64,000 bases of DNA, from positions 35,400-99,399 of IMG/VR virus record IMGVR_UViG_3300020419_000009; one strand, written 5' to 3'. This stretch comes from a virus. The notes under the pieces are model-generated. The model saw only the letters and a program-made list of their open reading frames with translations, ran no database searches and was not told the origin of the DNA. Positions within the stretch are counted from its first letter, which is position 1. Each line of letters begins with the position of its first letter. Of the stretch, positions 1 to 64,000 are shown one piece after another. Both the position numbers and the translations under genes were made by a program.

Positions 1-3000
1 ATTTCTGCTGTCACTATAGACAAGTCAGGGCAGAATTATACAAGTAACATTTCTTTAACAATTAGAAAATTCTCCGTTCTTGTAAAAAATGATGAAACTG
101 TCGGAGGAAAATGGGCCATATTTGCATGGAGTGGTTCTGAATGGTTAAGAACAAAAACACAAAGTTTTGACGTAAGTGCATACTGGCAGTATATTGACTG
201 GTATAAATTAAACTACAATCAATTTACACCTATAGATTTTACTGTTGAAAGTAGTTACCAACTAAGTGGCTTAGATGATAATATAGGTAATGTAGTAAAA
301 ATTAGAAATGTTGGTACAGGAGGATGGCTGTTATTACAAAAGACAGGTGATACTATGTCCTCTGATTACACTGTAAACTATGATACAATAGGTAGAGAAA
401 ATGGTACAATAGAATTTAAAAATAGTTTGTATGACGTGTCTAATGAAAATATTGCTTATGACGGTGCAAGTTTTGACAAAATATTTTATGACACAGAGCC
501 TGTAGAAGAGTTTAGAAGAATATTATCAATTGTTAAAAATAAAATATTTACAGACGATCTTGGCATACATTGGAATAACTTATTTTTTGCAAGTTTAAGA
601 TATGTCTTTTCAGAACAACCTAACGTAGATTGGGCTTTTAAAACAAGTTATATTAAAGCAAAACATAATGTAGGATCGTTGACACAAAAAGTGAACTTTC
701 AAAACGATAACTTGTCAAGTTATGAAAGTTATGTACAAGAAATTAAGCCTTACAAAACTAAGATTAGAGAATATCTAAGTTCGTACGAAAAAATTGATCC
801 TTCTGCATCTTCAATTACTGATTTTGATCTACCTCCTGTCTATAATGTTGACGCAGGAAAAATTATTCCTCAGAGTGTACAGATTGTAGATAACAAAGTT
901 GTTTCTGGAACATCTGATATTACAAATTATCCTAGTAAACATTGGGTAGATAATATAGGTTTCGAATTAACTTCACTAACGATCGCTGATGCAGGATCAG
1001 GATATAATGGCCCTCCTAAAATAAAAATAACAGGCGGCGGCGGATCTGGGGCTGAAGCAAAAGCGTATATTGGTACTGATGGTAAAGTTACTGCGGTAGA
1101 AATGTTAAAAACAGGGAGCGGATATCTATCACAGCCAACAATAGAAGTGCAAGGTTCTCAAGCAGACGGATCTATAACAGCAAGAGTAAGTCCAGTTCTT
1201 GGAAAAGGTAAAGCAAGAGCAGTGCATGTTGTTTGTAAATTTGATAGAACAACAGGAGTTTATCTTTTTAATACGTTATCTGAAACACAAACATTTACAG
1301 CAACAAACGACCAACAGATATTTAATGTTAAATGGCCAATGCAATTAAAGTCTACGAAAATTACTGTTACAGTAGACGGTTTAGAATCTTTAAGAAGTGA
1401 ATACACCTTTACTAATATTAAGGATACTTCTAAAGGATATACAAGAAATTATGGAAGAATATTTTTTACAGCACCGCAGTCTGCGGGATCAACAATTATT
1501 ATTACCTATGATAAAGCACCGGACTTATTACAAGCACAAGATAGAATAAATCTTTACTACAATCCTGCAACAGGTATGTTTGGAAAAGAACTTGGCCAAG
1601 TAATGGACGGAATAGATTACGGTGGAGTAGAAGTTAGCAGTTATAGTTTTGGTACAGGAACTGGTTGGGATTCAGATAATTGGTTTACTGGCACATATGA
1701 TACATTTGATACAACGTATGATGATGAAATTTTTCAGTTAGATGGTAGTACAGAAGTATTTGCATTAACTAATCCTTTAGCAAACGGTGTTGTTTATAAC
1801 ATTTATAGGAACGGTGTAAGGATTGACGATCCTAACTTTGGCACAGCTAGTCAAACTAATACCAATGCTGTTATGCAAAGTATTACAGGAGACGGAACTA
1901 CAACAACAGTTACAATAACGAAATCAGTGCAAAGTTTTCAAGCAAATGATGTTGTAGTAATAAGGAAAACTACATCAGATGGTTCTTTCCTTCCAGATCC
2001 TAGGTCATATGATACTTTATTAAGCGGTGGTGATCTACAGTTTACAACAGCTAAAGGAATTAATCCCGAAGATATTGTTATAGATGGTGACGGATTTGTT
2101 ACTCCTACTACTTCTAAAGGTCCTGAAGAGCAAGTACCGGGTCAAATATTAGATTCTGTAGATATTAAAGTATTTCATAGACCAAAAGAAGGTGGAAGCC
2201 TACTATCTAGTAATTCTTATAACGCCGACGGATCTCGTGTAGAATTTGCATTTGGAATACAGCCTCAAAATAAAGAAGGATTAATTGTTAGAGTAAATGA
2301 TATAATTCAAGCACAAAATTTATATACAGTAGATTATAGATTAAAAACAATAAGATTTAATTCTGCTCCTACGTCTAATGTAACAGTGAATATTATAAGT
2401 GTAAGTGGTAATGGAGAAAATGTTGTTGAAGCAGATGAATTTATAGGTGACGGAAGTACAACACAGTTTTTAACAAAAGCAAGATGGACATCTAAATTAG
2501 ATTATTACGCAACGGTAAACGGAGTAGCCGTTGAGTCAGTATTAATTCCTAGTACAGATAGTACTGACGAAGATGCTAAAGCAATTATGTCATTTGGTAG
2601 TGCACCACCAGATAATAGTATAATAAACTTTGCTGTATACAGTGCAGTTGATAATTTTAGTAAAATTGAAACACAAGAATTTACAGGTGATGGTTCCTCA
2701 AAAATATTTACTTTAAATAAAACTCCTTATAGTGCTAAGCCTAACAGTCATAATGTAATTGTTAAGCAAGGTAATAAAATTTTAAATCCGGGCTATAATC
2801 AACAGTTTACAGTTAGTACAGGAGTATCAGAATACTTCTTAGAGATATGGCAAAGACCTATTGGAAGTTTTGATAACTCCGATGTATTAGTTTTACTTAA
2901 TGGTAAAGAATTAACTATTGCAACTGAATACAATATTAGACCTGCTAATAGTTCTGTGATACTAGAACCAGGTATAGGTTCATCTGGAGATACATTAGAA

Positions 3001-4143
3001 GTTTATATTAGAACTGATGGTGAATATGCATTTGGAAGTATACAGGTTATTAATAATCAAAATACTTGGGTAGACAGTGGTGCAGATTTACAGTTTACAA
3101 CAGCACCTGCTATTGATGAGAAGATTACAGTATATACATTTAACAAACATGACTCTTTAGATTTTGAAAGAATTAATTACGATGTAGTTTCTAGATCAAC
3201 GTTGTCGGTAGGATCAACAGACCATATAGAATACAATCATTTACGAGCTGGATTGGTAAAATTAAGAAAATTAGCCGTAGATGCTCAATTTGTTTGGTTG
3301 ACAGTTAACGGAGTGTTAAAAACTCCTAGCGTAGATTATAAGTTGACTGATGATAAACTGTTTGTTAAATATAATGGTTCTTTTGCTGATAATGATGTTA
3401 TAGAGTTGATACACTTTAGCAGTGACGGTCCTCAACAGCCTAAATTTGGATTTAGCCAATTTAAGGACATATTGAATAGGAACATTTATAAAAGGCTAGG
3501 AGATATATCTTCTATAAAACTAATAAAGCCATTATTAATTACAGATAAAGAAATACATTTAGATAACACAATTAATTTAAGTGCTCCTGACAAAACAAGT
3601 AGCATACCAGGAATAATTTTTATAAATGGTGAAAGAATTACTTATTTGGTCAAAACTGGTAATGTTTTAAAACAATTACAAAGAGGAACACTAGGTACAG
3701 GAGTGCCAACGATACATAATACAGGCAGTGATGTGTATAATGCTAATTTACAGCAAACAGCACCGTATGCCGATTCAACTATTACTGAAAACTTTACTGG
3801 AGACGGATCCACAAGCACATTTATTTTAGGGTTTACACCTAACTCTGCTAATGAATTTGAGGTATTTGTTGCTGGTAAGCGTCTAAGAAAGAACGCAATA
3901 AGCGTTTTTGATGCTACAAAGGATCAAGACTCTCCAGAAGCAGATGTTATATCACCAGCAGAATTTTCAGTAACTGGATCAAGTAATGTTTTAACACTTA
4001 CTAATATACCTACTAACAACGCTAAAATACAGGTAATACGTAAGCAAGGAAAACGCTGGACAGATCCAGGAATTTCACTTAATGATGCGGAAAGTTTGGT
4101 AGCACGTTTCTTTAAGGCGGAAAAGGTGGAGCTACCAAAATAA
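1..4143 (+). CDS. Giant virion structural protein (baseplate wedge-like), 5'-truncated by window edge
   Basis: Frame 1 is open from base 1 to the ATG at 355 and on to TAA 4143. Gly/Thr/Ser-rich, with repeated F(T/I)GDGS..F modules and a GSGY..PP.I.I.GGGG.GA motif typical of T4-like structural proteins; upstream of tail genes. Confidence 0.7.
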   Translation: MSAVTIDKSGQNYTSNISLTIRKFSVLVKNDETVGGKWAIFAWSGSEWLRTKTQSFDVSAYWQYIDWYKLNYNQFTPIDFTVESSYQLSGLDDNIGNVVKIRNVGTGGWLLLQKTGDTMSSDYTVNYDTIGRENGTIEFKNSLYDVSNENIAYDGASFDKIFYDTEPVEEFRRILSIVKNKIFTDDLGIHWNNLFFASLRYVFSEQPNVDWAFKTSYIKAKHNVGSLTQKVNFQNDNLSSYESYVQEIKPYKTKIREYLSSYEKIDPSASSITDFDLPPVYNVDAGKIIPQSVQIVDNKVVSGTSDITNYPSKHWVDNIGFELTSLTIADAGSGYNGPPKIKITGGGGSGAEAKAYIGTDGKVTAVEMLKTGSGYLSQPTIEVQGSQADGSITARVSPVLGKGKARAVHVVCKFDRTTGVYLFNTLSETQTFTATNDQQIFNVKWPMQLKSTKITVTVDGLESLRSEYTFTNIKDTSKGYTRNYGRIFFTAPQSAGSTIIITYDKAPDLLQAQDRINLYYNPATGMFGKELGQVMDGIDYGGVEVSSYSFGTGTGWDSDNWFTGTYDTFDTTYDDEIFQLDGSTEVFALTNPLANGVVYNIYRNGVRIDDPNFGTASQTNTNAVMQSITGDGTTTTVTITKSVQSFQANDVVVIRKTTSDGSFLPDPRSYDTLLSGGDLQFTTAKGINPEDIVIDGDGFVTPTTSKGPEEQVPGQILDSVDIKVFHRPKEGGSLLSSNSYNADGSRVEFAFGIQPQNKEGLIVRVNDIIQAQNLYTVDYRLKTIRFNSAPTSNVTVNIISVSGNGENVVEADEFIGDGSTTQFLTKARWTSKLDYYATVNGVAVESVLIPSTDSTDEDAKAIMSFGSAPPDNSIINFAVYSAVDNFSKIETQEFTGDGSSKIFTLNKTPYSAKPNSHNVIVKQGNKILNPGYNQQFTVSTGVSEYFLEIWQRPIGSFDNSDVLVLLNGKELTIATEYNIRPANSSVILEPGIGSSGDTLEVYIRTDGEYAFGSIQVINNQNTWVDSGADLQFTTAPAIDEKITVYTFNKHDSLDFERINYDVVSRSTLSVGSTDHIEYNHLRAGLVKLRKLAVDAQFVWLTVNGVLKTPSVDYKLTDDKLFVKYNGSFADNDVIELIHFSSDGPQQPKFGFSQFKDILNRNIYKRLGDISSIKLIKPLLITDKEIHLDNTINLSAPDKTSSIPGIIFINGERITYLVKTGNVLKQLQRGTLGTGVPTIHNTGSDVYNANLQQTAPYADSTITENFTGDGSTSTFILGFTPNSANEFEVFVAGKRLRKNAISVFDATKDQDSPEADVISPAEFSVTGSSNVLTLTNIPTNNAKIQVIRKQGKRWTDPGISLNDAESLVARFFKAEKVELPK

Positions 4144-4146
4144 ATA
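4141..4146 (+). promoter_or_regulatory. T4-late-like promoter motif TAAATA
   Basis: TAAATA overlapping the stop of the giant gene, upstream of ATG 4165; the motif recurs before other late genes. Confidence 0.45.
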
Positions 4147-4164
4147 CAGTTGTAGGAAAATAAT

Positions 4165-4776
4165 ATGATTGACAATTTTAAAGAAAATAACGGAGTATTA
4201 CTTCAAGGACATATTAAGATTCATAACCCTGAATCTGGTGAAATTCTAGTAGACAAACGAAACGCTATTCATTATGAAAATATGAGTATTTCTTTAGCTG
4301 AGAGTTTAGCAAATGCTGGTTCTGGCTTTATATATCAAATGGCGTTTGGAAACGGTGGTACTAGTATTGACCCGACAGGCATCATTACATATCTTACACC
4401 AAACTCAACAGGTACAAATGCAAGTTTATACAACCAAACATTTATTAAGGTTGTAGACGATAGGAGTGTTAACAATACCGATCCTGCTAGAAACAAGATA
4501 GAATCTAGACATGTAAGCGGTACAAACTACACAGATATATTAGTTACTTGTTTATTAGATTATGGTGAACCAACAGGACAAGATGCTATTGATAATGCAA
4601 CAAACGCCAATAGTTTGTATGTGTTTGATGAGTTAGGATTAGTAAGTTATGATGCATCTGGAACAGGAAGATTACTAACACACGTTATATTCCATCCAGT
4701 ACAAAAAAGTTTGAACAGACTTGTACAAATTGATTATACAGTGAGAGTTCAAAGTTTATCAGGGTTGAATGAATAA
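4165..4776 (+). CDS. Baseplate/tail-associated structural protein
   Basis: 203 aa ORF after a TAAATA motif; MAFGNGG...FDELGL...LLTHVIFHPVQKS pattern resembles phage tail-fibre-attachment/baseplate proteins; coupled to the next gene (TAATG). Confidence 0.55.
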   Translation: MIDNFKENNGVLLQGHIKIHNPESGEILVDKRNAIHYENMSISLAESLANAGSGFIYQMAFGNGGTSIDPTGIITYLTPNSTGTNASLYNQTFIKVVDDRSVNNTDPARNKIESRHVSGTNYTDILVTCLLDYGEPTGQDAIDNATNANSLYVFDELGLVSYDASGTGRLLTHVIFHPVQKSLNRLVQIDYTVRVQSLSGLNE

Positions 4777-6857
4777 TGGCTTATACAATAAATTACGCGG
4801 ATACTAACAAAGGTACAATATCTATAGAAGACAGTACGATCAACCAAACTACCAGTTTAGATATACCGGGCAGAAACACTACAAGTTATGGTTCAGTTAT
4901 TGCGAATAGTTTTTTAAATGTATTAGAAAATTTTGCTAATACATCAGCGCCAAGAAACCCAATCCAAGGACAATTATGGTATGATAGTTCAACTGGAGTA
5001 AACACATTAAAACTATATGATGGAACAGGTTGGATAAATGCAAGTGGATTGAAAAAAGGAAATACTGCTCCTACAGTATCTTCGGCACTTACTGGAGACT
5101 TATGGAGTGATACAGATAACAATCAATTATATATTTTTACAGGATCAGGATGGACATTAGTAGGACCTGAATATAGTGATGGTTTGTTGACAGGATCAAA
5201 GCCGGTAGTCGTAACAGGTAAAGATGAAGTAAACTATACAATTTTACAGACAGAGGTTGCAGGAAGTCCTATAGCAATATATAGCACTAAATCATTTGCA
5301 CCTAAAACAACCATTAACGGATTTGAAACTATACAACCAGGATTAAATCTTTCTACAATTGATATCGGCGGAGCCGGTATAGGAAAATTTTATGGCACAA
5401 GTGAAAAAGCAGAAAACTTAGTAGTAAGTAATGTTAGTGTGCCTGCATCTAAGTTTTTAAGAAGTGATGTAACTAGTACCTCAGACAACCAAATTATTGT
5501 TAGTAATAATAAAGGAATACAAGTAGGACAAGATGCTATTGTTACTTTTGATGTGCAAGGTACATCAGGAGTTGTAACAAATTTAACTTCAGGTGCACCT
5601 ATTGATTTTAAAGTAAACAATTTAGGCACACAGAAAAACGTTATTAGGATTGACTCTACAGAAAAAGTTGGAATAAACACTCTAAGTCCAGCAGAAGCAT
5701 TAGATGTAGCAGGATCAATCCAAGCAAGTACAAATTTAATAGTTCAAGGTACAACTGATAGTTCTAGTATAGGAACAGGAGCAGTAAAAATTTCAGGTGG
5801 AGTTGGCATAGCCAAGAAGTTATACGTAGGAACTGACTTAAATGTTGCCGGAACTAGCACAACAGGAACAATATTGCCTAGTGCAACTCAAACACATACG
5901 CTAGGATCATCTACAAACAGATGGTCACAAGTACATGCAGTTGAATTTAGAGGAAATCTTATAGGAAACATTACTGGTACTGTTACAGGTGGTGCCGCAA
6001 ATGCTAATAAGTTAACTAGTGCAAGTACTTTTGAATTATCAGGTGATGTAAGTTCTAATCAAATTACATTTGACGGCCAGATAGGCGGAACTACAAAGAC
6101 ATTTACGACAGCGATTAGTAATACGTTTATTGCAAACAAGGCATTAGTAACTACACCAAATACAGATGATGAAATTATAATTAACAGGATTTCAGGTGAT
6201 GAAACAGGGGTGTTTAAGATTAGTCAACAAGCATTGACAAGCTCTGTTCCAGTGATACCTATTGGAAGTATTATGCCATACGGTGGTAGTAGTGTGCCGG
6301 GAGGTTGGTTAGAGTGTGATGGACGAGAAGTAAAAATTTCAGATTATTTAACATTATATAATACCATACTATACCAATTCAAGGATCAGAGTCAGGTGAC
6401 ATCAGGACAATTTGGTTTACCAGATCTTAGAGGTAGATTTCCACTTGGTGCTGATAACATGGGCGGTACAAGTATAAACAGAGTTACAGACGTAAATGCT
6501 GATACAGTTGGACTTGGTTCAGGTGTAGAAAGTCGTGCAATTGATGTTAGAAACTTACCTGAACACGAACATGATTTAAGATCACCTAAAGGTGCTCAGT
6601 TTTATGTAATTTTAGATGATAGCGGTACGCCACAGGATGCTGATACTATTCCTTATGATGCACCGACAGGAACTGGAGCAGGACAAGCCAGAACTTCTTC
6701 CGGTGGTGTATTAAATAGAAGAAACATTCAATATAATCAACAAACAGGTTTAGAAACTTATGAAACATTTGATATTACAGAGTTAGGTACTCCGTACAAT
6801 GTTATGAATCCGTTCTTAACAGTCAAATATATAATTTATTCAGGAGTTGGGGGCTAA
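4776..6857 (+). CDS. Tail fibre with C-terminal phage tail-collar domain
   Basis: Tail-collar motif IPIGSIMPYGG...GWLECDG...FGLPDLRGRFPLG, followed by NLPEHEH and NPFLTVKYIIY; N-terminal domain shared with the next two genes. Confidence 0.8.
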   Translation: MAYTINYADTNKGTISIEDSTINQTTSLDIPGRNTTSYGSVIANSFLNVLENFANTSAPRNPIQGQLWYDSSTGVNTLKLYDGTGWINASGLKKGNTAPTVSSALTGDLWSDTDNNQLYIFTGSGWTLVGPEYSDGLLTGSKPVVVTGKDEVNYTILQTEVAGSPIAIYSTKSFAPKTTINGFETIQPGLNLSTIDIGGAGIGKFYGTSEKAENLVVSNVSVPASKFLRSDVTSTSDNQIIVSNNKGIQVGQDAIVTFDVQGTSGVVTNLTSGAPIDFKVNNLGTQKNVIRIDSTEKVGINTLSPAEALDVAGSIQASTNLIVQGTTDSSSIGTGAVKISGGVGIAKKLYVGTDLNVAGTSTTGTILPSATQTHTLGSSTNRWSQVHAVEFRGNLIGNITGTVTGGAANANKLTSASTFELSGDVSSNQITFDGQIGGTTKTFTTAISNTFIANKALVTTPNTDDEIIINRISGDETGVFKISQQALTSSVPVIPIGSIMPYGGSSVPGGWLECDGREVKISDYLTLYNTILYQFKDQSQVTSGQFGLPDLRGRFPLGADNMGGTSINRVTDVNADTVGLGSGVESRAIDVRNLPEHEHDLRSPKGAQFYVILDDSGTPQDADTIPYDAPTGTGAGQARTSSGGVLNRRNIQYNQQTGLETYETFDITELGTPYNVMNPFLTVKYIIYSGVGG

Positions 6858-8686
6858 TGGCATATCAAATTAACAAAACAAGTGGCGCATTATTAGTCAA
6901 CTTAGCAGACGGTCAAATAGATATTAATTCAACTGACATTACTTTAATAGGAAAAAACTATTCTGGTTTTGGTGAAGCAATTAACGAAAACTTTGTTAAG
7001 ATGTTAGAGAACTTTGCAAATAGCTCAGCACCATCTCAACCTTTAGCAGGACAAATATGGTGGGATACATCTAACCAAAGGTTACAAGTATACACAGGTA
7101 CATCTTGGACTACTGGTGGCGGACCTATTGTAAGTGCATCACAACCAGACATGGTAGCAGGAGATTTGTGGATTAATAATAATCAAAATCAAATGTATTT
7201 CTTTGATGGTACAGATCTTACACTTGCAGGACCTATTTACAATGCATTTCAAGGAAAATCAGGACCTGAAACTGTAACAGTTCTTGATAATACAGGCACA
7301 AGTCGTAATATTGTAAAATATTGGATAGGCGGGTCGCTTGTTGGATTATGGAGTAAGATTGCATTTACACCACAAAATATAGATACGATTCCTAACTTTA
7401 CAGGAAATGTTGTAAAAGGATTCAACGTTGTAGATGCAGATTTTGTTTTTGCCGGAACAGCAACAAGAACAGAATCATTAGTTGATTCTTCAGGTGTTGT
7501 TAGAACAGCAGGACAGTTTTTAGCAAGTGATTCAGATGACTCTACAAGTGGTGCATTATCAGTAAGAAACAATAACGGACTAACTATAGGATTAACAGAC
7601 AATAATCAAATAAAAGTTACAAACTTAGGTGTTGTTTCTGAAAACAATGTATCTGGTGAAAACTATATTATTAGAATGACAACTAGTTTAGGTAAAAAAG
7701 ATGCTGTAACTATAGATTCAACAAATAGTAGAATAGGAATTTACAATTCATCACCTAGTGCAACGTTAGACGTTACAGGTGACATGAAAGTAAGTGGTAA
7801 TTTTACTGTAGCAGGTACACAAACTACTTTAGATGTAGAAACTTTAAGAGTAAGAGATAAGCAAATACAGTTAGCTAGAGGCGATGATAGTACATTATTA
7901 GACAATGCTGGCGTAGATGAATCAGGAATAACGGTAGAATCATCAGGTGGAAACAAAGAATGGTTATGGAAAAATGCAACCAATTCTTGGACATCAAATG
8001 TAAACATCAATATGACAGGCGGAGCAAAACTCCAATCCGATGGTGTTGACCTAATTGATGGTACAACTGCTCCTGGTATAACTGCAATTGGTAACTTGAC
8101 AAGTGCTAATATAGGAAATATGAGCTTTGCTGGTATAACAATGACTACTGGAACACCAAGTGCAGGTAATGGATTGCTAATGAATCTTGCAGGTGATTTA
8201 AGCATGGTACAAGCAAGGAAAATTAGGAATGTAAGTGATCCTGTATCAGATCAGGATGTGGCAACTAAAGCATACGTGGATAGTAGTATAGATTTAGAGG
8301 TTATTCCACTGACATTAGATATTACAGGTTTAGGCACGGGTAGTAATTTAAACACAAATATTGCAACAATAATCAACGATATTTCACCGTCAACTACTAA
8401 AAGAGACGGTACAGAAGCTAGAGTGCATTGTACTTCTACTGTAGGAGCAACTGCTACACTATCTGCTTCAAATTTGAATAATAGTTTCAATAAAAGTTTA
8501 ACAACAGTGCAAAAATTAGACGGTAATGGTGCCGATGATGGGTCTGCATCGGTGATTGGAGACGCAACATTTAATGATGTTACTGGTTCTATTACTTCAT
8601 CTGTAACAAGGACCTTGAAATTATTTAGAGTTAACAACGGATCATGGGGTTATGTGCAAGACCTAACTCCGGGCAACTTAGTATAA
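6857..8686 (+). CDS. Tail fibre/baseplate structural protein
   Basis: 609 aa, Thr/Ser/Gly-rich; N-terminal MAYQIN...GKNYSGFGE..NENF..MLENFA...GQIWWD domain; DVATKAYVD fibre motif. Confidence 0.7.
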   Translation: MAYQINKTSGALLVNLADGQIDINSTDITLIGKNYSGFGEAINENFVKMLENFANSSAPSQPLAGQIWWDTSNQRLQVYTGTSWTTGGGPIVSASQPDMVAGDLWINNNQNQMYFFDGTDLTLAGPIYNAFQGKSGPETVTVLDNTGTSRNIVKYWIGGSLVGLWSKIAFTPQNIDTIPNFTGNVVKGFNVVDADFVFAGTATRTESLVDSSGVVRTAGQFLASDSDDSTSGALSVRNNNGLTIGLTDNNQIKVTNLGVVSENNVSGENYIIRMTTSLGKKDAVTIDSTNSRIGIYNSSPSATLDVTGDMKVSGNFTVAGTQTTLDVETLRVRDKQIQLARGDDSTLLDNAGVDESGITVESSGGNKEWLWKNATNSWTSNVNINMTGGAKLQSDGVDLIDGTTAPGITAIGNLTSANIGNMSFAGITMTTGTPSAGNGLLMNLAGDLSMVQARKIRNVSDPVSDQDVATKAYVDSSIDLEVIPLTLDITGLGTGSNLNTNIATIINDISPSTTKRDGTEARVHCTSTVGATATLSASNLNNSFNKSLTTVQKLDGNGADDGSASVIGDATFNDVTGSITSSVTRTLKLFRVNNGSWGYVQDLTPGNLV

Positions 8687-8689
8687 ATA
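8682..8689 (+). promoter_or_regulatory. T4 late promoter consensus TATAAATA
   Basis: Exact TATAAATA 28 nt upstream of the tail gene at 8718. Confidence 0.55.
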
Positions 8690-8717
8690 CATATAACATA
8701 CGATTAGGGGTTAATAC

Positions 8718-10196
8718 ATGGCGTACATAATAAATTTAACAAATGGCACACAGTTAGCTTCCGTAGAAGATGGAACTATTGACCAAACTACCACACTAAA
8801 ATTAGTTGGTAAAAACTATGCTGGTTATGGTGAAATCCAAAACGAGAACTTTGTTCATTTGCTGGAGAATTTTTCAAGTGCAAACCAACCTGCTTCTCCT
8901 TTATCAGGGCAGATTTGGTTTGATAGTTCAGTAAAAAAACTTAAATTTTACGATGGAACTAAATTTAGAACAACAGGTGGAGCAGAAGTATCCACAACAC
9001 AACCGGTTGGTTTAACAACTGGAGATTTTTGGTGGGATTCAACAAACAACCAACTTTACGCACAAAATGCCGCAGGCGCTTTTACCCTAATTGGTCCACA
9101 AAGCATTGGTGCAACTGTAACAGCAATGGTTACAGCTCAAGTAAAAGATAGCAATCAAGTAAACAGAACTGTAATAAGAGGTACTATTGAAGATAATACG
9201 GTCTTTATAGTAAGTAATTCAGAATTTACCATTGACAGCACAGATGCAAGTAATGTTATCACAGGATTTGATGTTGTACGACAAGGTATAACATTAAGAA
9301 ATACCACATCTAGTACAAATGGTGCAACGAGTAGTGCCCATAGATTTTACGGAACGGCTACAAACGCAGACAAGTTAAATGGCCAACCAGCATCTAGTTA
9401 TGCACTTTCAGGAAATGCAAACTTTTCTAGTGTAGTAAGATTTGGAGATCCGGGATATACAGTAGGAGCGGCAAACGATTTAGCTTTTTTCATTGATAGT
9501 GCAGGTTCAGGTAACGAAGCTGTCATAGAAAATACTACAGGACAAAAAATAAGGTTCAAAGTAAAATCAGGTGCAGGTGTATCAACAGAACCAATGCATA
9601 TTTCGGCAACAGGTTTAATACCTACGACAACAGCAACTTATGATATAGGTGATACAAACTTTAAATTTAGAAATATTTACGCCAATTCCTTTATAGGATT
9701 GGCAACTAATGCAACAAATTTACAAGTTGGCTCTAATTTTAGAACAGGTGATGTAAATGCAACAAATAACACTGTTGCTGTAAGAGATTCAAGCGGAAAT
9801 TTAGCCGCGAATACATTTAATGGAATATCAACATCGGCAAAATATGCTGACTTGGCAGAAAAATACTCCACTGATCAACATTATCCAGTAGGAACATTAA
9901 TGACTATAGGCGGAGATGCAGAATCTACAGCATGTGAAGGCGACGATACTTGCATTGGTGTTATTAGTACAAAACCTGCTTATTTAATGAATTCAGATGC
10001 AGACGGTCAAGCAATAGCACTAGTCGGAAGAGTGCCTGTAAGGATTACTGGTCCGGTAAATAAAGGGGATAAGGTTTATATTGCTCAAAACGGAACAGCA
10101 AGTGCAGTTACAGTATTAGGCGATATGATAGGTATTGCATTGGAAACAAACGATAGACACGAAGAAACTTTGGTTGAATGTATTTTGAAGTTATAA
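8718..10196 (+). CDS. Tail fibre/spike with C-terminal intramolecular-chaperone (Peptidase_G2-like) domain
   Basis: Same N-terminal domain; C-terminal YADLAEKY...GVISTKPAYLMN...IALVGRVPV...KGD; preceded by TATAAATA at 8682. Confidence 0.7.
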   Translation: MAYIINLTNGTQLASVEDGTIDQTTTLKLVGKNYAGYGEIQNENFVHLLENFSSANQPASPLSGQIWFDSSVKKLKFYDGTKFRTTGGAEVSTTQPVGLTTGDFWWDSTNNQLYAQNAAGAFTLIGPQSIGATVTAMVTAQVKDSNQVNRTVIRGTIEDNTVFIVSNSEFTIDSTDASNVITGFDVVRQGITLRNTTSSTNGATSSAHRFYGTATNADKLNGQPASSYALSGNANFSSVVRFGDPGYTVGAANDLAFFIDSAGSGNEAVIENTTGQKIRFKVKSGAGVSTEPMHISATGLIPTTTATYDIGDTNFKFRNIYANSFIGLATNATNLQVGSNFRTGDVNATNNTVAVRDSSGNLAANTFNGISTSAKYADLAEKYSTDQHYPVGTLMTIGGDAESTACEGDDTCIGVISTKPAYLMNSDADGQAIALVGRVPVRITGPVNKGDKVYIAQNGTASAVTVLGDMIGIALETNDRHEETLVECILKL

Positions 10197-10210
10197 GATA
10201 AGGAAGTACT

Positions 10211-11125
10211 ATGGCAGTAGGAGATACAATAACAGCGGCTCGTTATAATATTATTAGAGCGAGAATTGCCGCAGTTTTAGGTTTAGGCGCAGGCGACGAA
10301 GGGTATGGACAAGCAGTTACAAGTGCAACAGTAGCCGCAGGTGCAACGATTACAGCAACACATATGGCGAATCTTAATACCGACATGATAAAATGTCGTG
10401 TACATCAAACTGGATCAAGTCCTTCGGAAATTGTTGCTCCGGTAGTAGGTGACACAATTGAAGATAGTAACTCTACGAGTAAAAAAGGGTATGCACAATA
10501 CGAAACTTTAAGCACAACTTGCCAAACAGCAAGATTAAATGTTGATGCAGGACAGCTTGGTTTACAAGCAGGCATTTCAAGCTCGAGAACAGCTAGTTGG
10601 TCAAGTGATATTACTCATATTATGACTGTAACTTTTGGAGGTTACTCAGTTACAAACGGTGACGGCAGTACATCAACTATTACTGCGGCAGATCATATGC
10701 GTGTATTTTTTAATGCAGGCGGAACAATATTATTCAGCGGTACAATTGGATCAGGAAGTTCAGCAATTAACAACGATTGGCGTAACTTAATGACTTCAGT
10801 AGGTACTGTATCTTTTGGTAGATCAACAACATCAAATGGATCAACTGGAACATCATATGGTTATGCAAATTTGCCAACTTCTTATACCACAGTTTTTAAC
10901 AAAACTGCTTCAGCTTACTCGGCAAACGATTACTTAATTGAAGGACAGAAAAACGGAAATGTTTTAACATTTAGAATTACATTTAACGAAGATAAAGGTC
11001 CTAATCCAAATTACGATGAAGCAGTAACAGCCACAACAACTAGTACGGTGCAAATGAACAGACCTAACAACTCAAACTCTGTTGATATCACAGCACCAGC
11101 TTTCGCAAATAGCTCTACATTATAA
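10211..11125 (+). CDS. Virion structural protein
   Basis: 304 aa, Thr/Ser/Ala-rich, AAGGAAG RBS, FFNAGG.I motif; lies within the tail gene run. Confidence 0.55.
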   Translation: MAVGDTITAARYNIIRARIAAVLGLGAGDEGYGQAVTSATVAAGATITATHMANLNTDMIKCRVHQTGSSPSEIVAPVVGDTIEDSNSTSKKGYAQYETLSTTCQTARLNVDAGQLGLQAGISSSRTASWSSDITHIMTVTFGGYSVTNGDGSTSTITAADHMRVFFNAGGTILFSGTIGSGSSAINNDWRNLMTSVGTVSFGRSTTSNGSTGTSYGYANLPTSYTTVFNKTASAYSANDYLIEGQKNGNVLTFRITFNEDKGPNPNYDEAVTATTTSTVQMNRPNNSNSVDITAPAFANSSTL

Positions 11126-11128
11126 GGT

Positions 11129-11134
11129 TAAATA
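11129..11134 (+). promoter_or_regulatory. T4-late-like promoter motif TAAATA heading the enzyme island
   Basis: TAAATA in the 36-nt gap before AGGAG and ATG 11162. Confidence 0.45.
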
Positions 11135-11161
11135 GTTATACAATAAACTAGGAGTATAACT

Positions 11162-11509
11162 ATGGATAAATCTTTAGACAAAGCCCTTGATTTCTCTAAC
11201 TATATGGTTACGTTTAATAACCAAAAACGCATTATCCATGAAGAATATTTAGAAGATTTGGTAGTGTATCAAAATGGCGGCAAGTTTACTGTAGATAAAG
11301 AGCTAATTTGTTTTGCTAATCATCTAAATGAAAAGGTTGAAACCAAAGTAGTACTGATAGATGACAACAATATACCTGTTGTAATTGAAGACTTGCAAAA
11401 ATTTCTACATGATATTACATCAACATATAGCGAAGCATCTCGAGTATACTATGACAAATATAAAAAAATGATAGACAAGAGAAGTGTGGAAAGTTTAGTT
11501 AATGTCTAA
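11162..11509 (+). CDS. Hypothetical protein (possible fibre assembly factor)
   Basis: 115 aa ORF with AGGAG RBS and TAAATA upstream; first gene of the enzyme island. Confidence 0.5.
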   Translation: MDKSLDKALDFSNYMVTFNNQKRIIHEEYLEDLVVYQNGGKFTVDKELICFANHLNEKVETKVVLIDDNNIPVVIEDLQKFLHDITSTYSEASRVYYDKYKKMIDKRSVESLVNV

Positions 11510-12335
11510 TGGGGTTTTATTGTTTGCAAATAATAATGGCAAGGTTGATTACTTAAAACAAGCAATTTTTTTGGCTAAGAGAGTAAAAGAATATCTTGGT
11601 GTTCCTGTATCTCTAGCAACCAGCAGTAAAAGAAAGCTAACGTATTCTTATGAAAAGGATATGGATCTTTTTGATAAGATAATTGAGATTCCAGATTCTT
11701 ATGAAAATACAAAACGTTATTACGACGGAACTTTGGACCACCAATACCTTTTGTTTAAAAATTATAGTAGAATAGATAGTTATGATATATCACCTTACAG
11801 TAAAACTCTTGTAATGGATACAGATTACATACTCTGTAACGATGATCTTAAACAAGCATTTACATCGAATACCGATTTTCAAATTTATAAAAAAGGAGTA
11901 GATGTTTGCGGTTGGAGAGAATACAATGAGTTTAATTACATTAATAAAATAGGTATACCTTTTTATTGGGCAACATGTTTTTGTTTCAAAAAAACAGAAA
12001 ATACAAAAATATTTTTTGAATTAATGAAACATTTAGAGAAAAATTGGATTCATTATTCTAAAATATATAATTTAGGAAGTAAAAATTTCAGAAACGATCA
12101 TGTGTTTAGTATTGCAATACATATGATGAACGGATTTGAAGATAGTGACTGGGCAAAAATATTACCCGGTAAGATGTTTTATACGTTAGATAGAGATAAA
12201 ATTTACAAAATTGATAAAGATAAATTAACATTCCTAGTAGAAAAACAAAATAGATCAGGCGAATATACATTAGCCTCTACTAATAAGTCAAATGTGCATG
12301 TTATGAATAAATTCAGTTTGGAAAAATTAATATGA
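11502..12335 (+). CDS. GT-A fold glycosyltransferase-like protein
   Basis: SPYSKTLVMDTDY (DxD) motif; FRNDHVFSIA; paralogous to the next gene. Confidence 0.6.
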   Translation: MSNGVLLFANNNGKVDYLKQAIFLAKRVKEYLGVPVSLATSSKRKLTYSYEKDMDLFDKIIEIPDSYENTKRYYDGTLDHQYLLFKNYSRIDSYDISPYSKTLVMDTDYILCNDDLKQAFTSNTDFQIYKKGVDVCGWREYNEFNYINKIGIPFYWATCFCFKKTENTKIFFELMKHLEKNWIHYSKIYNLGSKNFRNDHVFSIAIHMMNGFEDSDWAKILPGKMFYTLDRDKIYKIDKDKLTFLVEKQNRSGEYTLASTNKSNVHVMNKFSLEKLI

Positions 12336-13147
12336 AGAAAGGTTATCTATTAATAGCAAGTGGTAAAGAATATGTAAAGCAGGCTTGTTTATGTGCAATG
12401 AGCATCAAAGCCACACAAAAAATAAAAAACGTTTCTTTAGCAACCAATGACTTTGTTCCAAGAAAATATGCATCGTTGTTTGATGAAATTATAGAAATAC
12501 CTTGGGTAGATATGAATTTTGCGGCAACTTCTTATATTGCAGAACAACGATGGAAAGCATTTCATATTACACCGTACGAAGAAACTGTTCTGTTAGATAC
12601 TGATATGATATTTTTAAGCGAGGTTAGTCATTGGTGGAAATACTTGAGCAAACAAGATATATGTTTTACAAATAATGTATTTTCTTATAGAAATCAAAAG
12701 GTTACAAGTGATTTTTATAGAAAAGCGTTTTCAGAAAATAATTTACCTAGTGTGTACTGTGCGTTTCATTATTTTAAACAGAACGATACATGTTTAAAAT
12801 ATTATAAAACATTAGAAAACATTTGTAAAGATTTTGAAAGTTATTATAAGAAATATATTGTAAAATCAAGACCAGAACTATCTAGTATGGATATAAATCA
12901 TGCCCTTGCTTGTTTAATAACAGATACAAATACTAATACATGCGAGTGTTTAAATTTTGTGCATATGAAAAGTAAAGTACAAGATATTGAAAACATATCG
13001 TCTAATTGGTCTGATAGTTTACCTTATTACTTTACTGATGATTTAAAATTAAAAATAGGAAACTATTTACAACATGGAATATTTCATTACACAGAAAACA
13101 AGTTCTGTAATGATGTAATAGCAAAGTATGAAAAGGCAGTACTATGA
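12332..13147 (+). CDS. GT-A fold glycosyltransferase-like protein
   Basis: TPYEETVLLDTDMIF (DxD) motif, FVHMK, GIFHY. Confidence 0.6.
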   Translation: MKKGYLLIASGKEYVKQACLCAMSIKATQKIKNVSLATNDFVPRKYASLFDEIIEIPWVDMNFAATSYIAEQRWKAFHITPYEETVLLDTDMIFLSEVSHWWKYLSKQDICFTNNVFSYRNQKVTSDFYRKAFSENNLPSVYCAFHYFKQNDTCLKYYKTLENICKDFESYYKKYIVKSRPELSSMDINHALACLITDTNTNTCECLNFVHMKSKVQDIENISSNWSDSLPYYFTDDLKLKIGNYLQHGIFHYTENKFCNDVIAKYEKAVL

Positions 13148-13686
13148 AACACGAAAAAGTTCATACACCACAATATGTATCTTTTGATCAAAAAACAGGA
13201 GAAGTTTTCTGTATTGGGCCAACAATTCAAGAAGGCTACCAATACATAGAAGTTTCTGATGAACAGATTGAACCTATTAAAACATTCAAAGATAAGATGA
13301 CAGACTATAAAGTTGTCTATAACAAAAAAGAAAGAATGTTTAAATTAAAGAAACTTGTAGTTATTGAAGAAGATATTACATACCAAAAAATAGAAAAGTA
13401 TCAAAATGAAGAAATGGATTTTGATGTACTTTTAAACATTGATAAAAACAAGAAATCATGTTATATTGATACAAGCGAAGAATTATTAGATATAATGCAG
13501 AAAACTAACGTGGAACATAAAAATATTACATTTAGTTTTACTAAAAAAGATGATCCACATATTTTATATGATATGGTTACTTTTGAAATAAACAAAAATA
13601 GTAAACAGTCTATAAAAATACCAAAGCAATATGACGTTTATTCTAATAGTGATATGGCAAAATGTATGTACGGAGAAGTTAAATGA
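13144..13686 (+). CDS. Hypothetical protein
   Basis: 180 aa ORF with ATGA overlaps on both sides. Confidence 0.5.
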   Translation: MKHEKVHTPQYVSFDQKTGEVFCIGPTIQEGYQYIEVSDEQIEPIKTFKDKMTDYKVVYNKKERMFKLKKLVVIEEDITYQKIEKYQNEEMDFDVLLNIDKNKKSCYIDTSEELLDIMQKTNVEHKNITFSFTKKDDPHILYDMVTFEINKNSKQSIKIPKQYDVYSNSDMAKCMYGEVK

Positions 13687-14603
13687 AAGTAAACATAGCA
13701 GAGCTTGATATAATTTACCTAAGTTACGATGAACCCAATGCAGAAAAAAATTATGCAGACTTATTAAGCAAGGTTCCTTGGGCAAAAAGAGTACACGGAG
13801 TAAAAGGTTCAGATGCGGCTCATAAGGCCTGTGCAGAGTTAAGCACAACAGACAGATTTGTAACTGTTGACGGGGACAATACTATCCGACAAGATTTTCT
13901 AAATCAAGCATTAGACTTTGACGAACATACAGATTTAAAAAATAGTGTAATTAGTTGGTGCGGAAAGAATAGCATAAACGGTTTGCTATACGGCAACGGC
14001 GGATTAAAATGTTGGCCAAAAGAATTTGTTCTAAATATGAAAACGCACGAGAATGCTGATCCAGATAATCCTCATGCACAGGTTGATTTTTGTTGGGACG
14101 TACAGTATATACAACAAAATAGCTGTTACTCAGATGTTCATAACAACGAAACTCCACATCAAGCCTGGAGAGCAGGTTTTAGAGAAGGTGTCAAGATGGC
14201 ACTGGATAGAGGAGTAAAACCATCACATGAACAGTTTTTAAAAGGTCATTGGAAAAATTTACATAGGCTTTGGATCTGGTTAATGGTAGGAGCAGATGTA
14301 AAAAACGGTTATTGGGCTATTGCTGGAGCCAGAGAAGGTCTTGCTATGACAATGTTAACAGATTGGGATTATGTAAATGTTAGAGACTTTGTACATTTAA
14401 ATGAAATGTGGGCAGACAGAGATCAAATGCCAGATGATGTTTTACATAACGAAATATTTAATCATGGAACAAACTTAATTAATCAGCTAGGAATACCAAT
14501 TGCTGTACAGCCTCTGAACGAAGAGCAAAGCCAATTTTTTAAAACAGTTTATCAAAATCCTTCAAGAAACAGCGGCGAGCAATTTGTAATAGATGTAGAA
14601 TAA
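13683..14603 (+). CDS. Glycosyltransferase-like protein (GT-A, DGD motif)
   Basis: LSYDEPNAE...RVHGVKG..AH...FVTVDGDN...YGNGGLK...AWRAGFREGVK; paralogue of 15992..16678. Confidence 0.6.
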   Translation: MKVNIAELDIIYLSYDEPNAEKNYADLLSKVPWAKRVHGVKGSDAAHKACAELSTTDRFVTVDGDNTIRQDFLNQALDFDEHTDLKNSVISWCGKNSINGLLYGNGGLKCWPKEFVLNMKTHENADPDNPHAQVDFCWDVQYIQQNSCYSDVHNNETPHQAWRAGFREGVKMALDRGVKPSHEQFLKGHWKNLHRLWIWLMVGADVKNGYWAIAGAREGLAMTMLTDWDYVNVRDFVHLNEMWADRDQMPDDVLHNEIFNHGTNLINQLGIPIAVQPLNEEQSQFFKTVYQNPSRNSGEQFVIDVE

Positions 14604-14604
14604 T

Positions 14605-15999
14605 ATGGTAGAACAATTTAAATGGGAAGAACCTGAAAAAGTTTTAGAAAAACTTAATTCGGCAGGTTGTGGATTTTGTCTTGCGAAATGGACGCAGGTG
14701 ACCATGCATCTTGGATCAGGACTAACACAAAGTTGTCACCACGTAAAAGCTCATCCTATAGATTTAAATGACCTTGCATCAAATCCAAGTGTGTTACATA
14801 ACACAGGGTTCAAGAAGAATATAAGAAAACAAATGTTAAACGGAGAACGTCCAGCTGAATGTGATTACTGTTGGCGTATCGAAGATAATACTGGTATGTA
14901 TAGTGATAGGACATGGAAAAGTAGAGATCCGTTTAGTTGGCCACATGTAGACACGATTCAAAATCTTACAGGAAATGAAGACTTTTATCCTACATACGTT
15001 GAAGTAAGTTTTAGTAATGTGTGTAATTTCAAATGTGGATATTGTGGGCCTGCTTTTAGTAGTAAATGGACTGACGAAATTAATGAACACGGTCCTTATT
15101 TTTTTGGTGGAATAAATTGGAGATATAATCAACCAGATGAGTATCAAAAACAAATTCCTAATCGTGAACATAATCCGTACATCGAAGCTTTCTGGAAATG
15201 GTTTCCAGAAGCAGTTAAACACATGCATACATTTAGGATTACAGGCGGAGAGCCATTAATGAGTAAACATACTACAAAGGTGATGGATTATCTAATGGAC
15301 AATCCACAACCTAATTTAGAATTATCTATCAATAGCAATGCATGTCCTCCTGGTAACAACTGGAAAGAATTTGTTGACAAAGTTAAAGTGTTAGAAGATA
15401 AAAAATGTATTAAGCAGTTTATTCTTTTTGTAAGTGCAGAGGGTATGGGTGCTCAACAAGAATACAATAGGTTTGGAATGAACTGGGAAGTCTTTACAAA
15501 AAACGTTGAATATTTTTTAAAAACAACAAATGGTATGTGTAGTTTTATGAGTGCATTCAATGTTTTAAGTATTCCAAGTTTCTTTGATTTTATAAAGTAT
15601 GTATCAGGTCTTAAAGATATATATTGGTTTAGAAAAAGCAATCACCAGAGAGTAATAATAGATACGCCATATGTAAGAAGTCCAGGATTTTTAGATGCTA
15701 AGATTGCCACACATGATTTAGTAAAAAAATACCTATATCCTTGTGTACCGTTTATGCAAAAAAATAGATTCTCTGAAAGAGAAGTACAAAAGATGGATAG
15801 GATAGTAAAAGATTTAGACGTTAGAAACAGTAAACCAGAGGAGTTTGAAAGAGAAGCTATTGAAGGAAGACGTATGTTTTATCAGTGGATCGAACAGTAT
15901 GATAAAAGGCGCGGTACTGACTTTTTAAAAACTTTTCCGCAAATGAAAAAATTTTACGATGAATGCTTAGAATGTAAGAGGCTTGCAGATAATGTATGA
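14605..15999 (+). CDS. Radical SAM enzyme with N-terminal Cys-rich (twitch/SPASM-like) domain
   Basis: CNFKCGYC motif and TGGEP; N-terminal FCLAKW...SCHH...ECDYCW. Confidence 0.85.
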   Translation: MVEQFKWEEPEKVLEKLNSAGCGFCLAKWTQVTMHLGSGLTQSCHHVKAHPIDLNDLASNPSVLHNTGFKKNIRKQMLNGERPAECDYCWRIEDNTGMYSDRTWKSRDPFSWPHVDTIQNLTGNEDFYPTYVEVSFSNVCNFKCGYCGPAFSSKWTDEINEHGPYFFGGINWRYNQPDEYQKQIPNREHNPYIEAFWKWFPEAVKHMHTFRITGGEPLMSKHTTKVMDYLMDNPQPNLELSINSNACPPGNNWKEFVDKVKVLEDKKCIKQFILFVSAEGMGAQQEYNRFGMNWEVFTKNVEYFLKTTNGMCSFMSAFNVLSIPSFFDFIKYVSGLKDIYWFRKSNHQRVIIDTPYVRSPGFLDAKIATHDLVKKYLYPCVPFMQKNRFSEREVQKMDRIVKDLDVRNSKPEEFEREAIEGRRMFYQWIEQYDKRRGTDFLKTFPQMKKFYDECLECKRLADNV

Positions 16000-16678
16000 T
16001 ATAATTTTTATAAGTTACCATGAACCAAATGCAGAAGAAAATTTTACAAATCTTAACGATAGGTTTAACAGTATAGGTTTGTATGGAGAAAGAGTAAAGC
16101 GTGTAAAAAATGTTAAAGGTATACATAATGCTCATGTAGAAGGAGCAAAACTAGCCAGTACTAGTTATTTTTTTGTTGTAGACGGAGATGCTGTTATTGT
16201 TGATGATTTTGATTTCGATTATGTAACCAAAGATAAAGATATGGTACATGTTTATAGATGTATGAATCCTATAAATGATTTAGTATACGGATATGGCGGT
16301 GTTAAACTACTCCCAACCTGGCTAGTAAGAAATATGGATACAACTACAAACGATATGACAACTAGTATATCAAAAAATTTTAAAGTGCTTAATAAGATAT
16401 CAAATATTACTGCATTTAACACAGACCCGTTTAATACTTGGAAAAGTGCTTTTCGAGAATGTGCAAAATTATCAAGTAAAACTATAGATAGGCAAAAACA
16501 AGGAGAAACAGATGAAAGACTTAAAACTTGGACAACCGTGGGACAAGATAGACAGTATGGCGAATATGCTTTGGCAGGTGCTACCGCTGGTATGGAGTTT
16601 GGCCTTTCTAGCGGGTCTGATCTGGGGTTAATAAATAATTTTGAATGGTTAAAGGAACAGTTTAATGGAAACACATAA
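15992..16678 (+). CDS. Glycosyltransferase-like protein (GT-A, DGD motif)
   Basis: ISYHEPNAE...FFVVDGDA...YGYGGVK...WKSAFRECAK. ATG 15992 preferred over TTG 15983. Confidence 0.6.
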   Translation: MYDIIFISYHEPNAEENFTNLNDRFNSIGLYGERVKRVKNVKGIHNAHVEGAKLASTSYFFVVDGDAVIVDDFDFDYVTKDKDMVHVYRCMNPINDLVYGYGGVKLLPTWLVRNMDTTTNDMTTSISKNFKVLNKISNITAFNTDPFNTWKSAFRECAKLSSKTIDRQKQGETDERLKTWTTVGQDRQYGEYALAGATAGMEFGLSSGSDLGLINNFEWLKEQFNGNT

Positions 16679-17501
16679 ACTATTGGATAGATTTGAATTA
16701 CTGTATCCTTTGAACAGTAAATTAGCTGACTTGCGTAGAGCTTTTATAGATAAGGACCTACATAGTGTATTCAGGTTAATTACAGATAATAATAAAGAAG
16801 ATTTACGTAAAATAATATTAGAAGATAATAAATGGAGTCTATGGAAGATATTAGATTCAATGCTACAAACAAGACTTATACAATCATTAAAATCATTTGA
16901 AATCAATAAACTAGACATTGATGAAGATTGTTTAAGCCAAGGACAAATTAAAAGTAAATTATGGCTTTTAAAGGAATTACAAAATACAAAACTTGATTTA
17001 GGAACTGTGTTTATCTGTGCAGGGTGGTATGGAACTTTAGCTACAATGCTTTTTGAAAGTAAAATAAACATTGACAAGATAAGAAGTTTTGATATTGATA
17101 ATTCTTGTAAAAAGATTGCTGAAATTTTCAATAAACCCTGGGTAATAGAGGATTGGAAATTTAAACCAGTCACACAAGATATACATGATATAAACTTTGA
17201 TTCACATACCTATACTGTGACTAGGAATGATAGTACAGAATGTTCAATGACTGATTCACCAGATACAATTATAAACACTAGCTGTGAACACATTGACAAC
17301 TTTACAGAATGGTATGCAAAAATACCTAAAGGCAAACTAGTAGTTCTGCAAAATAATAATTTTTTCGAACTCAACGAACACGTAAATTGTGTTAACGACT
17401 TGGATGATTTTGCGTGCCAAACACCATTATCGAAAATACTATATGAAGGTGAATTAAAATTAGAAAAGTATACAAGATATATGAGAATAGGAGTAAAGTA
17501 A
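16665..17501 (+). CDS. Class I SAM-dependent methyltransferase-like protein
   Basis: ICAGWYG (motif I-like), RSFDID (acidic motif II), IINTSCEH. Confidence 0.6.
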   Translation: METHKLLDRFELLYPLNSKLADLRRAFIDKDLHSVFRLITDNNKEDLRKIILEDNKWSLWKILDSMLQTRLIQSLKSFEINKLDIDEDCLSQGQIKSKLWLLKELQNTKLDLGTVFICAGWYGTLATMLFESKINIDKIRSFDIDNSCKKIAEIFNKPWVIEDWKFKPVTQDIHDINFDSHTYTVTRNDSTECSMTDSPDTIINTSCEHIDNFTEWYAKIPKGKLVVLQNNNFFELNEHVNCVNDLDDFACQTPLSKILYEGELKLEKYTRYMRIGVK

Positions 17502-18047
17502 ATGCAAAAAGTGATACATGATACATACGTATCTAAAATAGTGCATGATCTTGATAAAAATATTCTGATTAAAACACTCAAAAGAAGAGATATTGAACGA
17601 CAATGGTTTGACCTTTATCAGAAACTACAAGAAAAAACTCCTAATGTTGTAAAAATATTTGATATGATAGATAAACGTACCTACACGATGGAATATTTAG
17701 AACACGTAATTGACAACTTTGATGACTTTACAAAACCACATAGGGCATTTCCTCCTGAAAAAAAGTTTACTAAGTTAGACTTTGTAAGACTTCATAAGTG
17801 TATATACGGCGTGTGGACATCAGCATTAGAATTAAGTGTAGATTTACCAGATCACCAGTTTTTTATAAACAATGATGCCAAGTTAGCTAATATATGCATA
17901 CTCAAACATAAGAGCGGATATCAATTCAAGTATATAGATGCAGATGGATGGTCAAGAACTAACGGTTATCATGGAATGGATTGTTATTACCAAACACAAT
18001 TAAAAATAGCATTACAAATGCAGAGGCTTTTAGTTCCTAATGTATAG
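17502..18047 (+). CDS. Minimal protein-kinase-like (APH/RIO-like) fold protein
   Basis: PNVVKIFD...YTMEYL (hinge), NNDAKLANI (catalytic-loop-like), YIDADG (DFG-like). Confidence 0.45.
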   Translation: MQKVIHDTYVSKIVHDLDKNILIKTLKRRDIERQWFDLYQKLQEKTPNVVKIFDMIDKRTYTMEYLEHVIDNFDDFTKPHRAFPPEKKFTKLDFVRLHKCIYGVWTSALELSVDLPDHQFFINNDAKLANICILKHKSGYQFKYIDADGWSRTNGYHGMDCYYQTQLKIALQMQRLLVPNV

Positions 18048-19116
18048 ATACGAAGATATTAGAACAATACACTTAGAGGTTACACAAAACTGCCAAGCCG
18101 CATGTCCTATGTGTGATCGTAATATGAATGGACAAGGTATCAATCCGCATATAAATTTAGATGAACTTACTCTAAAGGATTGTGAGAAAATATTTTCTCC
18201 TAAGTTTATAAGACAATTAAATACGATGTATATGTGTGGTAACCTTGGAGATCCTATAGTAGCTAAGGATACTTTAGAAATATTCAAATATTTTCGGAAG
18301 TGTAATCCTGACATATGGTTGAGCATGAATACCAACGCTGGAGCAAGAAATGAATCATGGTGGATGGAATTGGCAGACGTATTTGCTAGTCGCGGTGCTG
18401 TTATTTTTAGCGTTGATGGCTTACGATCTACAAATCACATATACCGCCAAGGCGTTGTTTGGGACAAGGTAGAAAGTAGCATGGATGCCTTTATCAAAGC
18501 AGGAGGAAGGGCTCGCTGGGACTTTTTGATATTCGAACATAACCAACACCAAGTTGATGAAGCTAGAGCGTTATCTGAAAAGAAAGGTTTTGAAAAATTT
18601 ATAGCTAAAAAAACTGGTAGATTTTTGACACAAGATAGTAATAAAAAAGATTCACATCAAGCTGTAAGTAAAAAAGGCATAGAAACAGCTACATTAAAGA
18701 AGCCGGATAAAAAGTATCAAAATAATGCTGTAAAGAAACAAAATGTAATTATTAAAAAATACGGCAGTATGGATGCGTATTATGATGCCGCACCTATTGT
18801 TTGTAAAGTAACAAAAGACAATAGTCTATATATTACTGCTGAAGGACTTGCATTGCCCTGTTGTTGGACAGCCGGCAGAATGTATAAATGGTGGCACAAG
18901 GATCCTTACGTAGAACAAATATGGGATCATATAGATCTTGCAGGAGGCAAAGAAGCCATTGATGCAAAACAGGGATTAGATAAAGTTTTTAACACAGGTA
19001 TATTTGATACTATTGCTAGGAGTTGGAATTTAGAAAGTTGTGGGTTAGGAAAATTAAAAGTTTGTGCAATGAAGTGTGGTGCAGAATTTGATCCTTTTAG
19101 GGAACAATTTACGTGA
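18040..19116 (+). CDS. Radical SAM enzyme with C-terminal twitch domain
   Basis: CQAACPMC; CGNLGDP; VDG...TNHIYR; FEHNQHQ; C-terminal C...PCC...C...C. Confidence 0.85.
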   Translation: MYRYEDIRTIHLEVTQNCQAACPMCDRNMNGQGINPHINLDELTLKDCEKIFSPKFIRQLNTMYMCGNLGDPIVAKDTLEIFKYFRKCNPDIWLSMNTNAGARNESWWMELADVFASRGAVIFSVDGLRSTNHIYRQGVVWDKVESSMDAFIKAGGRARWDFLIFEHNQHQVDEARALSEKKGFEKFIAKKTGRFLTQDSNKKDSHQAVSKKGIETATLKKPDKKYQNNAVKKQNVIIKKYGSMDAYYDAAPIVCKVTKDNSLYITAEGLALPCCWTAGRMYKWWHKDPYVEQIWDHIDLAGGKEAIDAKQGLDKVFNTGIFDTIARSWNLESCGLGKLKVCAMKCGAEFDPFREQFT

Positions 19117-20165
19117 ATATAGATAATATTAAAAAGATAGAATTAGAAATTACAAGCGACTGTAACGCCGCTTGTCCAGGATGTGCTAGGACGCAGAACT
19201 TAGACATTTTACAAGTACAAAGTTTTTCTTTAGCAGATCTATGTAGGCTGTTTCCTACAAAGAGACATATTGAAAATAAACATTTTAAGTTTTGTGGAGT
19301 ATTAGGTGATCCTTTGATACATCCTGAGTTTGTACAAATGGTAGAATATTTATTATCAAATAATCCCATGCGTGTTAGTGTAAGCACAAATACAGGATTA
19401 GGTACAACAGACGCATGGACCAGACTAGGAGAGTTAGCTTATGCCAATGAAACAAAGGTCCTATGCTTTGACTTTTGTATAGACGGTCATGAGCATACAA
19501 ACCATATTTATAGAGTAAACACAAAATGGAAAGTTATAATGCGTAACCTTGAAGCATTTACTTCTGCGGCCAAAGAAAAGTCAATTGGTTCTTCTTGGAC
19601 TTATATTGTTTTTGATCACAATGAACACGAACTTGATACAGCTATACAAGAAGCAAAAAAGTTTGGTTTAAGATTTAACAAAAGAACTGGTATGCGTAAC
19701 AGCTATCATGACTGGATAGCACAAATAGGAAAGAAAAATAACAAAATAAAAAAAGTAATTACAACAACAGGATCTAAAGAACACAAGCAAAAAGCAAAGA
19801 TAATGCAATTAGATAACATGATAAAAGAAAATAAAATTGATAGAGATATATTACAAACTATTAAATGTAAATTTTATCATGAAGGTGAAATATTTATAGG
19901 TGCGGATTTAACAATGTGGCCTTGTTGTTTCTTATATGACAGTGCTTTTAAAAACAAGGACAATATAAACAGTAAACTAAGTAAATATTTAAATGGTTGG
20001 AATAGTTTAAAAAAACAGTCAGTTGAAGATGTGATACAACACCCTTGGTATTTAGATGTTTTAGCACAAAGTTGGAATCCTGAACACGATATGCATTTAA
20101 CACGATGCATTAGAACTTGTGCATATAATCAAGCATATCATAACAAAAGAGAATATGTGGTATGA
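19113..20165 (+). CDS. Radical SAM enzyme with C-terminal twitch domain
   Basis: CNAACPGC; CGVLGDP; IDG..TNHIYR; FDHNEHE; PCCF...CIRTC; GTG start. Confidence 0.85.
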   Translation: MNIDNIKKIELEITSDCNAACPGCARTQNLDILQVQSFSLADLCRLFPTKRHIENKHFKFCGVLGDPLIHPEFVQMVEYLLSNNPMRVSVSTNTGLGTTDAWTRLGELAYANETKVLCFDFCIDGHEHTNHIYRVNTKWKVIMRNLEAFTSAAKEKSIGSSWTYIVFDHNEHELDTAIQEAKKFGLRFNKRTGMRNSYHDWIAQIGKKNNKIKKVITTTGSKEHKQKAKIMQLDNMIKENKIDRDILQTIKCKFYHEGEIFIGADLTMWPCCFLYDSAFKNKDNINSKLSKYLNGWNSLKKQSVEDVIQHPWYLDVLAQSWNPEHDMHLTRCIRTCAYNQAYHNKREYVV

Positions 20166-21238
20166 GTTGGCCAGCAAAAGCAAATCAAATAAAAAAACTT
20201 CAAATTGAGTTAACAAATTATTGTCAGGCAAGGTGTCCTGAATGTGCAAGAGAAAAATTGTATGCAGAAAATTATAAAAAACCTGACATACCTTATTTGT
20301 ATGAACTAAACAATAGTTACGTAACATTTAAACAATTCAAAAGTTGGCTAGGCAAAGACGAATGGACAGGTCTACGACTAATAGACTTTTGTGGAAATTA
20401 TGATGAACCTACAACGAATCCAGATATCCTTAAGATAATAGATTGGGTGCTTGGTAGCGATAATTTTTCTAAACAACTTGTTCTTAATATTGCAACTAAT
20501 GGAGGCACTAGGAGCACAAAATTTTGGACAGAAGTAGCAAATTTGTGTAAAAAGTACAGAACAAAAGGTACATATTCTAGGTTAAGAATAGTTTGGGGTA
20601 TTGATGGTTTAGAAGATACTAACCATTTATATAGAAGAAATGTTATATGGAAAAAGGTACAAGATAATTTCAGAGCGTTTTTATCTAATGGTGGTTATGG
20701 TTATTGGCAATTCATTTATTTTAAACATAATGAACATCAAGAAGAAGAAGTTAAACAAAGAAGTATAAAGGAAGGGTTTGCAGGTATGAAGTGGAGGGGT
20801 GGTCATTCAAGAGACTATAATAAAACCAAGGTTAAACCTGCTGAGACAGGAAAATTTGAAACTAATTTTGGATATAATCATACTCCAAAAAAACAGATTG
20901 TATGTAAAGCATTATCAAGACCAGAGTATCATGGACATGATACAGGATTATATGTAACGTATCATGGTTGGGTGATTCCTTGTTGTTGGTGGGGATCGCA
21001 ATTAGAACTTGGAAAAATATATGATACATATAGAACTGATGTTGCAAGTCATAAACTAAATGGAACAAACAGTTTTCAACAAATACTAGATACTGATTGG
21101 TTCTCTAACTTATATGAATACATACAGACACAAGAATCTTCTACCTGTGTTTTACATTGTAAACAGAATGTTTTAAGTACTATAAGCACAGATGATCACA
21201 AAATTAACCACCCAGAAAATAGGATAAGTACAGTATGA
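20162..21238 (+). CDS. Radical SAM enzyme with C-terminal twitch domain
   Basis: CQARCPEC; CGNYDEP; IDG..TNHLYR; FKHNEHQ; PCCW...CVLHC. Confidence 0.85.
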   Translation: MSWPAKANQIKKLQIELTNYCQARCPECAREKLYAENYKKPDIPYLYELNNSYVTFKQFKSWLGKDEWTGLRLIDFCGNYDEPTTNPDILKIIDWVLGSDNFSKQLVLNIATNGGTRSTKFWTEVANLCKKYRTKGTYSRLRIVWGIDGLEDTNHLYRRNVIWKKVQDNFRAFLSNGGYGYWQFIYFKHNEHQEEEVKQRSIKEGFAGMKWRGGHSRDYNKTKVKPAETGKFETNFGYNHTPKKQIVCKALSRPEYHGHDTGLYVTYHGWVIPCCWWGSQLELGKIYDTYRTDVASHKLNGTNSFQQILDTDWFSNLYEYIQTQESSTCVLHCKQNVLSTISTDDHKINHPENRISTV

Positions 21239-22644
21239 GCGAGATAAAACCACCATCAGAAACGTTTTGCTTACTACCTTGGGTACATCTAAGCACAAGA
21301 CCGGATGGCAGTATGCGTGTATGCTGTACTGCTAATGCAAGTTCTGTTGGAGCAACTAATGATAAAGAACATGGCGGCCAAGTAGGAATCCTTAAAACAG
21401 AAGACGGAAAACCAAACAACCTAAATGTAAGTGATTTTGAAACAGCATGGAACAGCACTTATATGAAAAATGTAAGAAAACAAATGCTGGCAGGTGAAAA
21501 ACCTCCTAGCTGTTTAAAGTGTTACAAAGAAGAAGCGGCTGGACATAAAAGTAAACGTATGTGGGAAACTAATTATTGGGGCCAGCGTGTAGATTTGGAA
21601 GAAATTCTAAAAAATACAAAAGAAGATGGATCAGTTCCTCCACAATTAGCGTATATTGATTTGAGATTCGGAACAAAATGCCAATTAGCCTGTGTAATGT
21701 GTTCGCCACATGATAGTTCCGGTTGGATAAAAGATTGGAAAGCTATTTTTCCTGCTGTTGAAAACGCTAGTCTAAAAGAAACAATGCAGTGGAAGGATAA
21801 AGGTAGCTATAACGGAAGTAGCTACAATTGGCATAAACAAAATCCTACTTTCTGGAAACAATTCTATGAACAAATGCCAAGTATGCAACAGATTTATTTT
21901 GCAGGAGGCGAAAGTCTTATCATTGAAGAACACTATGAAATACTTGAACATGCAATAAAAATGGGTTACGCAAAAGATTTAGAATTGCGTTATAATTCAA
22001 ATGGTGTTGAGTGGCGTGATGATCTGTTTGAGTTGTGGAAACATTTTAAATTAGTACGGTTCCATTATAGCGTTGATAGTGTGTTTGAAATGAATGAATA
22101 CATACGTTACCCTAGCACATGGGAACGTACGAAAGAAGTATTCCATATCTTAGATAAAGAAACTAGTAATAATGTAGAAATTACTGTAGCTTGTGCAGTA
22201 CAGGCTTTAAACATTCATTACATTCCTGACTTTATAAAATGGAAGATGGAAGAAAAGTTCAATAAGATTAATATGTGGCCGTTTGGTGCAGGACTAATAA
22301 ACTATCATTTTGTATATCATCCACCACATTTGAATGTAAAGGTTTTACCTAAATGGTTTAAACAAAAAACACGAGAAAAATATCAAGAATTTTATAAATG
22401 GTTAGAAGAAAATTGGGAACTAGCAATACCTAGTTGGCATAAAGGCAAAGTTACTTACGAAGATTGGCGTAATGATGCATACGGAATTAAACGATTAGAA
22501 GGTATGTTGCAATTTATGGAGTCAGAAGATTGGAGTGTAAGACTTCCTGAAATGAAAGAGTTTTTACAGCTTTGTGATACACAAAGAAAATTAACCTTTG
22601 AACAAACTTTTCCTGATATGAAAGATATTTTTAATGAACTTTGA
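21235..22644 (+). CDS. Radical SAM enzyme with N-terminal twitch/SPASM-like domain
   Basis: CQLACVMC; AGGES; N-terminal FCLLPW...VCC...SCLKCY. Confidence 0.85.
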   Translation: MSEIKPPSETFCLLPWVHLSTRPDGSMRVCCTANASSVGATNDKEHGGQVGILKTEDGKPNNLNVSDFETAWNSTYMKNVRKQMLAGEKPPSCLKCYKEEAAGHKSKRMWETNYWGQRVDLEEILKNTKEDGSVPPQLAYIDLRFGTKCQLACVMCSPHDSSGWIKDWKAIFPAVENASLKETMQWKDKGSYNGSSYNWHKQNPTFWKQFYEQMPSMQQIYFAGGESLIIEEHYEILEHAIKMGYAKDLELRYNSNGVEWRDDLFELWKHFKLVRFHYSVDSVFEMNEYIRYPSTWERTKEVFHILDKETSNNVEITVACAVQALNIHYIPDFIKWKMEEKFNKINMWPFGAGLINYHFVYHPPHLNVKVLPKWFKQKTREKYQEFYKWLEENWELAIPSWHKGKVTYEDWRNDAYGIKRLEGMLQFMESEDWSVRLPEMKEFLQLCDTQRKLTFEQTFPDMKDIFNEL

Positions 22645-23824
22645 CACTATTGATTTATTAACAGGAAATAAACTTCAGGTAACTTGGGACCTAGGACGTA
22701 GATGCAACTATGACTGTTCCTACTGTCCTGCACACCGCCATGATAACTTTAGTCCTCATGCTACACTAGACGAATTAAAAGCAAACACAAAATTTTTGTT
22801 TGAGTATGTAGACATTTACTTAACGCATAGAAAATTAAAAAAAGTTGGTATATCGTTCACAGGCGGAGAACCTACTGTAAATCCTAAGTTTATACAATTT
22901 TCAGAATTTTTACGTGAAGAATATAAACGTTACGAGGGTAAATGGGAAGCTGAACTGTCCTTGACAACCAACGGAGCAATGGGTCCTAAACAAGCAGAAG
23001 CTGTAAAAAATAACTTTGATTTTATGACTTTAAGTTACCATGCAGAAGCAGATGAGAAAATAAAACAACAAATTCGTGACAGGATTTTACAGTTTAAAGA
23101 CTACAGAGATAGTTGGTGGGCCGAAAATCACGATAAAGACATGCGGCATAAGTTTTGGTTTAAAATTAACACAATGTTTCATGCAGAATATTTTGAAGAA
23201 TGCAAAGAATTATGTAACTGGCTTGATGAAATAGGAGTTGAGTATACACCAAGGGTAATAGGTGAATGGGAGGATACAGGATCACTTGCTCACAAATACA
23301 CAGAAACACAACTGCAATGGTTTAAAGATTACTGGCGGAATAAAAAAGAAAAACTTAATAAAGATTCAAACCACAGTTTAAAAGCAGTTGGTGAAAAGAC
23401 TACAGAAAAGAAAAAATTAGGAATGGAAATTGGAAGACCTTGTTGTGGGAACAGAGAAATGTGTTTAAGCAGTAAAGGTAATGATGGAGTAAAAAGCACT
23501 TTTGTAGATAAAACTACATTTAAGGGTTGGCATTGTAGTGTAAATTGGTTTTTCTTACACTTGGAACAACAAACTGACCAAGTGTTTCATCATCAAACGT
23601 GCCAAGCGAGATTTGATGGAACAAGAGGTCCAATAGGAAAAATTAGTGAAGGCGATAAAATAATAAAAAATTTAAAAAAGATGTTTGCTGAAAATAGTGT
23701 TCCAACAATTATATGCCCTAAACAAACATGTAGTTGTGGATTATGTGCACCTAAAAGTTCCTCAAAAGCAAGTTACTTCCAAACAATTAAAAGTCATGTT
23801 GACGTAGGAGTTTTAAAAACATGA
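22634..23824 (+). CDS. Radical SAM enzyme
   Basis: WDLGRRCNYDCSYC; TGGEP; Cys-rich C-terminus (PCCG, CPKQTCSCGLC). Confidence 0.85.
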   Translation: MNFDTIDLLTGNKLQVTWDLGRRCNYDCSYCPAHRHDNFSPHATLDELKANTKFLFEYVDIYLTHRKLKKVGISFTGGEPTVNPKFIQFSEFLREEYKRYEGKWEAELSLTTNGAMGPKQAEAVKNNFDFMTLSYHAEADEKIKQQIRDRILQFKDYRDSWWAENHDKDMRHKFWFKINTMFHAEYFEECKELCNWLDEIGVEYTPRVIGEWEDTGSLAHKYTETQLQWFKDYWRNKKEKLNKDSNHSLKAVGEKTTEKKKLGMEIGRPCCGNREMCLSSKGNDGVKSTFVDKTTFKGWHCSVNWFFLHLEQQTDQVFHHQTCQARFDGTRGPIGKISEGDKIIKNLKKMFAENSVPTIICPKQTCSCGLCAPKSSSKASYFQTIKSHVDVGVLKT

Positions 23825-24930
23825 CCAAGCATGACTGTTTAGAATCAATTAACAGCTTGTATGTTGAAAAAACTGCAAAAGGATACAACATGAAACCTTG
23901 TTGTTTATGGAAACGCACAGGCAGTCATGGTTTAGGATTCACAGATAAGATAGAAGATTTAATTGATCACCCTGTTTTAAATGAAGTTAGGACAAGATTT
24001 ATTCCTACAGAAACCAGTAATTGGAAACGGGACGAATGTGATACATGTGTTATGAAAGAAAATACTGGCGGAATTAGTAAACGTTTGAGAAGTTTGGAGA
24101 GAGGTTATAACGGCACTATTCAAAGATGGGATATACGTCCAGGACATACTTGTAATTTAAAATGTATAATGTGCAATCCTAATAATAGCTCTAAGTGGTA
24201 CGAAGATTTAGACATTTATGAAAGTTATAACGGAACAACACTTAATTTAGAACAACAAAGAATACGAGAACAATTAGATTGGGATTATATAGTAGATAAG
24301 TGTAAAAACAATGCGAAAGAAATATACATAGCAGGAGGAGAACCGTTTTATATGAAGTCTATTAATGATTTCTTAGATAGATTATCTCAATTCGAATGGA
24401 ATAGAAAAAACACAAGACTAACAATACAAACTAATGCAATGAGTAATTCGGAAAAATTATTAAACATATTAAAGAAGTTTCAAAGGTTAAACTTTAATAT
24501 TAGTATAGATGGTTGGGGAAGTGTAAATGAACTAATTAGATTTCCAACAGTACACGAAGAAATGTTAAAAAATGTAAGTCAATTACAAAAATTACAACCG
24601 TGGATGATTTGGAACATGACTGTACAAGCATTGAATTTGCCTAACATTGATAAAACAATAGAAAAAATAGGTGAAACTTGGAAGCCTATTAATCCGCATT
24701 ATTATGATCTTAATAAGCTATGGAGTCCTAGACATTTAAGTATTAATAGTCTTAAACCTAGTGTAGTAGCTAGAGTAAATGCTATGACTAAATTAAAAAA
24801 AATAAAAGAATTTTGTAAAGATTACAAATATGATGCTAAACAAAATGTAACTATGCAAAAGTTTTTATTAGAACTTGATGAAAAAAGAGGAACCAATAGT
24901 CCTAAGACTATACCTTGGTGCTTTGTATAA
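23821..24930 (+). CDS. Radical SAM enzyme with N-terminal twitch-like domain
   Basis: CNLKCIMC; AGGEP; N-terminal C...PCC...ECDTC. Confidence 0.85.
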   Translation: MTKHDCLESINSLYVEKTAKGYNMKPCCLWKRTGSHGLGFTDKIEDLIDHPVLNEVRTRFIPTETSNWKRDECDTCVMKENTGGISKRLRSLERGYNGTIQRWDIRPGHTCNLKCIMCNPNNSSKWYEDLDIYESYNGTTLNLEQQRIREQLDWDYIVDKCKNNAKEIYIAGGEPFYMKSINDFLDRLSQFEWNRKNTRLTIQTNAMSNSEKLLNILKKFQRLNFNISIDGWGSVNELIRFPTVHEEMLKNVSQLQKLQPWMIWNMTVQALNLPNIDKTIEKIGETWKPINPHYYDLNKLWSPRHLSINSLKPSVVARVNAMTKLKKIKEFCKDYKYDAKQNVTMQKFLLELDEKRGTNSPKTIPWCFV

Positions 24931-25871
24931 TGTGGACAACTGATACACTAGAATGGATTGATATTGAACTTACAAGTTTTTGTAACATTCGTTGCAAAGG
25001 CTGTTTTCGTGTAATATCTAACCACGCTGATAAAATATTAAACAAGACTTATCTTGATCTTGATACTATTAAAGAAAAATTTCGAAAAGAAATGTTTCCC
25101 AATATTAAGATAATTAATTTTTGCGGTAGTGTTGATGAGCCATGTAGCCATCCACAGTTCCATCAAATAGTAGAACATTTTTCAGACTGGAATGTACACA
25201 TCAATATTGCTACTAATGGTAGTTTGCGTACAACAAAATGGTGGGAGAAGTTAGCAAGTATACTTCCTTCAAGTCATAAAGTTGTATGGGGTATTGACGG
25301 CAGTGATGAATTATCAGAAGTATATAGAGAAGGATCAAGTTTTAAAAAAGTACAGCAAAATTTTAGAGCATTTATTGCCGCAGGTGGCAGAGCTAACTGG
25401 CAGTTTATTGTTTTTGAACATAATGAACATCAGCTTGAAATTGCAAAGCAAATGGCCAAAGACGAAGGCTTTAAAGAATTTAAAACTATAATAAGTCATA
25501 GAAAAGATACAGGCGGAGTAAAGCATAAAAAAGTTGAGGTAGAAGAATCGAATTGTATTAGCTGTAAGTATGCAAATCAAAAAAGAATTTTTGTAAACCA
25601 TATGGGAAATATAATACCATGCTGTCATCTAAATAGTAAGATGCTTGAATATCCTGTTAGCGGTAATAAGAAAGATAGATTTGAAGAGATACTAGACGAA
25701 GAAAAATATATGGACGACATCAACATAAAAAATGTAAGTGTCGAACAAGCAATAAACGGAAAAGTTTGGAATGCTATTAAAAATAGCTGGGAGTCAAACA
25801 ATAGAATACCAAGATGCGAACAGGTTTGTAAACAGAATAAAAGAGATGTTTTTATAAAGGAACAGTTATGA
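24930..25871 (+). CDS. Radical SAM enzyme with C-terminal twitch domain
   Basis: CNIRCKGC; CGSVDEP; FEHNEHQ; PCCH...CEQVC. ATG 24930 overlaps the upstream stop (TAATG). Confidence 0.85.
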   Translation: MWTTDTLEWIDIELTSFCNIRCKGCFRVISNHADKILNKTYLDLDTIKEKFRKEMFPNIKIINFCGSVDEPCSHPQFHQIVEHFSDWNVHINIATNGSLRTTKWWEKLASILPSSHKVVWGIDGSDELSEVYREGSSFKKVQQNFRAFIAAGGRANWQFIVFEHNEHQLEIAKQMAKDEGFKEFKTIISHRKDTGGVKHKKVEVEESNCISCKYANQKRIFVNHMGNIIPCCHLNSKMLEYPVSGNKKDRFEEILDEEKYMDDINIKNVSVEQAINGKVWNAIKNSWESNNRIPRCEQVCKQNKRDVFIKEQL

Positions 25872-26557
25872 TATTCAAAAACAGCCAACAAGATGTAAAC
25901 ATACATGAAGAAGACAATGTTAAAGTAGTTTCCTTAAAGATATCAGGAGGAGCAGATAGCGCCATAGTAGGATTTATGTTATCAAATTATGTAGCAGTTG
26001 AAAGACCGGATATAAAGATTATTCCTATAACAACTAATCATCCAAGAAAACCATACCAAGGTTTATTTGCTAAAAGGATTATTGAATTTTATAAAGAAAC
26101 ATTTGGTGATATTTTCGGAAAACATTATATTAATAATCTAGATCAAATAGCAACTAATGAAGATTATAATTCTGCCCAAACTGATATTTTTAATATAGCT
26201 AATAAAAATGAAAAAATAATATCCAGTTATTCCGGTATAACTTCTAATCCCCCAAAAGATGAAATGGACAAATTTGTAAACAAATATAAGAAAAACGAAA
26301 CAGGTCCTTATGACGATAGGAACGGAAAAAAGTTTTCTGTGATTGCCAATGGTCCTGGAGGCAGTAACGGCTCTAAGAGGCATCTAGTAAACATAGATAA
26401 AAAAGGTGTAGCAGAATTATATAATAATTTAGGATTGATGGATACACTTTTTCCTTTGACAAGAAGTTGTGAAGAAATAACAAATGATTTTAGCAGTCAT
26501 TGTGAACATTGCTGGTTCTGTAGAGAAAGGTATTGGGGATTTGGAAGATACATTTAA
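25868..26557 (+). CDS. QueC-like PP-loop ATP pyrophosphatase
   Basis: SGGADS PP-loop; C-terminal TRSC...HCEHCWFCRER zinc motif as in QueC. Confidence 0.7.
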   Translation: MIFKNSQQDVNIHEEDNVKVVSLKISGGADSAIVGFMLSNYVAVERPDIKIIPITTNHPRKPYQGLFAKRIIEFYKETFGDIFGKHYINNLDQIATNEDYNSAQTDIFNIANKNEKIISSYSGITSNPPKDEMDKFVNKYKKNETGPYDDRNGKKFSVIANGPGGSNGSKRHLVNIDKKGVAELYNNLGLMDTLFPLTRSCEEITNDFSSHCEHCWFCRERYWGFGRYI

Positions 26558-26560
26558 AGA

Positions 26561-26589
26561 TTGCAATCTTTTCAAAAAGGTGTTATAAT
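26561..26589 (+). promoter_or_regulatory. Sigma70-type promoter, likely giving a leaderless mRNA
   Basis: TTGCAA-17 nt-TATAAT with TGn extension; ATG follows 5 nt after the -10 and there is no SD. Confidence 0.65.
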
Positions 26590-26594
26590 ATATT

Positions 26595-27713
26595 ATGTCT
26601 GAAGATTTAAAATGGAGTAGTTATGATTTTTCTAAAATACCGTTTGACGAAATTGTTAAAGTCGGACAGAGGACGCTTATATACAGAGATTTGTTTACTG
26701 TTAGTTGGCTTCTTGGTCGCTTTTGCAACTATAGGTGCAGTTATTGTTGGCCATACGCCAGATCAGATAAAAAAGATCACAGGCCCACACAGCTCTGTTG
26801 TGATACGATCGATGAGATAAAGAGACAGGCCCGTGACAACAATTTTAATAGTTTCCATTTTTCTTTTTCTGGTGGTGAGCCTACTTTTCACCCTGGTTAC
26901 AACGATCTTCTACGGCATCTTGCTAATGATATTAATAATACCAATTATACTTCTATTCATATGACAAGTAATTGTAGTCGTAAATTAAAATGGTTTCAAG
27001 AGTACACTGAAATAGCAAAAGCATTTCATCGTGCTAGTATTACAGCAAGTTTACACACAGAACACGTTAACACTCCACAAAAAATGCAAGACTTTGCAGA
27101 CAAGCTGATACATTGTCAAGAACAAGACGTCCAAGTCACAATAAACATGGTTATGGTACCAGAAATATTTGAAAAGAGTTGGGAAAACGCATTGTTCTTT
27201 CATGAACAAGGAATTAACGTTACATTAAAACCACAAAGTGATCCTACAGCAAGTTTTGTTGTTAGTGGATACACGGAAGAACAAATGAAGTTGTTACATA
27301 ATGGTATGCCACAGAGAGGGTACACAGAAGTTAAACGTAAGTGGTCTGGTAGACCTAAAGCCCAATGGAAAAGTTGGAAACAGTTTAATACAAAAGAATC
27401 AGTACCTGCACACTTCCAGGTCGAGTTTGAAGATAAAGACGGTAAGAAATGGTACATGGATCAAGCTGAAAGATTTAATGCTTTTAATTTTAACAAGTTT
27501 AAAGGTTGGTCATGTAATGCAGGATATAGTGGAATAATAATTAGAGAACCAGACGGCAGTATCAAAAGATCATACAGTTGTAGAGATGTCCCATTAGGAA
27601 ATATCGAAACAGGCTTTAAATTATTTGATAAGCCTATGCCGTGTATAACAGATAGTTGTGTTAGTAGTGCTGATAGTAAAATACCTAAACAAAAGATTGC
27701 TGAAACTATTTAA
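26595..27713 (+). CDS. Radical SAM enzyme
   Basis: WLLGRFCNYRCSYC; SGGEP; C-terminal WSCNAG...SC...PCITDSCVSSAD; paralogue of 22634..23824. Confidence 0.85.
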   Translation: MSEDLKWSSYDFSKIPFDEIVKVGQRTLIYRDLFTVSWLLGRFCNYRCSYCWPYARSDKKDHRPTQLCCDTIDEIKRQARDNNFNSFHFSFSGGEPTFHPGYNDLLRHLANDINNTNYTSIHMTSNCSRKLKWFQEYTEIAKAFHRASITASLHTEHVNTPQKMQDFADKLIHCQEQDVQVTINMVMVPEIFEKSWENALFFHEQGINVTLKPQSDPTASFVVSGYTEEQMKLLHNGMPQRGYTEVKRKWSGRPKAQWKSWKQFNTKESVPAHFQVEFEDKDGKKWYMDQAERFNAFNFNKFKGWSCNAGYSGIIIREPDGSIKRSYSCRDVPLGNIETGFKLFDKPMPCITDSCVSSADSKIPKQKIAETI

Positions 27714-28410
27714 TTATTTCCACTGGTATACTTTTATCGTAAGAAGGTGCTTTGTCAAAATATGATTTACCAAATCTTGCGTTTTCAGAATTATTTTCTT
27801 TTACAATCATACGCGGGTGAAAGCCAACTCCTTTATCAATAACTTGTCTATGATATGGTCCGGGTAGTCCTACACCCAAAGTTAATTGTGGTTTTGCAAT
27901 ATCTTTTCCGGTAAATTCTTTTAATAATTTTTCAGCTTGTTTATCATCAAAACACCTACAGAATCCTGATTTATAGCCTAAGTAATTAGCACCAAGTGCC
28001 GCCGCTCCTGCACTTATACCTATTTCTAGCATTGTTTGTTGAAAAATGTTTTTTATATCTTTTTCTCTCATGCCTTTAGTCTTACCCATTTTCTTCCTTA
28101 CGTCACTTGTAGAATTGAATGACCACATCATAAGCATGGGAGCATTGGTTTGTGAATTTCTATGTTCAACAAAAAAATCCTTCTTTGGATCTATAGCAAT
28201 TTTAAAGAAGCTGTTGTTAAATTTTTGGTTAATACTTACTATTAGTTTATATGACTCTATGTTTTGTTTTGTTGGCATATTGGTACAGACCTGTATTATA
28301 GTATCAATGTCCTGTTGTGGTATTGGTGTGTAATCCCAATTACGCTGGCATCGTTCTGCACCTAAACTTGCTTTCAAAATTTGTTTGTGACGTTTCATAT
28401 CTGATTGCAT
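27706..28410 (-). CDS. Nitroreductase-family flavoprotein
   Basis: RCQRNWD...PTKQN...IGISAGAAALGANYLGYKSGFC; the only - strand gene in this + strand block. Confidence 0.7.
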   Translation of the reverse strand: MQSDMKRHKQILKASLGAERCQRNWDYTPIPQQDIDTIIQVCTNMPTKQNIESYKLIVSINQKFNNSFFKIAIDPKKDFFVEHRNSQTNAPMLMMWSFNSTSDVRKKMGKTKGMREKDIKNIFQQTMLEIGISAGAAALGANYLGYKSGFCRCFDDKQAEKLLKEFTGKDIAKPQLTLGVGLPGPYHRQVIDKGVGFHPRMIVKENNSENARFGKSYFDKAPSYDKSIPVEIIK

Positions 28411-28417
28411 AGTATAA

Positions 28418-28432
28418 TATTTAGTTTAAATA
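28418..28432. promoter_or_regulatory. Back-to-back divergent TAAATA late-type promoter motifs
   Basis: TAAATA on - strand (28418-28423) 7 nt before ATG 28410; TAAATA on + strand (28427-28432) before GGAG and ATG 28455. Confidence 0.5.
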
Positions 28433-28454
28433 CTTTACTGTGGAGAATAATAAA

Positions 28455-29213
28455 ATGGATCTTAAAAAATTTGATAAAAACGGAAAACCTTTAAATTTGA
28501 TTTCTGCTAGTAATCGTAAAAGCCAAGGCAACTTTTATGAATGGTGGAAACAAAATCCTGAAAAATACGAACCAACACAACAAGATATATGGTGTGAAAT
28601 GCAGTTGTCCGCTATTGGAAATTTTGAACAGTTAAAATTTAGAATAGATGAGCATGATTTTAATAAAGAAATTAAGCAATATAAAGACACTTGGGTGCCT
28701 TATTTAAGAAGAGAAGGCGTAGCGAATGATAGAGAAGGTTTATTATTAGTTGGGCTAGAAGGTGATGAACCTACCGACAGTCTTAGCAGGCCGGAGGCAA
28801 TACAAAGGGCAGGACACTGGTTAGAAGAAACTGACTTTACACATAAGACACAGCTATACAAAGATCTACCATGTTTACACGAGCTCCTAGATTATTGGGA
28901 TGGATTAGGTAGGACAATGTTAATTAAATCTAATAAAGGAGGATTTTTTCCACCTCACAGAGATAATCCTAATCTTACAAGAGATTGTTTTAGAGTAATT
29001 GCATTTATAGGAAAATTTACAAATTCAAATGCATATGAATGGTACATTGGTGATAACAGAATGCAGATAGTTGCAAATAGTTCTTACTATGTAGACACAC
29101 GTAAATCTCATAGGACTCACAGTTGGGAAGATGACAGTATTCATTTAATATTAAACGTTCCGAAAACGTATAGTAATGTGATGAAACTGATCAGTGTTTT
29201 GAGACACTATTAA
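28455..29213 (+). CDS. Aspartyl/asparaginyl beta-hydroxylase-like 2OG-Fe(II) oxygenase
   Basis: FPPHRD...KSHRTH (HxD...H); ATG 28455 after GGAG. Confidence 0.65.
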   Translation: MDLKKFDKNGKPLNLISASNRKSQGNFYEWWKQNPEKYEPTQQDIWCEMQLSAIGNFEQLKFRIDEHDFNKEIKQYKDTWVPYLRREGVANDREGLLLVGLEGDEPTDSLSRPEAIQRAGHWLEETDFTHKTQLYKDLPCLHELLDYWDGLGRTMLIKSNKGGFFPPHRDNPNLTRDCFRVIAFIGKFTNSNAYEWYIGDNRMQIVANSSYYVDTRKSHRTHSWEDDSIHLILNVPKTYSNVMKLISVLRHY

Positions 29214-29923
29214 TGCGAACAGATGCACAGATATCAAAAATTAAAGAAACACAGTCTGCAAGTTTACAATTAAATAATTTTGTAGATACAAGTGTTATAC
29301 ATGCTATAATAGATTATTATAATGATAGTAATAAATTAGAAAAGCCTACGGGTCCTATTACTTGTAAAATACCAACTTCGCAAGGTGTTTTAGAAGCAAA
29401 TTTTCTTAATAATTTGCTGGCAGACCTGCATAAGCAATTTGGTCATTTCAAAGTATGGAGTGCTCAGATATTTAAAACAAAATATCCACATGTACTACAT
29501 AATGATGATCACGAAGGGCAACCTAATTGTTTTAAAACATTTCTAATTCCTTTAGTTGCTTCTCCTACAGATATAGATCAAGAAAAGGTTAAAACAGTTA
29601 CATATAATCAACATTTTTATCACGGAGCAAAGAAGTTTTTTAACGGTGAAAATGATACAAAGAATGTATATAAAAATCAACCATTGTACGAATACAGTAT
29701 GGTTGAAGATTTAACAGATATTGAAATAGAAGAGTCAATACGAAAAAAAGAATTAACCCATTTACAAGCTAATTGGCTTAAAGGTTTAAGCATAGAAAAC
29801 ATGTTTACTTGGAAAAAGAATAGCTGTATTGTATTTGACACTTTAAGATTACATAGTGCTAGTGATTTTACACAAGTAGGAATAGAATATAAAATGGGAT
29901 TAAGTATATTTACGGAGATATAA
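29213..29923 (+). CDS. 2OG-Fe(II) oxygenase-like protein
   Basis: LHNDD...FDTLRLHSAS...KMGLSIF. Confidence 0.55.
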   Translation: MRTDAQISKIKETQSASLQLNNFVDTSVIHAIIDYYNDSNKLEKPTGPITCKIPTSQGVLEANFLNNLLADLHKQFGHFKVWSAQIFKTKYPHVLHNDDHEGQPNCFKTFLIPLVASPTDIDQEKVKTVTYNQHFYHGAKKFFNGENDTKNVYKNQPLYEYSMVEDLTDIEIEESIRKKELTHLQANWLKGLSIENMFTWKKNSCIVFDTLRLHSASDFTQVGIEYKMGLSIFTEI

Positions 29924-29924
29924 A

Positions 29925-30749
29925 ATGAAATTACTTTGTGATGGATGGTGTGCTGAATATGATGTACAATTAAAAGGAATGCCAGAAGATGAACTTAGAG
30001 ATATATTCAAAGACATTTATAAGTATCTAGTTTTAAATTTTAGAAGTCAAGATCTAAACGAAAAAGAACTACTACGTATTTCAGAAGTAGTAGGAACTGT
30101 GCAAAAACAAGATCAGAGTGACGCTAAACGTAAACATGGCGGCAGTGGAGACGTTTGGGCAGGTGAAGGAATATTAAGAGTAGGTGGAGATGACATAACA
30201 GGTAAGCCTAGTCTGTTTGCACACAAACATGACTTAGATTGGCATGCAAATCAACCAAGCAACCCTAGTAGAAAAGAATTAATATGGTTGTATGCATTTA
30301 CAGGAACTAAAGGTAGCAGGACAAGTTGGCTTAATAATGCATGGGCTTATGAAGATTTACCAGCTGATATGAAGCTTAAATTAGAAGATGTTTATGTATA
30401 CTGTGGCTATAAGGCAGGCCGGTATAGCGATACACCTTTGTTTAAGGACCATATAGATAGAGAAAATAAAGTAAAACTAATAAGAAATTTTGGAGAACAC
30501 AAGGGAATATTCTTTCCCTTTTTCCAAATTTTTGAAGTATTAGATATGCCCGAAAACGAAGGTCAAGATTTGATTAAATATTTACAAGACCATATTTTAA
30601 ATGAAAAATATATGTATCATCATGACTGGAAAGACACTGATCTCAACATAGCAGAGCAGGTTGTAACAATTCATAAACGATGGTATTTTGAACAAATGGG
30701 TAAACGAATACTTTGGAGAGTAGCTAGTGGACACGAAAATTTGCAGTGA
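29925..30749 (+). CDS. TauD/TfdA-family dioxygenase-like protein
   Basis: LVLNFRSQDL, DWHAN, YHHDWKDTD...TIHKR...RILWR pattern of the TauD family; HxN instead of HxD. Confidence 0.65.
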   Translation: MKLLCDGWCAEYDVQLKGMPEDELRDIFKDIYKYLVLNFRSQDLNEKELLRISEVVGTVQKQDQSDAKRKHGGSGDVWAGEGILRVGGDDITGKPSLFAHKHDLDWHANQPSNPSRKELIWLYAFTGTKGSRTSWLNNAWAYEDLPADMKLKLEDVYVYCGYKAGRYSDTPLFKDHIDRENKVKLIRNFGEHKGIFFPFFQIFEVLDMPENEGQDLIKYLQDHILNEKYMYHHDWKDTDLNIAEQVVTIHKRWYFEQMGKRILWRVASGHENLQ

Positions 30750-31488
30750 TATTTTAGCCTTAAGCCTAGCTGTAAGAACAAACGTGCTAGATGAAGTTAA
30801 GACCGCTGTACAGGCGTTAAAATGCGATTTAGACGGTGTTTTAAAGTACTCTACTAGCATAAAACAATGGCTCAAACCGATGGTAGACTTAACCAATTTC
30901 CATGTATATCCTATGAACGGAATAACACAAGGTTTGGATTGGTGGTATGATAAAGAACAAAGATCAGTTACTTTGAACAAGGGCGACTACCAATGGATCA
31001 CACCAAAAGCAGGAATAGGACATATACATTATGTTAGTGTTCCAAGTGCAATAAATGGTAATTTCGTAGAGATACCAACAGATGTGCCAACCGCAGTTGA
31101 TTTGGCTTATGTAGGTAGCACTGAAATAAAACATATAGAGATACCAAAAAATACCGAATTTGTCTTTTACAGTTTAAGTAAACCGTTTGGTGTAAGAAAT
31201 ATTAGAACAGGTTGGATTTTTACAAGAGAAGCTGACGCACGATTAGAAGCATTGACCCATAGTGCTAAGTATTATAATTACTATGCAAATGATGTAGCAG
31301 AAACTATTATGAAAAACTTTGACATTGATTATATACACAAGAGTTTACATAAAAAACAAATAGAAGTTTGCAATGAATATGGATTTACGCCAAGTGATAG
31401 TGTATGGTTGGCGACGACAGACAATCCAGCTTACGATAAGTTTAAGAGAGAGGGTAGTGCAAGGTTATGTCTCGCACCGTGTTATTAG
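30727..31488 (+). CDS. PLP-dependent aminotransferase-like (class I/II) protein, compact
   Basis: VDLAYV and FYSLSKPFGVRNIRTGW (PLP-lysine motif SxSK..G...RxG). Confidence 0.6.
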   Translation: MDTKICSDILALSLAVRTNVLDEVKTAVQALKCDLDGVLKYSTSIKQWLKPMVDLTNFHVYPMNGITQGLDWWYDKEQRSVTLNKGDYQWITPKAGIGHIHYVSVPSAINGNFVEIPTDVPTAVDLAYVGSTEIKHIEIPKNTEFVFYSLSKPFGVRNIRTGWIFTREADARLEALTHSAKYYNYYANDVAETIMKNFDIDYIHKSLHKKQIEVCNEYGFTPSDSVWLATTDNPAYDKFKREGSARLCLAPCY

Positions 31489-32987
31489 GAACTATCTCAA
31501 GTGTTTATCACGATTGGGTACCATACCCTGTTGGGTGCCTTATATCTCACTGTCAAAAAAATCCTAAAATTAAAAAAGAATACAAATTTTTAGAACCTAT
31601 ATACAAAAATAAATGGGACACTCCTGAGCTACATGAAAAATTAAAACAGACAGATATACTAGGACTTACCTGTTATGTTTGGAATCAAAATGCTAATGAT
31701 GAAATAGCACAATTATTTAAAAAATATAATCCTAAAGGCTTTGTAGTATACGGTGGACCAAACGTACCAGAAGAAAATTTAAATGAATTTAAACGTAATT
31801 ATGTTGATCATTACATGACTGGTCCTGGAGAGTTGAAATGGGAAAAACTTTTAGACCCTGAAAGTAAAAGCGAATATGCAATACCTACACCATATACAGA
31901 TGGAATATTTGATAATATATTAGAAAAAGAAAATGACATAGCTGTTGCTTTTGAAACAAATAGAGGTTGTCCTTATCATTGTGCATTTTGTGATTGGGGC
32001 GGAGTAAGTAGAAGTAAAATTACAAAGCTAAAAGATACAGCAGTTAAGGAAACAATAGAACATATTTTAAGTTTTGATAAAGTCAAAAGATTAGAAATCT
32101 TAGATGCCAATTATGGTATATTTCCAAGAGATGTAGACTTTGTACATCATATTGTTGATAATAAAAAACGAGATGATATGTTACTTACTTTTGCCGGATT
32201 TGCAAAAAACGGATCTCCTTATTTGCCTGAAATAATGAATCTGACAATGGACAATTTTAATGACAAATTACGAAATGTAAAAATAAGTTTACAAACCCTT
32301 ACACCTGATGTACTAGATACCATTCAAAGAAAAAATATTTCTACAGATAAGTTACTAAGAATTATGGATCAATTACGAGATATCAAAGTAAATTCTGAAC
32401 TTATAATAGGATTGCCAGGTGAAACGGCAGATAGTTGGGCAGATACTTTATTTAAACATCCTGAGTTAGGAATTGACTTTGCTAGAGCATATCCTCTATA
32501 TGTTTTGCCTAATACTCCTATGGCAACAGAAGAATATAGACAACAGCACAAAATAAAAACTAAAAAAATTACACTGCCTAATAAAGAAACGTTTGAAATG
32601 ATATACGAGTGTAGTAGTTATGACTTAGAAGAAATAACACAAATATATTTAAACTGGTGGTACTTTAATACTTTTTATAATTTTGGAATAGATAAAACAA
32701 TAACAAAAGATACAATGAAACAATTTTTTAAAAATTTAAATAATACCCCGTTTATGAGTTGTTGTGTTGAAGAAGTAAGAAATGCATTGTATAGGATATT
32801 CAAACCAGAAGATAACTTACTTTTAGAAGGATTTGATTATAGTTTTTTACATAAACAATTAGGTAGAGGAAAAGAATTATTGTATATGAAAAAACACAAT
32901 AAACAAGTACAGGAAGAACTTGGAATTAAATTCGAAATAAAAAATGAAGATAGAGAATTAGGGAGCGCCTTTGCGTATATAAAATGA
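31467..32987 (+). CDS. Cobalamin-binding (class B) radical SAM enzyme
   Basis: N-terminal B12-domain-like GLTCYVWN...YGGPNV; ETNRGCPYHCAFCDW; ELIIGLPGET. Confidence 0.85.
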   Translation: MSRTVLLGTISSVYHDWVPYPVGCLISHCQKNPKIKKEYKFLEPIYKNKWDTPELHEKLKQTDILGLTCYVWNQNANDEIAQLFKKYNPKGFVVYGGPNVPEENLNEFKRNYVDHYMTGPGELKWEKLLDPESKSEYAIPTPYTDGIFDNILEKENDIAVAFETNRGCPYHCAFCDWGGVSRSKITKLKDTAVKETIEHILSFDKVKRLEILDANYGIFPRDVDFVHHIVDNKKRDDMLLTFAGFAKNGSPYLPEIMNLTMDNFNDKLRNVKISLQTLTPDVLDTIQRKNISTDKLLRIMDQLRDIKVNSELIIGLPGETADSWADTLFKHPELGIDFARAYPLYVLPNTPMATEEYRQQHKIKTKKITLPNKETFEMIYECSSYDLEEITQIYLNWWYFNTFYNFGIDKTITKDTMKQFFKNLNNTPFMSCCVEEVRNALYRIFKPEDNLLLEGFDYSFLHKQLGRGKELLYMKKHNKQVQEELGIKFEIKNEDRELGSAFAYIK

Positions 32988-33649
32988 AAGACATAATTTT
33001 TACACCGTTAGCTATACCTCCTATACCTAATAAAGAAAAGATCCTTAATAGGTTTAATGCACCAGACTTTTACATCTGGTGGGACGAGGAAACATTATTA
33101 GGCGAAAAGAAAAATAACAATCCATTAGGAAATCCACAACAATGGACAGATAAAGCAAAAGAAAATTATCCTGAACTTATAGATTGGATAGAAACATACA
33201 TTCCTTGTGACGACTTTTACTATATCCGTATAGCAAGAGCCAAGCATGAAATTCCTCCACATATTGATGGTAATGCTGTTAAGCCAACACATGAACATCA
33301 TTTAGCTATAATGCCTGAAACACTAGAATATAATATGGAACACGAACCTATAGGATACCGTTTTGTTGTTTCAGGAAGTAAAAATAAAATGTATATGTGC
33401 AAGGAGTATGACTATACAAAAGATATGACCTGGCAAGAAAAACATAGATGTATTGTACCAGACGAAACAGATGCTTTTTTGATACGTAATCAAGATCAAG
33501 CACACGGTGTTGAAGCTGATACTGAAGATAGATTAATAGGCTTTATACTAGGAAAAGTTAATGCCAGGAGGCATTGGAACCTAATAGAAAAAAGCGTAAG
33601 TAAGTATAGCGATAAAGTAATAAGGAAACAAGATGTATTCAATGCATGA
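32984..33649 (+). CDS. 2OG-Fe(II)/cupin oxygenase-like protein
   Basis: IPPHIDG...QAHGV...DRLIGF. Confidence 0.55.
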   Translation: MKDIIFTPLAIPPIPNKEKILNRFNAPDFYIWWDEETLLGEKKNNNPLGNPQQWTDKAKENYPELIDWIETYIPCDDFYYIRIARAKHEIPPHIDGNAVKPTHEHHLAIMPETLEYNMEHEPIGYRFVVSGSKNKMYMCKEYDYTKDMTWQEKHRCIVPDETDAFLIRNQDQAHGVEADTEDRLIGFILGKVNARRHWNLIEKSVSKYSDKVIRKQDVFNA

Positions 33650-34235
33650 TGGTGCTAATATAAGTGTGCACCAAGAAATTGCACAGAGATTAAATCCAAA
33701 GACATGTGTAGAAATTGGTGCATACTATGGCGGTATTACTTACAAACTATGTAAACTATTACCACAAAGCCATTTTTTTGCAATCCAGGCATACCATGAT
33801 CACAAATTAAATCATATGCCTGATACGCCTAGAGGAGAATATAGTGTAGGTAGTGCAGAAGGTTCTATAGATCCTGATTTAAAAGATAAAGACTGGAAAC
33901 GTTCTGTAGTAAGACATTTTCCTAAAGAGTATCATGATTATTTTGATTTCAACTTACTTGTAAAAACATTCCAAGATACAGATAATGTGTCTATACTTTT
34001 AGACACAAGTCCGTTGAAATATGATTGGAAATTAGGTTTTGATCTTGCTATATTTGACGTATCTCCCTTGTTTGAAGAAAATGTAAAACAATTTAACTAT
34101 TGGTGTAAGTATGGCAATAACAGTAGTCATATATTGATGGGTGCATATACCCATCAAGAAGAATTTTATCAATATGTAGATAAAAGATATAAGGCTGAAA
34201 AAATAAGGGATGATTATGTTCTCGTGTGCATATGA
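33633..34235 (+). CDS. Class I SAM-dependent methyltransferase-like protein
   Basis: CVEIGAYYGG motif I; FDLAIFD. Confidence 0.55.
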   Translation: MYSMHDGANISVHQEIAQRLNPKTCVEIGAYYGGITYKLCKLLPQSHFFAIQAYHDHKLNHMPDTPRGEYSVGSAEGSIDPDLKDKDWKRSVVRHFPKEYHDYFDFNLLVKTFQDTDNVSILLDTSPLKYDWKLGFDLAIFDVSPLFEENVKQFNYWCKYGNNSSHILMGAYTHQEEFYQYVDKRYKAEKIRDDYVLVCI

Positions 34236-34881
34236 GATTAATTTAGATATTTCACAAGTTCGTGAAGAATTAAAGCATTTGAATAATCCTACGTTTAAAC
34301 GTGCAGGATATGATGACATGTGTTTTTATGTTTCTGATAAAACAATTAAAGACCAAGGCTGTGATGCTGTAATTAAATTTAAAAAGGATCTTGGTGATCC
34401 TTTTGTTGAAGGTGTTAGGTTTTTAAATATGTATCCTAAGTCATATTATCTCCCTCATTGTGATAGTAATGAGCAAGGCTTTCATGAAGATATACCCATG
34501 GATGTGCTACATCCAGGTAACGTAAACATATTACTCAGTGAACCTGTAGAAGATACAACTATATGGTATATTGATCCTGACCTAAGAAAACTATGGCCTT
34601 GGGGATTCTCTCCCAAAGGCGTTTTGTATCCCGGAGATATAAATCCTAACATTACGAAAGAGTCTATGGGCCATGATTATAGTAATCTTGTAGAAGTTGA
34701 TAGATTTAAATTACAGGATAAAGCTACATTATTCAATAGTGGAGTCAATCATCATATAGTAAGCGAAGATAAAGAAAATCCAAGAGCAAGTGCGTGTTTT
34801 GTATTTTGGCCCTATAATACATGGCAAGGTATCGTAGAAGCAATGAAGTTAAAAGGTTTATTAAATGACCGCGTGGAATAA
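34210..34881 (+). CDS. 2OG-Fe(II)/cupin oxygenase-like protein
   Basis: LPHCDS...VNHHIV...PRASACF. Confidence 0.55.
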   Translation: MIMFSCAYEINLDISQVREELKHLNNPTFKRAGYDDMCFYVSDKTIKDQGCDAVIKFKKDLGDPFVEGVRFLNMYPKSYYLPHCDSNEQGFHEDIPMDVLHPGNVNILLSEPVEDTTIWYIDPDLRKLWPWGFSPKGVLYPGDINPNITKESMGHDYSNLVEVDRFKLQDKATLFNSGVNHHIVSEDKENPRASACFVFWPYNTWQGIVEAMKLKGLLNDRVE

Positions 34882-35392
34882 AGAAAAACTTTTTATCCAC
34901 ATACCTAAAACTGCTGGACGAAGTGTTACAGTATCAATGGGAAAGGTAAACATAAAACCACATGCTCCTATTTCAGACCCTAGCTTACCTAAATTACCAA
35001 GTTTTACAGTTGTAAGAAATCCGTATGAACGAGCAGTAAGTTGGTGGAAATATTCTAAAGAATTTGGTATAGATGTAGGATTTTTGGAATATCTTTATAT
35101 GTATTTTAATAAACCTTGGCCTAATTGGCAGGAACAGTTTCAAGAATATACTACTACTACTTCAGACTTTCATTTAGGAGAATTCAAACCTAGCATTCCT
35201 ATGATAGATTATATATCTATAGACGGAAAGGTCTGTGTTGATAATATTATTAGATTAGAAGATAATACTATTCAAGAACGAAAAAACGTTAGCAAATTCC
35301 AAGTAAATACTAGAGAGATACTTACACCGGAGGCTAAGAATGTAATTGAACACTATTATGGTGTTGACTTAGAAAGATTTAATTATGCATAA
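34865..35392 (+). CDS. Sulfotransferase family protein (Sulfotransfer_2-like)
   Basis: FIHIPKTAGRS (5'-PSB loop) and VRNPYERAVSWW (3'-PB); C-terminal YGVDLERFNY. Confidence 0.8.
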   Translation: MTAWNKEKLFIHIPKTAGRSVTVSMGKVNIKPHAPISDPSLPKLPSFTVVRNPYERAVSWWKYSKEFGIDVGFLEYLYMYFNKPWPNWQEQFQEYTTTTSDFHLGEFKPSIPMIDYISIDGKVCVDNIIRLEDNTIQERKNVSKFQVNTREILTPEAKNVIEHYYGVDLERFNYA

Positions 35393-35999
35393 AAAAACTT
35401 TACCCAGTATACACAATTTTAAACTAGATATTGACTTAAAAAAGCTACAACAAGCAACAGATACACTTGCAGAAAAGTTTGTAGATGTTAAAACAGCTAA
35501 TCCAATGTTATGCGACAATCACATGGAGTTAGTTGCTCATGTGTACGATAATTTTGAACAAATAAACTTAACTACCCCTAGTGAGATATTACCTTATACG
35601 ACTAGCATAAAAGAAAGATTAAAACGTAAAGAAGAACATTTATATAATGTTCCTACAGAAGATTATAAAAATAGCTACTTTGAACAAGTAGTTACGCAAC
35701 TCAAATCACCTGCAAGTAGGATTAGAATAACTAAATTAGCACCAGGAAAAAATATTCCATTTCATGTGGATTATGACGTAAGTTATGCTGTAAGATGTAT
35801 TGTTCCTATCTACGGCGACAAACAGGTTATTAATTTATTCAAACGCGAAGATAAACTTGAAGCATATAATTTAGAAAATGGCAATGCTTATTTCCTAAAC
35901 ATAGGATATCCACATGCTGTGGTTAACATGAGTAACAAACCACGAATTGCATTGATGTTTAGTTTAAATGGAACGGATGACTTGGATGGATTGGTATAA
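35385..35999 (+). CDS. Aspartyl/asparaginyl beta-hydroxylase-like oxygenase
   Basis: RITKLAPGKNIPFHVDY...YPHAVVNMSNKPRIALMF. Confidence 0.7.
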   Translation: MHKKTLPSIHNFKLDIDLKKLQQATDTLAEKFVDVKTANPMLCDNHMELVAHVYDNFEQINLTTPSEILPYTTSIKERLKRKEEHLYNVPTEDYKNSYFEQVVTQLKSPASRIRITKLAPGKNIPFHVDYDVSYAVRCIVPIYGDKQVINLFKREDKLEAYNLENGNAYFLNIGYPHAVVNMSNKPRIALMFSLNGTDDLDGLV

Positions 36000-36546
36000 A
36001 TTAGATATTCCGGTGACTACCCAATATATAGACTTAGCAAAAAAATGTTATGAATTAGAAGGTAGGTATGGACAGAATGAAGATTTATTAAGTCCATTTA
36101 GAAATCTTCCTATTGATATAGTTACATATAAGTTTAGAGTAATGAATGATATAGAAGAAATTCATCCGCATAAAGATCGCAATAATGGGCAATATAACTT
36201 TGATGGAGAAGTTATAGGAGCAATTCAAGTACCAATTGAAAATCCTACCTATGCAGAAACTACTTGGTGGAACGCAGATAAAGATATAGATGACGGCTGG
36301 CATTTTTACAAAGGTAATGCTAAATCATTATTTGATAAAGATCCAAATTTTGTACCTGAAGGATTTACTAAAAAAAGCACAATGATAATGGATAACAAGT
36401 GTGCTTTGATACGTATAGATGGATGGCATTCAGTACGAAGATTAAATGAGGGAAGAAGACTTATTTTATCATTAATTATTGATCCAAAGTATACATGGAA
36501 TGAAATTACAAGTAGGCTTATGCCGTTAGTAGAGGAGAGAATATGA
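35968..36546 (+). CDS. 2OG-Fe(II)/cupin oxygenase-like protein
   Basis: IHPHKD...GWHSV...RRLILSL; start may be ATG 35986. Confidence 0.55.
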   Translation: MERMTWMDWYKLDIPVTTQYIDLAKKCYELEGRYGQNEDLLSPFRNLPIDIVTYKFRVMNDIEEIHPHKDRNNGQYNFDGEVIGAIQVPIENPTYAETTWWNADKDIDDGWHFYKGNAKSLFDKDPNFVPEGFTKKSTMIMDNKCALIRIDGWHSVRRLNEGRRLILSLIIDPKYTWNEITSRLMPLVEERI

Positions 36547-37124
36547 AGTGTTGTTACGAATTAAATATTGAAATAAGTGATGCGTATAAGGAACGAGTAA
36601 AAGAAATTTATGACTTGTGCAAAGATGATGCAAAGAAAGATGTTGCACCAGATTGTATGCGGAAAGAGTTTCCGGAATTATGGGCACCTATTGAACCAGT
36701 AGCTGATTGGTTTTCACCTGTAGTAAGAATGTTATATGAACCTCCGGGACAAAAAGTTGTAAAGCATATTGATCTAAATGCACATGCACAATATGGTGAT
36801 GCAGGAAGATACATAATTTGTCCAGGTGCTTTAAATATTCCTTGCTTCAAACCCATTGGAGATATTACTAAATGGTGGCGACAAAAAAATCCTGAATTTA
36901 TTCATCCATATGATTTTTGGAAGGGAAAAGATCATGACATGGTAGAAATAGATTCATTTGAAATAACAACTAAGCCTGTTATGCTACGTACAGGAGTATT
37001 TCATAGTGCTGAAAATAACGGTAGTGAAAATAGATTAATGGTTAGTTTTTTTACTCATTGGACTGTTGATTGGGATACTATTATTGACGTGATGTCTTCC
37101 AACGGACTCTTACTTCCTCGTTAG
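36543..37124 (+). CDS. 2OG-Fe(II)/cupin oxygenase-like protein
   Basis: VKHID...VFHSAEN...NRLMVSF. Confidence 0.55.
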   Translation: MKCCYELNIEISDAYKERVKEIYDLCKDDAKKDVAPDCMRKEFPELWAPIEPVADWFSPVVRMLYEPPGQKVVKHIDLNAHAQYGDAGRYIICPGALNIPCFKPIGDITKWWRQKNPEFIHPYDFWKGKDHDMVEIDSFEITTKPVMLRTGVFHSAENNGSENRLMVSFFTHWTVDWDTIIDVMSSNGLLLPR

Positions 37125-37611
37125 CAAAAGGCCAACCACTTATATTAATTCTACTTCCTGTACACGGTTCAACCCAATGATCAAAACCTGTATTCATGAT
37201 TACAAGTCTGTTTCTTTTAGGAAGTATAGTCATGTCTTCTGTACATAAAGAACCGTCAATTTCGTCTGTCATATAAAGCATCCACACCCAATTACCATAT
37301 ACAGCAGGATCTTCTTTGTGTTTTCCTATATGACTTGATGGAGTAAACTTTTTAGCAAATAGTTGTAATGGCTCTAAATCTATGTACGGAACAGGCTCAC
37401 CTATGTATTTAGAAACCTTATGCAATAATTCTAACCTATCATAACTTTTTCGTATGTCATTTTTTACAATTTGCCATTCGTATTCAGAATAGTCTCCTAC
37501 GTGAGAACCAGTATCACTATCTAATTGTTTTAATTCCCCTTCACAAAGTTTATCAAGTTTTTTGAGATAGTCTTCCTCAAAGACGTCATCAACTACTATA
37601 ACCGTTTTCAC
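37081..37611 (-). CDS. 2OG-Fe(II) oxygenase (prolyl-hydroxylase-like)
   Basis: IGKHKED...MLYM...PKRNRLVI...DHWVEP...RINISGW. Confidence 0.65.
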   Translation of the reverse strand: MKTVIVVDDVFEEDYLKKLDKLCEGELKQLDSDTGSHVGDYSEYEWQIVKNDIRKSYDRLELLHKVSKYIGEPVPYIDLEPLQLFAKKFTPSSHIGKHKEDPAVYGNWVWMLYMTDEIDGSLCTEDMTILPKRNRLVIMNTGFDHWVEPCTGSRINISGWPFANEEVRVRWKTSRQ

Positions 37612-38341
37612 GAGTCCAATCCTTCCAAGTTAGGTTAGTATCTTCTAACCACTGATTATTATGATCTTGTCCTTTACTGTTAGGACCATTAATACTAGCA
37701 ACAGCATGTAGTCTTACACTTTTACATGGTGTTACAGAATGTGCTTTTGCTGTATTTAAAATGAATGCTTCTCCGGGTTTTCTAAACACACTTCCGTCAC
37801 AAGATTCAATACTACTAGTGACACCTTCTCCGTCGTTTAGTAGAACATGATGATATCTAAAACCTGTATCTCCGTCAGTGTGCCATTCAAACTCACAATC
37901 GTGTTCCATATAACTGAACCAATAATTGTTACGCAAATAAGGTATCTTGTTAGATAGTTCTGAAAAATATTTACTTCCTAATTTTTTAAAGTCTTTATGA
38001 AAAAACGCATAGATGTTTAATCCTTTATAGTCTCCTAATCTTGCGTTTTCTTTTTTCATGTTGATATAATATAGTACACCGGATTCGTATTGAGTTTCTT
38101 TCACATAGTCTAGCCAGTTGTGTTCATCTTTTATATCAAATCCTCTAAGACTATTGTATACTTCTCTTTTACTTACAAGTTCATCTGGCCTTTCTAAATA
38201 AACATTCAAGTAAGTTTGGTATCCAAACTCTAAGTCAGGCCATATTTCATCGGTCATGTTGTAAAATAATTGTGTTAATTCTTTAGTATTACTTACAGGG
38301 TCGCAATGAATAAATCCTTCTTTCATATGTTGATCAAACAT
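37589..38341 (-). CDS. AspH-like 2OG-Fe(II) oxygenase
   Basis: FEWHTDGD...LNTAKAHSV...RLHAV; start may be ATG 38326. Confidence 0.6.
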   Translation of the reverse strand: MFDQHMKEGFIHCDPVSNTKELTQLFYNMTDEIWPDLEFGYQTYLNVYLERPDELVSKREVYNSLRGFDIKDEHNWLDYVKETQYESGVLYYINMKKENARLGDYKGLNIYAFFHKDFKKLGSKYFSELSNKIPYLRNNYWFSYMEHDCEFEWHTDGDTGFRYHHVLLNDGEGVTSSIESCDGSVFRKPGEAFILNTAKAHSVTPCKSVRLHAVASINGPNSKGQDHNNQWLEDTNLTWKDWTRENGYSS

Positions 38342-38784
38342 TTATGTAACTCCTCTATTGGTTCTGCAAAGCAGATTTGAAAATTGTATCTTGGATGTTC
38401 ATTATTGTTTATATAATGCGGTATTTGTGTATTAAATAATATAGGACTTTCATGTGTAACCTTAATACCATCGTTAAAATAACAAGGAGCATATTCTTCA
38501 TGCCAAAATAAAGGCACAATTAAAACTGTATTTCTATTCCATTTATTGTTATCTGTATGCTCTATTACTTTTGCATTGGCTTCTTGATGCACAAACATAG
38601 TATAACATTCATAGTTAAATCTTTTGAAATATGGCAGATCCATATCCCAACATAAATTTCCATCATGTTTTCCGCTTATTGTATCGTATGCAATAAAATT
38701 TGCTTCTGGAGATTTGCAAAGCCCTTCTAGAAACGTTACGTCTTCTTTGGATATTAAATTTGTTTTTTCAAAATAAGGAATCAC
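38323..38784 (-). CDS. 2OG-Fe(II)/cupin oxygenase-like protein
   Basis: IEHTDN...FNTQIPHYI...PRYNFQI. Confidence 0.55.
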   Translation of the reverse strand: MIPYFEKTNLISKEDVTFLEGLCKSPEANFIAYDTISGKHDGNLCWDMDLPYFKRFNYECYTMFVHQEANAKVIEHTDNNKWNRNTVLIVPLFWHEEYAPCYFNDGIKVTHESPILFNTQIPHYINNNEHPRYNFQICFAEPIEELHKCLINI

Positions 38785-39428
38785 AATGAAATCCTTTTAC
38801 GCCATTCAATCACACTCTCCTCGCATGTGGTAATATTACAAACCAACCATATGCTATCTATTGCACTAGCATTGAACAACCAATGTCTTTTATTTGTGTT
38901 TAGGTAGTACATTCTTCCTAGTTCCCATTGTAACGGAAAATAGTTTTGATCGTCTCCGTACATCCAACAAAAGTCCGGAGGATTAACGTTTTGTAAAGGA
39001 AATACAATTCTAAAAGATGTAGGTATACGAAAAGTTCCACCATCGATATGAGGAGGAAAATGTCCTCCCTGCGGTAATCTAATAAATTGTGTTCTGTTCA
39101 ACCAAGGCTTCCAACATTTTAACATATCTTGTAGTATAGGACTGTTATCGTATACTGTAGTAAAGTGTTTAAAATCTTCTTCGTAAAGATTTTTTCCAGT
39201 TGCTTTTGTAATATCTTTTAAACTACCAAAGTTTATAGGATCGTTAGTTCCATCAAAACTTGTTACTGCTAATGCATCTCTTTTTATTTCTGGCTTGTAT
39301 GGATTATATTTTTGCCAGAGGTTGTCAAATTGCTTTATCTCTTGTAAAAGTTCAAAGGGCTTTACTTTATAATCACAACTTAAAAAGTCACCATATAATT
39401 GCATTTGACTATATAGAGTCCAACTCAT
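38781..39428 (-). CDS. AspH-like 2OG-Fe(II) oxygenase
   Basis: GGHFPPHID...LNTNKRHWLFN; paralogue of 28455..29213. Confidence 0.6.
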   Translation of the reverse strand: MSWTLYSQMQLYGDFLSCDYKVKPFELLQEIKQFDNLWQKYNPYKPEIKRDALAVTSFDGTNDPINFGSLKDITKATGKNLYEEDFKHFTTVYDNSPILQDMLKCWKPWLNRTQFIRLPQGGHFPPHIDGGTFRIPTSFRIVFPLQNVNPPDFCWMYGDDQNYFPLQWELGRMYYLNTNKRHWLFNASAIDSIWLVCNITTCEESVIEWRKRISL

Positions 39429-39876
39429 TCATTACCTCCTTTACTGCATCTTGTACTGTTATATTTGTTTCTAATTCTGGATTGTTATCTAAAATAGAAT
39501 GCCCTTTTGCAAACCCCCAAGTAAGATAAGTCTGTCCTAAACTCTGGCTTATCTCCTTTAATGCAATTTTATTATCTTTCGTAATTATATCTGCATGTTC
39601 AGTGACAGTTGCTTCTGTTATATTGCTACCTATGTTTATACATGGTAATTCCTGTCTGTGTGATTGTACACATATATTCACCTGTGCATTACCAACATCT
39701 GCATTATTAATAATACAATCTAGTTTTTTATCAAACACAGGAGATACATCAAACATTAAATCATGGCCGCTAGTTTTACTAAAGCCTTCTACAGTATGCC
39801 CTGCGGCTCTACATGCTTCAGCAATATGTTTGCCAAAGCCCGAAGTATGTCCTGTTATGCCAATCTTAAGACCCAT
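39409..39876 (-). CDS. Short NAD(P)-binding Rossmann/SDR-like protein
   Basis: IGITGHTSGFG glycine motif, INNAD, INIGS; ATG 39876 with GGAGG RBS. Confidence 0.65.
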   Translation of the reverse strand: MGLKIGITGHTSGFGKHIAEACRAAGHTVEGFSKTSGHDLMFDVSPVFDKKLDCIINNADVGNAQVNICVQSHRQELPCINIGSNITEATVTEHADIITKDNKIALKEISQSLGQTYLTWGFAKGHSILDNNPELETNITVQDAVKEVMNELDSI

Positions 39877-40310
39877 TGTAATCCTCCCATAGGTATATCT
39901 TCTTGATTCAATGTCCATTCATAAGAACTATTTTGCTTAAACCATTCTAGTAATTTTGGATTTTCTTCTCTGCTTATCCAGATATCTTTATAGCCCATGT
40001 TCAAAGCAAACTTTGTGCTTTGTTCTAATGTACTTTTGCCACGTGCAAGATCATCCTTTATACTGCCCCAATTATAAGTTCTATCTCGTGTATGCCTGCT
40101 CATGATTCTAATGCTACCATTATATTCAGGACGTTCTATTCCTGCACTGTAATATATTAAATGAGGATCATATGCCATACGGGCAAATTTTGTGTATTCA
40201 AATAAAGGCCATTTGCTATAATTATCAGCATGTTTGTGTCCTTTTGTTTTTTCAAACAGTGATTTTATATTGACTAAATGATTATCTATTGGCTCTAGGT
40301 GCCACTGCAT
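39855..40310 (-). CDS. GNAT-fold-like protein
   Basis: RIMSR...EQSTKFALNMGYKDIWISRE pattern resembles the GNAT C-terminal half; ATG 40310. Confidence 0.35.
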   Translation of the reverse strand: MQWHLEPIDNHLVNIKSLFEKTKGHKHADNYSKWPLFEYTKFARMAYDPHLIYYSAGIERPEYNGSIRIMSRHTRDRTYNWGSIKDDLARGKSTLEQSTKFALNMGYKDIWISREENPKLLEWFKQNSSYEWTLNQEDIPMGGLQWVLRLA

Positions 40311-40884
40311 TATTACTTTCCTCGTGATGATCTTTATGGTTGCCTTCAAACGGAGCAATTAAATTTACCCATAGTCTGTTGGCAGGTCCTTCTGCATCGT
40401 GCCCAAAAAGATTCAAAAGTCCGAAGCCCAGATATGATAGGATAAAAATCTGAGAAAGTATTATTATTCCTGGTATACTAAAAATAATGTAAACCAACAA
40501 TGCTGTGATAGAATAGATATGATATCTATATTTGTGAAAAAATATTATTCTTTTATTTTTTAAACAGTCTTTTATATACTTCCTTGGAATACTATCAACA
40601 CTCCACAAACTAAACAAAATTTTCCACCATGGCTGAAATTTTGCACTATGTGGGTCCTTAGGTGTATCTGCATAGCGATGATGCATTCTATGTACACCTA
40701 CCCATCCTAATGGAGATCTACAGCCACATAGTAATCCGCAATATAGCATTACTACTTCTCCTACAGAATTAGTTGCAAATTCTTGATGTGAAAAATATCT
40801 ATGGTAACCGTATGTAATACCAATCGTTACGATTAAGTAATATGCTATGTATCCATAGAGTAGTATCCAGTATGATTCTATCAT
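40282..40884 (-). CDS. Membrane fatty acid desaturase (delta-9/DesC-like, compact)
   Basis: Three His boxes YHRYFSH, HRMHH and HKDHH, plus DPHS and hydrophobic TM segments. Confidence 0.85.
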   Translation of the reverse strand: MIESYWILLYGYIAYYLIVTIGITYGYHRYFSHQEFATNSVGEVVMLYCGLLCGCRSPLGWVGVHRMHHRYADTPKDPHSAKFQPWWKILFSLWSVDSIPRKYIKDCLKNKRIIFFHKYRYHIYSITALLVYIIFSIPGIIILSQIFILSYLGFGLLNLFGHDAEGPANRLWVNLIAPFEGNHKDHHEESNNAVAPRANR

Positions 40885-40916
40885 ACTAATACTTATCTAA
40901 ATTAAGATTGTGAATT

Positions 40917-42062
40917 TTAAATTAGGTTAGCCCAAGAACCATTTTCATAGCCTTGGAATTTATTATCTGTTGTATTGTAAATAACCATTCCATTAGCGGC
41001 TGTAAGTGCATTTCGTTGTGTAGTTGTTAAACTACCAAACTGTACAAAACCTGTGCCTTTAATATTTCCTAATACTTCTAGTGCTTCAGTTGGTGCTGTA
41101 AAATCTGTGTTTGCTGGCTCAATTTTTAACTTCATTCCACCGTGAATACTATGATCAGGTTTCTGTGTTATTCCTGTAGTACCATCATCACTGTGACTAT
41201 AGTAAGTATTATGTTGTCTAGACTGCATTGTAAATTTTTGTTGAGTACCTACTCTAACTGTAAATCTACTTAAGATATCTGAGTTAGCTAGTGTCTGACC
41301 TGACTGAAGTGTATATACTGCATCTATTTGTGGCGAAAGTGTATTTGGTTGATTACCGTTAATTGTAATACCACCGGTACCTGCAATTATTTCTGGTGAA
41401 TTTACATTACCTACAATTCTACTGTTGATGCCATCTACAAGTAAAGTTGATCCATCACTAAAAACAGAACCTGTCATTGTTCCGTCTAGTGTACCTTTCA
41501 ACGCACCTGATAATGTTCCACTTACTACACTAGTCGCAGTGACCGTACCTGTAGTAATTGCATTATTATTTGAATCTACTATTGCAGTACTATCATCTGC
41601 AAATACAGAACCTTTTAAGTCACCTACTACTGTACCAACTACATTACCTACTACTGAACCTGTGTGCGATCCTATAGTATCTCCTGTAAGTGTTCCTGTT
41701 AATGTTGTAGAAATAACTGAAGATGTTTGTATTGGTCCTACAATTTTTCCATTTATTGCATCAACTAAAAGAGTGGAGTCGTCTGCATATATATTACCTC
41801 TAATGTCTAATGCTGGATTATCTGTAGCGGCCCAGTTTGAACCATTGTATACTAATAATTGATCTTTTTGCGGTGTTAGTGACTGAACGTTACCTAGGTT
41901 TTCTAAGTTCTGTGTGGAAACTGATACTGCAATACCGCCCTGCGTAGACCCATCGCCTACATAAACCTCTTTTGTATTGGTATCATAAATTAACTCAGCT
42001 TCTACAGGTGTAAATCCTGTTCTTGCTGAAGTTGTACCACGTTTAATTCTGAGAGTACCCAT
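40917..42062 (-). CDS. Fibre-like virion protein with Mtd_N/hyaluronidase-like N-terminus and internal repeats
   Basis: LRIKRGT...AELIYDTNTKEVYVGDG N-terminus; three GS(V/I)FADDST.LVD repeats; C-terminal LTTTQRNAL...GMVIYNTT; AGGAG RBS and TAAATA at 42090-42095. Confidence 0.65.
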   Translation of the reverse strand: MGTLRIKRGTTSARTGFTPVEAELIYDTNTKEVYVGDGSTQGGIAVSVSTQNLENLGNVQSLTPQKDQLLVYNGSNWAATDNPALDIRGNIYADDSTLLVDAINGKIVGPIQTSSVISTTLTGTLTGDTIGSHTGSVVGNVVGTVVGDLKGSVFADDSTAIVDSNNNAITTGTVTATSVVSGTLSGALKGTLDGTMTGSVFSDGSTLLVDGINSRIVGNVNSPEIIAGTGGITINGNQPNTLSPQIDAVYTLQSGQTLANSDILSRFTVRVGTQQKFTMQSRQHNTYYSHSDDGTTGITQKPDHSIHGGMKLKIEPANTDFTAPTEALEVLGNIKGTGFVQFGSLTTTQRNALTAANGMVIYNTTDNKFQGYENGSWANLI

Positions 42063-42113
42063 CTAATGCTCCTAATTCATTGTTATATATATTTATCACA
42101 AAACATAAATTAA

Positions 42114-42428
42114 TTACTTCTTCTTTTTAGTTGGGTTCTTAAGAAAAGCACGAGTTCTTTTTTCAACATCTCGCTTTAATTTGGCAGTATTAAGCCTAAA
42201 ATCAACGTGTATGATATCGTTCTTATAGGTTTCGAATAGTTCTGATACTGACTTCTCTAGGTTAACACCAGTCTGCTTCTTTGCATTACAATCTATTTCC
42301 CATACATTACCTTTTTGAAAGGCTACCTTAATACTTGTAAGGTATTCTAAAGGCAGTGTGTGAACGTCGATTTCTTCGAAAACTTCTGGCCAGTATCTTA
42401 CTACATCATCAGGAAGCCGTTTTGGCAC
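42114..42428 (-). CDS. Hypothetical protein
   Basis: 104 aa ORF (WPEVF...LPLEYL...DFRLN) overlapping the upstream gene. Confidence 0.5.
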   Translation of the reverse strand: MPKRLPDDVVRYWPEVFEEIDVHTLPLEYLTSIKVAFQKGNVWEIDCNAKKQTGVNLEKSVSELFETYKNDIIHVDFRLNTAKLKRDVEKRTRAFLKNPTKKKK

Positions 42429-43065
42429 TGGCTTTACTTTTCTTTTTAGTAGGGACCAGTTCTTCTGCTTGTTCTCTAAGTCTTTTAGCTTCTTTGTACA
42501 TACTATCCGCTTGGGATCTGTAACTTGCCGCTAATTGCTCATCTGAGATAGCTGAATTATCTGGAGCCTGTACCCGTGCCGCCTGTACTTCTGCCTGTAC
42601 CTTTGTTGTTTTTGGCATTTCGTTAACTGACCCTACTTCTTCTAACGTTGCACCTTCTGGTAACTTATTAGGGTCTTCTAATGCCAAGCCTGCGATTGTT
42701 GTGCCTCTTTGTTTTGCAATTACTTCATTAAGTTCATCTAAACCAACAACATAGTTTGGATTAGGTAACATCTCAATTTCAGTCATTGGAACTTTTGATA
42801 GTTTTCCGGTTTTATGAAAGTTTGCTAACATATTAGAACCGTCTGATAAAGTTGTTCTTGCCATTACTTCAGCAAATTCAAATGCTTGTTGGCCTGCAGA
42901 ACCTTCAACAGTTTTAATTAAAGTATCATGATCAGCATCACTTAATGATGCAGTATCAATTACTAATGCATTTGTAGGATTTTCCTCTCCAGGAATAACT
43001 CTAAAAGCTACAACGATTCTACGTTGATTTGCTTTGATTCTACCTACATGTTTTAATTCAGCCAT
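42409..43065 (-). CDS. Hypothetical protein with C-terminal coiled coil
   Basis: 218 aa ORF, TAATG coupling to the upstream gene. Confidence 0.55.
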   Translation of the reverse strand: MAELKHVGRIKANQRRIVVAFRVIPGEENPTNALVIDTASLSDADHDTLIKTVEGSAGQQAFEFAEVMARTTLSDGSNMLANFHKTGKLSKVPMTEIEMLPNPNYVVGLDELNEVIAKQRGTTIAGLALEDPNKLPEGATLEEVGSVNEMPKTTKVQAEVQAARVQAPDNSAISDEQLAASYRSQADSMYKEAKRLREQAEELVPTKKKSKASAKTAS

Positions 43066-43334
43066 TATTTGTCTCCTTTAGGCTCTTCCGTAGCTTCGTT
43101 AGCCTTTTTTGCTTCTTCCTCAGCTTTCTGAACTTGAGTCAAGAAAGAGTCTAGCTTATTATAAGTTTTACCAACTGCTTCCATTTCGTTGGCTTTAAAT
43201 GCGCCTCTTTGAGAAGCTACATCGATTACAGATCTGAGAACACCAAGATCCTGTACTGTAAGTTCTACAGGTTTCTGTTCACCTTGTGGTGCAGTTGCCT
43301 GGGGCTCTGGTGCTTTAGTTTGTTCTTCGGACAT
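43065..43334 (-). CDS. Hypothetical protein
   Basis: ATG 43334 after AAGGAG; TAAATA at 43371-43376; ELTVQDL...DVASQRGAFKANEM..VG..YNKL core. Confidence 0.55.
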   Translation of the reverse strand: MSEEQTKAPEPQATAPQGEQKPVELTVQDLGVLRSVIDVASQRGAFKANEMEAVGKTYNKLDSFLTQVQKAEEEAKKANEATEEPKGDK

Positions 43335-43373
43335 AAATTTCACTCCTTATGTTAATATATATGTACTTTATAT

Positions 43374-43655
43374 TTACTTGTATTTTAAAAGTGGACACGC
43401 CAAAACGAAATAGGATAGTTCTTTTGGATCTTCAAATCCTATTCGCATTACTTGGTCTACTTTATTTTCTTTGGTTAATCCCACTGATTTGCCCAAAAAA
43501 TACCTTTTCTTTAGGTTAGTGCTAATCCACTTGTTTAATGCATCTTCCATATTATACCTTTGCGGAACATCAATAATTTCCAAGTGAGGAGGCTGAAATT
43601 TTAACCTTCTTACTTCGAAAAACTCTTGTGGACTGATCTTTTTTGTTTTTATCAT
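43374..43655 (-). CDS. Hypothetical protein
   Basis: 93 aa ORF directly downstream of the VWA gene. Confidence 0.5.
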   Translation of the reverse strand: MIKTKKISPQEFFEVRRLKFQPPHLEIIDVPQRYNMEDALNKWISTNLKKRYFLGKSVGLTKENKVDQVMRIGFEDPKELSYFVLACPLLKYK

Positions 43656-43658
43656 ATA

Positions 43659-44921
43659 TTATGCGGCATCCTCGTAGTGTGCAGTAACACCAAATGGTGC
43701 CTGTAAAGTTCTTTCATTATTACCATGTATAACAAATACAGTATCACAGTAAGTTTCGTCACCCCAACTACTCCAAGGATAACCATCTGTAAACATGATA
43801 AACTTTTTAGGAACTATATCATTTTCTTTCATATAATCCCAATTACAATCAAATTCTGTGCCGCCGCCTCCCATTATTTGATAATCTAATATATCTTCAC
43901 CATCAGTAGAAGAAAAATCTTGCTCGTTATAAACCTTAGTATCAAAACACCAGATCTTTAAATTGTATTCTTTAAACTCATCCATAATGCCTTTTACTTC
44001 TGAAAGAAACACCTTAGCTTGACTATTTCCAATTGATCCACTCATATCAATACCAATTACACAATCAATTTGTTGATCGAAATTCATACCAGGAAGTATC
44101 GCTCCACTATGCCAACCTTTTCTACTAGGCCTACTAAATGTATAATCATTTCTAATAGTAGCTTGTATTTGTTGACGCAGTATTTCACGCCAATTCATTT
44201 TAGGTTCAGTTAAATCTTTAATCATTCTTTCAACTTCACCAGGAACATTACCTGCACCTGCGGCCTGTGCCGCAGACATCATGTTTTCTTTAATCTCATC
44301 ACGGATCTTTTTAAGCTCATCTTTTGTATATGTAGGTCTGTTACCACCTTTACCTTTAGCTTTTTTCCCTTGACCTGGTTGCGGTTTTTCCCAGTCAACA
44401 TGTTCGTCAAGTAATTGACCTAAACGTTCTAATTCTTCTTCATCATATTTTTTATGGATATCGTCATATACTTCTTCTGATGACCAACCATCATATTTCC
44501 AGTCTTGGAATATAGGAATCATTTTTACCTTGTCACCAATTTTATCTCTAACAAGAGTATTGTTAACAATGTAATCACATGCAATATTGTAAACTTGGGG
44601 ATGTCTATCTTCTCTACGTATAATATGATCAAAAACACAATGAAGTATTTCGTGTGCAATTACAAATTCAATTTCTTTATTTGTAAGAGCATTAAAAAAC
44701 TGTGTGTTGTAATATAAATTTTTGCCATCTGTTGCGGCAGTAGGACACCAATCATCACAATGTTGTACTTTCATTCTAGTAGCCATGTTACCAAAGAAAG
44801 GATGTCTTAAAAGCAGTCCTACTCTTGCAACGATAATACGATCTTGAACATCAACTCGCATTTCAGTAAGTTCTTCTTTAGTAAGTTCCTTAGGAACAAA
44901 GCCTTTAGTATCTATTGTCAT
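43659..44921 (-). CDS. Metallopeptidase-like + VWA domain protein (DUF2201-like)
   Basis: TAATDG, AHEILHC (HExxH), IDMSGSI (MIDAS DxSxS), GGGGTEF, MFTDGY. Confidence 0.85.
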   Translation of the reverse strand: MTIDTKGFVPKELTKEELTEMRVDVQDRIIVARVGLLLRHPFFGNMATRMKVQHCDDWCPTAATDGKNLYYNTQFFNALTNKEIEFVIAHEILHCVFDHIIRREDRHPQVYNIACDYIVNNTLVRDKIGDKVKMIPIFQDWKYDGWSSEEVYDDIHKKYDEEELERLGQLLDEHVDWEKPQPGQGKKAKGKGGNRPTYTKDELKKIRDEIKENMMSAAQAAGAGNVPGEVERMIKDLTEPKMNWREILRQQIQATIRNDYTFSRPSRKGWHSGAILPGMNFDQQIDCVIGIDMSGSIGNSQAKVFLSEVKGIMDEFKEYNLKIWCFDTKVYNEQDFSSTDGEDILDYQIMGGGGTEFDCNWDYMKENDIVPKKFIMFTDGYPWSSWGDETYCDTVFVIHGNNERTLQAPFGVTAHYEDAA

Positions 44922-44957
44922 GTATTGCCTCCTAGTTCAGTGCCTTATTATGTATAT

Positions 44958-44986
44958 AATATAACACATTTTCTACTATAAGTCAA
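44958..44986 (-). promoter_or_regulatory. Sigma70-type promoter of the VWA gene
   Basis: TTGACT-17 nt-TATATT with TGn extension; leader ends in AGGAGG. Confidence 0.6.
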
Positions 44987-44993
44987 GTAGAAA

Positions 44994-45022
44994 TGGGCGT
45001 TTTTGATAAAGAAGAACGCCCA
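44994..45022 (-). terminator. Intrinsic terminator-like hairpin after the MoxR ATPase
   Basis: TGGGCGTT...AACGCCCA inverted repeat followed by TTTCT on the - strand. Confidence 0.55.
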
Positions 45023-45037
45023 AACTCCTTGTGCTTA

Positions 45038-46129
45038 TTAGGCACTCTGTGCGGCTTGGATATACTTACCAAAGCGATTATGGAATTCATCAAAACACTC
45101 AACCTCATCAGGGTCAATTGGTAATGAGTATTGTGTGAGGGCTAATTTAATACCCATGACCACCAATTCTGTGTCAAAATTATCCATTGCAAAACGTAAA
45201 AAGTTATTGACTTTTGAGTCCCACTTTTTATCGTTTTTATCACATGCTTCTTTAAGTTCATAGCAAAGAGAGACTGTCAAGGAATACATGGCACTGATTT
45301 CTTTAGTCTCAATTTCTTTAACCTTACCATTTAAGATGTCCATCGGATCAGGTAGTTTAGAAGCTACCTTACGATGAGCCATGAACTTTACTGCAAGTCC
45401 TTCGCCTACAGAACCACTTACCAAATCGGTAGTGGTATTCTCGTCATCATCATCCTCAAGTAATTCGGATACAAATGACCAAGAACGCGGTGTTGCAAAA
45501 GAACGACTCGGACTTTTAGGATCAAAGTCATATAAGTCTTTCTTTGCAAATGTCAAATAACCTACAACATCTGAATGAAGTTGATTAGCAGTTGCCCACT
45601 GTAACCAATCATCAAAGTTTACAGATAGTTCTAAGTGTACAAATCTATTAGCCAACGGAGCAGGCATTCTATAAGTAACACCTTTATCAGCTTCTCTATT
45701 ACCTGCGGCTACAATAACTACGTTGTCAGGTAAATGATAAGTACCAACTCTACGGTTAAGAATTAGTTGATATGCCGCCGCCTGTACTGCTGGAGGAGCC
45801 GAATTAAGTTCGTCCATGAATACAATAATTGTATCATATTTTTTTGCAGTTGCAGAATCTGGTAATTCTGCCGGAGGTGCCCATACCATTGTACTAGAAT
45901 TGCTATCAAAGTATGGAATACCTTTAATATCTGTAGGTTCCCATAATGATAATCTAATATCTATTACAAGTGAATTTTTAATTTCGTCACCAATTTGATG
46001 AACAATCTCAGACTTACCAATGCCTGGAGGTCCCCATATAAAAATTGGTCTTTTCTTTTTGAATGCCCTACGTATGCTACTTTTAGCTTGGTTGGGGCTT
46101 ACAGTTCTTAATGCTATATTATCTGCCAT
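45038..46129 (-). CDS. MoxR-like AAA+ ATPase
   Basis: Walker A GPPGIGKS, Walker B FMDE, AAGNR, PLANRF, TPRSW. Confidence 0.85.
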   Translation of the reverse strand: MADNIALRTVSPNQAKSSIRRAFKKKRPIFIWGPPGIGKSEIVHQIGDEIKNSLVIDIRLSLWEPTDIKGIPYFDSNSSTMVWAPPAELPDSATAKKYDTIIVFMDELNSAPPAVQAAAYQLILNRRVGTYHLPDNVVIVAAGNREADKGVTYRMPAPLANRFVHLELSVNFDDWLQWATANQLHSDVVGYLTFAKKDLYDFDPKSPSRSFATPRSWSFVSELLEDDDDENTTTDLVSGSVGEGLAVKFMAHRKVASKLPDPMDILNGKVKEIETKEISAMYSLTVSLCYELKEACDKNDKKWDSKVNNFLRFAMDNFDTELVVMGIKLALTQYSLPIDPDEVECFDEFHNRFGKYIQAAQSA

Positions 46130-46176
46130 GTTGTACTCCTTGTTTGTGTCAGTGCCTAATTTCTAACTATGTATAC

Positions 46177-46204
46177 ATTATAACACCTATTGAACAAAAG
46201 TCAA
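46177..46204 (-). promoter_or_regulatory. Sigma70-type promoter of the MoxR gene
   Basis: TTGACT-16 nt-TATAAT with TGn extension; AAGGAG RBS downstream. Confidence 0.6.
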
Positions 46205-46223
46205 CCTCTTTTTTGCCAAAATG

Positions 46224-46607
46224 TTATTTTTTTTGGCGTTCTATAGCTTTTATTAATCCATATTTTCTTAGATCTCCGGAAAAAAGATGCAGTTCCATCG
46301 ACTTCTTTTCGTCCGTAACGTTAATACTATGAGGAGTAAGATAGTAGGGACAGTTAATAAACTGATCTAAAAATATAATGGTTTGTACTGTAAGTTTTAA
46401 ATCTTTTGGAAAGGGGATTTCATAGAACTGTAAATCCAATTTTTCTATACAATAGTCATAACCTGAATCTGTAAGACGTAATCCGCCTTCTTCTTTATCT
46501 CGGGTATTTTGCCACCACACAGGCATATATTGCTTTAGTGTTGCTTCACTAATAGCTATATTAGACTGTTTAAGGAAGATCTTAGTATATGTTTCTTTCC
46601 AGTTCAT
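46224..46607 (-). CDS. Hypothetical protein
   Basis: 127 aa ORF (WWQN.R....GLRLT..G) with ATGA overlap. Confidence 0.55.
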   Translation of the reverse strand: MNWKETYTKIFLKQSNIAISEATLKQYMPVWWQNTRDKEEGGLRLTDSGYDYCIEKLDLQFYEIPFPKDLKLTVQTIIFLDQFINCPYYLTPHSINVTDEKKSMELHLFSGDLRKYGLIKAIERQKK

Positions 46608-46894
46608 TCATCATGCACCATTTCACCTTGTGTAAGTTTATACACTTCGAACTCTTCTGAACGAAACATTTCATTCAATTTTTTTGCTAGGTTATGTGCA
46701 TGTCCTGGATTTGAAAAAGAAACCTTTTTATATTTAGGTCCGGGGTAATTTGTTAATGCATTAGATGTCTTTAAGTTAAATGGTGCACCTTGATAGAATA
46801 CGGCCCAAATAGCTTCTGCTTTTAATACCTGTTCACACTTGTAGTTTGCTTTGTCTACGTTTTCTAAAATTATTGTTGGTTTTGGTCTACTCAT
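46604..46894 (-). CDS. Hypothetical protein
   Basis: 96 aa ORF (MSRPKP...YKKVSFSNPGHA); TAAATA at 46924-46929. Confidence 0.55.
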   Translation of the reverse strand: MSRPKPTIILENVDKANYKCEQVLKAEAIWAVFYQGAPFNLKTSNALTNYPGPKYKKVSFSNPGHAHNLAKKLNEMFRSEEFEVYKLTQGEMVHDE

Positions 46895-46956
46895 ATGTGT
46901 ATCCTTTAAATTAACTACACATATATTTATCTCTTTTGTAGAGTTAAACTGGTGTT

Positions 46957-47202
46957 TTACTTCCAGCCTGATCCGCCATCCATACTTATTGTAACAGTTT
47001 CTTCACCACTGCCTTTATTATCTAAGATAAGTTTTTCAAGTCTACCTGTTTGATTTGCCATAACTGTGGATAAACTAAATGCTAATGCCTTAGCCTGTGC
47101 TATAGGAATCTTTATTTCTTTTTGTTGTCCACTGTCAGCAGTTTTTACCTGTTGAATAAATTGTTGTATAGGAATAGTATTAATGGGTTCGTTTGTTTGC
47201 AT
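46957..47202 (-). CDS. Hypothetical protein
   Basis: 81 aa ORF overlapping the upstream gene end. Confidence 0.5.
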   Translation of the reverse strand: MQTNEPINTIPIQQFIQQVKTADSGQQKEIKIPIAQAKALAFSLSTVMANQTGRLEKLILDNKGSGEETVTISMDGGSGWK

Positions 47203-47659
47203 CAGATAATTCCTGTCTCATTGTAAATTCTGTTTTAAAAGGACCTTTGTATGGATACTTTTCTAAAGTAACTAGTTTAGGACAAAAACTTCTAACCCAA
47301 CCCTTATCAAATCTAATTATATAATATCCTGCACTGTATAAACTCTTTGACTTCTTACTCTTAGTAAACAAAGGTAACTTCTTTTGAACATTATACATTA
47401 TATTAAAAGGATTTGTAGATGTTGCAAATCCGTGTATTTCCTTGTGTTTAGTGCTGTCATCTGAAATCTTTGTTTTATCCCAATTTACTCCACCGATAAA
47501 ACTATTAAAAGATTTAGTATCGCTAAAGTATTCTGTACCAGTAGCACAACTATACATATATCTTTTATCTTCTTGTTTAGATAAAGTTCCTATTCTTTGC
47601 CCATCTGATTCTATAATCCAAAACTTATTTTTAAGAATTGGTTTTGCTTTTACTGACAT
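47180..47659 (-). CDS. Hypothetical protein
   Basis: ATG 47659 after AAGGAG; SFCPKL..L..Y...GPFKT motif. Confidence 0.55.
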   Translation of the reverse strand: MSVKAKPILKNKFWIIESDGQRIGTLSKQEDKRYMYSCATGTEYFSDTKSFNSFIGGVNWDKTKISDDSTKHKEIHGFATSTNPFNIMYNVQKKLPLFTKSKKSKSLYSAGYYIIRFDKGWVRSFCPKLVTLEKYPYKGPFKTEFTMRQELSDANKRTH

Positions 47660-47669
47660 ATCTTCTCCT

Positions 47670-48653
47670 TTATGCATACTTGGCATTTAGTGCCTCAGCA
47701 TACTGTTGAACGTTGTCTGCTATTCTCTGCATGTCATGTTTTGCACAGAATTTCATTAAGTGTAATCCTACCTGTGATACCTTCTTAGGTTCCATAGCAT
47801 CTTCGACTACATCGTTTATAATAGATCTAATATTACCAGGTTGTGCAGATAAATCACATAGTGTAACATTACGATTGTAATCGTCTAACACACGATGTTC
47901 TACGCCTTCGTGATCAGTCCAACGTTGTAACATCATGTTATTCCAGTTAAATCCTTTTGTCTTTCTATCTTCAAATGCTTCTAATAAGCCTACCTTGTTC
48001 CGTGTGCCTTTTGTTCTTACACCAGGATATGCACTGAACACATTATCACTTGTATCACCTCTCATGCATTTTTCAAACAACATAAATTCTGGATTAGGTG
48101 CTAGTTTAGGATTACCTGTTTTCTTATCAATCACAGGCTTTTTCTTCTTATCGTCAAAATAACCTTCATGTGTAATTATAGTATTGCTTACACCATTGTA
48201 TTGTTTTACATTAGGTGCAATAAGTTGTGCAAAGTCACCATCAGTTGATATAATAACATGCTCATCGTTAGGGTGTGCTTGTACCCAACCTGCAATAAGA
48301 TCATCTGCTTCTAGTTGGGGATGTTGTAATACCGAACAATTTGTTTTACTAGATACAAAGTCTTTAAACTCATCAAACATCTCCCAGAACACAACATCTT
48401 CTTGTTGTTGTGCTTCAGTCTGTGCCGCACGAGCATCACTTCTATTTCTCTTGTAAGGCTCATATACATCCTTACGCCAGCTTCTACCTTCTAAGCAAAA
48501 CACAACATGAGCACCTTCAAAGTCAGCCCATGCTTTTCTAATACTACCTAAGGTAATATGGAAAGCCATACCCACCTTAGTATCAAGATCACCTCTTACA
48601 ACGTGTCTTGCTCTAAAAAAAGTATTTGCCGTGTCTACTAGAATGTATGTCAT
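47670..48653 (-). CDS. rnh: RNase H / 5'-3' exonuclease (T4 RNase H-like, FEN superfamily)
   Basis: LVDTAN, SWRK..Y..YK.NR, EADDLIA, STDGDFAQL, RGDTSDNV...PGV. Confidence 0.85.
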   Translation of the reverse strand: MTYILVDTANTFFRARHVVRGDLDTKVGMAFHITLGSIRKAWADFEGAHVVFCLEGRSWRKDVYEPYKRNRSDARAAQTEAQQQEDVVFWEMFDEFKDFVSSKTNCSVLQHPQLEADDLIAGWVQAHPNDEHVIISTDGDFAQLIAPNVKQYNGVSNTIITHEGYFDDKKKKPVIDKKTGNPKLAPNPEFMLFEKCMRGDTSDNVFSAYPGVRTKGTRNKVGLLEAFEDRKTKGFNWNNMMLQRWTDHEGVEHRVLDDYNRNVTLCDLSAQPGNIRSIINDVVEDAMEPKKVSQVGLHLMKFCAKHDMQRIADNVQQYAEALNAKYA

Positions 48654-49036
48654 TTTACCTCGCTCTTATCATCGCCTAAGTTACTAGTATTAATATAACC
48701 TGAATTTCGCTCTTTGTCAAGTCCTTCATCATCCAAAATCTGTCTAGCTATAGTTTTAAACCAACCATCTACGATTTCTTCAGGTGACGAACCCGAATAT
48801 CCTGCGTCTATCAGTTTTTCAACGAATTCATTGTTCCAATCAAGTTCAAAGAATCCGTTACGGATATTCTCTGGATTTACCTTAGTATCCAAAACTCCTA
48901 CCCAAGGCTCACCATCTTTAGTTGCCTTTTCTTTTTCTTTGGCAAGTACTGCTCTTCTTTCGTCTTCAGCACTAAGAGGTTTTTCTGTCTCTTTCTTTTT
49001 ACCAAAGCCTTTTATCTTATTAATGATATCTTTCAT
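48650..49036 (-). CDS. Hypothetical protein
   Basis: 128 aa ORF with AGGAGG RBS; EPWV...GFFELDWN..FV..L..AGY motif. Confidence 0.55.
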   Translation of the reverse strand: MKDIINKIKGFGKKKETEKPLSAEDERRAVLAKEKEKATKDGEPWVGVLDTKVNPENIRNGFFELDWNNEFVEKLIDAGYSGSSPEEIVDGWFKTIARQILDDEGLDKERNSGYINTSNLGDDKSEVK

Positions 49037-49046
49037 ATCACCTCCT

Positions 49047-49943
49047 TTATGTTCCTATTGCATTACCAAATAGATATACATGTACTCTTGCCGCCACGTT
49101 ATATCCTCTTTGAAATGCCATTTTTGCAACGTCACCTGCTGTCGTAGTCTGTTCTTCTTCTCTTGCACCAACAGGCATGACCCATATAGGCCAATCTACT
49201 CCCTCTGCTTTAAATTTCTCTATAACAGATTCCATTTCATCCCATTGTTGTTGTTCGGAACCTACAACAAATTTTAATTGTCCTTTATCAGAAAGTTCTG
49301 CATACTCGCCAACTACTTGTGGAAGTATTGCCTTCTTTGCTTCTTCACCTGCTACTGTCCATAACTTAGGACTACAACTAAAAAATACTTCTTCATCAAT
49401 TCTTTTAACCCATTCTTTAAAAGGATCTCTTAACTTTTGTGTACCATTAGTTTCAAAAGTCATTGAACTAGGCAAGTTACCTTGCTTTTCTAATTCTTCA
49501 TATATACCAACACTTGCTAACTGTCCTGTTATCATTAAAGGCTCACCGCCTGTAAAACATAAGTGTTGTGTCTGTTTGCTAACAGGATGTAAAAACAAAC
49601 CTTCTGGATTAGAATCTGTTCTTAGTATATCTACAATTTTGTTTGCTAATACACTAGGAGTTTCATGTCCCATAAGATGTTTGTATTTCTTTGCCCAAGT
49701 ATACGAACTATCACAACCTTTTTCCCATACAGGCAAGTCTTCTACTCTTTTTACTTGACTTACGTCATAATCTAAAAAAGGAAGATCATAAGTTTCTGGA
49801 TTTGTAGGATCTATTTGACCGAAGCCACTGCATTGTAAATTACAAAGAAAAAATCTTATCCAAGCAGTAGGTACACCTGTGTAATGTCCTTCTCCTTGAA
49901 TACTATGAAATATTTCAGAATAATATACAGGCTTCTCAGTCAT
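49047..49943 (-). CDS. queE: 7-carboxy-7-deazaguanine synthase (radical SAM)
   Basis: YSEIFHSIQGEG..TG.P..IRFFLCNLQC, with the third Cys (CDS) after an insertion; TGGEP, ETNGT, SPK, LKFVV, RVHVYLFGN. Confidence 0.85.
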   Translation of the reverse strand: MTEKPVYYSEIFHSIQGEGHYTGVPTAWIRFFLCNLQCSGFGQIDPTNPETYDLPFLDYDVSQVKRVEDLPVWEKGCDSSYTWAKKYKHLMGHETPSVLANKIVDILRTDSNPEGLFLHPVSKQTQHLCFTGGEPLMITGQLASVGIYEELEKQGNLPSSMTFETNGTQKLRDPFKEWVKRIDEEVFFSCSPKLWTVAGEEAKKAILPQVVGEYAELSDKGQLKFVVGSEQQQWDEMESVIEKFKAEGVDWPIWVMPVGAREEEQTTTAGDVAKMAFQRGYNVAARVHVYLFGNAIGT

Positions 49944-50130
49944 GCTTTACTTCTACCAATGGTTCAAAATAAGTGCTATCAGTATAATCACCACCTGGAG
50001 AAAATTTTCTAACAACAGTTTCTTTTACAAATTGATTGCCTTTTACAATGTATGTGATAAATTCTTGTTGCACCACACCTTTTGTATCTCTTTCAAAAGC
50101 TGATCTAAGTGGACCATCATCTATTACCAT
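49936..50130 (-). CDS. Small hypothetical protein
   Basis: 64 aa ORF coupled between folE and queE. Confidence 0.45.
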   Translation of the reverse strand: MVIDDGPLRSAFERDTKGVVQQEFITYIVKGNQFVKETVVRKFSPGGDYTDSTYFEPLVEVKHD

Positions 50131-50330
50131 TATACTATCTCCTCTACAATACCTAATATTTCTGCCAATACAAATGCAACACCAGAAAACATCATTAAAT
50201 AACCTGAATAAGCAATAATAATATCTGTGTAGTCATTCGCTGACCAAAGTTCGTAGCCTGCGTATGCTAGTACTCCGCCTGCTATAATTCTAAGAACACT
50301 CTTTACCATACTAACGGAAAAATGATTCAT
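50130..50330 (-). CDS. Small membrane protein
   Basis: 66 aa with two hydrophobic segments; AGGAG RBS. Confidence 0.5.
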   Translation of the reverse strand: MNHFSVSMVKSVLRIIAGGVLAYAGYELWSANDYTDIIIAYSGYLMMFSGVAFVLAEILGIVEEIV

Positions 50331-50342
50331 AATAATACTCCT

Positions 50343-51029
50343 TTATCTTGGTGCAAACTCTTGTTGCAGTTTAATATTATCCATAAACTCTTTTTTAGTT
50401 CCTGGATCTTCATTAAATGCTCCACGTAGTACAGTAGTCTGTGTCAAACTACTATGAGCACCAATGCCTCTGTTTTCACAACAACCATGTGTTGCTTGTA
50501 AGTAAACACCTATATTAGAACTACCTGTTGCTTTTTGTATTTCATTAGCAATTACATTGTTTAGTTCTTCTTGTAGTGTTCCTCTTCTTGCACACCATTG
50601 TGCTATTCTTGTATACTTAGAAAGTCCTATAAGTGTCTCAGCGGCAATAATACCAATGTATGCTACACCCGATACTGGCTGATGATGATGCGAACACATA
50701 CTTTTAATTTCACTTCTCACAACCAACATTCCTTTATAACCATCATCTACATGATTAGGAAATGCAGTTGCATTAGGCATAGGATTATACCTACCACTCA
50801 TAATTTCATTAATATACATTTTTGCTAGTCTTCTACCAGTGTCCATACTGTTAGGATCATTGTACCGATCAATAACTAGGCTATCTAATACTGCTTCAAA
50901 CTTTGGTGTTAGTTCTTCAATAAGTGCTTCCTTGTCACCTTCTTGTAATACATTACTAATGTTATCTCCTGCCCAATACCTAATGTTAGCATCTTGCAGT
51001 CTTGCTATAATTTCGTCACTTTTATTCAA
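50343..51029 (-). CDS. folE: GTP cyclohydrolase I
   Basis: SMCSHHHQP, IGLSKYTRI, LQEEL, ATHGCCENRG; TTG start after GGAGA. Confidence 0.9.
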   Translation of the reverse strand: MNKSDEIIARLQDANIRYWAGDNISNVLQEGDKEALIEELTPKFEAVLDSLVIDRYNDPNSMDTGRRLAKMYINEIMSGRYNPMPNATAFPNHVDDGYKGMLVVRSEIKSMCSHHHQPVSGVAYIGIIAAETLIGLSKYTRIAQWCARRGTLQEELNNVIANEIQKATGSSNIGVYLQATHGCCENRGIGAHSSLTQTTVLRGAFNEDPGTKKEFMDNIKLQQEFAPR

Positions 51030-51035
51030 TTTTCG

Positions 51036-51062
51036 TCTCCGATGTTAAGGCAGTGGATTGCC
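51036..51062 (-). promoter_or_regulatory. Structured 5' leader of folE (hairpin with loop complementary to the SD)
   Basis: GGCA-ATCCAC-TGCC hairpin then TTAACATC then GGAGA; loop TCC can pair with SD GGA. Confidence 0.4.
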
Positions 51063-51072
51063 ATTTCTGTTT

Positions 51073-51101
51073 ATTATACATGTTATTTAGGTCTTTGTCA
51101 A
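51073..51101 (-). promoter_or_regulatory. Consensus sigma70 promoter of the folE-queE operon
   Basis: TTGACA-17 nt-TATAAT, with a TAAATA inside the spacer. Confidence 0.75.
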
Positions 51102-51115
51102 CAGTTATTTTAAAA

Positions 51116-51934
51116 TTATTTGCCATCTTGCTCTTTAATATAGCCAAAATAATCAACTGCTATCTTCCTATGTATTTCTCTTATGTAGTGTTCTCTATCA
51201 ATTCTATAATGTTCGCTTTCAGTATCGATATCAAATCTTTCTTTCATAAACTCTTGAGCTGTCATAGGAGCTCTTACACAATCTATTTTTCCAAAGAAGT
51301 CTAGATTGTCTGGCATAAAAACACGTTCGTTGATATTCCACAGGTACCATTTCACGTTGTTTCTTCTGCATAATTCATTTATTGTAAACAGGTTCATACA
51401 ATAGTTCTTATATTGTAATACCGTTGTTAGCTCATGGTATATTTTTGTATATGTATATTTTTCATGAAATAAACTAAAATCATGTGTAGTATTCATATCA
51501 TCAAATTCAAAGCCCTTAAACTGTTCGTAATTTTCCGTACGTGGCTGTTCGATCATTTCAACATAGTTGTCAGAAACTCTATGATCTGTATATCTATGTA
51601 TAAGGTCGTCTTTTTCTAATGTGTCATCTAAAAAAAGATCGGATTTAGTAAATTCGCCTACGTCTAGTTCCCTGGAACAGGATAAAAGAAACCTGTTCCA
51701 GTAAGTTGATTGTATGAATACTTCGTCGAAATCTGTATATCGGTCAAACATTGTTTTTAACCAAACAGGATATTTGTCGTTACAACCACCTGGCATACTG
51801 TATATCACTGTTTTTTTATTGAAATGATTTGCATATATTTCTGCATAGTTATTACTTTGCCATGCAGATATCTTGCCTCCCATTTCGAAGTATCCGTGCG
51901 AGTGACTATCGCCTATGAATAGTGTTCTAGCCAT
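51116..51934 (-). CDS. SGNH/GDSL-like hydrolase or acyltransferase
   Basis: FIGDSHS near the N-terminus and DREH (DxxH) near the C-terminus; ATG 51934. Confidence 0.5.
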   Translation of the reverse strand: MARTLFIGDSHSHGYFEMGGKISAWQSNNYAEIYANHFNKKTVIYSMPGGCNDKYPVWLKTMFDRYTDFDEVFIQSTYWNRFLLSCSRELDVGEFTKSDLFLDDTLEKDDLIHRYTDHRVSDNYVEMIEQPRTENYEQFKGFEFDDMNTTHDFSLFHEKYTYTKIYHELTTVLQYKNYCMNLFTINELCRRNNVKWYLWNINERVFMPDNLDFFGKIDCVRAPMTAQEFMKERFDIDTESEHYRIDREHYIREIHRKIAVDYFGYIKEQDGK

Positions 51935-52136
51935 TAAAATATTTGTCAATCATAGACAGTCTGTCATCCGCCGCCGCCAATTTATCAAGCTCTGAAATTA
52001 CTGCCTCAGTAACATCTGAATGTTCACCAATACCTGCTGGCATTGTCTGATACACTTGAATGTTAGCTAAATGAACTGCAACTTCGCCTTCTGCTTGTTT
52101 CTTGGCCGCCTGTAGTATTGCGTCTCCAACTTTCAT
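51927..52136 (-). CDS. Small hypothetical protein
   Basis: 69 aa ORF (PAGIGEHSD motif) with ATGA overlap. Confidence 0.55.
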   Translation of the reverse strand: MKVGDAILQAAKKQAEGEVAVHLANIQVYQTMPAGIGEHSDVTEAVISELDKLAAADDRLSMIDKYFNG

Positions 52137-52492
52137 TTTTGCTTTTCCTTTCTGTAATTACCCTTGCTAGGAATGACATGACGTACTCCTCCTCTTGGGT
52201 CTTCCATATCCCCGTTTCTACGTGGAATTAAATGGACATGAGGATAATCAACACTTTGACCTGCTTCTTTACCTACATTTTGTCCTATGTTGAACGCATC
52301 ACAATATCCACGTTCAACCCAATCGTAGCCCCATTTGTATGCGGCTTCGAAACACTTTACTAGAGATTGCCAATTTTCTTCTTTGGGTACAAAAAGAACA
52401 TGTCCGTCTGTGACCGGATATCCGTCTCTAAAAACTGTAAACTCTCTTGAATCTATTAATATATCAGTCCAAGGTATATCTTTATATTCCAT
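52133..52492 (-). CDS. HIT-family nucleotide hydrolase
   Basis: DGYPVTDGHVLFVPK, NIGQNVGKEAGQSV, PHVHLIPRR (HxHxH-type). Confidence 0.85.
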   Translation of the reverse strand: MEYKDIPWTDILIDSREFTVFRDGYPVTDGHVLFVPKEENWQSLVKCFEAAYKWGYDWVERGYCDAFNIGQNVGKEAGQSVDYPHVHLIPRRNGDMEDPRGGVRHVIPSKGNYRKEKQK

Positions 52493-53066
52493 AATTAAAA
52501 CTCACCATTATACGTTCTTTATCTATCGTTTGCTGATGTACTTTGTGTAGCACATGACTAGGAAATATAATTAAACTTCCTGTTTCTGCAGAACAAGTTA
52601 CTTCGGGAGAGTTGAATTCTGTTAACCCTTTTACCCCAGTTCTTGGCCAATGACCTTTTTGATTACGATTTACAAACGTCAAACCAGGATGTGTTTGATC
52701 AGCTTGTACATAATATACACCACTCCACACACTAGGCAAATGGTGATGTTCTTCATGGTAAGTATGTTTTCTCATAATACTATACCAACTAGACTCTAAG
52801 ATTGGAGTGCCTTCTAACATTGTTTCGTTATGACACTTCATTATTACTTCATTTATAAATTCTTTGAGTTTACTTAATTGAGGAAGATCTAATACATTTG
52901 TATTAGCACCATAGGAAGTATATCCGTTAGCTGAATATCTAACTGGAGAAGGATCTTGTTTTTCTTTTTCTAATAATAAAGGAACAACATCTTTTTGAAG
53001 TTCTTGCGAATCCTCAAACTTTGATCTATAAACTTTTGTAGGAAAAATTAATTGTGCATCAATCAT
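52482..53066 (-). CDS. 2OG-Fe(II) oxygenase family protein (TIGR02466-like)
   Basis: IFPT..Y, SW, EEHHH..SVWSGVYYV, GSLIIFPSHVLHKV...ERIMVSFN. Confidence 0.7.
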   Translation of the reverse strand: MIDAQLIFPTKVYRSKFEDSQELQKDVVPLLLEKEKQDPSPVRYSANGYTSYGANTNVLDLPQLSKLKEFINEVIMKCHNETMLEGTPILESSWYSIMRKHTYHEEHHHLPSVWSGVYYVQADQTHPGLTFVNRNQKGHWPRTGVKGLTEFNSPEVTCSAETGSLIIFPSHVLHKVHQQTIDKERIMVSFNYGI

Positions 53067-53592
53067 AAGTGCCTACCCTTTCCCAAGGGTAAACTAGCCA
53101 AACATCTTCTTCTGCTTTGTTAACTTCGTGTGTAGAATAGTTTATTGCAAACTTAAAATCACTTGCAGAATTATCTGTTAACACTGCAAAACGTACATTC
53201 TCACACCAAACATCACGCCACCCTGTGTCACCTGGCATACAACTTTTTTCCCAGTCATCAACAATCCAATTGAACGTTGCTCCTGTGTCATTAATATCAT
53301 CTACTATTAGAATGTTTTTTGAGTCATTTCTTGGTTGTCCTTGTTGAAACATACCAAATGCATCTTCAGCCATCCAAGTATTACTTTCTAGTTTACTATC
53401 ATCTCTTAAACTTACTTTTATGGCTTCACAAGGTATACCAGTCATATTACTAATAATAGTAGCAGGAATATTACCGCCTCTTGTAATACCTACAATGTAA
53501 TCAGGCCGCCATTCGTCTTTGTACATTTGATTAACTATGCTTACACAACTGCGTTCAACGTCCTTCCAAGAATAGTAATGCTTCTTAACCAT
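53059..53592 (-). CDS. Type I phosphoribosyltransferase (xanthine/guanine PRT-like)
   Basis: VGITRGG, PRPP-binding ILIVDDINDTGATF, WLVYPWE. Confidence 0.8.
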   Translation of the reverse strand: MVKKHYYSWKDVERSCVSIVNQMYKDEWRPDYIVGITRGGNIPATIISNMTGIPCEAIKVSLRDDSKLESNTWMAEDAFGMFQQGQPRNDSKNILIVDDINDTGATFNWIVDDWEKSCMPGDTGWRDVWCENVRFAVLTDNSASDFKFAINYSTHEVNKAEEDVWLVYPWERVGTYD

Positions 53593-54079
53593 TAAGTTTT
53601 TCCTTCAAATAAGTTTCATTATGTACCCATTTATATCCTGCTTCTCTCCAATTATCTTTTGTAGCTGGTACCCAATCTACAAATCCCCATTCCATTCTCT
53701 TTTGTCCCATAAAGAATAAACTCCAGCAAGGAATGTTTTTACCATCTTTATCCTTTTCTAATTCTAACCAGTGCAGATCTTCTGCCTTTCTAAATCTAAT
53801 GTGTCCTGGACCACGCCATTCCTTTGTACTACCTACTACTGCTCCTTCTTGTGAAATAATAGGAATATGTTCCCAATAGCCACCTTTTAGAATTACTGCT
53901 CCCCAGTTCCAAGGATGATCATGTAGCACAGGCTCATCGCTCACTAGTATCTTGTGTAGTGTTATATTGAATGGAAAGTTTTTTCTTTCTTTCAAAAAAA
54001 GATAGTAACGAATAAGATAAGGAATCTTTCCGCTCCTATCAGTGATTATTCTTTTTCTATTCTTCAAAAAATTAATCAT
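53585..54079 (-). CDS. Cupin-fold protein
   Basis: LHKI...LHDHPW...ILKGGYWE...LHWLEL...WSLF..G...WGF. Confidence 0.6.
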   Translation of the reverse strand: MINFLKNRKRIITDRSGKIPYLIRYYLFLKERKNFPFNITLHKILVSDEPVLHDHPWNWGAVILKGGYWEHIPIISQEGAVVGSTKEWRGPGHIRFRKAEDLHWLELEKDKDGKNIPCWSLFFMGQKRMEWGFVDWVPATKDNWREAGYKWVHNETYLKEKLNG

Positions 54080-54509
54080 CTAGTTCGCCTGCTTGTACCT
54101 TTCCATCATAATCTTGTTGTGTCAGTTTATAAGCAAAAACAAAATGTTCATATGCTTTTTTTAATCCTGGATACTGCTCACACATTTTTTCTATTTTTTC
54201 TAAACTAGGAATATGTGTAACAAATTCTTTAGAAGGTATACAACTATCTAATCCCTCTAATGTAATACTATCATCCAGGGCATAGTCATTCATATTAACT
54301 GTTACTGTACCATCACTCATGCCACCTGAAAAAGTATAACTATGAGTATTATAACTTTCTACGGCTGAATCATAAGTAGGTCCGGTGATAGTTGTTACAT
54401 AATCACCACCTGTCGTAGGACATACAACGTCATATTTAAATGCTGATTGATCATGTCTAGGATCTTGTTGTTGCTTTATAAGTTCTGCTTCGTAATCATC
54501 ATCGTTCAT
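54072..54509 (-). CDS. Hypothetical protein
   Basis: 145 aa acidic ORF in the operon. Confidence 0.5.
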   Translation of the reverse strand: MNDDDYEAELIKQQQDPRHDQSAFKYDVVCPTTGGDYVTTITGPTYDSAVESYNTHSYTFSGGMSDGTVTVNMNDYALDDSITLEGLDSCIPSKEFVTHIPSLEKIEKMCEQYPGLKKAYEHFVFAYKLTQQDYDGKVQAGELDD

Positions 54510-55572
54510 TTTTCAACTCCTTATATAAAGCATTACCACTAAAAAATTGACTTGACAATCTTAGTTTTTGTTTAGGTAGTAAACGTTTATAGTCTTTGTA
54601 ATTTTCCATCATATCAACTATTTTATCCACTAGTTGCTGATAATTCTTCTTATAAGTTGTAAAGTTTCTTGTAAGATTACTTGCATACTTAAACTCTGGC
54701 ATTGCCATTTCGACATAGCTAAGTCTATCTGGAACCAACGGCAAAGTATCAACTAATACACCTTCATACCAACTTATACCTAAAGTTTCTTGCAAGTTAG
54801 CACTAAAAACAAGTTTTGCTTCACCTAATAGGTTATGATAGTCGTTTTTAGTTAGCTGTCTTTCTTGACAAACAATAAACTCATACTTGGGTAAACGTTC
54901 TTTTAAATCATAAAATATTTCAGGTTGTTTTTCAGGTGCAATTCTGTGCGGAAACAATATAATATTTTTCTTAGGCATATTTTTATATGATATAAGATCA
55001 CCTTCAAGATATTCCATTGGCCATCCAACTTTTTTAATACGTTGTTGGTTATTAAAAGCAGGATCTTTAGTGAAACCTTTAAAAACTCTTTCAAACATTT
55101 CTATATGAAACTGTGTAGCATAAAAGTTATCATCATAACAAGCAAACATAGATTGTTCAGCATGTCTTACCCATGGTTGATTCCCTATGATCCTACCTAA
55201 AAAATCTTGCGAATCATAACTACCAGCATGCCACAACCCACCAATGCGAATGTTAACACCCAATAGTTCTGCCATATACCGTAGTTGAATAACTGTAGGA
55301 TTCCAAGCATCGGTATACAGAAAATAATCGCCATTTTTAACAGTTCCATTACAAAACATTTCTCCGATTTGTTCTAATTGTTTACTTTTGTAAACATTAG
55401 TACCACCAAAATTAAGAAATGCTCCAGGCGTTGTTGCCTGTGGAGCATCTCCACCACTTATAGTAATGATTTCTTCATTTGTAGACTTCGCAAGTTGCTT
55501 TGGAAGATGTTCTTTCCATTGCTTTGTATAACGAGTGTCAACTGCTTCAATATCTACAATATGTATTGTCAT
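54499..55572 (-). CDS. GT-B fold glycosyltransferase (GT4-like)
   Basis: FPHRIAPEKQPE and FSANLQETLGISWYEG...LVPDRLSY (ExxGxxxxE donor-binding motif). Confidence 0.75.
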   Translation of the reverse strand: MTIHIVDIEAVDTRYTKQWKEHLPKQLAKSTNEEIITISGGDAPQATTPGAFLNFGGTNVYKSKQLEQIGEMFCNGTVKNGDYFLYTDAWNPTVIQLRYMAELLGVNIRIGGLWHAGSYDSQDFLGRIIGNQPWVRHAEQSMFACYDDNFYATQFHIEMFERVFKGFTKDPAFNNQQRIKKVGWPMEYLEGDLISYKNMPKKNIILFPHRIAPEKQPEIFYDLKERLPKYEFIVCQERQLTKNDYHNLLGEAKLVFSANLQETLGISWYEGVLVDTLPLVPDRLSYVEMAMPEFKYASNLTRNFTTYKKNYQQLVDKIVDMMENYKDYKRLLPKQKLRLSSQFFSGNALYKELKNER

Positions 55573-55829
55573 TTGTTTTTCCTAAAACTTTTAAAACCTT
55601 TCTTCCAAGGCTTGTTATAGTTTGGTTTCCATTTACGAGGACCAAACTTTTTGTACATACAAAAAGATTGCCATACTCTACTTTTTGTATCGTACAAGTC
55701 CTTTTCGTTATACACGTAACCGTTATAGCCGTATGCATAAGCATAGCGACAAAATTCTCTAAACTCTTCGAGATCAATAAAAATTTTTTCAATATTAGGA
55801 TTTTTAGAAAAGTAGTCACCCTGTTGCAT
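55569..55829 (-). CDS. Hypothetical basic protein
   Basis: ATG 55829 after AAGGAG; ATGA coupling to the glycosyltransferase. Confidence 0.5.
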   Translation of the reverse strand: MQQGDYFSKNPNIEKIFIDLEEFREFCRYAYAYGYNGYVYNEKDLYDTKSRVWQSFCMYKKFGPRKWKPNYNKPWKKGFKSFRKNK

Positions 55830-55842
55830 TGTAGTTCTCCTT

Positions 55843-56226
55843 TTAGCTAGGGTATTCAATGTGTGCACCGTTTTCACCATCTTCAGAAACATCAATATGA
55901 ACTTCACGTCCTGGATATTTTGCTTTGATCTTATCATAAAGATCATCAGCCATCATCTCACAGGATTTGTAATCAAGTTCTAATGTTTTTTCTGCATAAA
56001 GTTTTTCAATCCATCTTTTAAACTGGATAAATTCAATATCTCTATCGTTGTGTGTCACAGATATCGCAACTTTAAAATGGAAAATATGTCTATGTGGATA
56101 GCCTAAGAATGATACGTCATATTCATCACCAGTAGCCAGGCTTGGATCTTCAAGAGCCGCCGGATATTTATGAATACCTTCTTTTGTAAATGTAATCCAA
56201 ATCATTCTTTTTGCTTTAGCTTTCAT
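55843..56226 (-). CDS. QueD-paralogous T-fold protein (DpdL-like)
   Basis: EGIHKY, LGYPHRHIF (LxxxHRHxF instead of QueD CxxxHGH), DIEFI, SCEMMA, VSEDGENGA. Start uncertain: the track's TTG 56346 is the promoter -35. Confidence 0.65.
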   Translation of the reverse strand: MKAKAKRMIWITFTKEGIHKYPAALEDPSLATGDEYDVSFLGYPHRHIFHFKVAISVTHNDRDIEFIQFKRWIEKLYAEKTLELDYKSCEMMADDLYDKIKAKYPGREVHIDVSEDGENGAHIEYPS

Positions 56227-56317
56227 ATTTGCCTCTTCCTCTTCTTTAAGTCTCCTACCCATATAATTGTAATAGGATTCTTGTTTTGTGTCAGTTTCAC
56301 TTATACTACTTTCTAAC

Positions 56318-56346
56318 ATTATACTACCTTTAGTGTTCTTTGTCAA
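56318..56346 (-). promoter_or_regulatory. Consensus sigma70 promoter of the T-fold/GT/PRT/HIT operon
   Basis: TTGACA-17 nt-TATAAT. Confidence 0.75.
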
Positions 56347-56875
56347 GTATTATTGGTTGATCTTTACCGTATTCGTCCCACGATGTAAACTTTTTTCTAT
56401 CTTTGAGTTCAGATGCATAATACACCCATACACCTGGATTGGTTGCCTTAAAGTTTGTATCGTCAATTTTGATACAAGCATTATAATTAAGTTGTTCTAT
56501 GTAAGGAAGTTTTACTGAAATCATACTTATAAACTGGTCGTGTTCATTATATCCACTTTCTAGTACAAATTCATGAAATCTTACATCATAATCTAGTGTA
56601 ACCCAATATCCTGCTTTCAAAAGTTCTGTAACCATTTCGTCCCAGTCTTCTGATTCTTGTGATGTACCTAGGTCGCCTGTGATATTAAAACTTTGATTAG
56701 CACCAAGGTATATATGATCACAATCATTCCTATTTGCTAATTTTATAATATCACGATAAGGCTTTACTCCAACAACAAAAAGAGTTTTCTTATCATAGGC
56801 AGGAGTCTTTTCAACTTCTAGTCCTACAAAGTAGTCTATGTTAGTCTTTTCGCCGTCTATGTAGTCTCTATTCAT
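56330..56875 (-). CDS. Hypothetical protein between dpdA and the T-fold gene
   Basis: 181 aa ORF: GLEVEKTP...TLFVVG...HIYLGANQSF...KIDD..FKATNPGVW. Confidence 0.55.
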   Translation of the reverse strand: MNRDYIDGEKTNIDYFVGLEVEKTPAYDKKTLFVVGVKPYRDIIKLANRNDCDHIYLGANQSFNITGDLGTSQESEDWDEMVTELLKAGYWVTLDYDVRFHEFVLESGYNEHDQFISMISVKLPYIEQLNYNACIKIDDTNFKATNPGVWVYYASELKDRKKFTSWDEYGKDQPIILDKEH

Positions 56876-57050
56876 TTTTTAGCCTATCCTTTGCCACTAA
56901 TTTTTGTTTTTTTAAGTTTACGAGATGAACTTTGTGGCTGTAAGTTCTATCGTAATTCCGTTCTTTCTCTACTTCTTCTACTTTCTTAGACAAATAATCA
57001 TGTAAACCTGTTAATCGTTTTGCCTTTTTACTTAATCTTCCTGTCGCCAT
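56868..57050 (-). CDS. Small helical-hairpin protein (DUF465-like)
   Basis: 60 aa; H..L...V...E...LKKQKL..KD.L pattern. Confidence 0.45.
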   Translation of the reverse strand: MATGRLSKKAKRLTGLHDYLSKKVEEVEKERNYDRTYSHKVHLVNLKKQKLVAKDRLKNE

Positions 57051-57052
57051 CT

Positions 57053-58504
57053 TTATACCTCCTCAAACAAATTTCCAAATTGCGTTGTTGCATTGACTGT
57101 TTTCTTACCAACGGCACCTCTTGTACCGATGATGCTCATCCAAAATTTATTGAATTCTTCTATTACTGCATTTGCTTCATCTCTATTATCAGTAGCAAAT
57201 ATAGCCTCTACTACATCTCTAAAATACACTCTGTCAAAAGATTCATCTACTAACATTGAAGGCAAGATACCTTGATCATATTTTCTATTAGCTTCTTGTA
57301 CGGCATTTATGTGACTCCAAACATTATGTCCCATCTGTATTGCATAACTAAAAGAGTCCCAAGATGTTTTTCCTTCTTTGCCTATTTTGTTTACATCTCC
57401 TGGCTTGTAAATACAAACATCAGATACTTTTAAGTTTTGTGTCAGTGGAGAATCTGTAAAGTTTTTAAATATATTATCTTGCAATACTGCATCTTTAAAT
57501 AATCTATTATCAGTTGCATACTTTTTGTCATCAACTGATGGAACCATTCTATAAACCCATTTAGTTCTATCTTGTGTTTCTGTTTGTATGTATATTTGAC
57601 CATTTGCAGTTGCTAAGAAAGGAGATGCACAATCAAAAGTTATTGTAAAGTTTTCATTGTGATATTTACGAACTGCTCTTTGTACATCAGTTAATAATGT
57701 TGCCCACTCTAACTTACTTGTACCTAAGAAGTGCATAAAGTCATGTTTACCTTTTTCTAATAGTCCATCAAAACGTAATGCTACCAATCTTTTTAGTGCT
57801 AGATGTATGTCACACATATTCTGTCCACCCATTGACCAACCATTAAAATGATCTGTATACTTCTTTGGATCACAGTAATCTTTCATTTGTTGATACCAAT
57901 CGTCAGCGTCAGCATGATTCTCGCCTTGTAATACATTCAAGAACTTACAATTACCATTTCTATTTTTCATAAAGTAATCATTGTTTATTCTTGTAGCAGT
58001 TACGGCATCTTGATATTTCGTAATACCTGTTGCCTTTTGTCCTTCTGGTGAACGTGATACCCAAGCCGGAATATCAAGTATCATACCATAGTCCATATAT
58101 GCATCCATCCATGCAAGAACTTGTTCACGTTTCTTTTGTGCTTTAGGACAGTTAGGATCTTTCCAATCACCTTCCCATACACCCTTACCAATCTGGAAAC
58201 CACCGGAGTCACCTAGTAACCAACTGTTGTTTCTATCTCTGTTCCTAATCATATCTTCTTTAGGAGAATCTTTATTGATATCAAGTTCGGCATGTCCTGC
58301 ACTATAAAGAGTCCAGTGATAGTTAAACAAGCCATCTTTTTTGTTTAACCAGTTCATTGATTCCATTCCGTTAGGATAAGGAATACGTGTTTTATCTACA
58401 TACTCATCAGATCTTTGTTTTCCTACAAAAGTTGCATAAAATCCGCTAAGAGCTGGAAGAAATAATGCATAGTCCTTTTGTGCTTCTGTTAGATTAGTAT
58501 TCAA
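57053..58504 (-). CDS. dpdA: TGT-fold guanine transglycosylase, probably DNA 7-deazaguanine-inserting DpdA family
   Basis: GDSGGFQIG, MILDIP, NVLQG, SMGGQ, HFLGTS, TFDCASP and GHN motifs of the TGT fold; no CxCxxC Zn site; co-located with folE, queE, clamp and DNA polymerase. Confidence 0.7.
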   Translation of the reverse strand: MNTNLTEAQKDYALFLPALSGFYATFVGKQRSDEYVDKTRIPYPNGMESMNWLNKKDGLFNYHWTLYSAGHAELDINKDSPKEDMIRNRDRNNSWLLGDSGGFQIGKGVWEGDWKDPNCPKAQKKREQVLAWMDAYMDYGMILDIPAWVSRSPEGQKATGITKYQDAVTATRINNDYFMKNRNGNCKFLNVLQGENHADADDWYQQMKDYCDPKKYTDHFNGWSMGGQNMCDIHLALKRLVALRFDGLLEKGKHDFMHFLGTSKLEWATLLTDVQRAVRKYHNENFTITFDCASPFLATANGQIYIQTETQDRTKWVYRMVPSVDDKKYATDNRLFKDAVLQDNIFKNFTDSPLTQNLKVSDVCIYKPGDVNKIGKEGKTSWDSFSYAIQMGHNVWSHINAVQEANRKYDQGILPSMLVDESFDRVYFRDVVEAIFATDNRDEANAVIEEFNKFWMSIIGTRGAVGKKTVNATTQFGNLFEEV

Positions 58505-58702
58505 TTAAATGTCCGTCCTTACAATGTGTTTTCTTAAAGCTCTAACAAGTTCTTCAATTTTGTCTATTACAGATATCATATCTTTGTCTGTAATATACTT
58601 TTGTTTTTCTCTCAACTTGTCATACTCCTTAAGAGGTATAGTTACTGTGCTATTTTCATTTTCAAATGTTTTGTCATCATCATTAATATTAACACTTGTC
58701 AT
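58505..58702 (-). CDS. Small hypothetical protein
   Basis: ATG 58702 after AGGAG. Confidence 0.45.
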   Translation of the reverse strand: MTSVNINDDDKTFENENSTVTIPLKEYDKLREKQKYITDKDMISVIDKIEELVRALRKHIVRTDI

Positions 58703-58709
58703 AAAACTC

Positions 58710-59456
58710 CTATTTAGATTGTGCTGGTAATATGTAATCATATTGTGCAAGACCACTGTCTACACTGATCTGCATTGCTCCTTGATCACTAAGTGATACA
58801 GTTGCATTGCCATCTAAGTTTAATATAGCTTGTACTTGTGCAACAGGATAAGCCCAAGCATGAGCCAATGTACCTTCTACTGCATTTTGAAATACAAATT
58901 TACCTGCATGTGTGTTTGCATCACCAAAATGGAACACAAGATCACTAGTGCCGTTAGTTTCTTCAACCTTAACTGTAAAAACAGTTTCTTCTGAATGTGC
59001 CGCACTTTGTAATTTCATTCTATTAATAGATGCTATTGAAGGACTGAAGTTAACGTTCCAGTTAGCACCTTTAAACTTTACACTTTTAAGTTTTTCGTTA
59101 ATAATTTCTGTTACCATAAAACGGAAATCGTTTTGAAAGTCACCAGCTTCGTTCTCAAAATGTATTCCAGTAGGAACCTTTTCATTATTACGTTCAGCTT
59201 CTGTGATTGTAAGTTTACTATTTTTTTGATACTCTGGATTTTTCAAATGCAAAGCTAATTTATCTAAGTTCGGCATTCCAAAAATGTTATTTCCAAATTC
59301 AGCAACTTTGCTTTTTGTTTTTGCTGTCAATATTACACTTCTATCTTCAGCCATTGACTCAACAACAGTTGCCTCGTCAGTACCAGTTACTTTTACTAGA
59401 TTCAAAAATCCTAATGAATGTGTCTTAGCAACGATGTCTTGTAAAATATCTTTCAT
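58710..59456 (-). CDS. Probable DNA polymerase sliding clamp (gp45/PCNA-like)
   Basis: 248 aa two-domain-sized alpha/beta protein ending YDYILPA; near the DNA polymerase, with its own sigma70 promoter. Confidence 0.55.
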   Translation of the reverse strand: MKDILQDIVAKTHSLGFLNLVKVTGTDEATVVESMAEDRSVILTAKTKSKVAEFGNNIFGMPNLDKLALHLKNPEYQKNSKLTITEAERNNEKVPTGIHFENEAGDFQNDFRFMVTEIINEKLKSVKFKGANWNVNFSPSIASINRMKLQSAAHSEETVFTVKVEETNGTSDLVFHFGDANTHAGKFVFQNAVEGTLAHAWAYPVAQVQAILNLDGNATVSLSDQGAMQISVDSGLAQYDYILPAQSK

Positions 59457-59477
59457 ATTTCTTCTCCTATTAGTTGT

Positions 59478-59506
59478 ATTATACGATATTTCTTGTTAAA
59501 AGTCAA
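59478..59506 (-). promoter_or_regulatory. Sigma70-type promoter of the clamp-dpdA operon
   Basis: TTGACT-17 nt-TATAAT; AGGAG RBS downstream. Confidence 0.7.
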
Positions 59507-59910
59507 CAACTTTTTACCCTATTTCTAAGATCGCTTGTTGAAAACCTGTGGTCACGTTTATTGAAGTATAACATTATACTCCTTTTTTTACATATATCTT
59601 TACCTGTAAAATCTTTATCTCTATATTCTTCACCCAAAATTCTTACATCGATGTGATACATTTCGAGTATGTCTTCTAGATCTCTTTCTGTTTGGTAAGG
59701 AATGATCTCGTCAACATACTTTACACCATTTAGTTGTGCATGTCTTTCTACTAATGTTTGTACTGGGGAATTTTTTTCTTTCCTGTCTAAGGAAGGATCA
59801 ACTTGTAATCCACAAATAAGGAAATCGCATTGTTCTTTTGCTTCTCGGAGCATTTGCAGATGGCCTGCGTGTAGTAAGTCAAATGTTGAGCAAGTAAAGC
59901 CTATTTTCAT
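59503..59910 (-). CDS. Cytidylyltransferase (TagD/glycerol-3-phosphate CT-like)
   Basis: TFDLLHAGH (HxGH), ER, YVDEII, RDHRFSTSDLR. Confidence 0.85.
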   Translation of the reverse strand: MKIGFTCSTFDLLHAGHLQMLREAKEQCDFLICGLQVDPSLDRKEKNSPVQTLVERHAQLNGVKYVDEIIPYQTERDLEDILEMYHIDVRILGEEYRDKDFTGKDICKKRSIMLYFNKRDHRFSTSDLRNRVKSC

Positions 59911-60626
59911 TTTATGCCTCTATCTTTTAGAAACTGTGCTACTGTATGTTTTGGTGTAAAGCCTAAGTCTCTAAGTTTTTTTGTGTTTGCCTGTGTTATA
60001 TTTCTTTCGCCAATAGTATTTATTTTAACTGGTAGGTCCGGTCTTATATCTTGGATACTTACAGTTGTTCCTGTTCCTACATCTATAGGACCAGTTACTT
60101 TATCATCTATTATTATTTCTATTGCGTCACATAAATCTTCTATATGTATGAAATCTCTTTTGTGCGGAGTTACATATTCTAGTTTGTCATTTAATAGTTT
60201 ATCAAAAAACATATTGGCTCTTGGTATTGGACCATATACAGTATGAAATCTCATAAAACAACAGTTCTTATGAGGTATGTATTCAATAACATTCTTACTT
60301 GCCGCATATGGATTAAGATGTGGCTCGTATTGGGAACTAGATCCTGCTACTAGTACTCTAGCATTAGGATAATAGTTCAAAATTCTTTTTGTTCCTTCAA
60401 CGTTATTATTCCAATATTTGGCAGGATCTGCCAAACTTTCTCTTACACCACCTATACCTGCTAAATGTATTACCATCTCTACAACATTAGGGTGCGGTAA
60501 ATCGCAATCTAATATGTTATTTCCACTTTTTGTGTCTAGTCCTAGCAAATCGTGTTTAGTTGAAAGCCTTTGCCATAAAGCACTTCCTATAAAGCCTTCG
60601 TGTCCTGTTATTAGTATATTATGCAT
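59907..60626 (-). CDS. NAD-dependent nucleotide-sugar epimerase/dehydratase
   Basis: ITGHEGFIG, HLAG, SSS, YAASK (YxxxK), RFHTVYGP, RDFIHIED. Confidence 0.85.
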   Translation of the reverse strand: MHNILITGHEGFIGSALWQRLSTKHDLLGLDTKSGNNILDCDLPHPNVVEMVIHLAGIGGVRESLADPAKYWNNNVEGTKRILNYYPNARVLVAGSSSQYEPHLNPYAASKNVIEYIPHKNCCFMRFHTVYGPIPRANMFFDKLLNDKLEYVTPHKRDFIHIEDLCDAIEIIIDDKVTGPIDVGTGTTVSIQDIRPDLPVKINTIGERNITQANTKKLRDLGFTPKHTVAQFLKDRGIK

Positions 60627-61368
60627 CTTTTATCCTTTTGTTACTTTCTACAACTTGCCCTAATATTGAGAAAGGTTGTTTATAATATAAACCTGTGTAC
60701 ATTAATGCTTTTGTGTCCTTAGGAAAACATGCACCACCAAATCCTCTTTCGCCGTCGGGACCAGGAATTTGCATATGACTTTTAGTAATCCTTTCATCCA
60801 TGCCAACCAAGTCTGCTATGTTTTCATAATTAATTCCCAAGCTAGAACAAAAATCATAAACTTCATTAAAAAATGCTACCTTGGTTGCTAAAAAACTATT
60901 CCGTAAATACTTTGTTAATATTAATTCCTCAATCGTGCCATATACAGGCGTAAAACCTTTTGCTAATATAAAAATATCTTCCCAAAAATCTATATCATCA
61001 CCACCAAACAACATTGTTTTCTGGTTTTTAAAATCTTCATTTGCATTTGCGGCTGTCAAAAACTCGGGACTAAATGTAATGGATTTATTCATGTTGGAAA
61101 TTATTTCCCAACCTTCTAAGCTAATTGTACTTTTAATTAATATAGGTTTGTCACCTGGGCATTGTTTTATAACATCAAAAATTATACTCATATCACAAGC
61201 ACCTGTATCGGAACTTGGTGTGGGTACACAAACTATATACCCGTCTGATTTGTCGTCTATTACATCATCATTGTATTTAGGATCAACTATTTTAACGTCG
61301 TAGTAATCTTTTAATACATTGTGTACTGCTTTACCTACAAAGCCATATCCTATGAGTGTAAGTTTCAT
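60619..61368 (-). CDS. UDP-glucose/GDP-mannose 6-dehydrogenase family protein
   Basis: IGYGFVG, VCVPTP, IKST, SPEFL, KYLRNSFLATKVAFFNE, GFGGACFPKD; ATG 61368 after GGAGA. Confidence 0.85.
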   Translation of the reverse strand: MKLTLIGYGFVGKAVHNVLKDYYDVKIVDPKYNDDVIDDKSDGYIVCVPTPSSDTGACDMSIIFDVIKQCPGDKPILIKSTISLEGWEIISNMNKSITFSPEFLTAANANEDFKNQKTMLFGGDDIDFWEDIFILAKGFTPVYGTIEELILTKYLRNSFLATKVAFFNEVYDFCSSLGINYENIADLVGMDERITKSHMQIPGPDGERGFGGACFPKDTKALMYTGLYYKQPFSILGQVVESNKRIKDA

Positions 61369-61451
61369 AAATTTCTCCAACATAGGTAAGCATAAAATAA
61401 TCCACCTAGTACTAAAGTTAATAACATTATTTCTGCATCTGATATTATCAT
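61365..61451 (-). CDS. 28-aa single-TM microprotein (not in the ORF track)
   Basis: MIISDAEIMLLTLVLGGLFYAYLCWRNL; GGAG RBS; ATGA overlaps at both ends. Confidence 0.5.
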   Translation of the reverse strand: MIISDAEIMLLTLVLGGLFYAYLCWRNL

Positions 61452-61717
61452 TTTGCTCTCCATCTATAAACTTCTTCAGTACAGAAGTTTCTCCAAAATT
61501 TACAGTCTGCCAATTTAGCACCTTCAGTAGGTACTGAACAAACTTTTTCATGTTTACTGTTTTCCCAACAATCGCCAGTCACTCCACGCATCTGAACAAA
61601 TTTTGCAAAGCCGTCATCTATTGACAGCATTATCAAAGCTGGTGCTATAAAAAATAATATTATTATCCATAAAAAGGATACTCCAAAGCCTTGATTATGA
61701 TATGGTTGATTACTCAT
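61448..61717 (-). CDS. Small membrane protein with Cys-rich C-terminus
   Basis: 89 aa; N-terminal TM segment and 4 Cys. Confidence 0.5.
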   Translation of the reverse strand: MSNQPYHNQGFGVSFLWIIILFFIAPALIMLSIDDGFAKFVQMRGVTGDCWENSKHEKVCSVPTEGAKLADCKFWRNFCTEEVYRWRAK

Positions 61718-61943
61718 ATTTTTTCCTTTTAATTTCTTCTTGCATGTCTAACATATTTTGTTTATATTCTTCATATAGTGCTGGATCAGATTTACTGCCA
61801 GTACCGTCTACTCCAAAATTACAACTAACTAAAAGAACAAAAATTAAGCCGATAACCCAACCTGTCTTTTTAGTCAAACTCCAGAAGAGATCATAGGCCT
61901 CTTCTGCTTGTTCTTGTGCAACTTTTTTTACTTCGTCACTCAC
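61710..61943 (-). CDS. Small membrane protein / possible lipoprotein
   Basis: 77 aa; TM segment ending LLVSC. Confidence 0.45.
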   Translation of the reverse strand: MSDEVKKVAQEQAEEAYDLFWSLTKKTGWVIGLIFVLLVSCNFGVDGTGSKSDPALYEEYKQNMLDMQEEIKRKKYE

Positions 61944-62149
61944 TTAATTTCATCTCCTTCTTTATCATGATAAATTTCACCGGCCATAGCCTGTATTTGC
62001 TCTATGTCATGTTTGAGCATTGCATGGTCATAACTACCATCATGATTTTGATATCTTTTCCTATGAGCTAGTACGGCCATATCGTGCATTGCATTAATTT
62101 TGTTTATAAGTTGTTCTAAACTGTGTATCATTTTACTCTCCAAAGTCAA
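61940..62149 (-). CDS. Small hypothetical protein
   Basis: 69 aa ORF after the polymerase; start may be ATG 62131. Confidence 0.45.
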   Translation of the reverse strand: MTLESKMIHSLEQLINKINAMHDMAVLAHRKRYQNHDGSYDHAMLKHDIEQIQAMAGEIYHDKEGDEIK

Positions 62150-63998
62150 AAAGAGTGTTAAACGTATTATTCTGCTTTGTGTTTTCTAAGTCATAGTTTA
62201 ACACACCAATTAAGTTGCCTAATTTATTATCTATTATTGTTTCTTCCATGGCATCATTGTCGAATGGTAGTTCTTTGAACCATTCAGGAAGTCTTAGTTC
62301 ATCAGTTGGATATGCAACTGACGTATAACCTAAAGGATTTTGTTTTAGTTTACATACATTTACTTTCATACCATCAACTATCTCTTGACAGTACTTGTCA
62401 CCGTTCATTCTTTTTAGTGTATTCCAGTTTATACTTGCTCTAACATGACCTGGCATGTTAGCTTTACCTTGTTTTTGTTCTAATCTTTGATAATGTCCTA
62501 TCTTATTTGCACGTTTCGGAGATCCTTTTTCATATCCTGGACGTTGTTTAAATTCTTTTCGAAACTCTGTAATTCTATCTAGTATTTCTTTCTCAGGCTT
62601 GTCAGTTAAAACCATTAGTAATAGTTCACTTAGGAATTCTTGCATGAATACAGGAGTATCCGATCTACGTAGATCAAGACCCATTGCTTTTACCTTACCA
62701 GGTTTGCCATCTGTGTCAGCTCTAAACCCTTCTAAGTCATATACCAGTGCGGCATATCTTTTCTTAGTGATGTATAACCCACTTTCTGCTACAATTTCTC
62801 TACCTGCCGCAATAACATCTGATCTACTTTTAGGACAATGGAATGCTTCTGTCATAAATTTTTCAAAAGTACTGTTTGCCGCTTCGGCAACTTGATCATA
62901 AAGTGTAATAACATTATCTTTTGACCAAGGAATCTTACCAGATGATATGTCTTGTTTTAAAATAGGATATGCACTAAAATAAACTGAGTCAGTATCTCCG
63001 TAAATTACTGCATCTCCTACGTGATCATAAGTACCTGTAATAACCTTGTTTACTTCAGCTGACATGTGTTTAACAATAGTTCTGCCTGATAGTGTAGTTG
63101 ACTGGCCGATACGTTTATCAAAGAATCTACAACCAGGATTAAGAATCGCACCATACAAACTATTCAAATTAATTTTCTTAACCAACTGCCTTTTGTCCCA
63201 ATATTCTATCTCAATATCGTTATTGGCATCTTTTGCTTTTTTAAGTTGTGATTGTAGTTCTTTTCTTTCTTGGTACCAACGTTTTAGTAAACCTGGAATA
63301 ACGCCTTCGTGTTCTGTAGTGAATATAGTACCATTTGAACTTAACATCCAAGGTTTATTACTATCGAAAATTACTTTGTATATCTCAGCACCGCTGAGAA
63401 TGTCTTCTGTACCGTTCTCCCAGTCTACCGTTATAGAGGTATCTCTCTTTTGTTCCATCACTGCATCATATTCTAATGTTGCAAACTTACCTTCCCAAGC
63501 CCCGGCAAAGGATTTTTTCTGTAAGTTCATTGCTTCATTGAGATATTCGTCAGTCATTGTAGGACGAAGTTGTCCTATAATAGTAGCTGGATCCATATTT
63601 AGAGCCCTAATAACCGAAGGATATAGTGAATTCAAGTCCATAGAGCCTATCCATTTATGTAATCCTTTTTTAGGAAAGGCAACATAAGCACCAGCGGCTG
63701 TACTTGCTTCTGGATCACGTTTAGGTCTATTTGGAACTCTCATTCCACGTCTGTGTGCTTCGTTTACAATAGCTTGTTCTGTAACTGCGACAGCACCCAT
63801 AGTTGTCTGTAGCAAAACAGTATTTGCATGAGCAAGTTCGTTACTAAGATCTATAAATCTTAGTTTTTTGTCCAGCTTGTCCAGTAGTGCAGTGTCTTGT
63901 CTGTTGTATTCAATGAACGTTCTGAAGTCATTGTTATAAAGTTGATCGAGGGTACCTTCATAAACAGTCTTCTTTTCGCCAACTTCAAGTTCTCCAAT
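62133..63998 (-). CDS. polB: Family B DNA polymerase (T4 gp43-like), 5'-truncated by window edge
   Basis: Frame open to the window end with ExoIII YNRQD; motif A SMDLNSLYPS, motif B KINLNSLYG, motif C YGDTDS, TKKRYA. Confidence 0.95.
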   Translation of the reverse strand: MGELEVGEKKTVYEGTLDQLYNNDFRTFIEYNRQDTALLDKLDKKLRFIDLSNELAHANTVLLQTTMGAVAVTEQAIVNEAHRRGMRVPNRPKRDPEASTAAGAYVAFPKKGLHKWIGSMDLNSLYPSVIRALNMDPATIIGQLRPTMTDEYLNEAMNLQKKSFAGAWEGKFATLEYDAVMEQKRDTSITVDWENGTEDILSGAEIYKVIFDSNKPWMLSSNGTIFTTEHEGVIPGLLKRWYQERKELQSQLKKAKDANNDIEIEYWDKRQLVKKINLNSLYGAILNPGCRFFDKRIGQSTTLSGRTIVKHMSAEVNKVITGTYDHVGDAVIYGDTDSVYFSAYPILKQDISSGKIPWSKDNVITLYDQVAEAANSTFEKFMTEAFHCPKSRSDVIAAGREIVAESGLYITKKRYAALVYDLEGFRADTDGKPGKVKAMGLDLRRSDTPVFMQEFLSELLLMVLTDKPEKEILDRITEFRKEFKQRPGYEKGSPKRANKIGHYQRLEQKQGKANMPGHVRASINWNTLKRMNGDKYCQEIVDGMKVNVCKLKQNPLGYTSVAYPTDELRLPEWFKELPFDNDAMEETIIDNKLGNLIGVLNYDLENTKQNNTFNTLFDFGE

Positions 63999-64000
63999 GG

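Follow-up and report, generated by a model that had tools for sequence, protein, structure and literature searches.

A modular island of radical SAM enzymes, glycosyltransferases and oxygenases among the fibre genes of an uncultured marine giant phage

The genome of an uncultured marine giant phage (IMG/VR record IMGVR_UViG_3300020419_000009) carries an island of about 30 kb with 38 intact, tightly packed open reading frames, at positions 11,162 to 40,884 of the window, that is, the whole 64,000-nucleotide stretch analysed here (positions 35,400 to 99,399 of the record). The inventory of the island, its modularity, its conservation, its position beside fibre genes and its link to fibres in both phages and Bdellovibrio are established. 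We propose, with a probability of roughly 45%, that it encodes a cytoplasmic, probably late pathway in which a sugar decoration is built, edited and attached to fibre or other virion proteins.

A preliminary description of this DNA had reported about 35 tightly coupled enzyme genes bracketed by virion genes, and both features are borne out. Genes g01 to g31 lie on the forward strand, with the exception of g19, and g32 to g38 on the reverse strand, and neighbouring genes mostly overlap or abut within a few bases. On the left, a giant structural protein (4,997 aa, ending at 4,143) is followed by four forward-strand fibre-like genes (4,776-6,857, 6,857-8,686, 8,718-10,196 and 10,211-11,125) with PHROG tail-fibre and virion-protein matches, whose homologues occur in the same order in the relatives G004 and G005. 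The right bracket is g39 (40,917-42,062, reverse strand), a fibre-like gene with an N-terminal Mtd_N domain (PF18454, 1.6e-10) and internal repeats; a g39-like gene also closes the compact form of the cassette found in relatives L059-L069. The TAAATA motif said to head the island was found 24 to 42 nt upstream of g01, and likewise of g20, g39 and two genes of the fibre block, one at 8,718 (a fibre gene) and one at 4,165 (whose sole PHROG match has no assigned function). A TATAAT-like box precedes g18. Among the island proteins, only g38 has membrane segments. As the preliminary description had it, neither a scaffold synthase nor an obvious RiPP precursor is encoded in the island; a search of the island for a precursor peptide found none. 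Elsewhere in the window, nucleotide-sugar genes form a separate operon (58.7-61.5 kb), and a candidate DNA-modification operon (49-61 kb) is likewise separate from the island.

The island opens with g01 (11,162-11,509, forward strand, as are all genes up to g18), a conserved first gene of 115 aa whose nearest named Atlas cluster is DUF4376 (0.88). It always lies directly 3' of the fibre genes in G002, G003, G005 and the Ralstonia phage RsoM2USA (gp354), and, as a lead only, it may encode a fibre-assembly chaperone. The paralogous g02 and g03 (11,502-13,147) encode glycogenin-like GT8 enzymes with an LDTD (DxD) motif in the alignment, and their profile matches glycogenin-1/2 in the PDB (E = 4e-9). 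g04 (13,144-13,686; 180 aa) has no Pfam match and weak PHROG matches, all above E = 1e-3; relatives have a gene of similar size in this slot. g05 (13,683-14,603) encodes a GT-A fold transferase with a C-terminal helical domain (AF2 pLDDT 88.4) and an invariant DxD. Its best Foldseek matches are SunS/ThuS and PBCV-1 A64R (E about 1e-4), and structural comparison gave VIA Z 10.5 for residues 2-154; the structural matches, with TM about 0.3 and tied Z values, do not separate a protein from a glycan acceptor. g07 (15,983-16,678) is a GT-A paralogue of g05 (BLASTP 5e-25) with invariant D63/D65 in the alignment, and the two form a new GT-A family. Together with the two GT8 genes, they make up the four GT-A enzymes originally counted. 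g08 (16,665-17,501) encodes a class I SAM-dependent methyltransferase (AF2 pLDDT 94.9; Methyltransf_31 in the Atlas search) with at least 500 Foldseek matches at E <= 1e-3, which, among the matches listed, are all methyltransferases or close kin (best E = 1.6e-7). Its fold upholds one of two methyltransferases proposed previously, while the second is weak or unverified. The proposed kinase-like gene, g09 (17,502-18,047), encodes a small protein with invariant K24, D125, N130 and D146, whose profile matches DYRK kinases in the PDB only weakly (E = 0.016).

Ten radical SAM genes, one of them B12-dependent, had been counted, and the CX3CX2C motif is present in all ten, with a single B12-type enzyme (g24). 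Nine match PF04055; the exception, g12 (20,162-21,238), is clearly paralogous to g10, g11 and g16 (BLASTP 1e-24 to 1e-43). All nine non-B12 enzymes have auxiliary-cluster domains, which in the paralogues g10, g11 and g12 (18,040-21,238) are C-terminal Cys-rich domains of SPASM/twitch type. Three enzymes have an N-terminal twitch domain, with four conserved N-terminal Cys before the CX3CX2C, and score above the 170-bit cut-off of NF033640 (N_Twi_rSAM): g06 (14,605-15,999; 311 bits; CX3CX2C at residue 140), g13 (21,235-22,644; 421 bits) and g15 (187 bits). The last is flanked by g14, a radical SAM gene with at least 532 relatives in IMG/VR, and g16, which adds a SPASM domain (g14 to g16, 22,634-25,871). 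Of all island genes, g13 is the best conserved, at 79-85% identity with marine metagenome relatives and about 59% with Bdellovibrionota relatives, and g18 (26,595-27,713) is another radical SAM member of the core shared with Bdellovibrionota. g24 (31,467-32,987, forward strand) is of the B12 type (class B-like), with a PF04055 match of 43.7 bits and a weak B12-binding domain match. In NCBIfam, the closest model is NF033712, of the KedN5 B12 C-methyltransferase family (156 bits, below the cut-off of 700 bits), and by sequence g24 is likely a C-methyltransferase. Secondary NCBIfam matches of the non-B12 radical SAM enzymes are mostly peptide maturases, all far below cut-off, and several enzymes have weak QueE, MoaA or viperin matches, those to QueE being below cut-off. 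The PP-loop ATPase g17 (25,868-26,557) has SGGxDS in the alignment and a C-terminal CxxCxxC; its PDB profile matches are GMP synthase, ThiI and TilS (E about 1e-3), and a weak QueC match covers the C-terminus only and is below cut-off.

The right half (g19-g38) is rich in Fe/2OG oxygenases. About 12 had been proposed, of which 11 are supported (eight AspH-like, one TauD and two others, g21 and g32) and g34 is a possible member. Among the AspH-like proteins, g29 and g35 match Asp_Arg_Hydrox in Pfam, and g20, g25, g27, g30, g31 and g33 were placed by iterative HMM search and hhalign. The half begins with the nitroreductase-family flavoenzyme g19 (27,706-28,410, reverse strand; PF00881, 30.3 bits against a cut-off of 23.5). 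On the forward strand follow g20, g21 (an Fe/2OG enzyme with an invariant HxD..H triad and a match to DfmD), g22 (TauD, 1e-20) and the PLP class I/II aminotransferase g23 (28,440-31,488), then, beyond g24, the cupin oxygenases g25, g27, g29, g30 and g31 with g28 and the unassigned g26 (32,984-37,124). The reverse-strand block g32-g38 (37,081-40,884) holds g32, with a weak 2OG-FeII_Oxy_3 match, the AspH-like g33 and g35, the SDR g36, the fatty-acid-desaturase-like g38, and g34 and g37, to which no function was firmly assigned. The earlier PP-loop, PLP, SDR, nitroreductase and desaturase assignments hold, the sulfotransferase (g28) is tentative, with a match of 19 residues only, and the GNAT-like gene is weak or unverified.

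The island is carried by T4-type jumbo myophages of one lineage, with genomes of roughly 360 kb; the portal of the present phage is closest to those of GAP32, Atu_ph07 and Phosso-type jumbo phages (48-52%). In G002 to G005, whose portals are 51-87% identical, the order g01-g02-g03-(g04)-g05-g06 is found directly 3' of fibre genes. Related loci have 3 to 13 radical SAM genes each; the oxygenase-rich right half differs from one relative to the next, and elsewhere the head or the core also occurs by itself. The island is modular, with a head (g01-g08), a core and a variable right half. G001 differs in that 50-90 kb separate its cassette from the recognisable fibre genes. The cultured phage RsoM2USA (MG752970.1) has eight genes, gp354 to gp347, that match g01 to g08 in the same order after the fibre-like gp355. 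Seven of the eight are 30-46% identical (33-36% for gp353 and gp352 against g02/g03, 46% for gp350 against g05, 39% for gp349 against g06), and gp351, in the g04 slot, has no BLAST match. All eight are annotated as hypothetical. They belong to the structural block and adjoin ORF356 and ORF361, which are virion-confirmed (PMC8504454); a GDP-mannose 4,6-dehydratase is encoded three genes away. RsoM2USA differs in having one radical SAM gene only; it lacks both the radical SAM array and the oxygenase half.

A core of g05/07, g08, g10, g13 and g18 (GT-A, methyltransferase and three radical SAM enzymes) is also present in Bdellovibrionota chromosomes, where GT2, SDR, B12 radical SAM and NodU-type carbamoyltransferase genes are recurrent neighbours. 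Three of these loci have a G/S/T-rich fibre protein with an endosialidase-chaperone domain (Peptidase_S74) no more than about 6.5 kb from a core gene. In most of the loci, housekeeping genes surround the core and no fibre gene lies closer than 10 kb. At locus L106, a PqqF-like M16 peptidase is encoded near the module.

In the pathway that we propose, the soluble GT8 (g02, g03) and GT-A (g05, g07) enzymes would transfer sugars from nucleotide sugars to a cytoplasmic acceptor, most probably a fibre or other virion protein before or during assembly. The twitch/SPASM radical SAM enzymes, the methyltransferase and the B12-type enzyme would edit the sugar or its linkage, possibly by C-H abstraction chemistry, epimerisation, dehydration or C- or O-methylation, and the variable right half would add hydroxylation, oxidation and amination through its AspH-like and TauD enzymes, aminotransferase, SDR and nitroreductase. 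The sugar-centred chemistry, the protein acceptor, the late timing and each individual reaction are what we infer. Sugar chemistry is made plausible by the four glycosyltransferases, the GDP-mannose 4,6-dehydratase of RsoM2USA and the GT2, carbamoyltransferase and SDR genes at the cellular loci. The earlier reading, a pathway that modifies virion proteins or builds a surface glycan, stands to the extent of a fibre-block enzyme island, soluble proteins and this plausible chemistry. A virion-bound sugar is further favoured by the retained fibre-block position, with the island starting right behind fibre genes in phages whose portals share no more than 51-67% identity, by the TAAATA motif common to island and fibre block, and by an earlier case of glycosylated phage virions (Freeman et al. 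2023, as cited in PMC12619734). Against it count the distant G001 cassette, the many Bdellovibrionota loci lacking fibre genes and the placement of the nucleotide-sugar genes in another operon. SPASM/twitch radical SAM enzymes are, moreover, best known for peptide substrates, and small molecules are the typical substrates of enzymes such as the HisC-like aminotransferase, the nitroreductase, the PP-loop ATPase and the SDR. The right half need not serve the same product as the rest.

Were the substrate polypeptide, the island would perform RiPP-style maturation of virion or fibre proteins, with radical SAM cross-links or epimerisations, AspH-like Asp/Asn-type hydroxylation and glycosyltransferases that only cap the modified sites. 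The auxiliary-cluster domains in nine of nine non-B12 radical SAM enzymes, their mostly peptide-maturase secondary matches, the eight AspH-like paralogues, the protein- or peptide-glycosylating enzymes among the glycosyltransferase matches (glycogenin-like GT8, SunS/ThuS, A64R), the adjoining fibre genes in phages and three Bdellovibrionota loci, and the M16 peptidase at L106 are consistent with this. We nevertheless consider it unlikely, as all named peptide-maturase matches fall far under cut-off, twitch enzymes also use sugars and nucleotides (BtrN, MoaA), our searches found no recognition-element protein, conserved Cys/His-rich acceptor or collagen-like repeat, and the conservation of g13 (79-85%) against fast-diverging fibres fits a constant small substrate better. 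Slightly more doubtful is a soluble small molecule (an edited nucleoside, aminoglycoside-like sugar or amino-acid derivative) directed at host, prey or competitors and not bound to the virion. The secondary-metabolite-like mix of PLP aminotransferase, TauD, SDR, nitroreductase, PP-loop ATPase and B12 C-methylase, the carbamoyltransferase at cellular loci, the Bdellovibrionota cores without adjoining structural genes and the uniformly soluble enzymes point that way, but neither a scaffold synthase nor an exporter or self-resistance gene is encoded in the island, four glycosyltransferases stand at its head, its place in the fibre block is conserved, and it has a late-type motif in common with fibre genes.

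The phage might instead alter the envelope of its host, at the LPS O-chain or at lipid A, so as to block superinfection. This would suit the frequent use of GT8 enzymes in LPS synthesis, the membership of the lipid A hydroxylase LpxO in the AspH family and the membrane desaturase g38. Such a role has been proposed for glycosyltransferases of the pelagimyophage host-recognition cluster (HRC), as O-chain modifiers (PMC7029224). It is improbable here: no flippase, polymerase, ligase or polyprenyl-phosphate transferase is present, g38 is the sole membrane protein of 38, the phage looks lytic, the motif is like that of structural genes and the Bdellovibrionota module adjoins fibre genes in three loci. 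Nucleic-acid hypermodification, such as a 7-deazapurine-type or glycosylated base, is very improbable despite the weak QueC-like C-terminus of g17, the weak QueE, MoaA and viperin matches and the frequent action of phage glycosyltransferases on DNA (PMC12619734), since all QueC and QueE scores are under cut-off, a separate candidate DNA-modification operon exists, and the island lacks TGT/DpdA-like and DNA-binding genes and is tied to fibre genes, not the replisome.

Among known systems, the HRC of pelagimyophages and cyanomyophages is similarly a large variable region 3' of a giant VrlC-like structural gene. Besides tail fibres it encodes numerous glycosyltransferases, for the most part GT8, and contains 'radical SAM cassettes' (Zaragoza-Solas et al. 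2020, PMC7029224). However, the phage here is not a pelagimyophage, and that work only mentions the cassettes and describes neither a modular structure nor the N-twitch family nor a link to Bdellovibrionota. Mycobacteriophage glycosylation operons, as summarised in PMC12619734 from Freeman et al. 2023 (PMC10527164), also adjoin structural genes, and their glycosyltransferases decorate virion proteins in the cytoplasm. Glycans are reported to have been demonstrated there, whereas our island is described from its sequence. Structural matches of g05 include chlorovirus PBCV-1 A64R and Mimivirus R699, which are soluble GT-A enzymes of viruses and act on capsid or fibril proteins. The hydroxylase-plus-glycosyltransferase logic of Mimivirus L230 resembles the pairing of AspH-like enzymes and glycosyltransferases here, but these systems belong to eukaryotic viruses, show 10-14% sequence identity and lack radical SAM enzymes, and no collagen-like repeats were found in the genome fragment studied here. 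Nor are radical SAM enzymes or an oxygenase swarm known to us from the mycobacteriophage operons.

NF033640 is a sequence model with no named substrate or reaction, present in three copies in the island and far more in its relatives, and the literature touches on such radical SAM cassettes only in passing. Because the core is common to free-living Bdellovibrionota, the chemistry of the island is not virus-specific.

The preliminary description had set out a run of tightly coupled genes for modifying enzymes between virion genes, and this picture holds. The island (window positions 11162-40884) comprises 38 intact ORFs, g01 to g38, mostly overlapping one another by a few bases. All ten genes that had been assigned to the radical SAM superfamily (g06, g10-g16, g18 and g24) encode a CX3CX2C motif. 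Nine of the ten match PF04055, six of them above the 29.5-bit cut-off and three just under it, and g12 is a radical SAM protein by paralogy to g10, g11 and g16. Three proteins pass the 170-bit cut-off of the N_Twi_rSAM model NF033640 (g06, 311 bits; g13, 421 bits; g15, 187 bits). In proteins of this type the twitch/auxiliary cysteine domain lies N-terminal to the radical SAM core, which is the reverse of the usual radical SAM domain order. In a diverse N-twitch alignment, C149/C153/C156 are preceded by C12, C31, C93 and C96, all four with complete or near-complete conservation; the broad alignment was too diverse to be used in a genome scan. The single B12-dependent enzyme that had been proposed, g24, is of the B12 type with a class-B-like architecture, its B12-binding domain scoring 17.7 bits against a cut-off of 32.1. 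Membership of the KedN5 family (NF033712, the nearest model) was rejected for g24 at 155.7 bits against a 700-bit cut-off.

None of the four proposed glycosyltransferases matches a Pfam glycosyltransferase family, and they were therefore assessed by profile, fold and paralogy, by which all four are retained. The profile of the g02 and g03 family matches glycogenin (GT8) over residues 3-103 (E 4e-9; the C-terminal half is unmatched) and conserves an LDTD (DxD) motif. Profile searches against PDB sequences with the g08 and g05/07 families returned nothing useful, so that structure prediction was needed. The model of g05 (pLDDT 88) contains a GT-A domain (VIA Z 10.5, rmsd 3.2 Å, 141 residues aligned). 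Its top Foldseek matches were SunS and ThuS, which glycosylate peptides, and the capsid glycosyltransferase A64R of a chlorovirus, with low TM-scores and tied rows. The fourth enzyme, g07, is a paralogue of g05, and D63 and D65 are invariant in the family alignment. Comparison of the g05/07 family with Bdellovibrio GT2 paralogues using hhalign yielded only a match of 12% probability, around the DxD motif.

The remaining assignments fared somewhat less evenly. Eleven of the approximately twelve Fe/2OG oxygenases are supported: eight are AspH-like (g20, g25, g27, g29, g30, g31, g33 and g35), g22 belongs to the TauD family, g21 has an invariant HxD..H triad and g32 has a weak oxygenase match. From the pair of methyltransferases, support was obtained for g08, a class I SAM-dependent enzyme. 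The PP-loop ATPase (g17), the PLP enzyme (g23, a HisC-like aminotransferase), the nitroreductase (g19), the SDR (g36) and the desaturase (g38) were all recovered. The assignments of g28 as a sulfotransferase and of g09 as kinase-like are tentative, and a second methyltransferase and the GNAT were left unconfirmed. Twenty unannotated island proteins have no match in PHROGs at E<=1e-3.

The window covers bases 35400-99399 of a 99.4 kb IMG/VR virus record, which CheckV rates 26% complete. Its portal is 48-52% identical to those of GAP32, fHe-Yen9, Atu_ph07 and Phosso, T4-type jumbo myophages of 350-490 kb. Five larger contigs that carry the cassette have portals 51-87% identical to that of the record and range from 38% to 67% in rated completeness at lengths of 137-246 kb, from which we estimate that genomes of this lineage are approximately 360 kb. 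The phage shares the architecture of the pelagimyophage HRC, namely a giant gene, fibres, glycosyltransferases and radical SAM genes. Membership of the pelagimyophages is ruled out, the nearest portals being those of the GAP32, Atu_ph07 and Phosso jumbo phages. A megablast search of cultured phages with the island and its left flank gave no match.

Virion genes bracket the island on both sides, as had been proposed. On the left, a single ORF of 4997 aa occupies window positions 1-4143, continues upstream in the record and encodes a giant virion-type protein with PHROG matches to virion structural and head-closure proteins. In related contigs, homologues of 2500-5000 aa precede the fibres. Fibre-type genes identified with PHROGs follow on the left, and on the right lies g39 (40917-42062, minus strand), a fibre gene whose N-terminal domain is that of the Bordetella phage major tropism determinant (Mtd_N). 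The 99-kb record encodes no reverse transcriptase and thus shows no sign so far of a diversity-generating retroelement behind g39. Collagen-like GXY repeats were not found in the genome fragment. Just beyond g39 are two minus-strand genes matching PHROG families annotated as HNH endonuclease (43659-44921, 8e-115) and ATPase (45038-46129, 4e-104). A PDB sequence search with a capsid-operon gene upstream of the window (L088:1284-1883, minus strand) returned no match supporting a Maf protein or sialyltransferase.

A TAAATA box is found 24-42 nt upstream of the start codon of island operons and of two genes of the left-hand fibre block (4165 and 8718); it precedes g01, g20 and g39. The T4 late consensus TATAAATA is depleted across the whole window (3 copies versus approximately 13 expected), and one of the three copies is just upstream of fibre gene 8718. 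The motif repeated ahead of the fibre and island operons is the shorter TAAATA alone, not TATAAATA. Before g18, at 26557-26595, the TAAATA box is replaced by a sigma-70-like -10 box (GGTGTTATAATATATT), which may be an internal promoter for this core radical SAM gene.

The cassette is widespread in uncultivated phages. At least 532 relatives of g14 were found in IMG/VR, and a tblastn search of cultured phages with g14 found none. Across 79 fetched loci the recurrent order is [g05 g07] g08 g10 g11 g13 g17 g13 g14 g13 g18, with 3-13 radical SAM genes per 21 kb (median 9). The most conserved island gene is g13, at 79-85% identity over many marine metagenome proteins. The island is modular, with three layers: a head (g01-g08), a radical SAM array (g09-g18) and a right half (g19-g38). 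The head, which runs from g01 through the GT8 pair g02 and g03, g04, the GT-A gene g05, the N-twitch radical SAM gene g06 and the second GT-A gene g07 to the methyltransferase gene g08, begins directly 3' of fibre genes in four of the larger contigs (G002, G003, G004 and G005). In the cultured 344-kb Ralstonia phage RsoM2USA, gp354-gp347 correspond to the head in the same order, after a fibre-like gene. They lie within the structural block, near virion-confirmed proteins and a GDP-mannose 4,6-dehydratase (PMC8504454). Compact forms also occur: one locus (L058) has the order g01 g02 g03 g05 g07 g18 g13 g08 g10 g14, and in related loci (L059-L069) a convergent g39-like fibre gene marks the end of the compact radical SAM core. 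Only the closest relatives carry the complete oxygenase-rich right half, which elsewhere occurs in pieces, and its product may well differ from that of the head and core.

Scanning a single genome for each prokaryotic species identified 404 relatives of g13, the best 80 of which are overwhelmingly from Bdellovibrionota. Contigs bearing these loci reach 3 Mb, among them complete chromosomes and the isolate Bdellovibrio sp. HCB2-146; the GC content of the loci is 0.30-0.58, and dnaG, rpoD and tRNA synthetase genes lie alongside. The core shared with Bdellovibrionota consists of g05/07, g08, g10, g13 (approximately 59% identical) and g18 (approximately 60-66%). Recurrent neighbours of the cellular core are two GT2 families, an SDR, a B12 radical SAM enzyme and a NodU/CmcH-type carbamoyltransferase, and HCB2-146 has at least six GT2 genes around it. 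A uniform glycan locus around the cellular core is ruled out because the 103 Bdellovibrionota neighbour genes in our Pfam census are mostly housekeeping genes. In three loci (L122, L117 and L154), a G/S/T-rich protein (846-1355 aa) with an S74-type endosialidase intramolecular-chaperone domain, which is typical of phage fibres, is encoded no more than approximately 6.5 kb from a core gene. In L122 this fibre protein directly flanks the glycosyltransferase/radical SAM cluster. Elsewhere, a 1351-aa protein with a GT2 domain adjoins the core in a Bdellovibrionales MAG (L146:3359-7414, minus strand). In a single Pseudobdellovibrionaceae locus, a PqqF-like M16 peptidase (L106:17640-20486, minus strand) is encoded within a few kb of the radical SAM core and hints at a peptide substrate there.

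In the g13 tree, Bdellovibrionota sequences surround the main phage clade (SH-aLRT 95), which adjoins Bacteriovoracaceae. We do not claim a direction of transfer since the position of the root depends on very long paralogue branches. Nine GTDB contigs (L090-L093, L133, L135, L139, L140 and L142) have the phage-like cassette order, and their g13 clusters with viral sequences. The MAGs to which they are assigned belong to Flavobacteriales, Planctomycetota, Rickettsiales, Gammaproteobacteria, Verrucomicrobiales, Acidimicrobiaceae and Chloroflexota; the nine are probably mis-binned phage contigs.

Several known pathway types were compared with the island. Neither a scaffold synthase nor a RiPP precursor had been seen, and both observations are borne out. 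Intergenic gaps within the island are at most 45 nt (larger apparent gaps are start-codon artefacts of ATG-only gene calls), leaving no room for a precursor peptide, and small ORFs that are repeat-tailed or Cys/His-rich are absent from the window and the fetched loci. A RiPP cluster was rejected accordingly for want of a precursor. The His-Xaa-Ser (Hxs) system was also rejected: there is no HxS/CHxS repeat protein in the window, genome or fetched loci, and matches to HxsB and HxsC score 22-24 bits against cut-offs of 370 and 268. An O-antigen/LPS locus was discarded as the island has no such membrane machinery (flippase, polymerase, ligase or polyprenyl-phosphate transferase). In a hydropathy scan g38 is the only island protein with membrane segments, which argues for cytoplasmic chemistry without lipid-linked assembly or export.

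These gene contents and neighbourhoods suggest, with a probability of about 0.45, a cytoplasmic and probably late pathway that would glycosylate fibre or other virion proteins, with the sugars edited by radical SAM, methyl-transfer and oxygenase chemistry. As in phage virion-glycosylation systems, glycosyltransferase genes are embedded in a structural module in the window, in its relatives and in RsoM2USA. We favour glycosylation because all island proteins but g38 lack membrane segments, scaffold synthase and precursor are absent, and four glycosyltransferases head the island; because the head has a nucleotide-sugar dehydratase near it in RsoM2USA and GT2, carbamoyltransferase and SDR genes gather around the cellular core; and because the link to fibre genes extends over several phage lineages and some Bdellovibrio loci and is joined by the shared TAAATA box.

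Direct RiPP-like maturation of the fibre polypeptide is unlikely. Production of a soluble metabolite, given the embedding among structural genes, appears improbable. Modification of the host envelope, as proposed for the pelagimyophage HRCs of like architecture, is quite improbable for a set of proteins of which only g38 has membrane segments. Nucleic-acid modification is highly improbable: the 7-deazaguanine pathway is rejected with both QueC (g17, 20.2 bits at the C-terminus only, cut-off 22) and QueE (17-21 bits, cut-off 260) below their family cut-offs. In the replication-side operon, a nucleotide-sugar epimerase/dehydratase of the extended SDR type (59907-60626, minus strand) matches UDP-glucose 4-epimerase and dTDP-glucose dehydratase at approximately E 1e-10; it could supply the island glycosyltransferases as well as the proposed DNA modification.

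A bolder and rather doubtful extension of virion-protein glycosylation is an ancient fibre-maturation kit common to phages and predatory Bdellovibrionota. N-twitch/SPASM radical SAM enzymes, AspH-like hydroxylases and dedicated glycosyltransferases would introduce cross-links of radical origin, together with chemically edited glycans linked through hydroxylation, into the fibres that recognise host or prey. The sole published mention of such cassettes that we found is a passing one, and literature searches for radical SAM enzymes in Bdellovibrio and in jumbo phages found nothing relevant. Both RsoM2USA and Bdellovibrio sp. HCB2-146 are cultured, so the question is directly testable.

Dozens of radical SAM subfamilies in the island are still unstudied, and the core common with Bdellovibrionota connects two kinds of bacterial predator. 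If glycosylation and sugar editing take place as proposed, a very common group of aquatic giant phages would spend approximately 10% of its genome on decorating the host-recognition apparatus, and would do so by oxygen-sensitive radical chemistry for which nothing comparable has been characterised in the biology of glycans or virions. A shared maturation kit, if real, would add a new class to the known modifications of structural proteins, one by which adsorption, stability or escape from host defences is tuned.

Follow-up and report, generated by a model that had tools for sequence, protein, structure and literature searches.

The window analysed here, a stretch of 64,000 nucleotides from an uncultured marine jumbo phage that is a distant relative of PA5oct, contains what, judged from its genes, is a DpdL-type 7-deazaguanine DNA-replacement module within replication operons. 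Its novelty lies in a GT4-type glycosyltransferase (GT). The region is best explained by a DpdL-type module with a dedicated GT that would place a glycosylated deazaguanine base in DNA, a reading that we consider moderately probable; that the sugar reaches the base in DNA is what we infer. If this is true, phage DNA may bear a sugar-carrying purine not yet described, and, as the first-pass annotation had supposed, no description of a glycosylated deazaguanine in DNA was found in the searched literature.

The genes of the module, like all the features given below, lie on the minus strand. GTP cyclohydrolase I (FolE; 50343..51029; PF01227, E 2e-37; NF006824, E 9e-40) is accompanied by a QueE-like radical-SAM synthase of 7-carboxy-7-deazaguanine (CDG), located at 49047..49943, which matches phrog_2076 (E 4e-53) and, partially, several NCBIfam QueE models (E about 1e-11), and is 39-41% identical to QueE of PA5oct and Vibrio phage 2.275.O. 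The T-fold protein at 55843..56226 (phrog_17812, E 3e-35; motif LGYPHRHIF), previously left as an unplaced QueD paralogue, is DpdL, a family defined in PMC10516641. It is 36% identical to DpdL of phiST (E 2e-10) and 54-71% identical to those of ACP17, PA5oct and Phosso, with H19, H45, H47, SCE and E115 invariant. DpdL is the CDG decarboxylase proposed, and so far proposed only, for the phiST pathway to 2'-deoxy-7-deazaguanosine (dDG) (Cui 2023), and the base system is therefore already known. The TTG from which the 167-aa T-fold ORF seemed to start belongs to the -35 hexamer of a promoter, and the true start lies at about 56226.

The DpdA-like DNA guanine transglycosylase (TGT superfamily; 57053..58504) had no TGT match in Pfam and was assigned from an AF2 model with Foldseek, VIA-align and its Asp motifs. 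With this model, which is of low confidence (pTM 0.66, pLDDT 59), the best 50 Foldseek matches were all to the TGT of Z. mobilis (E about 3e-6), and the top VIA-align matches were ArcTGT (Z 15.2) and the DpdA 7ui4 (Z 13.5). The invariant aspartates are D99 in GDSGGFQ, D144, and D291 in FDCASP. The protein is 36% identical to PA5oct EST35_0316, and BLAST connects it via L169 to the DpdA proteins of ACP17 and X1. Next to it lies p181 (56330..56875), an orphan conserved protein with the motif KIDDxDFxATNPGVW and no match in Pfam, PDB or Atlas, whose homologues adjoin DpdA or DpdL in ACP17, L183, L184, L185 and L193. Conservation was counted in 40 related marine loci spanning the region, and GT, DpdA, DpdL, p181, a phosphoribosyltransferase (PRTase), FolE and QueE are retained in all of them. 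QueD, QueC and QueF, already noted as missing from the cluster, were not found across the whole 99-kb contig, about 26% of the genome. The best explanation is weakened by this lack of QueD, by the low pLDDT of the DpdA model and by the proposed status of the DpdL reaction.

In the pathway that we propose, FolE and QueE would convert GTP to CDG, as established for their families, with the required QueD encoded beyond the contig or supplied by the host. DpdL would decarboxylate CDG to 7-deazaguanine, as the literature proposes, and the DpdA-like enzyme would exchange guanine in DNA for the deazaguanine base, an established function of its family. The new step is that of the GT4-family retaining GT, which would most likely use a nucleotide-sugar to glycosylate the deazaguanine, either as a free base before insertion by DpdA or as a base already within DNA; under either timing, a glycosylated deazapurine would result in virion DNA. 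The PRTase, which is Gpt-like (53059..53592; PF00156, E 2e-10; best NCBIfam match a xanthine PRTase, E 3e-12, under the cut-off) and is also found in PA5oct, L182, L184, L185 and L192, would probably salvage the displaced guanine to GMP, pulling the exchange forward and refilling the GTP pool. A lineage-variable dehydrogenase, epimerase and nucleotidyltransferase would probably tailor the sugar donor, and the expected role of the modification would be a shield against restriction and other DNA-targeting defences.

The GT (54499..55572) belongs to a module-specific family, being 43% identical to PA5oct EST35_0317, 47% to its Phosso homologue and 36% to that of ACP17. It looks like an intact enzyme, as its AF2 model (pLDDT 95.5) has a retaining GT-B fold of the GT4 type and a conserved catalytic signature: H115, R210, K215 and the EX7E motif (E262...E270) are invariant or nearly so in 55 homologues, all only 27-50% identical. 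This donor-binding and catalytic signature, and the nucleotide-sugar enzymes that several lineages embed in the module, make it very unlikely that the protein has given up catalysis for a structural or DNA-handling role alongside DpdA, like that of DpdB with the bacterial enzyme, even though the GT tightly adjoins DpdA in PA5oct, ACP17, X1 and BCSR5 and DpdA3 enzymes alone are inactive in E. coli (Cui 2023).

The nearest solved folds, among them BshA, MshA, glycogen synthase, LmbT and SenB, point to small-molecule GT4 enzymes and not to DNA glucosyltransferases, and most of the residues conserved in the N-terminal domain are aromatic or acidic. Both would suit a GT whose acceptor is a small molecule kept out of DNA, be it a pathway intermediate (a pterin or deazaguanine) or the guanine that is displaced (compare pterin glycosides and huimycin), with a soluble metabolite or a by-product drain as the result. 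In huimycin biosynthesis, the PF13439 GT HuiG uses UDP-GlcNAc to glycosylate a free 7-deazaguanine derivative, and DpdL, a PTPS/QueD paralogue whose best PDB sequence match, at E 0.04, is PH0634 of Pyrococcus, which we take to be a PTPS homologue, adjoins FolE in many loci. Nevertheless, we regard such a soluble product as rather improbable. It would bring the phage no apparent benefit, a DpdA-type transglycosylase lies within 6 kb of the GT in 14 of 20 GT clusters, and three bacterial islands pair the GT with DpdA and a precursor transporter as its sole pathway partners, without FolE, QueE or DpdL. A small-molecule acceptor also fits with a glycosylated base in DNA, via glycosylation prior to insertion, for which HuiG offers a biochemical precedent.

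We followed the association between GT and module in 20 GT clusters sampled at 50% identity. The GT is located within 3.7 kb of DpdL in 18 of them, abutting or overlapping it in nine, and the remaining two are cut by contig ends. As the family adjoins DpdL and/or DpdA in every lineage with flanks available, the phylogenetic profiling suggested by the first-pass annotation showed that the GT is not distributed independently of these two genes. Among these lineages, the GT abuts one or both partners in Pseudomonas PA5oct, Acidovorax ACP17 and Sinorhizobium Phosso and is at most 3 kb away in Xanthomonas X1, BUDD and Burkholderia BCSR5, and the same linkage was seen in metagenomic lineages chosen solely by distant GT similarity. 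Four alphaproteobacterial islands have the order DpdA-Vut_1/YhhQ-like-(DpdL)-GT. Between DpdL and the GT lies a small basic ORF (55569..55830), whose stop overlaps the GT start and whose own start is uncertain, with tblastn matches in 80 related loci (about 47% identity).

Among cultured phage lineages with DpdL, about half are without the GT, so that the sugar step would be optional. The phiST-type phages are among them: phiST itself, whose DNA was found by measurement to contain plain dDG, encodes DpdL and DpdA but no GT. In Vibrio phage 2.275.O, QueC and QueF accompany a DpdA of the same type, and both DpdL and the GT are missing. The window could encode an ordinary phiST-type system making plain dDG, the GT and sugar genes serving envelope or virion glycosylation, or another function, and merely sharing early and middle operons. 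FolE, QueE, DpdL and DpdA without QueC are exactly the published dDG gene set (Cui 2023), GT and NDP-sugar clusters are frequent in jumbo phages, where they are assigned to surface polysaccharide modification, and the sugar genes vary among relatives. We consider this unlikely, because the GT stays beside DpdL/DpdA despite extensive rearrangement across about 20 lineages, whose hosts range from Pseudomonas to marine bacteria, and also in bacterial operons of DpdA, a YhhQ-like protein and GT, a linkage that would be unexpected for an unrelated surface enzyme, and because phiST does without a GT. ACP17 DpdL and DpdA alone formed no dDG in E. coli (Cui 2023), which fits a missing component.

The glycosylated deazaguanine is itself weakened by the variable sugar genes, by the DpdL phages without a GT and by the small-molecule GT4 folds. 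Chemistry also counts against it. C7 of 7-deazaguanine, the proposed product of DpdL, bears neither a hydroxyl nor an amine, an N2-linked sugar would occupy the minor groove, and we know of no retaining GT4 enzyme that forms a C-glycoside. All the DNA glycosylation found in the searched literature is on pyrimidines, and a cyanophage 'DNA alpha-GT' appears at rank 42 among the distant GT-B matches of a BFVD search, as might be expected if the GT, like those of T-even phages, decorated a hydroxymethyl-pyrimidine and neighboured the deazaguanine genes by chance. This is highly improbable, since a thymidylate-synthase-like hydroxymethylase was not found on the 99-kb contig, the GT linkage is specific to DpdA and DpdL, and the restriction patterns of PA5oct DNA point to modified G, not C or T.

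The three sugar genes, taken earlier for a dedicated nucleotide-sugar supply, are, by comparison of loci, a lineage-variable accessory. The NDP-sugar dehydrogenase-like protein (60619..61383, ORF to 61551; PF00984, PF03721; TIGR03026, E 5e-36) is truncated to its N-terminal and central domains, covering TIGR03026 profile positions 75-298 of 413 without the C-terminal UDP-binding domain, and was found in about 15/40 related loci. The short NAD-dependent sugar epimerase/dehydratase (59907..60626; PF01370, E 2e-24) occurs in 38/40, and the cytidylyl/adenylyltransferase-like protein (59503..59910; PF01467, E 1e-14), which fits RfaE domain II and TagD equally (TIGR02199, E 1e-19; TIGR01518, E 1e-18), in about 28/40. 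Two of the 40 loci keep the GT with all three missing. Elsewhere, L195 has dehydrogenase-like and cupin homologues between FolE and QueD, within its deazaguanine cluster, and L192 a full-length epimerase/4,6-dehydratase between GT and DpdL.

Independent matches bore out most of the gene list given before, namely polB, the three nucleotide-sugar genes, the DpdA-like, T-fold and GT-B proteins, PRTase, 2OG oxygenase, HIT, FolE and QueE, but not 'clamp' and 'SGNH'. The family B DNA polymerase (62133..63998, running past the window end; PF00136, E 7e-36) is about 50% identical to those of PA5oct and Phosso. The supposed clamp is a conserved 248-aa protein (58710..59456) that matched only phrog_12062, a function-unknown family, with no match in a PDB profile search or by hhalign against the T4-type clamp. 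Its homologues come after the polymerase in PA5oct, Phosso and Vibrio phage 2.275.O, and are annotated differently, as a clamp in Phosso alone and as a structural protein in PA5oct. The supposed SGNH protein (277-aa ORF, 51116..51949), present in about half of the related loci, showed a GDS-like motif only and matched no family in searches. As this gene and the accessory 2OG-Fe(II) oxygenase (52482..53066; PF13759, E 7e-20; TIGR02466; about 10/40 loci) vary among relatives, the further acylation or hydroxylation of the base once suggested lacks comparative support.

The remaining genes are a HIT-family nucleotide hydrolase/transferase (52133..52492; PF01230, E 8e-10), shared by most related loci as well as L182 and L184, a cupin-like 164-aa protein (53585..54079), labelled solely from phrog_4786 'cysteine dioxygenase' (E 4e-29), and an acidic 145-aa ORF (54072..54509), variable among relatives and without a match in family searches. 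This ORF and several small ones were not in the earlier gene list. Promoter-like sites were in total not above the shuffled expectation, and perfect matches were rare. The three near-consensus sigma-70 promoters reported before were recovered: perfect 12/12 matches upstream of folE (51073..51101) and of DpdL (56318..56346; TTGACA-17-TATAAT), and an 11/12 match upstream of the 248-aa gene (59478..59506; TTGACT-17-TATAAT).

The window forms the terminal 64 kb of an IMG/VR viral contig of 99.4 kb with a G+C content of about 33%; from its CheckV completeness of 26%, the whole genome would measure roughly 350-400 kb, the size of a jumbo phage. No cultured phage was similar at the DNA level, as the 12.5-kb region found no match in phage records by megablast. 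By protein similarity, the nearest cultured relatives were Pseudomonas phage PA5oct, Sinorhizobium phage Phosso and Vibrio phage 2.275.O, to whose counterparts the polymerase was 41-53% and the DpdA-like protein 29-36% identical. The lineage was very abundant in aquatic metagenomes: the DpdA-like protein was encoded on about 600 IMG/VR stretches, the best 80 of these being at least 80% identical, and a search for homologues of the glycosyltransferase (GT) returned at least 8000 matches, dominated by near-identical marine relatives.

The genes of the cluster, all on the minus strand, form three compact runs, each of which opens at a near-perfect sigma-70-type promoter, so that the three promoters proposed in the first-pass annotation were recovered. 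These are found on the minus strand at 59506-59478 (run 1, 11/12 matches to consensus), 56346-56318 (run 2, 12/12, with perfect -35 and -10 boxes and overlapping the 3' end of the p181 gene) and 51101-51073 (run 3, 12/12). A fourth strong promoter (48720-48692, 11/12) is located within the 5' end of a 128-aa ORF (48650-49036), upstream of a 5'-3' exonuclease gene.

Family matches confirmed the identity of polB, the epimerase (a short SDR), the PRTase, the HIT protein, FolE, QueE and the 2OG oxygenase (PF13759). FolE matched PF01227 with 128.8 bits against a gathering score of 27, and the purine PRTase was nearest to the xanthine PRTase family. QueE had no Pfam match; it matched phrog_2076 over its full length (E 4e-53) and, in part, five NCBIfam QueE models, all under their cut-offs. 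The sugar dehydrogenase matched the NDP-sugar dehydrogenase family as expected, but the protein is truncated, and the supposed cytidylyltransferase was kept as a nucleotidyltransferase, its type being RfaE-II/TagD-like. Other labels fared worse. The 248-aa protein (58710-59456) had been called a clamp, a name found in a single annotation; the PDB profile search and the hhalign comparison with the T4-type clamp of RHph_I1_18 were both empty. This protein is conserved and comes after the polymerase in PA5oct, Phosso and 2.275.O. Nothing beyond a GDS-like motif was found for the 277-aa 'SGNH' gene, and the 'cupin' label has one PHROG name and no other basis.

The T-fold gene (55843-56226), first proposed to be a QueD paralogue, belongs to a known family so described, DpdL; this assignment was missing from the proposal, which had nevertheless listed 2'-deoxy-7-deazaguanosine (dDG) among the known bases. 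The encoded protein carries the motif LGYPHRHIF, that is, LxxxHRHxF instead of the CxxxHGH of QueD (HFH at the HRH position in the DpdL of PA5oct and Ahp1), matches phrog_17812 (E 3e-35) and is 36% identical to DpdL of phage phiST (CGPG_00067; E 2e-10, tblastn) and 54% to that of ACP17. Motif, PHROG family and identity to CGPG_00067 together assign the gene to DpdL. No Pfam PTPS match was obtained, and the best PDB sequence match of the DpdL profile, weak at E 0.04, was the Pyrococcus protein PH0634 (2dj6), which we take to be a PTPS homologue. What looks like a TTG start for the 167-aa ORF at this site is the -35 box of the run 2 promoter (56318-56346), and the true DpdL is about 127 aa long with its start near 56226, as in its homologues. 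In Vibrio phage Bakedbeans, DpdL is fused, as the C-terminal domain of a 383-aa protein (gp176, L177:5212-6363), to an N-terminal part of about 260 aa.

DpdL has been proposed as the QueD paralogue that decarboxylates 7-carboxy-7-deazaguanine (CDG), leading to dDG, which fully replaces dG in phiST DNA; heterologous tests of DpdL failed (PMC10516641). FolE, QueE, DpdL and DpdA in the absence of QueC are the gene set of this published dDG pathway. The reported absence of QueD, QueC and QueF holds across the 99-kb contig, and three quarters of the genome lies outside it. A 238-aa ORF (window 26384-26548), in an island rich in radical-SAM and GT genes, has a weak match under cut-off to the C-terminal part of QueC (E 5e-4), which might bear on which deazaguanine is produced.

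The DpdA-like protein (57053-58504; 483 aa) had no match in Pfam, NCBIfam or a profile search of PDB sequences, and the TGT family PF01702 gave none at E<=0.01 for this protein and none at E<=1 across the contig. The published DpdA3 was likewise recognised only via HHpred (PMC10516641). As these sequence-profile searches were empty, the argument had to be borne by the fold. The AF2 model, built from a shallow alignment, is of only moderate to low confidence (pLDDT 59, pTM 0.66); its best 50 Foldseek matches in the PDB were all Z. mobilis TGT, with E about 3e-6. In an independent comparison by VIA-align against all structural representatives, ArcTGT (Z 15.2), TGT (13.6), the DNA preQ0 insertase DpdA 7ui4 (13.5) and QTRT2 (12.6) outranked generic TIM barrels (12.4 at most). 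Residues D99 (in GDSGGFQ), D144 and D291 (in FDCASP) were invariant among homologues 26-92% identical, and the GDSGGFQ and FDCASP motifs are presumably those of the TGT catalytic D102 and D280. For the Zn site CxCxxC...H, no invariant cysteine was present in either of the two homologue alignments, A2 and A3.

A feature search of the ESM Atlas led to a viral cluster in which part of the labels read TGT, and BLAST single linkage joined the protein to the DpdA of ACP17 and X1 via two metagenomic loci (L169 and L170). Direct BLAST against the 259-aa phiST DpdA gave no match, and the HMM match to it is circular, since phiST was part of the training set. On the basis of the catalytic Asp motifs, the TGT-fold matches and the linkage to ACP17 and X1, the protein was accepted as a predicted DpdA-type enzyme related to the published DpdA3 group. 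Its C-terminus (...QFGNLFEEV, 57053-57080) and that of polB (...TFNTLFDFGE, 62133-62160) were also noted; the alignment has FNSLFD near the C-terminus of PA5oct DpdA.

The GT gene (54499-55572) encodes 357 aa, modelled by AF2 as a two-Rossmann GT-B fold (pLDDT 95.5, pTM 0.92). Its nearest solved folds in Foldseek were the retaining GT4 enzymes BshA, MshA, glycogen synthase, PglA, PimB', LmbT and SenB, with E 2e-11 to 6e-9 and TM of at most 0.68 for the first five. In 55 homologues 27-50% identical to the GT, E270 was invariant and E262, R210, K215 and H115 were kept in at least 90%. We take H115, R210, K215 and the EX7E pair E262/E270 to be the GT4 signature, with the Arg/Lys pair binding the donor phosphate; as these residues are kept, the GT should be an active transferase, a prediction from alignment and model. 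The match of the window GT to Pfam Glycos_transf_1 (19.6 bits) was under the gathering score of 26.4, and 32 of the 55 family members matched at E<0.01 (best 3e-8). The whole family comprises 1140 clusters at 50% identity.

The T4 alpha- and beta-GT were absent among the PDB matches listed for the GT model, and in BFVD a cyanophage 'DNA alpha-GT' appeared at rank 42 with TM 0.57, the level of generic GT-B proteins. The gene after DpdA in 2.275.O and Phosso, annotated as primase, was unrelated to the GT. Net charge did not separate DNA-acting from small-molecule GT and was uninformative, since DpdA proteins are equally acidic.

The co-occurrence of the GT with dpdA and the T-fold gene, proposed as a check in the first-pass annotation, was borne out. 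When 38 GT genes were grouped into 20 clusters at 50% identity, DpdL was found at 3.7 kb or less in 18 of the 20, adjoining or overlapping the GT in nine, and the other two were cut by contig ends. These lineages are single-linkage clusters of the retrieved loci and a small part of the 1140-cluster family. Gene order varies between phages, being DpdA-GT-DpdL in PA5oct, p181-DpdA-GT-DpdL-QueE in ACP17, DpdL-GT with overlapping stop and start in Phosso, and GT-DpdA with DpdL less than 3 kb away in X1 and BCSR5. Distant metagenomic representatives of the GT were picked regardless of gene context, and all lineages of metagenomic phages retrieved with flanks had DpdL beside the GT, plus FolE, QueE and usually DpdA. 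Scans of viral contigs with P0237 or P0205 as single-protein queries gave no matches, whereas an alignment-based scan did.

Closer to the window, 40 of 40 related loci spanning polB to the 5'-3' exonuclease gene kept DpdA, p181, DpdL, GT, PRTase, FolE and QueE. DpdL occurs without the GT in phiST and its relatives, in which dDG was measured, and in RHph_I1_18, Ahp1 and Bakedbeans; in Vibrio phage 2.275.O, this type of DpdA goes together with QueC and QueF, and both DpdL and the GT are absent. This comparative evidence for a functional link of the GT to the deazaguanine module is strong. The base system itself was already known, and the conserved glycosyltransferase extension is new.

The system most similar to the window module is that of phiST (FolE, QueD, QueE, DpdL and DpdA3; Cui et al., NAR 2023, PMC10516641), the only study in the literature searched to treat DpdL and DpdA3. 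Both share CDG synthesis without QueC, a DpdL with LxxxH(R/F)HxF, a divergent TGT-fold DpdA missed by Pfam and a position adjoining replication genes. In contrast, phiST has no GT, p181 or PRTase and its DNA was measured as plain dDG, whereas the window module adds the conserved GT; the phiST DpdA is also shorter, with 259 aa against 402-596 aa in the aligned homologues of the window protein. The nearest cultured relative, PA5oct (Wroclawvirus), has the same order of polymerase, 248-aa protein, DpdA, GT, DpdL, PRTase-like protein, QueE and RNase H, with counterparts 36-58% identical to the window proteins, and, unlike the window, lacks the three sugar genes at this locus. A modified G in PA5oct has been deduced from restriction resistance and patterns and from END-nuclease sensitivity, and the deazaguanine system of this phage has been noted computationally. 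Nowhere in the literature searched was this modification connected with the GT.

A scan of species-representative genomes detected the GT in four alphaproteobacteria. Ochrobactrum, a Rhizobiales isolate and Pelagibacterium carry an operon of DpdA, Vut_1 (a YhhQ-like precursor transporter) and GT; Methylobacterium has the same operon with DpdL inserted before the GT. These operons indicate that what accompanies the GT throughout is a DNA transglycosylase plus a deazaguanine supply, and not DpdL alone. The neighbours include integrases, GmrSD, an OLD-family nuclease or a VapE primase, which points to mobile or defence islands. The island of Ochrobactrum sp. MYb379 occupies L199:3427-10825, and the others are on L198, L196 and L200. 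Conserved genes without assigned function flank them, of 495-895 aa on the opposite strand (L198-L200) and of about 411-453 aa downstream (L198, L199); those of MYb379 encode 853 and 411 aa.

Like the bacterial Dpd system (DpdA, DpdB, DpdC; dPreQ0, dADG), in which DpdA inserts a deazaguanine into DNA for self/non-self discrimination, these islands centre on DpdA and sit among integrases, GmrSD and OLD nucleases, with the GT standing where Dpd has its tailoring enzyme. Neither DpdB nor DpdC was named in Pfam scans of selected ORFs beside the bacterial GT loci. The gene content of the islands suggests the same chemistry on the host side, and the islands may represent a new self-marking, restriction-modification-like system using the same GT.

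The pathway that we propose would start from GTP, which FolE, a QueD and QueE would convert to CDG according to their established family functions. DpdL would then act on CDG, as proposed in the literature, the GT would add a sugar to the deazaguanine, and the DpdA-like enzyme is predicted from its family to exchange the base into DNA. The GT could act at either of two points. In the first route, it would modify the free base before insertion. This route fits the small-molecule enzymes among the GT4 neighbours, the HuiG precedent, the longer DpdA-like proteins beside the GT (at least 402 aa in aligned homologues versus the 259 aa of the phiST enzyme) and the fact that DpdL and DpdA by themselves failed in E. 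coli (PMC10516641). HuiG, of the huimycin/dapiramicin pathways, is a GT-B enzyme of the Glyco_transf_4 type, likened here by description only, which transfers a sugar from UDP-GlcNAc directly onto a 7-deazaguanine-derived base. However, what these actinomycete pathways yield is a free secondary metabolite, and the clusters have no DpdA and derive the base from preQ0.

In the second route, for which T4 is the analogue, the GT would act once the base is in the DNA. There too, a phage GT-B enzyme and a nucleotide sugar decorate a non-canonical base as a shield against restriction. In T4, however, the sugar acceptor is a hydroxymethyl group on a pyrimidine synthesised at the nucleotide stage, whereas a purine analogue introduced by base exchange is proposed here, and for the GT4-type window enzyme no specific similarity to the T4 alpha- and beta-glucosyltransferases appeared among the structural matches listed. 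A hydroxymethyl-pyrimidine acceptor was considered and rejected, since no thymidylate-synthase-like gene is present on the 99-kb contig, about 26% of the genome. The weakest point of a glycosylated 7-deazaguanine is the acceptor atom, as the plain base offers only C7/C8-H, N2 and O6.

We consider that the chance of a GT-modified, glycosylated deazaguanine being present in DNA is slightly better than even. The fuller proposal is finely balanced: that glycosylated 7-deazaguanine would occur in the virion DNA of the marine lineage, PA5oct, ACP17, Phosso, X1 and BCSR5 and in the chromosomes of bacteria with DpdA-YhhQ-like-GT islands, as the first purine analogue of any genome to bear a sugar, made by a hitherto unrecognised GT4 family with DpdA and DpdL and serving in bacteria as the 'self' mark of a new restriction-modification-like system. 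To our knowledge, phages have no stronger ways of hiding their DNA from nucleases than replacement by deazaguanine and decoration with sugars, and the combination of these two has never been seen; the literature searched contained no glycosylated deazaguanine in DNA and no association of this GT family with a deazaguanine module. If the GT decorates deazaguanine, a new DNA base would be defined, the lack of success of heterologous tests limited to DpdL and DpdA would be explained and the G modification of PA5oct, a therapeutic candidate phage, would be identified. With 1140 GT clusters and thousands of marine sequences in the window's lineage, the base could be common in ocean viromes, and it would matter for sequencing, restriction and CRISPR tools. 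The cultured GT-bearing phages make the hypothesis readily testable.

The dedicated nucleotide-sugar supply claimed for the cluster (dehydrogenase-like, epimerase and nucleotidyltransferase genes, 59503-61551) proved not to be core, as two of the 40 related loci have the GT without any of the three; 38 had the epimerase, about 28 the nucleotidyltransferase and about 15 the dehydrogenase. Sugar enzymes recur within the module elsewhere, which fits a lineage-specific tailoring of the donor: a 286-kb viral contig (L192:7989-10488) has a full-length NAD-dependent epimerase/4,6-dehydratase (330 aa, PF01370 E 2e-52) between GT and DpdL, and another locus (L195) has a truncated dehydrogenase and a cupin between FolE and QueD. 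The NDP-sugar dehydrogenase-like protein has no C-terminal UDP-binding domain either in the window (60619-61551) or in this independent lineage (L195:3145-3972), and may differ from conventional UDP-glucose dehydrogenase. Further hydroxylation or acylation of the base had also been suggested; nothing was found in its support, and the presence of both the 277-aa gene and the 2OG oxygenase varies among relatives.

The p181 protein (56330-56875) gave no Pfam or PDB match, and its ESM Atlas scores only reached 0.83; it has an invariant KIDDxDFxATNPGVW-type motif, and in at least six lineages, ACP17 among them, its gene is a neighbour of DpdA or DpdL. Within the marine lineage the Gpt-like PRTase is a core gene, and PA5oct and four further lineages have it as well. 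It would probably salvage the guanine freed by base exchange; a role in making a deazaguanine nucleotide is possible by analogy with TubE of tubercidin biosynthesis, which we assume to be a parallel. Two loci carry two divergent GT paralogues each (L169, 1584-2639 and 9986-11095; L170, 4772-5956 and 10001-11095), one adjoining DpdL and the other FolE, a pairing that hints at two sugar additions or two donors.
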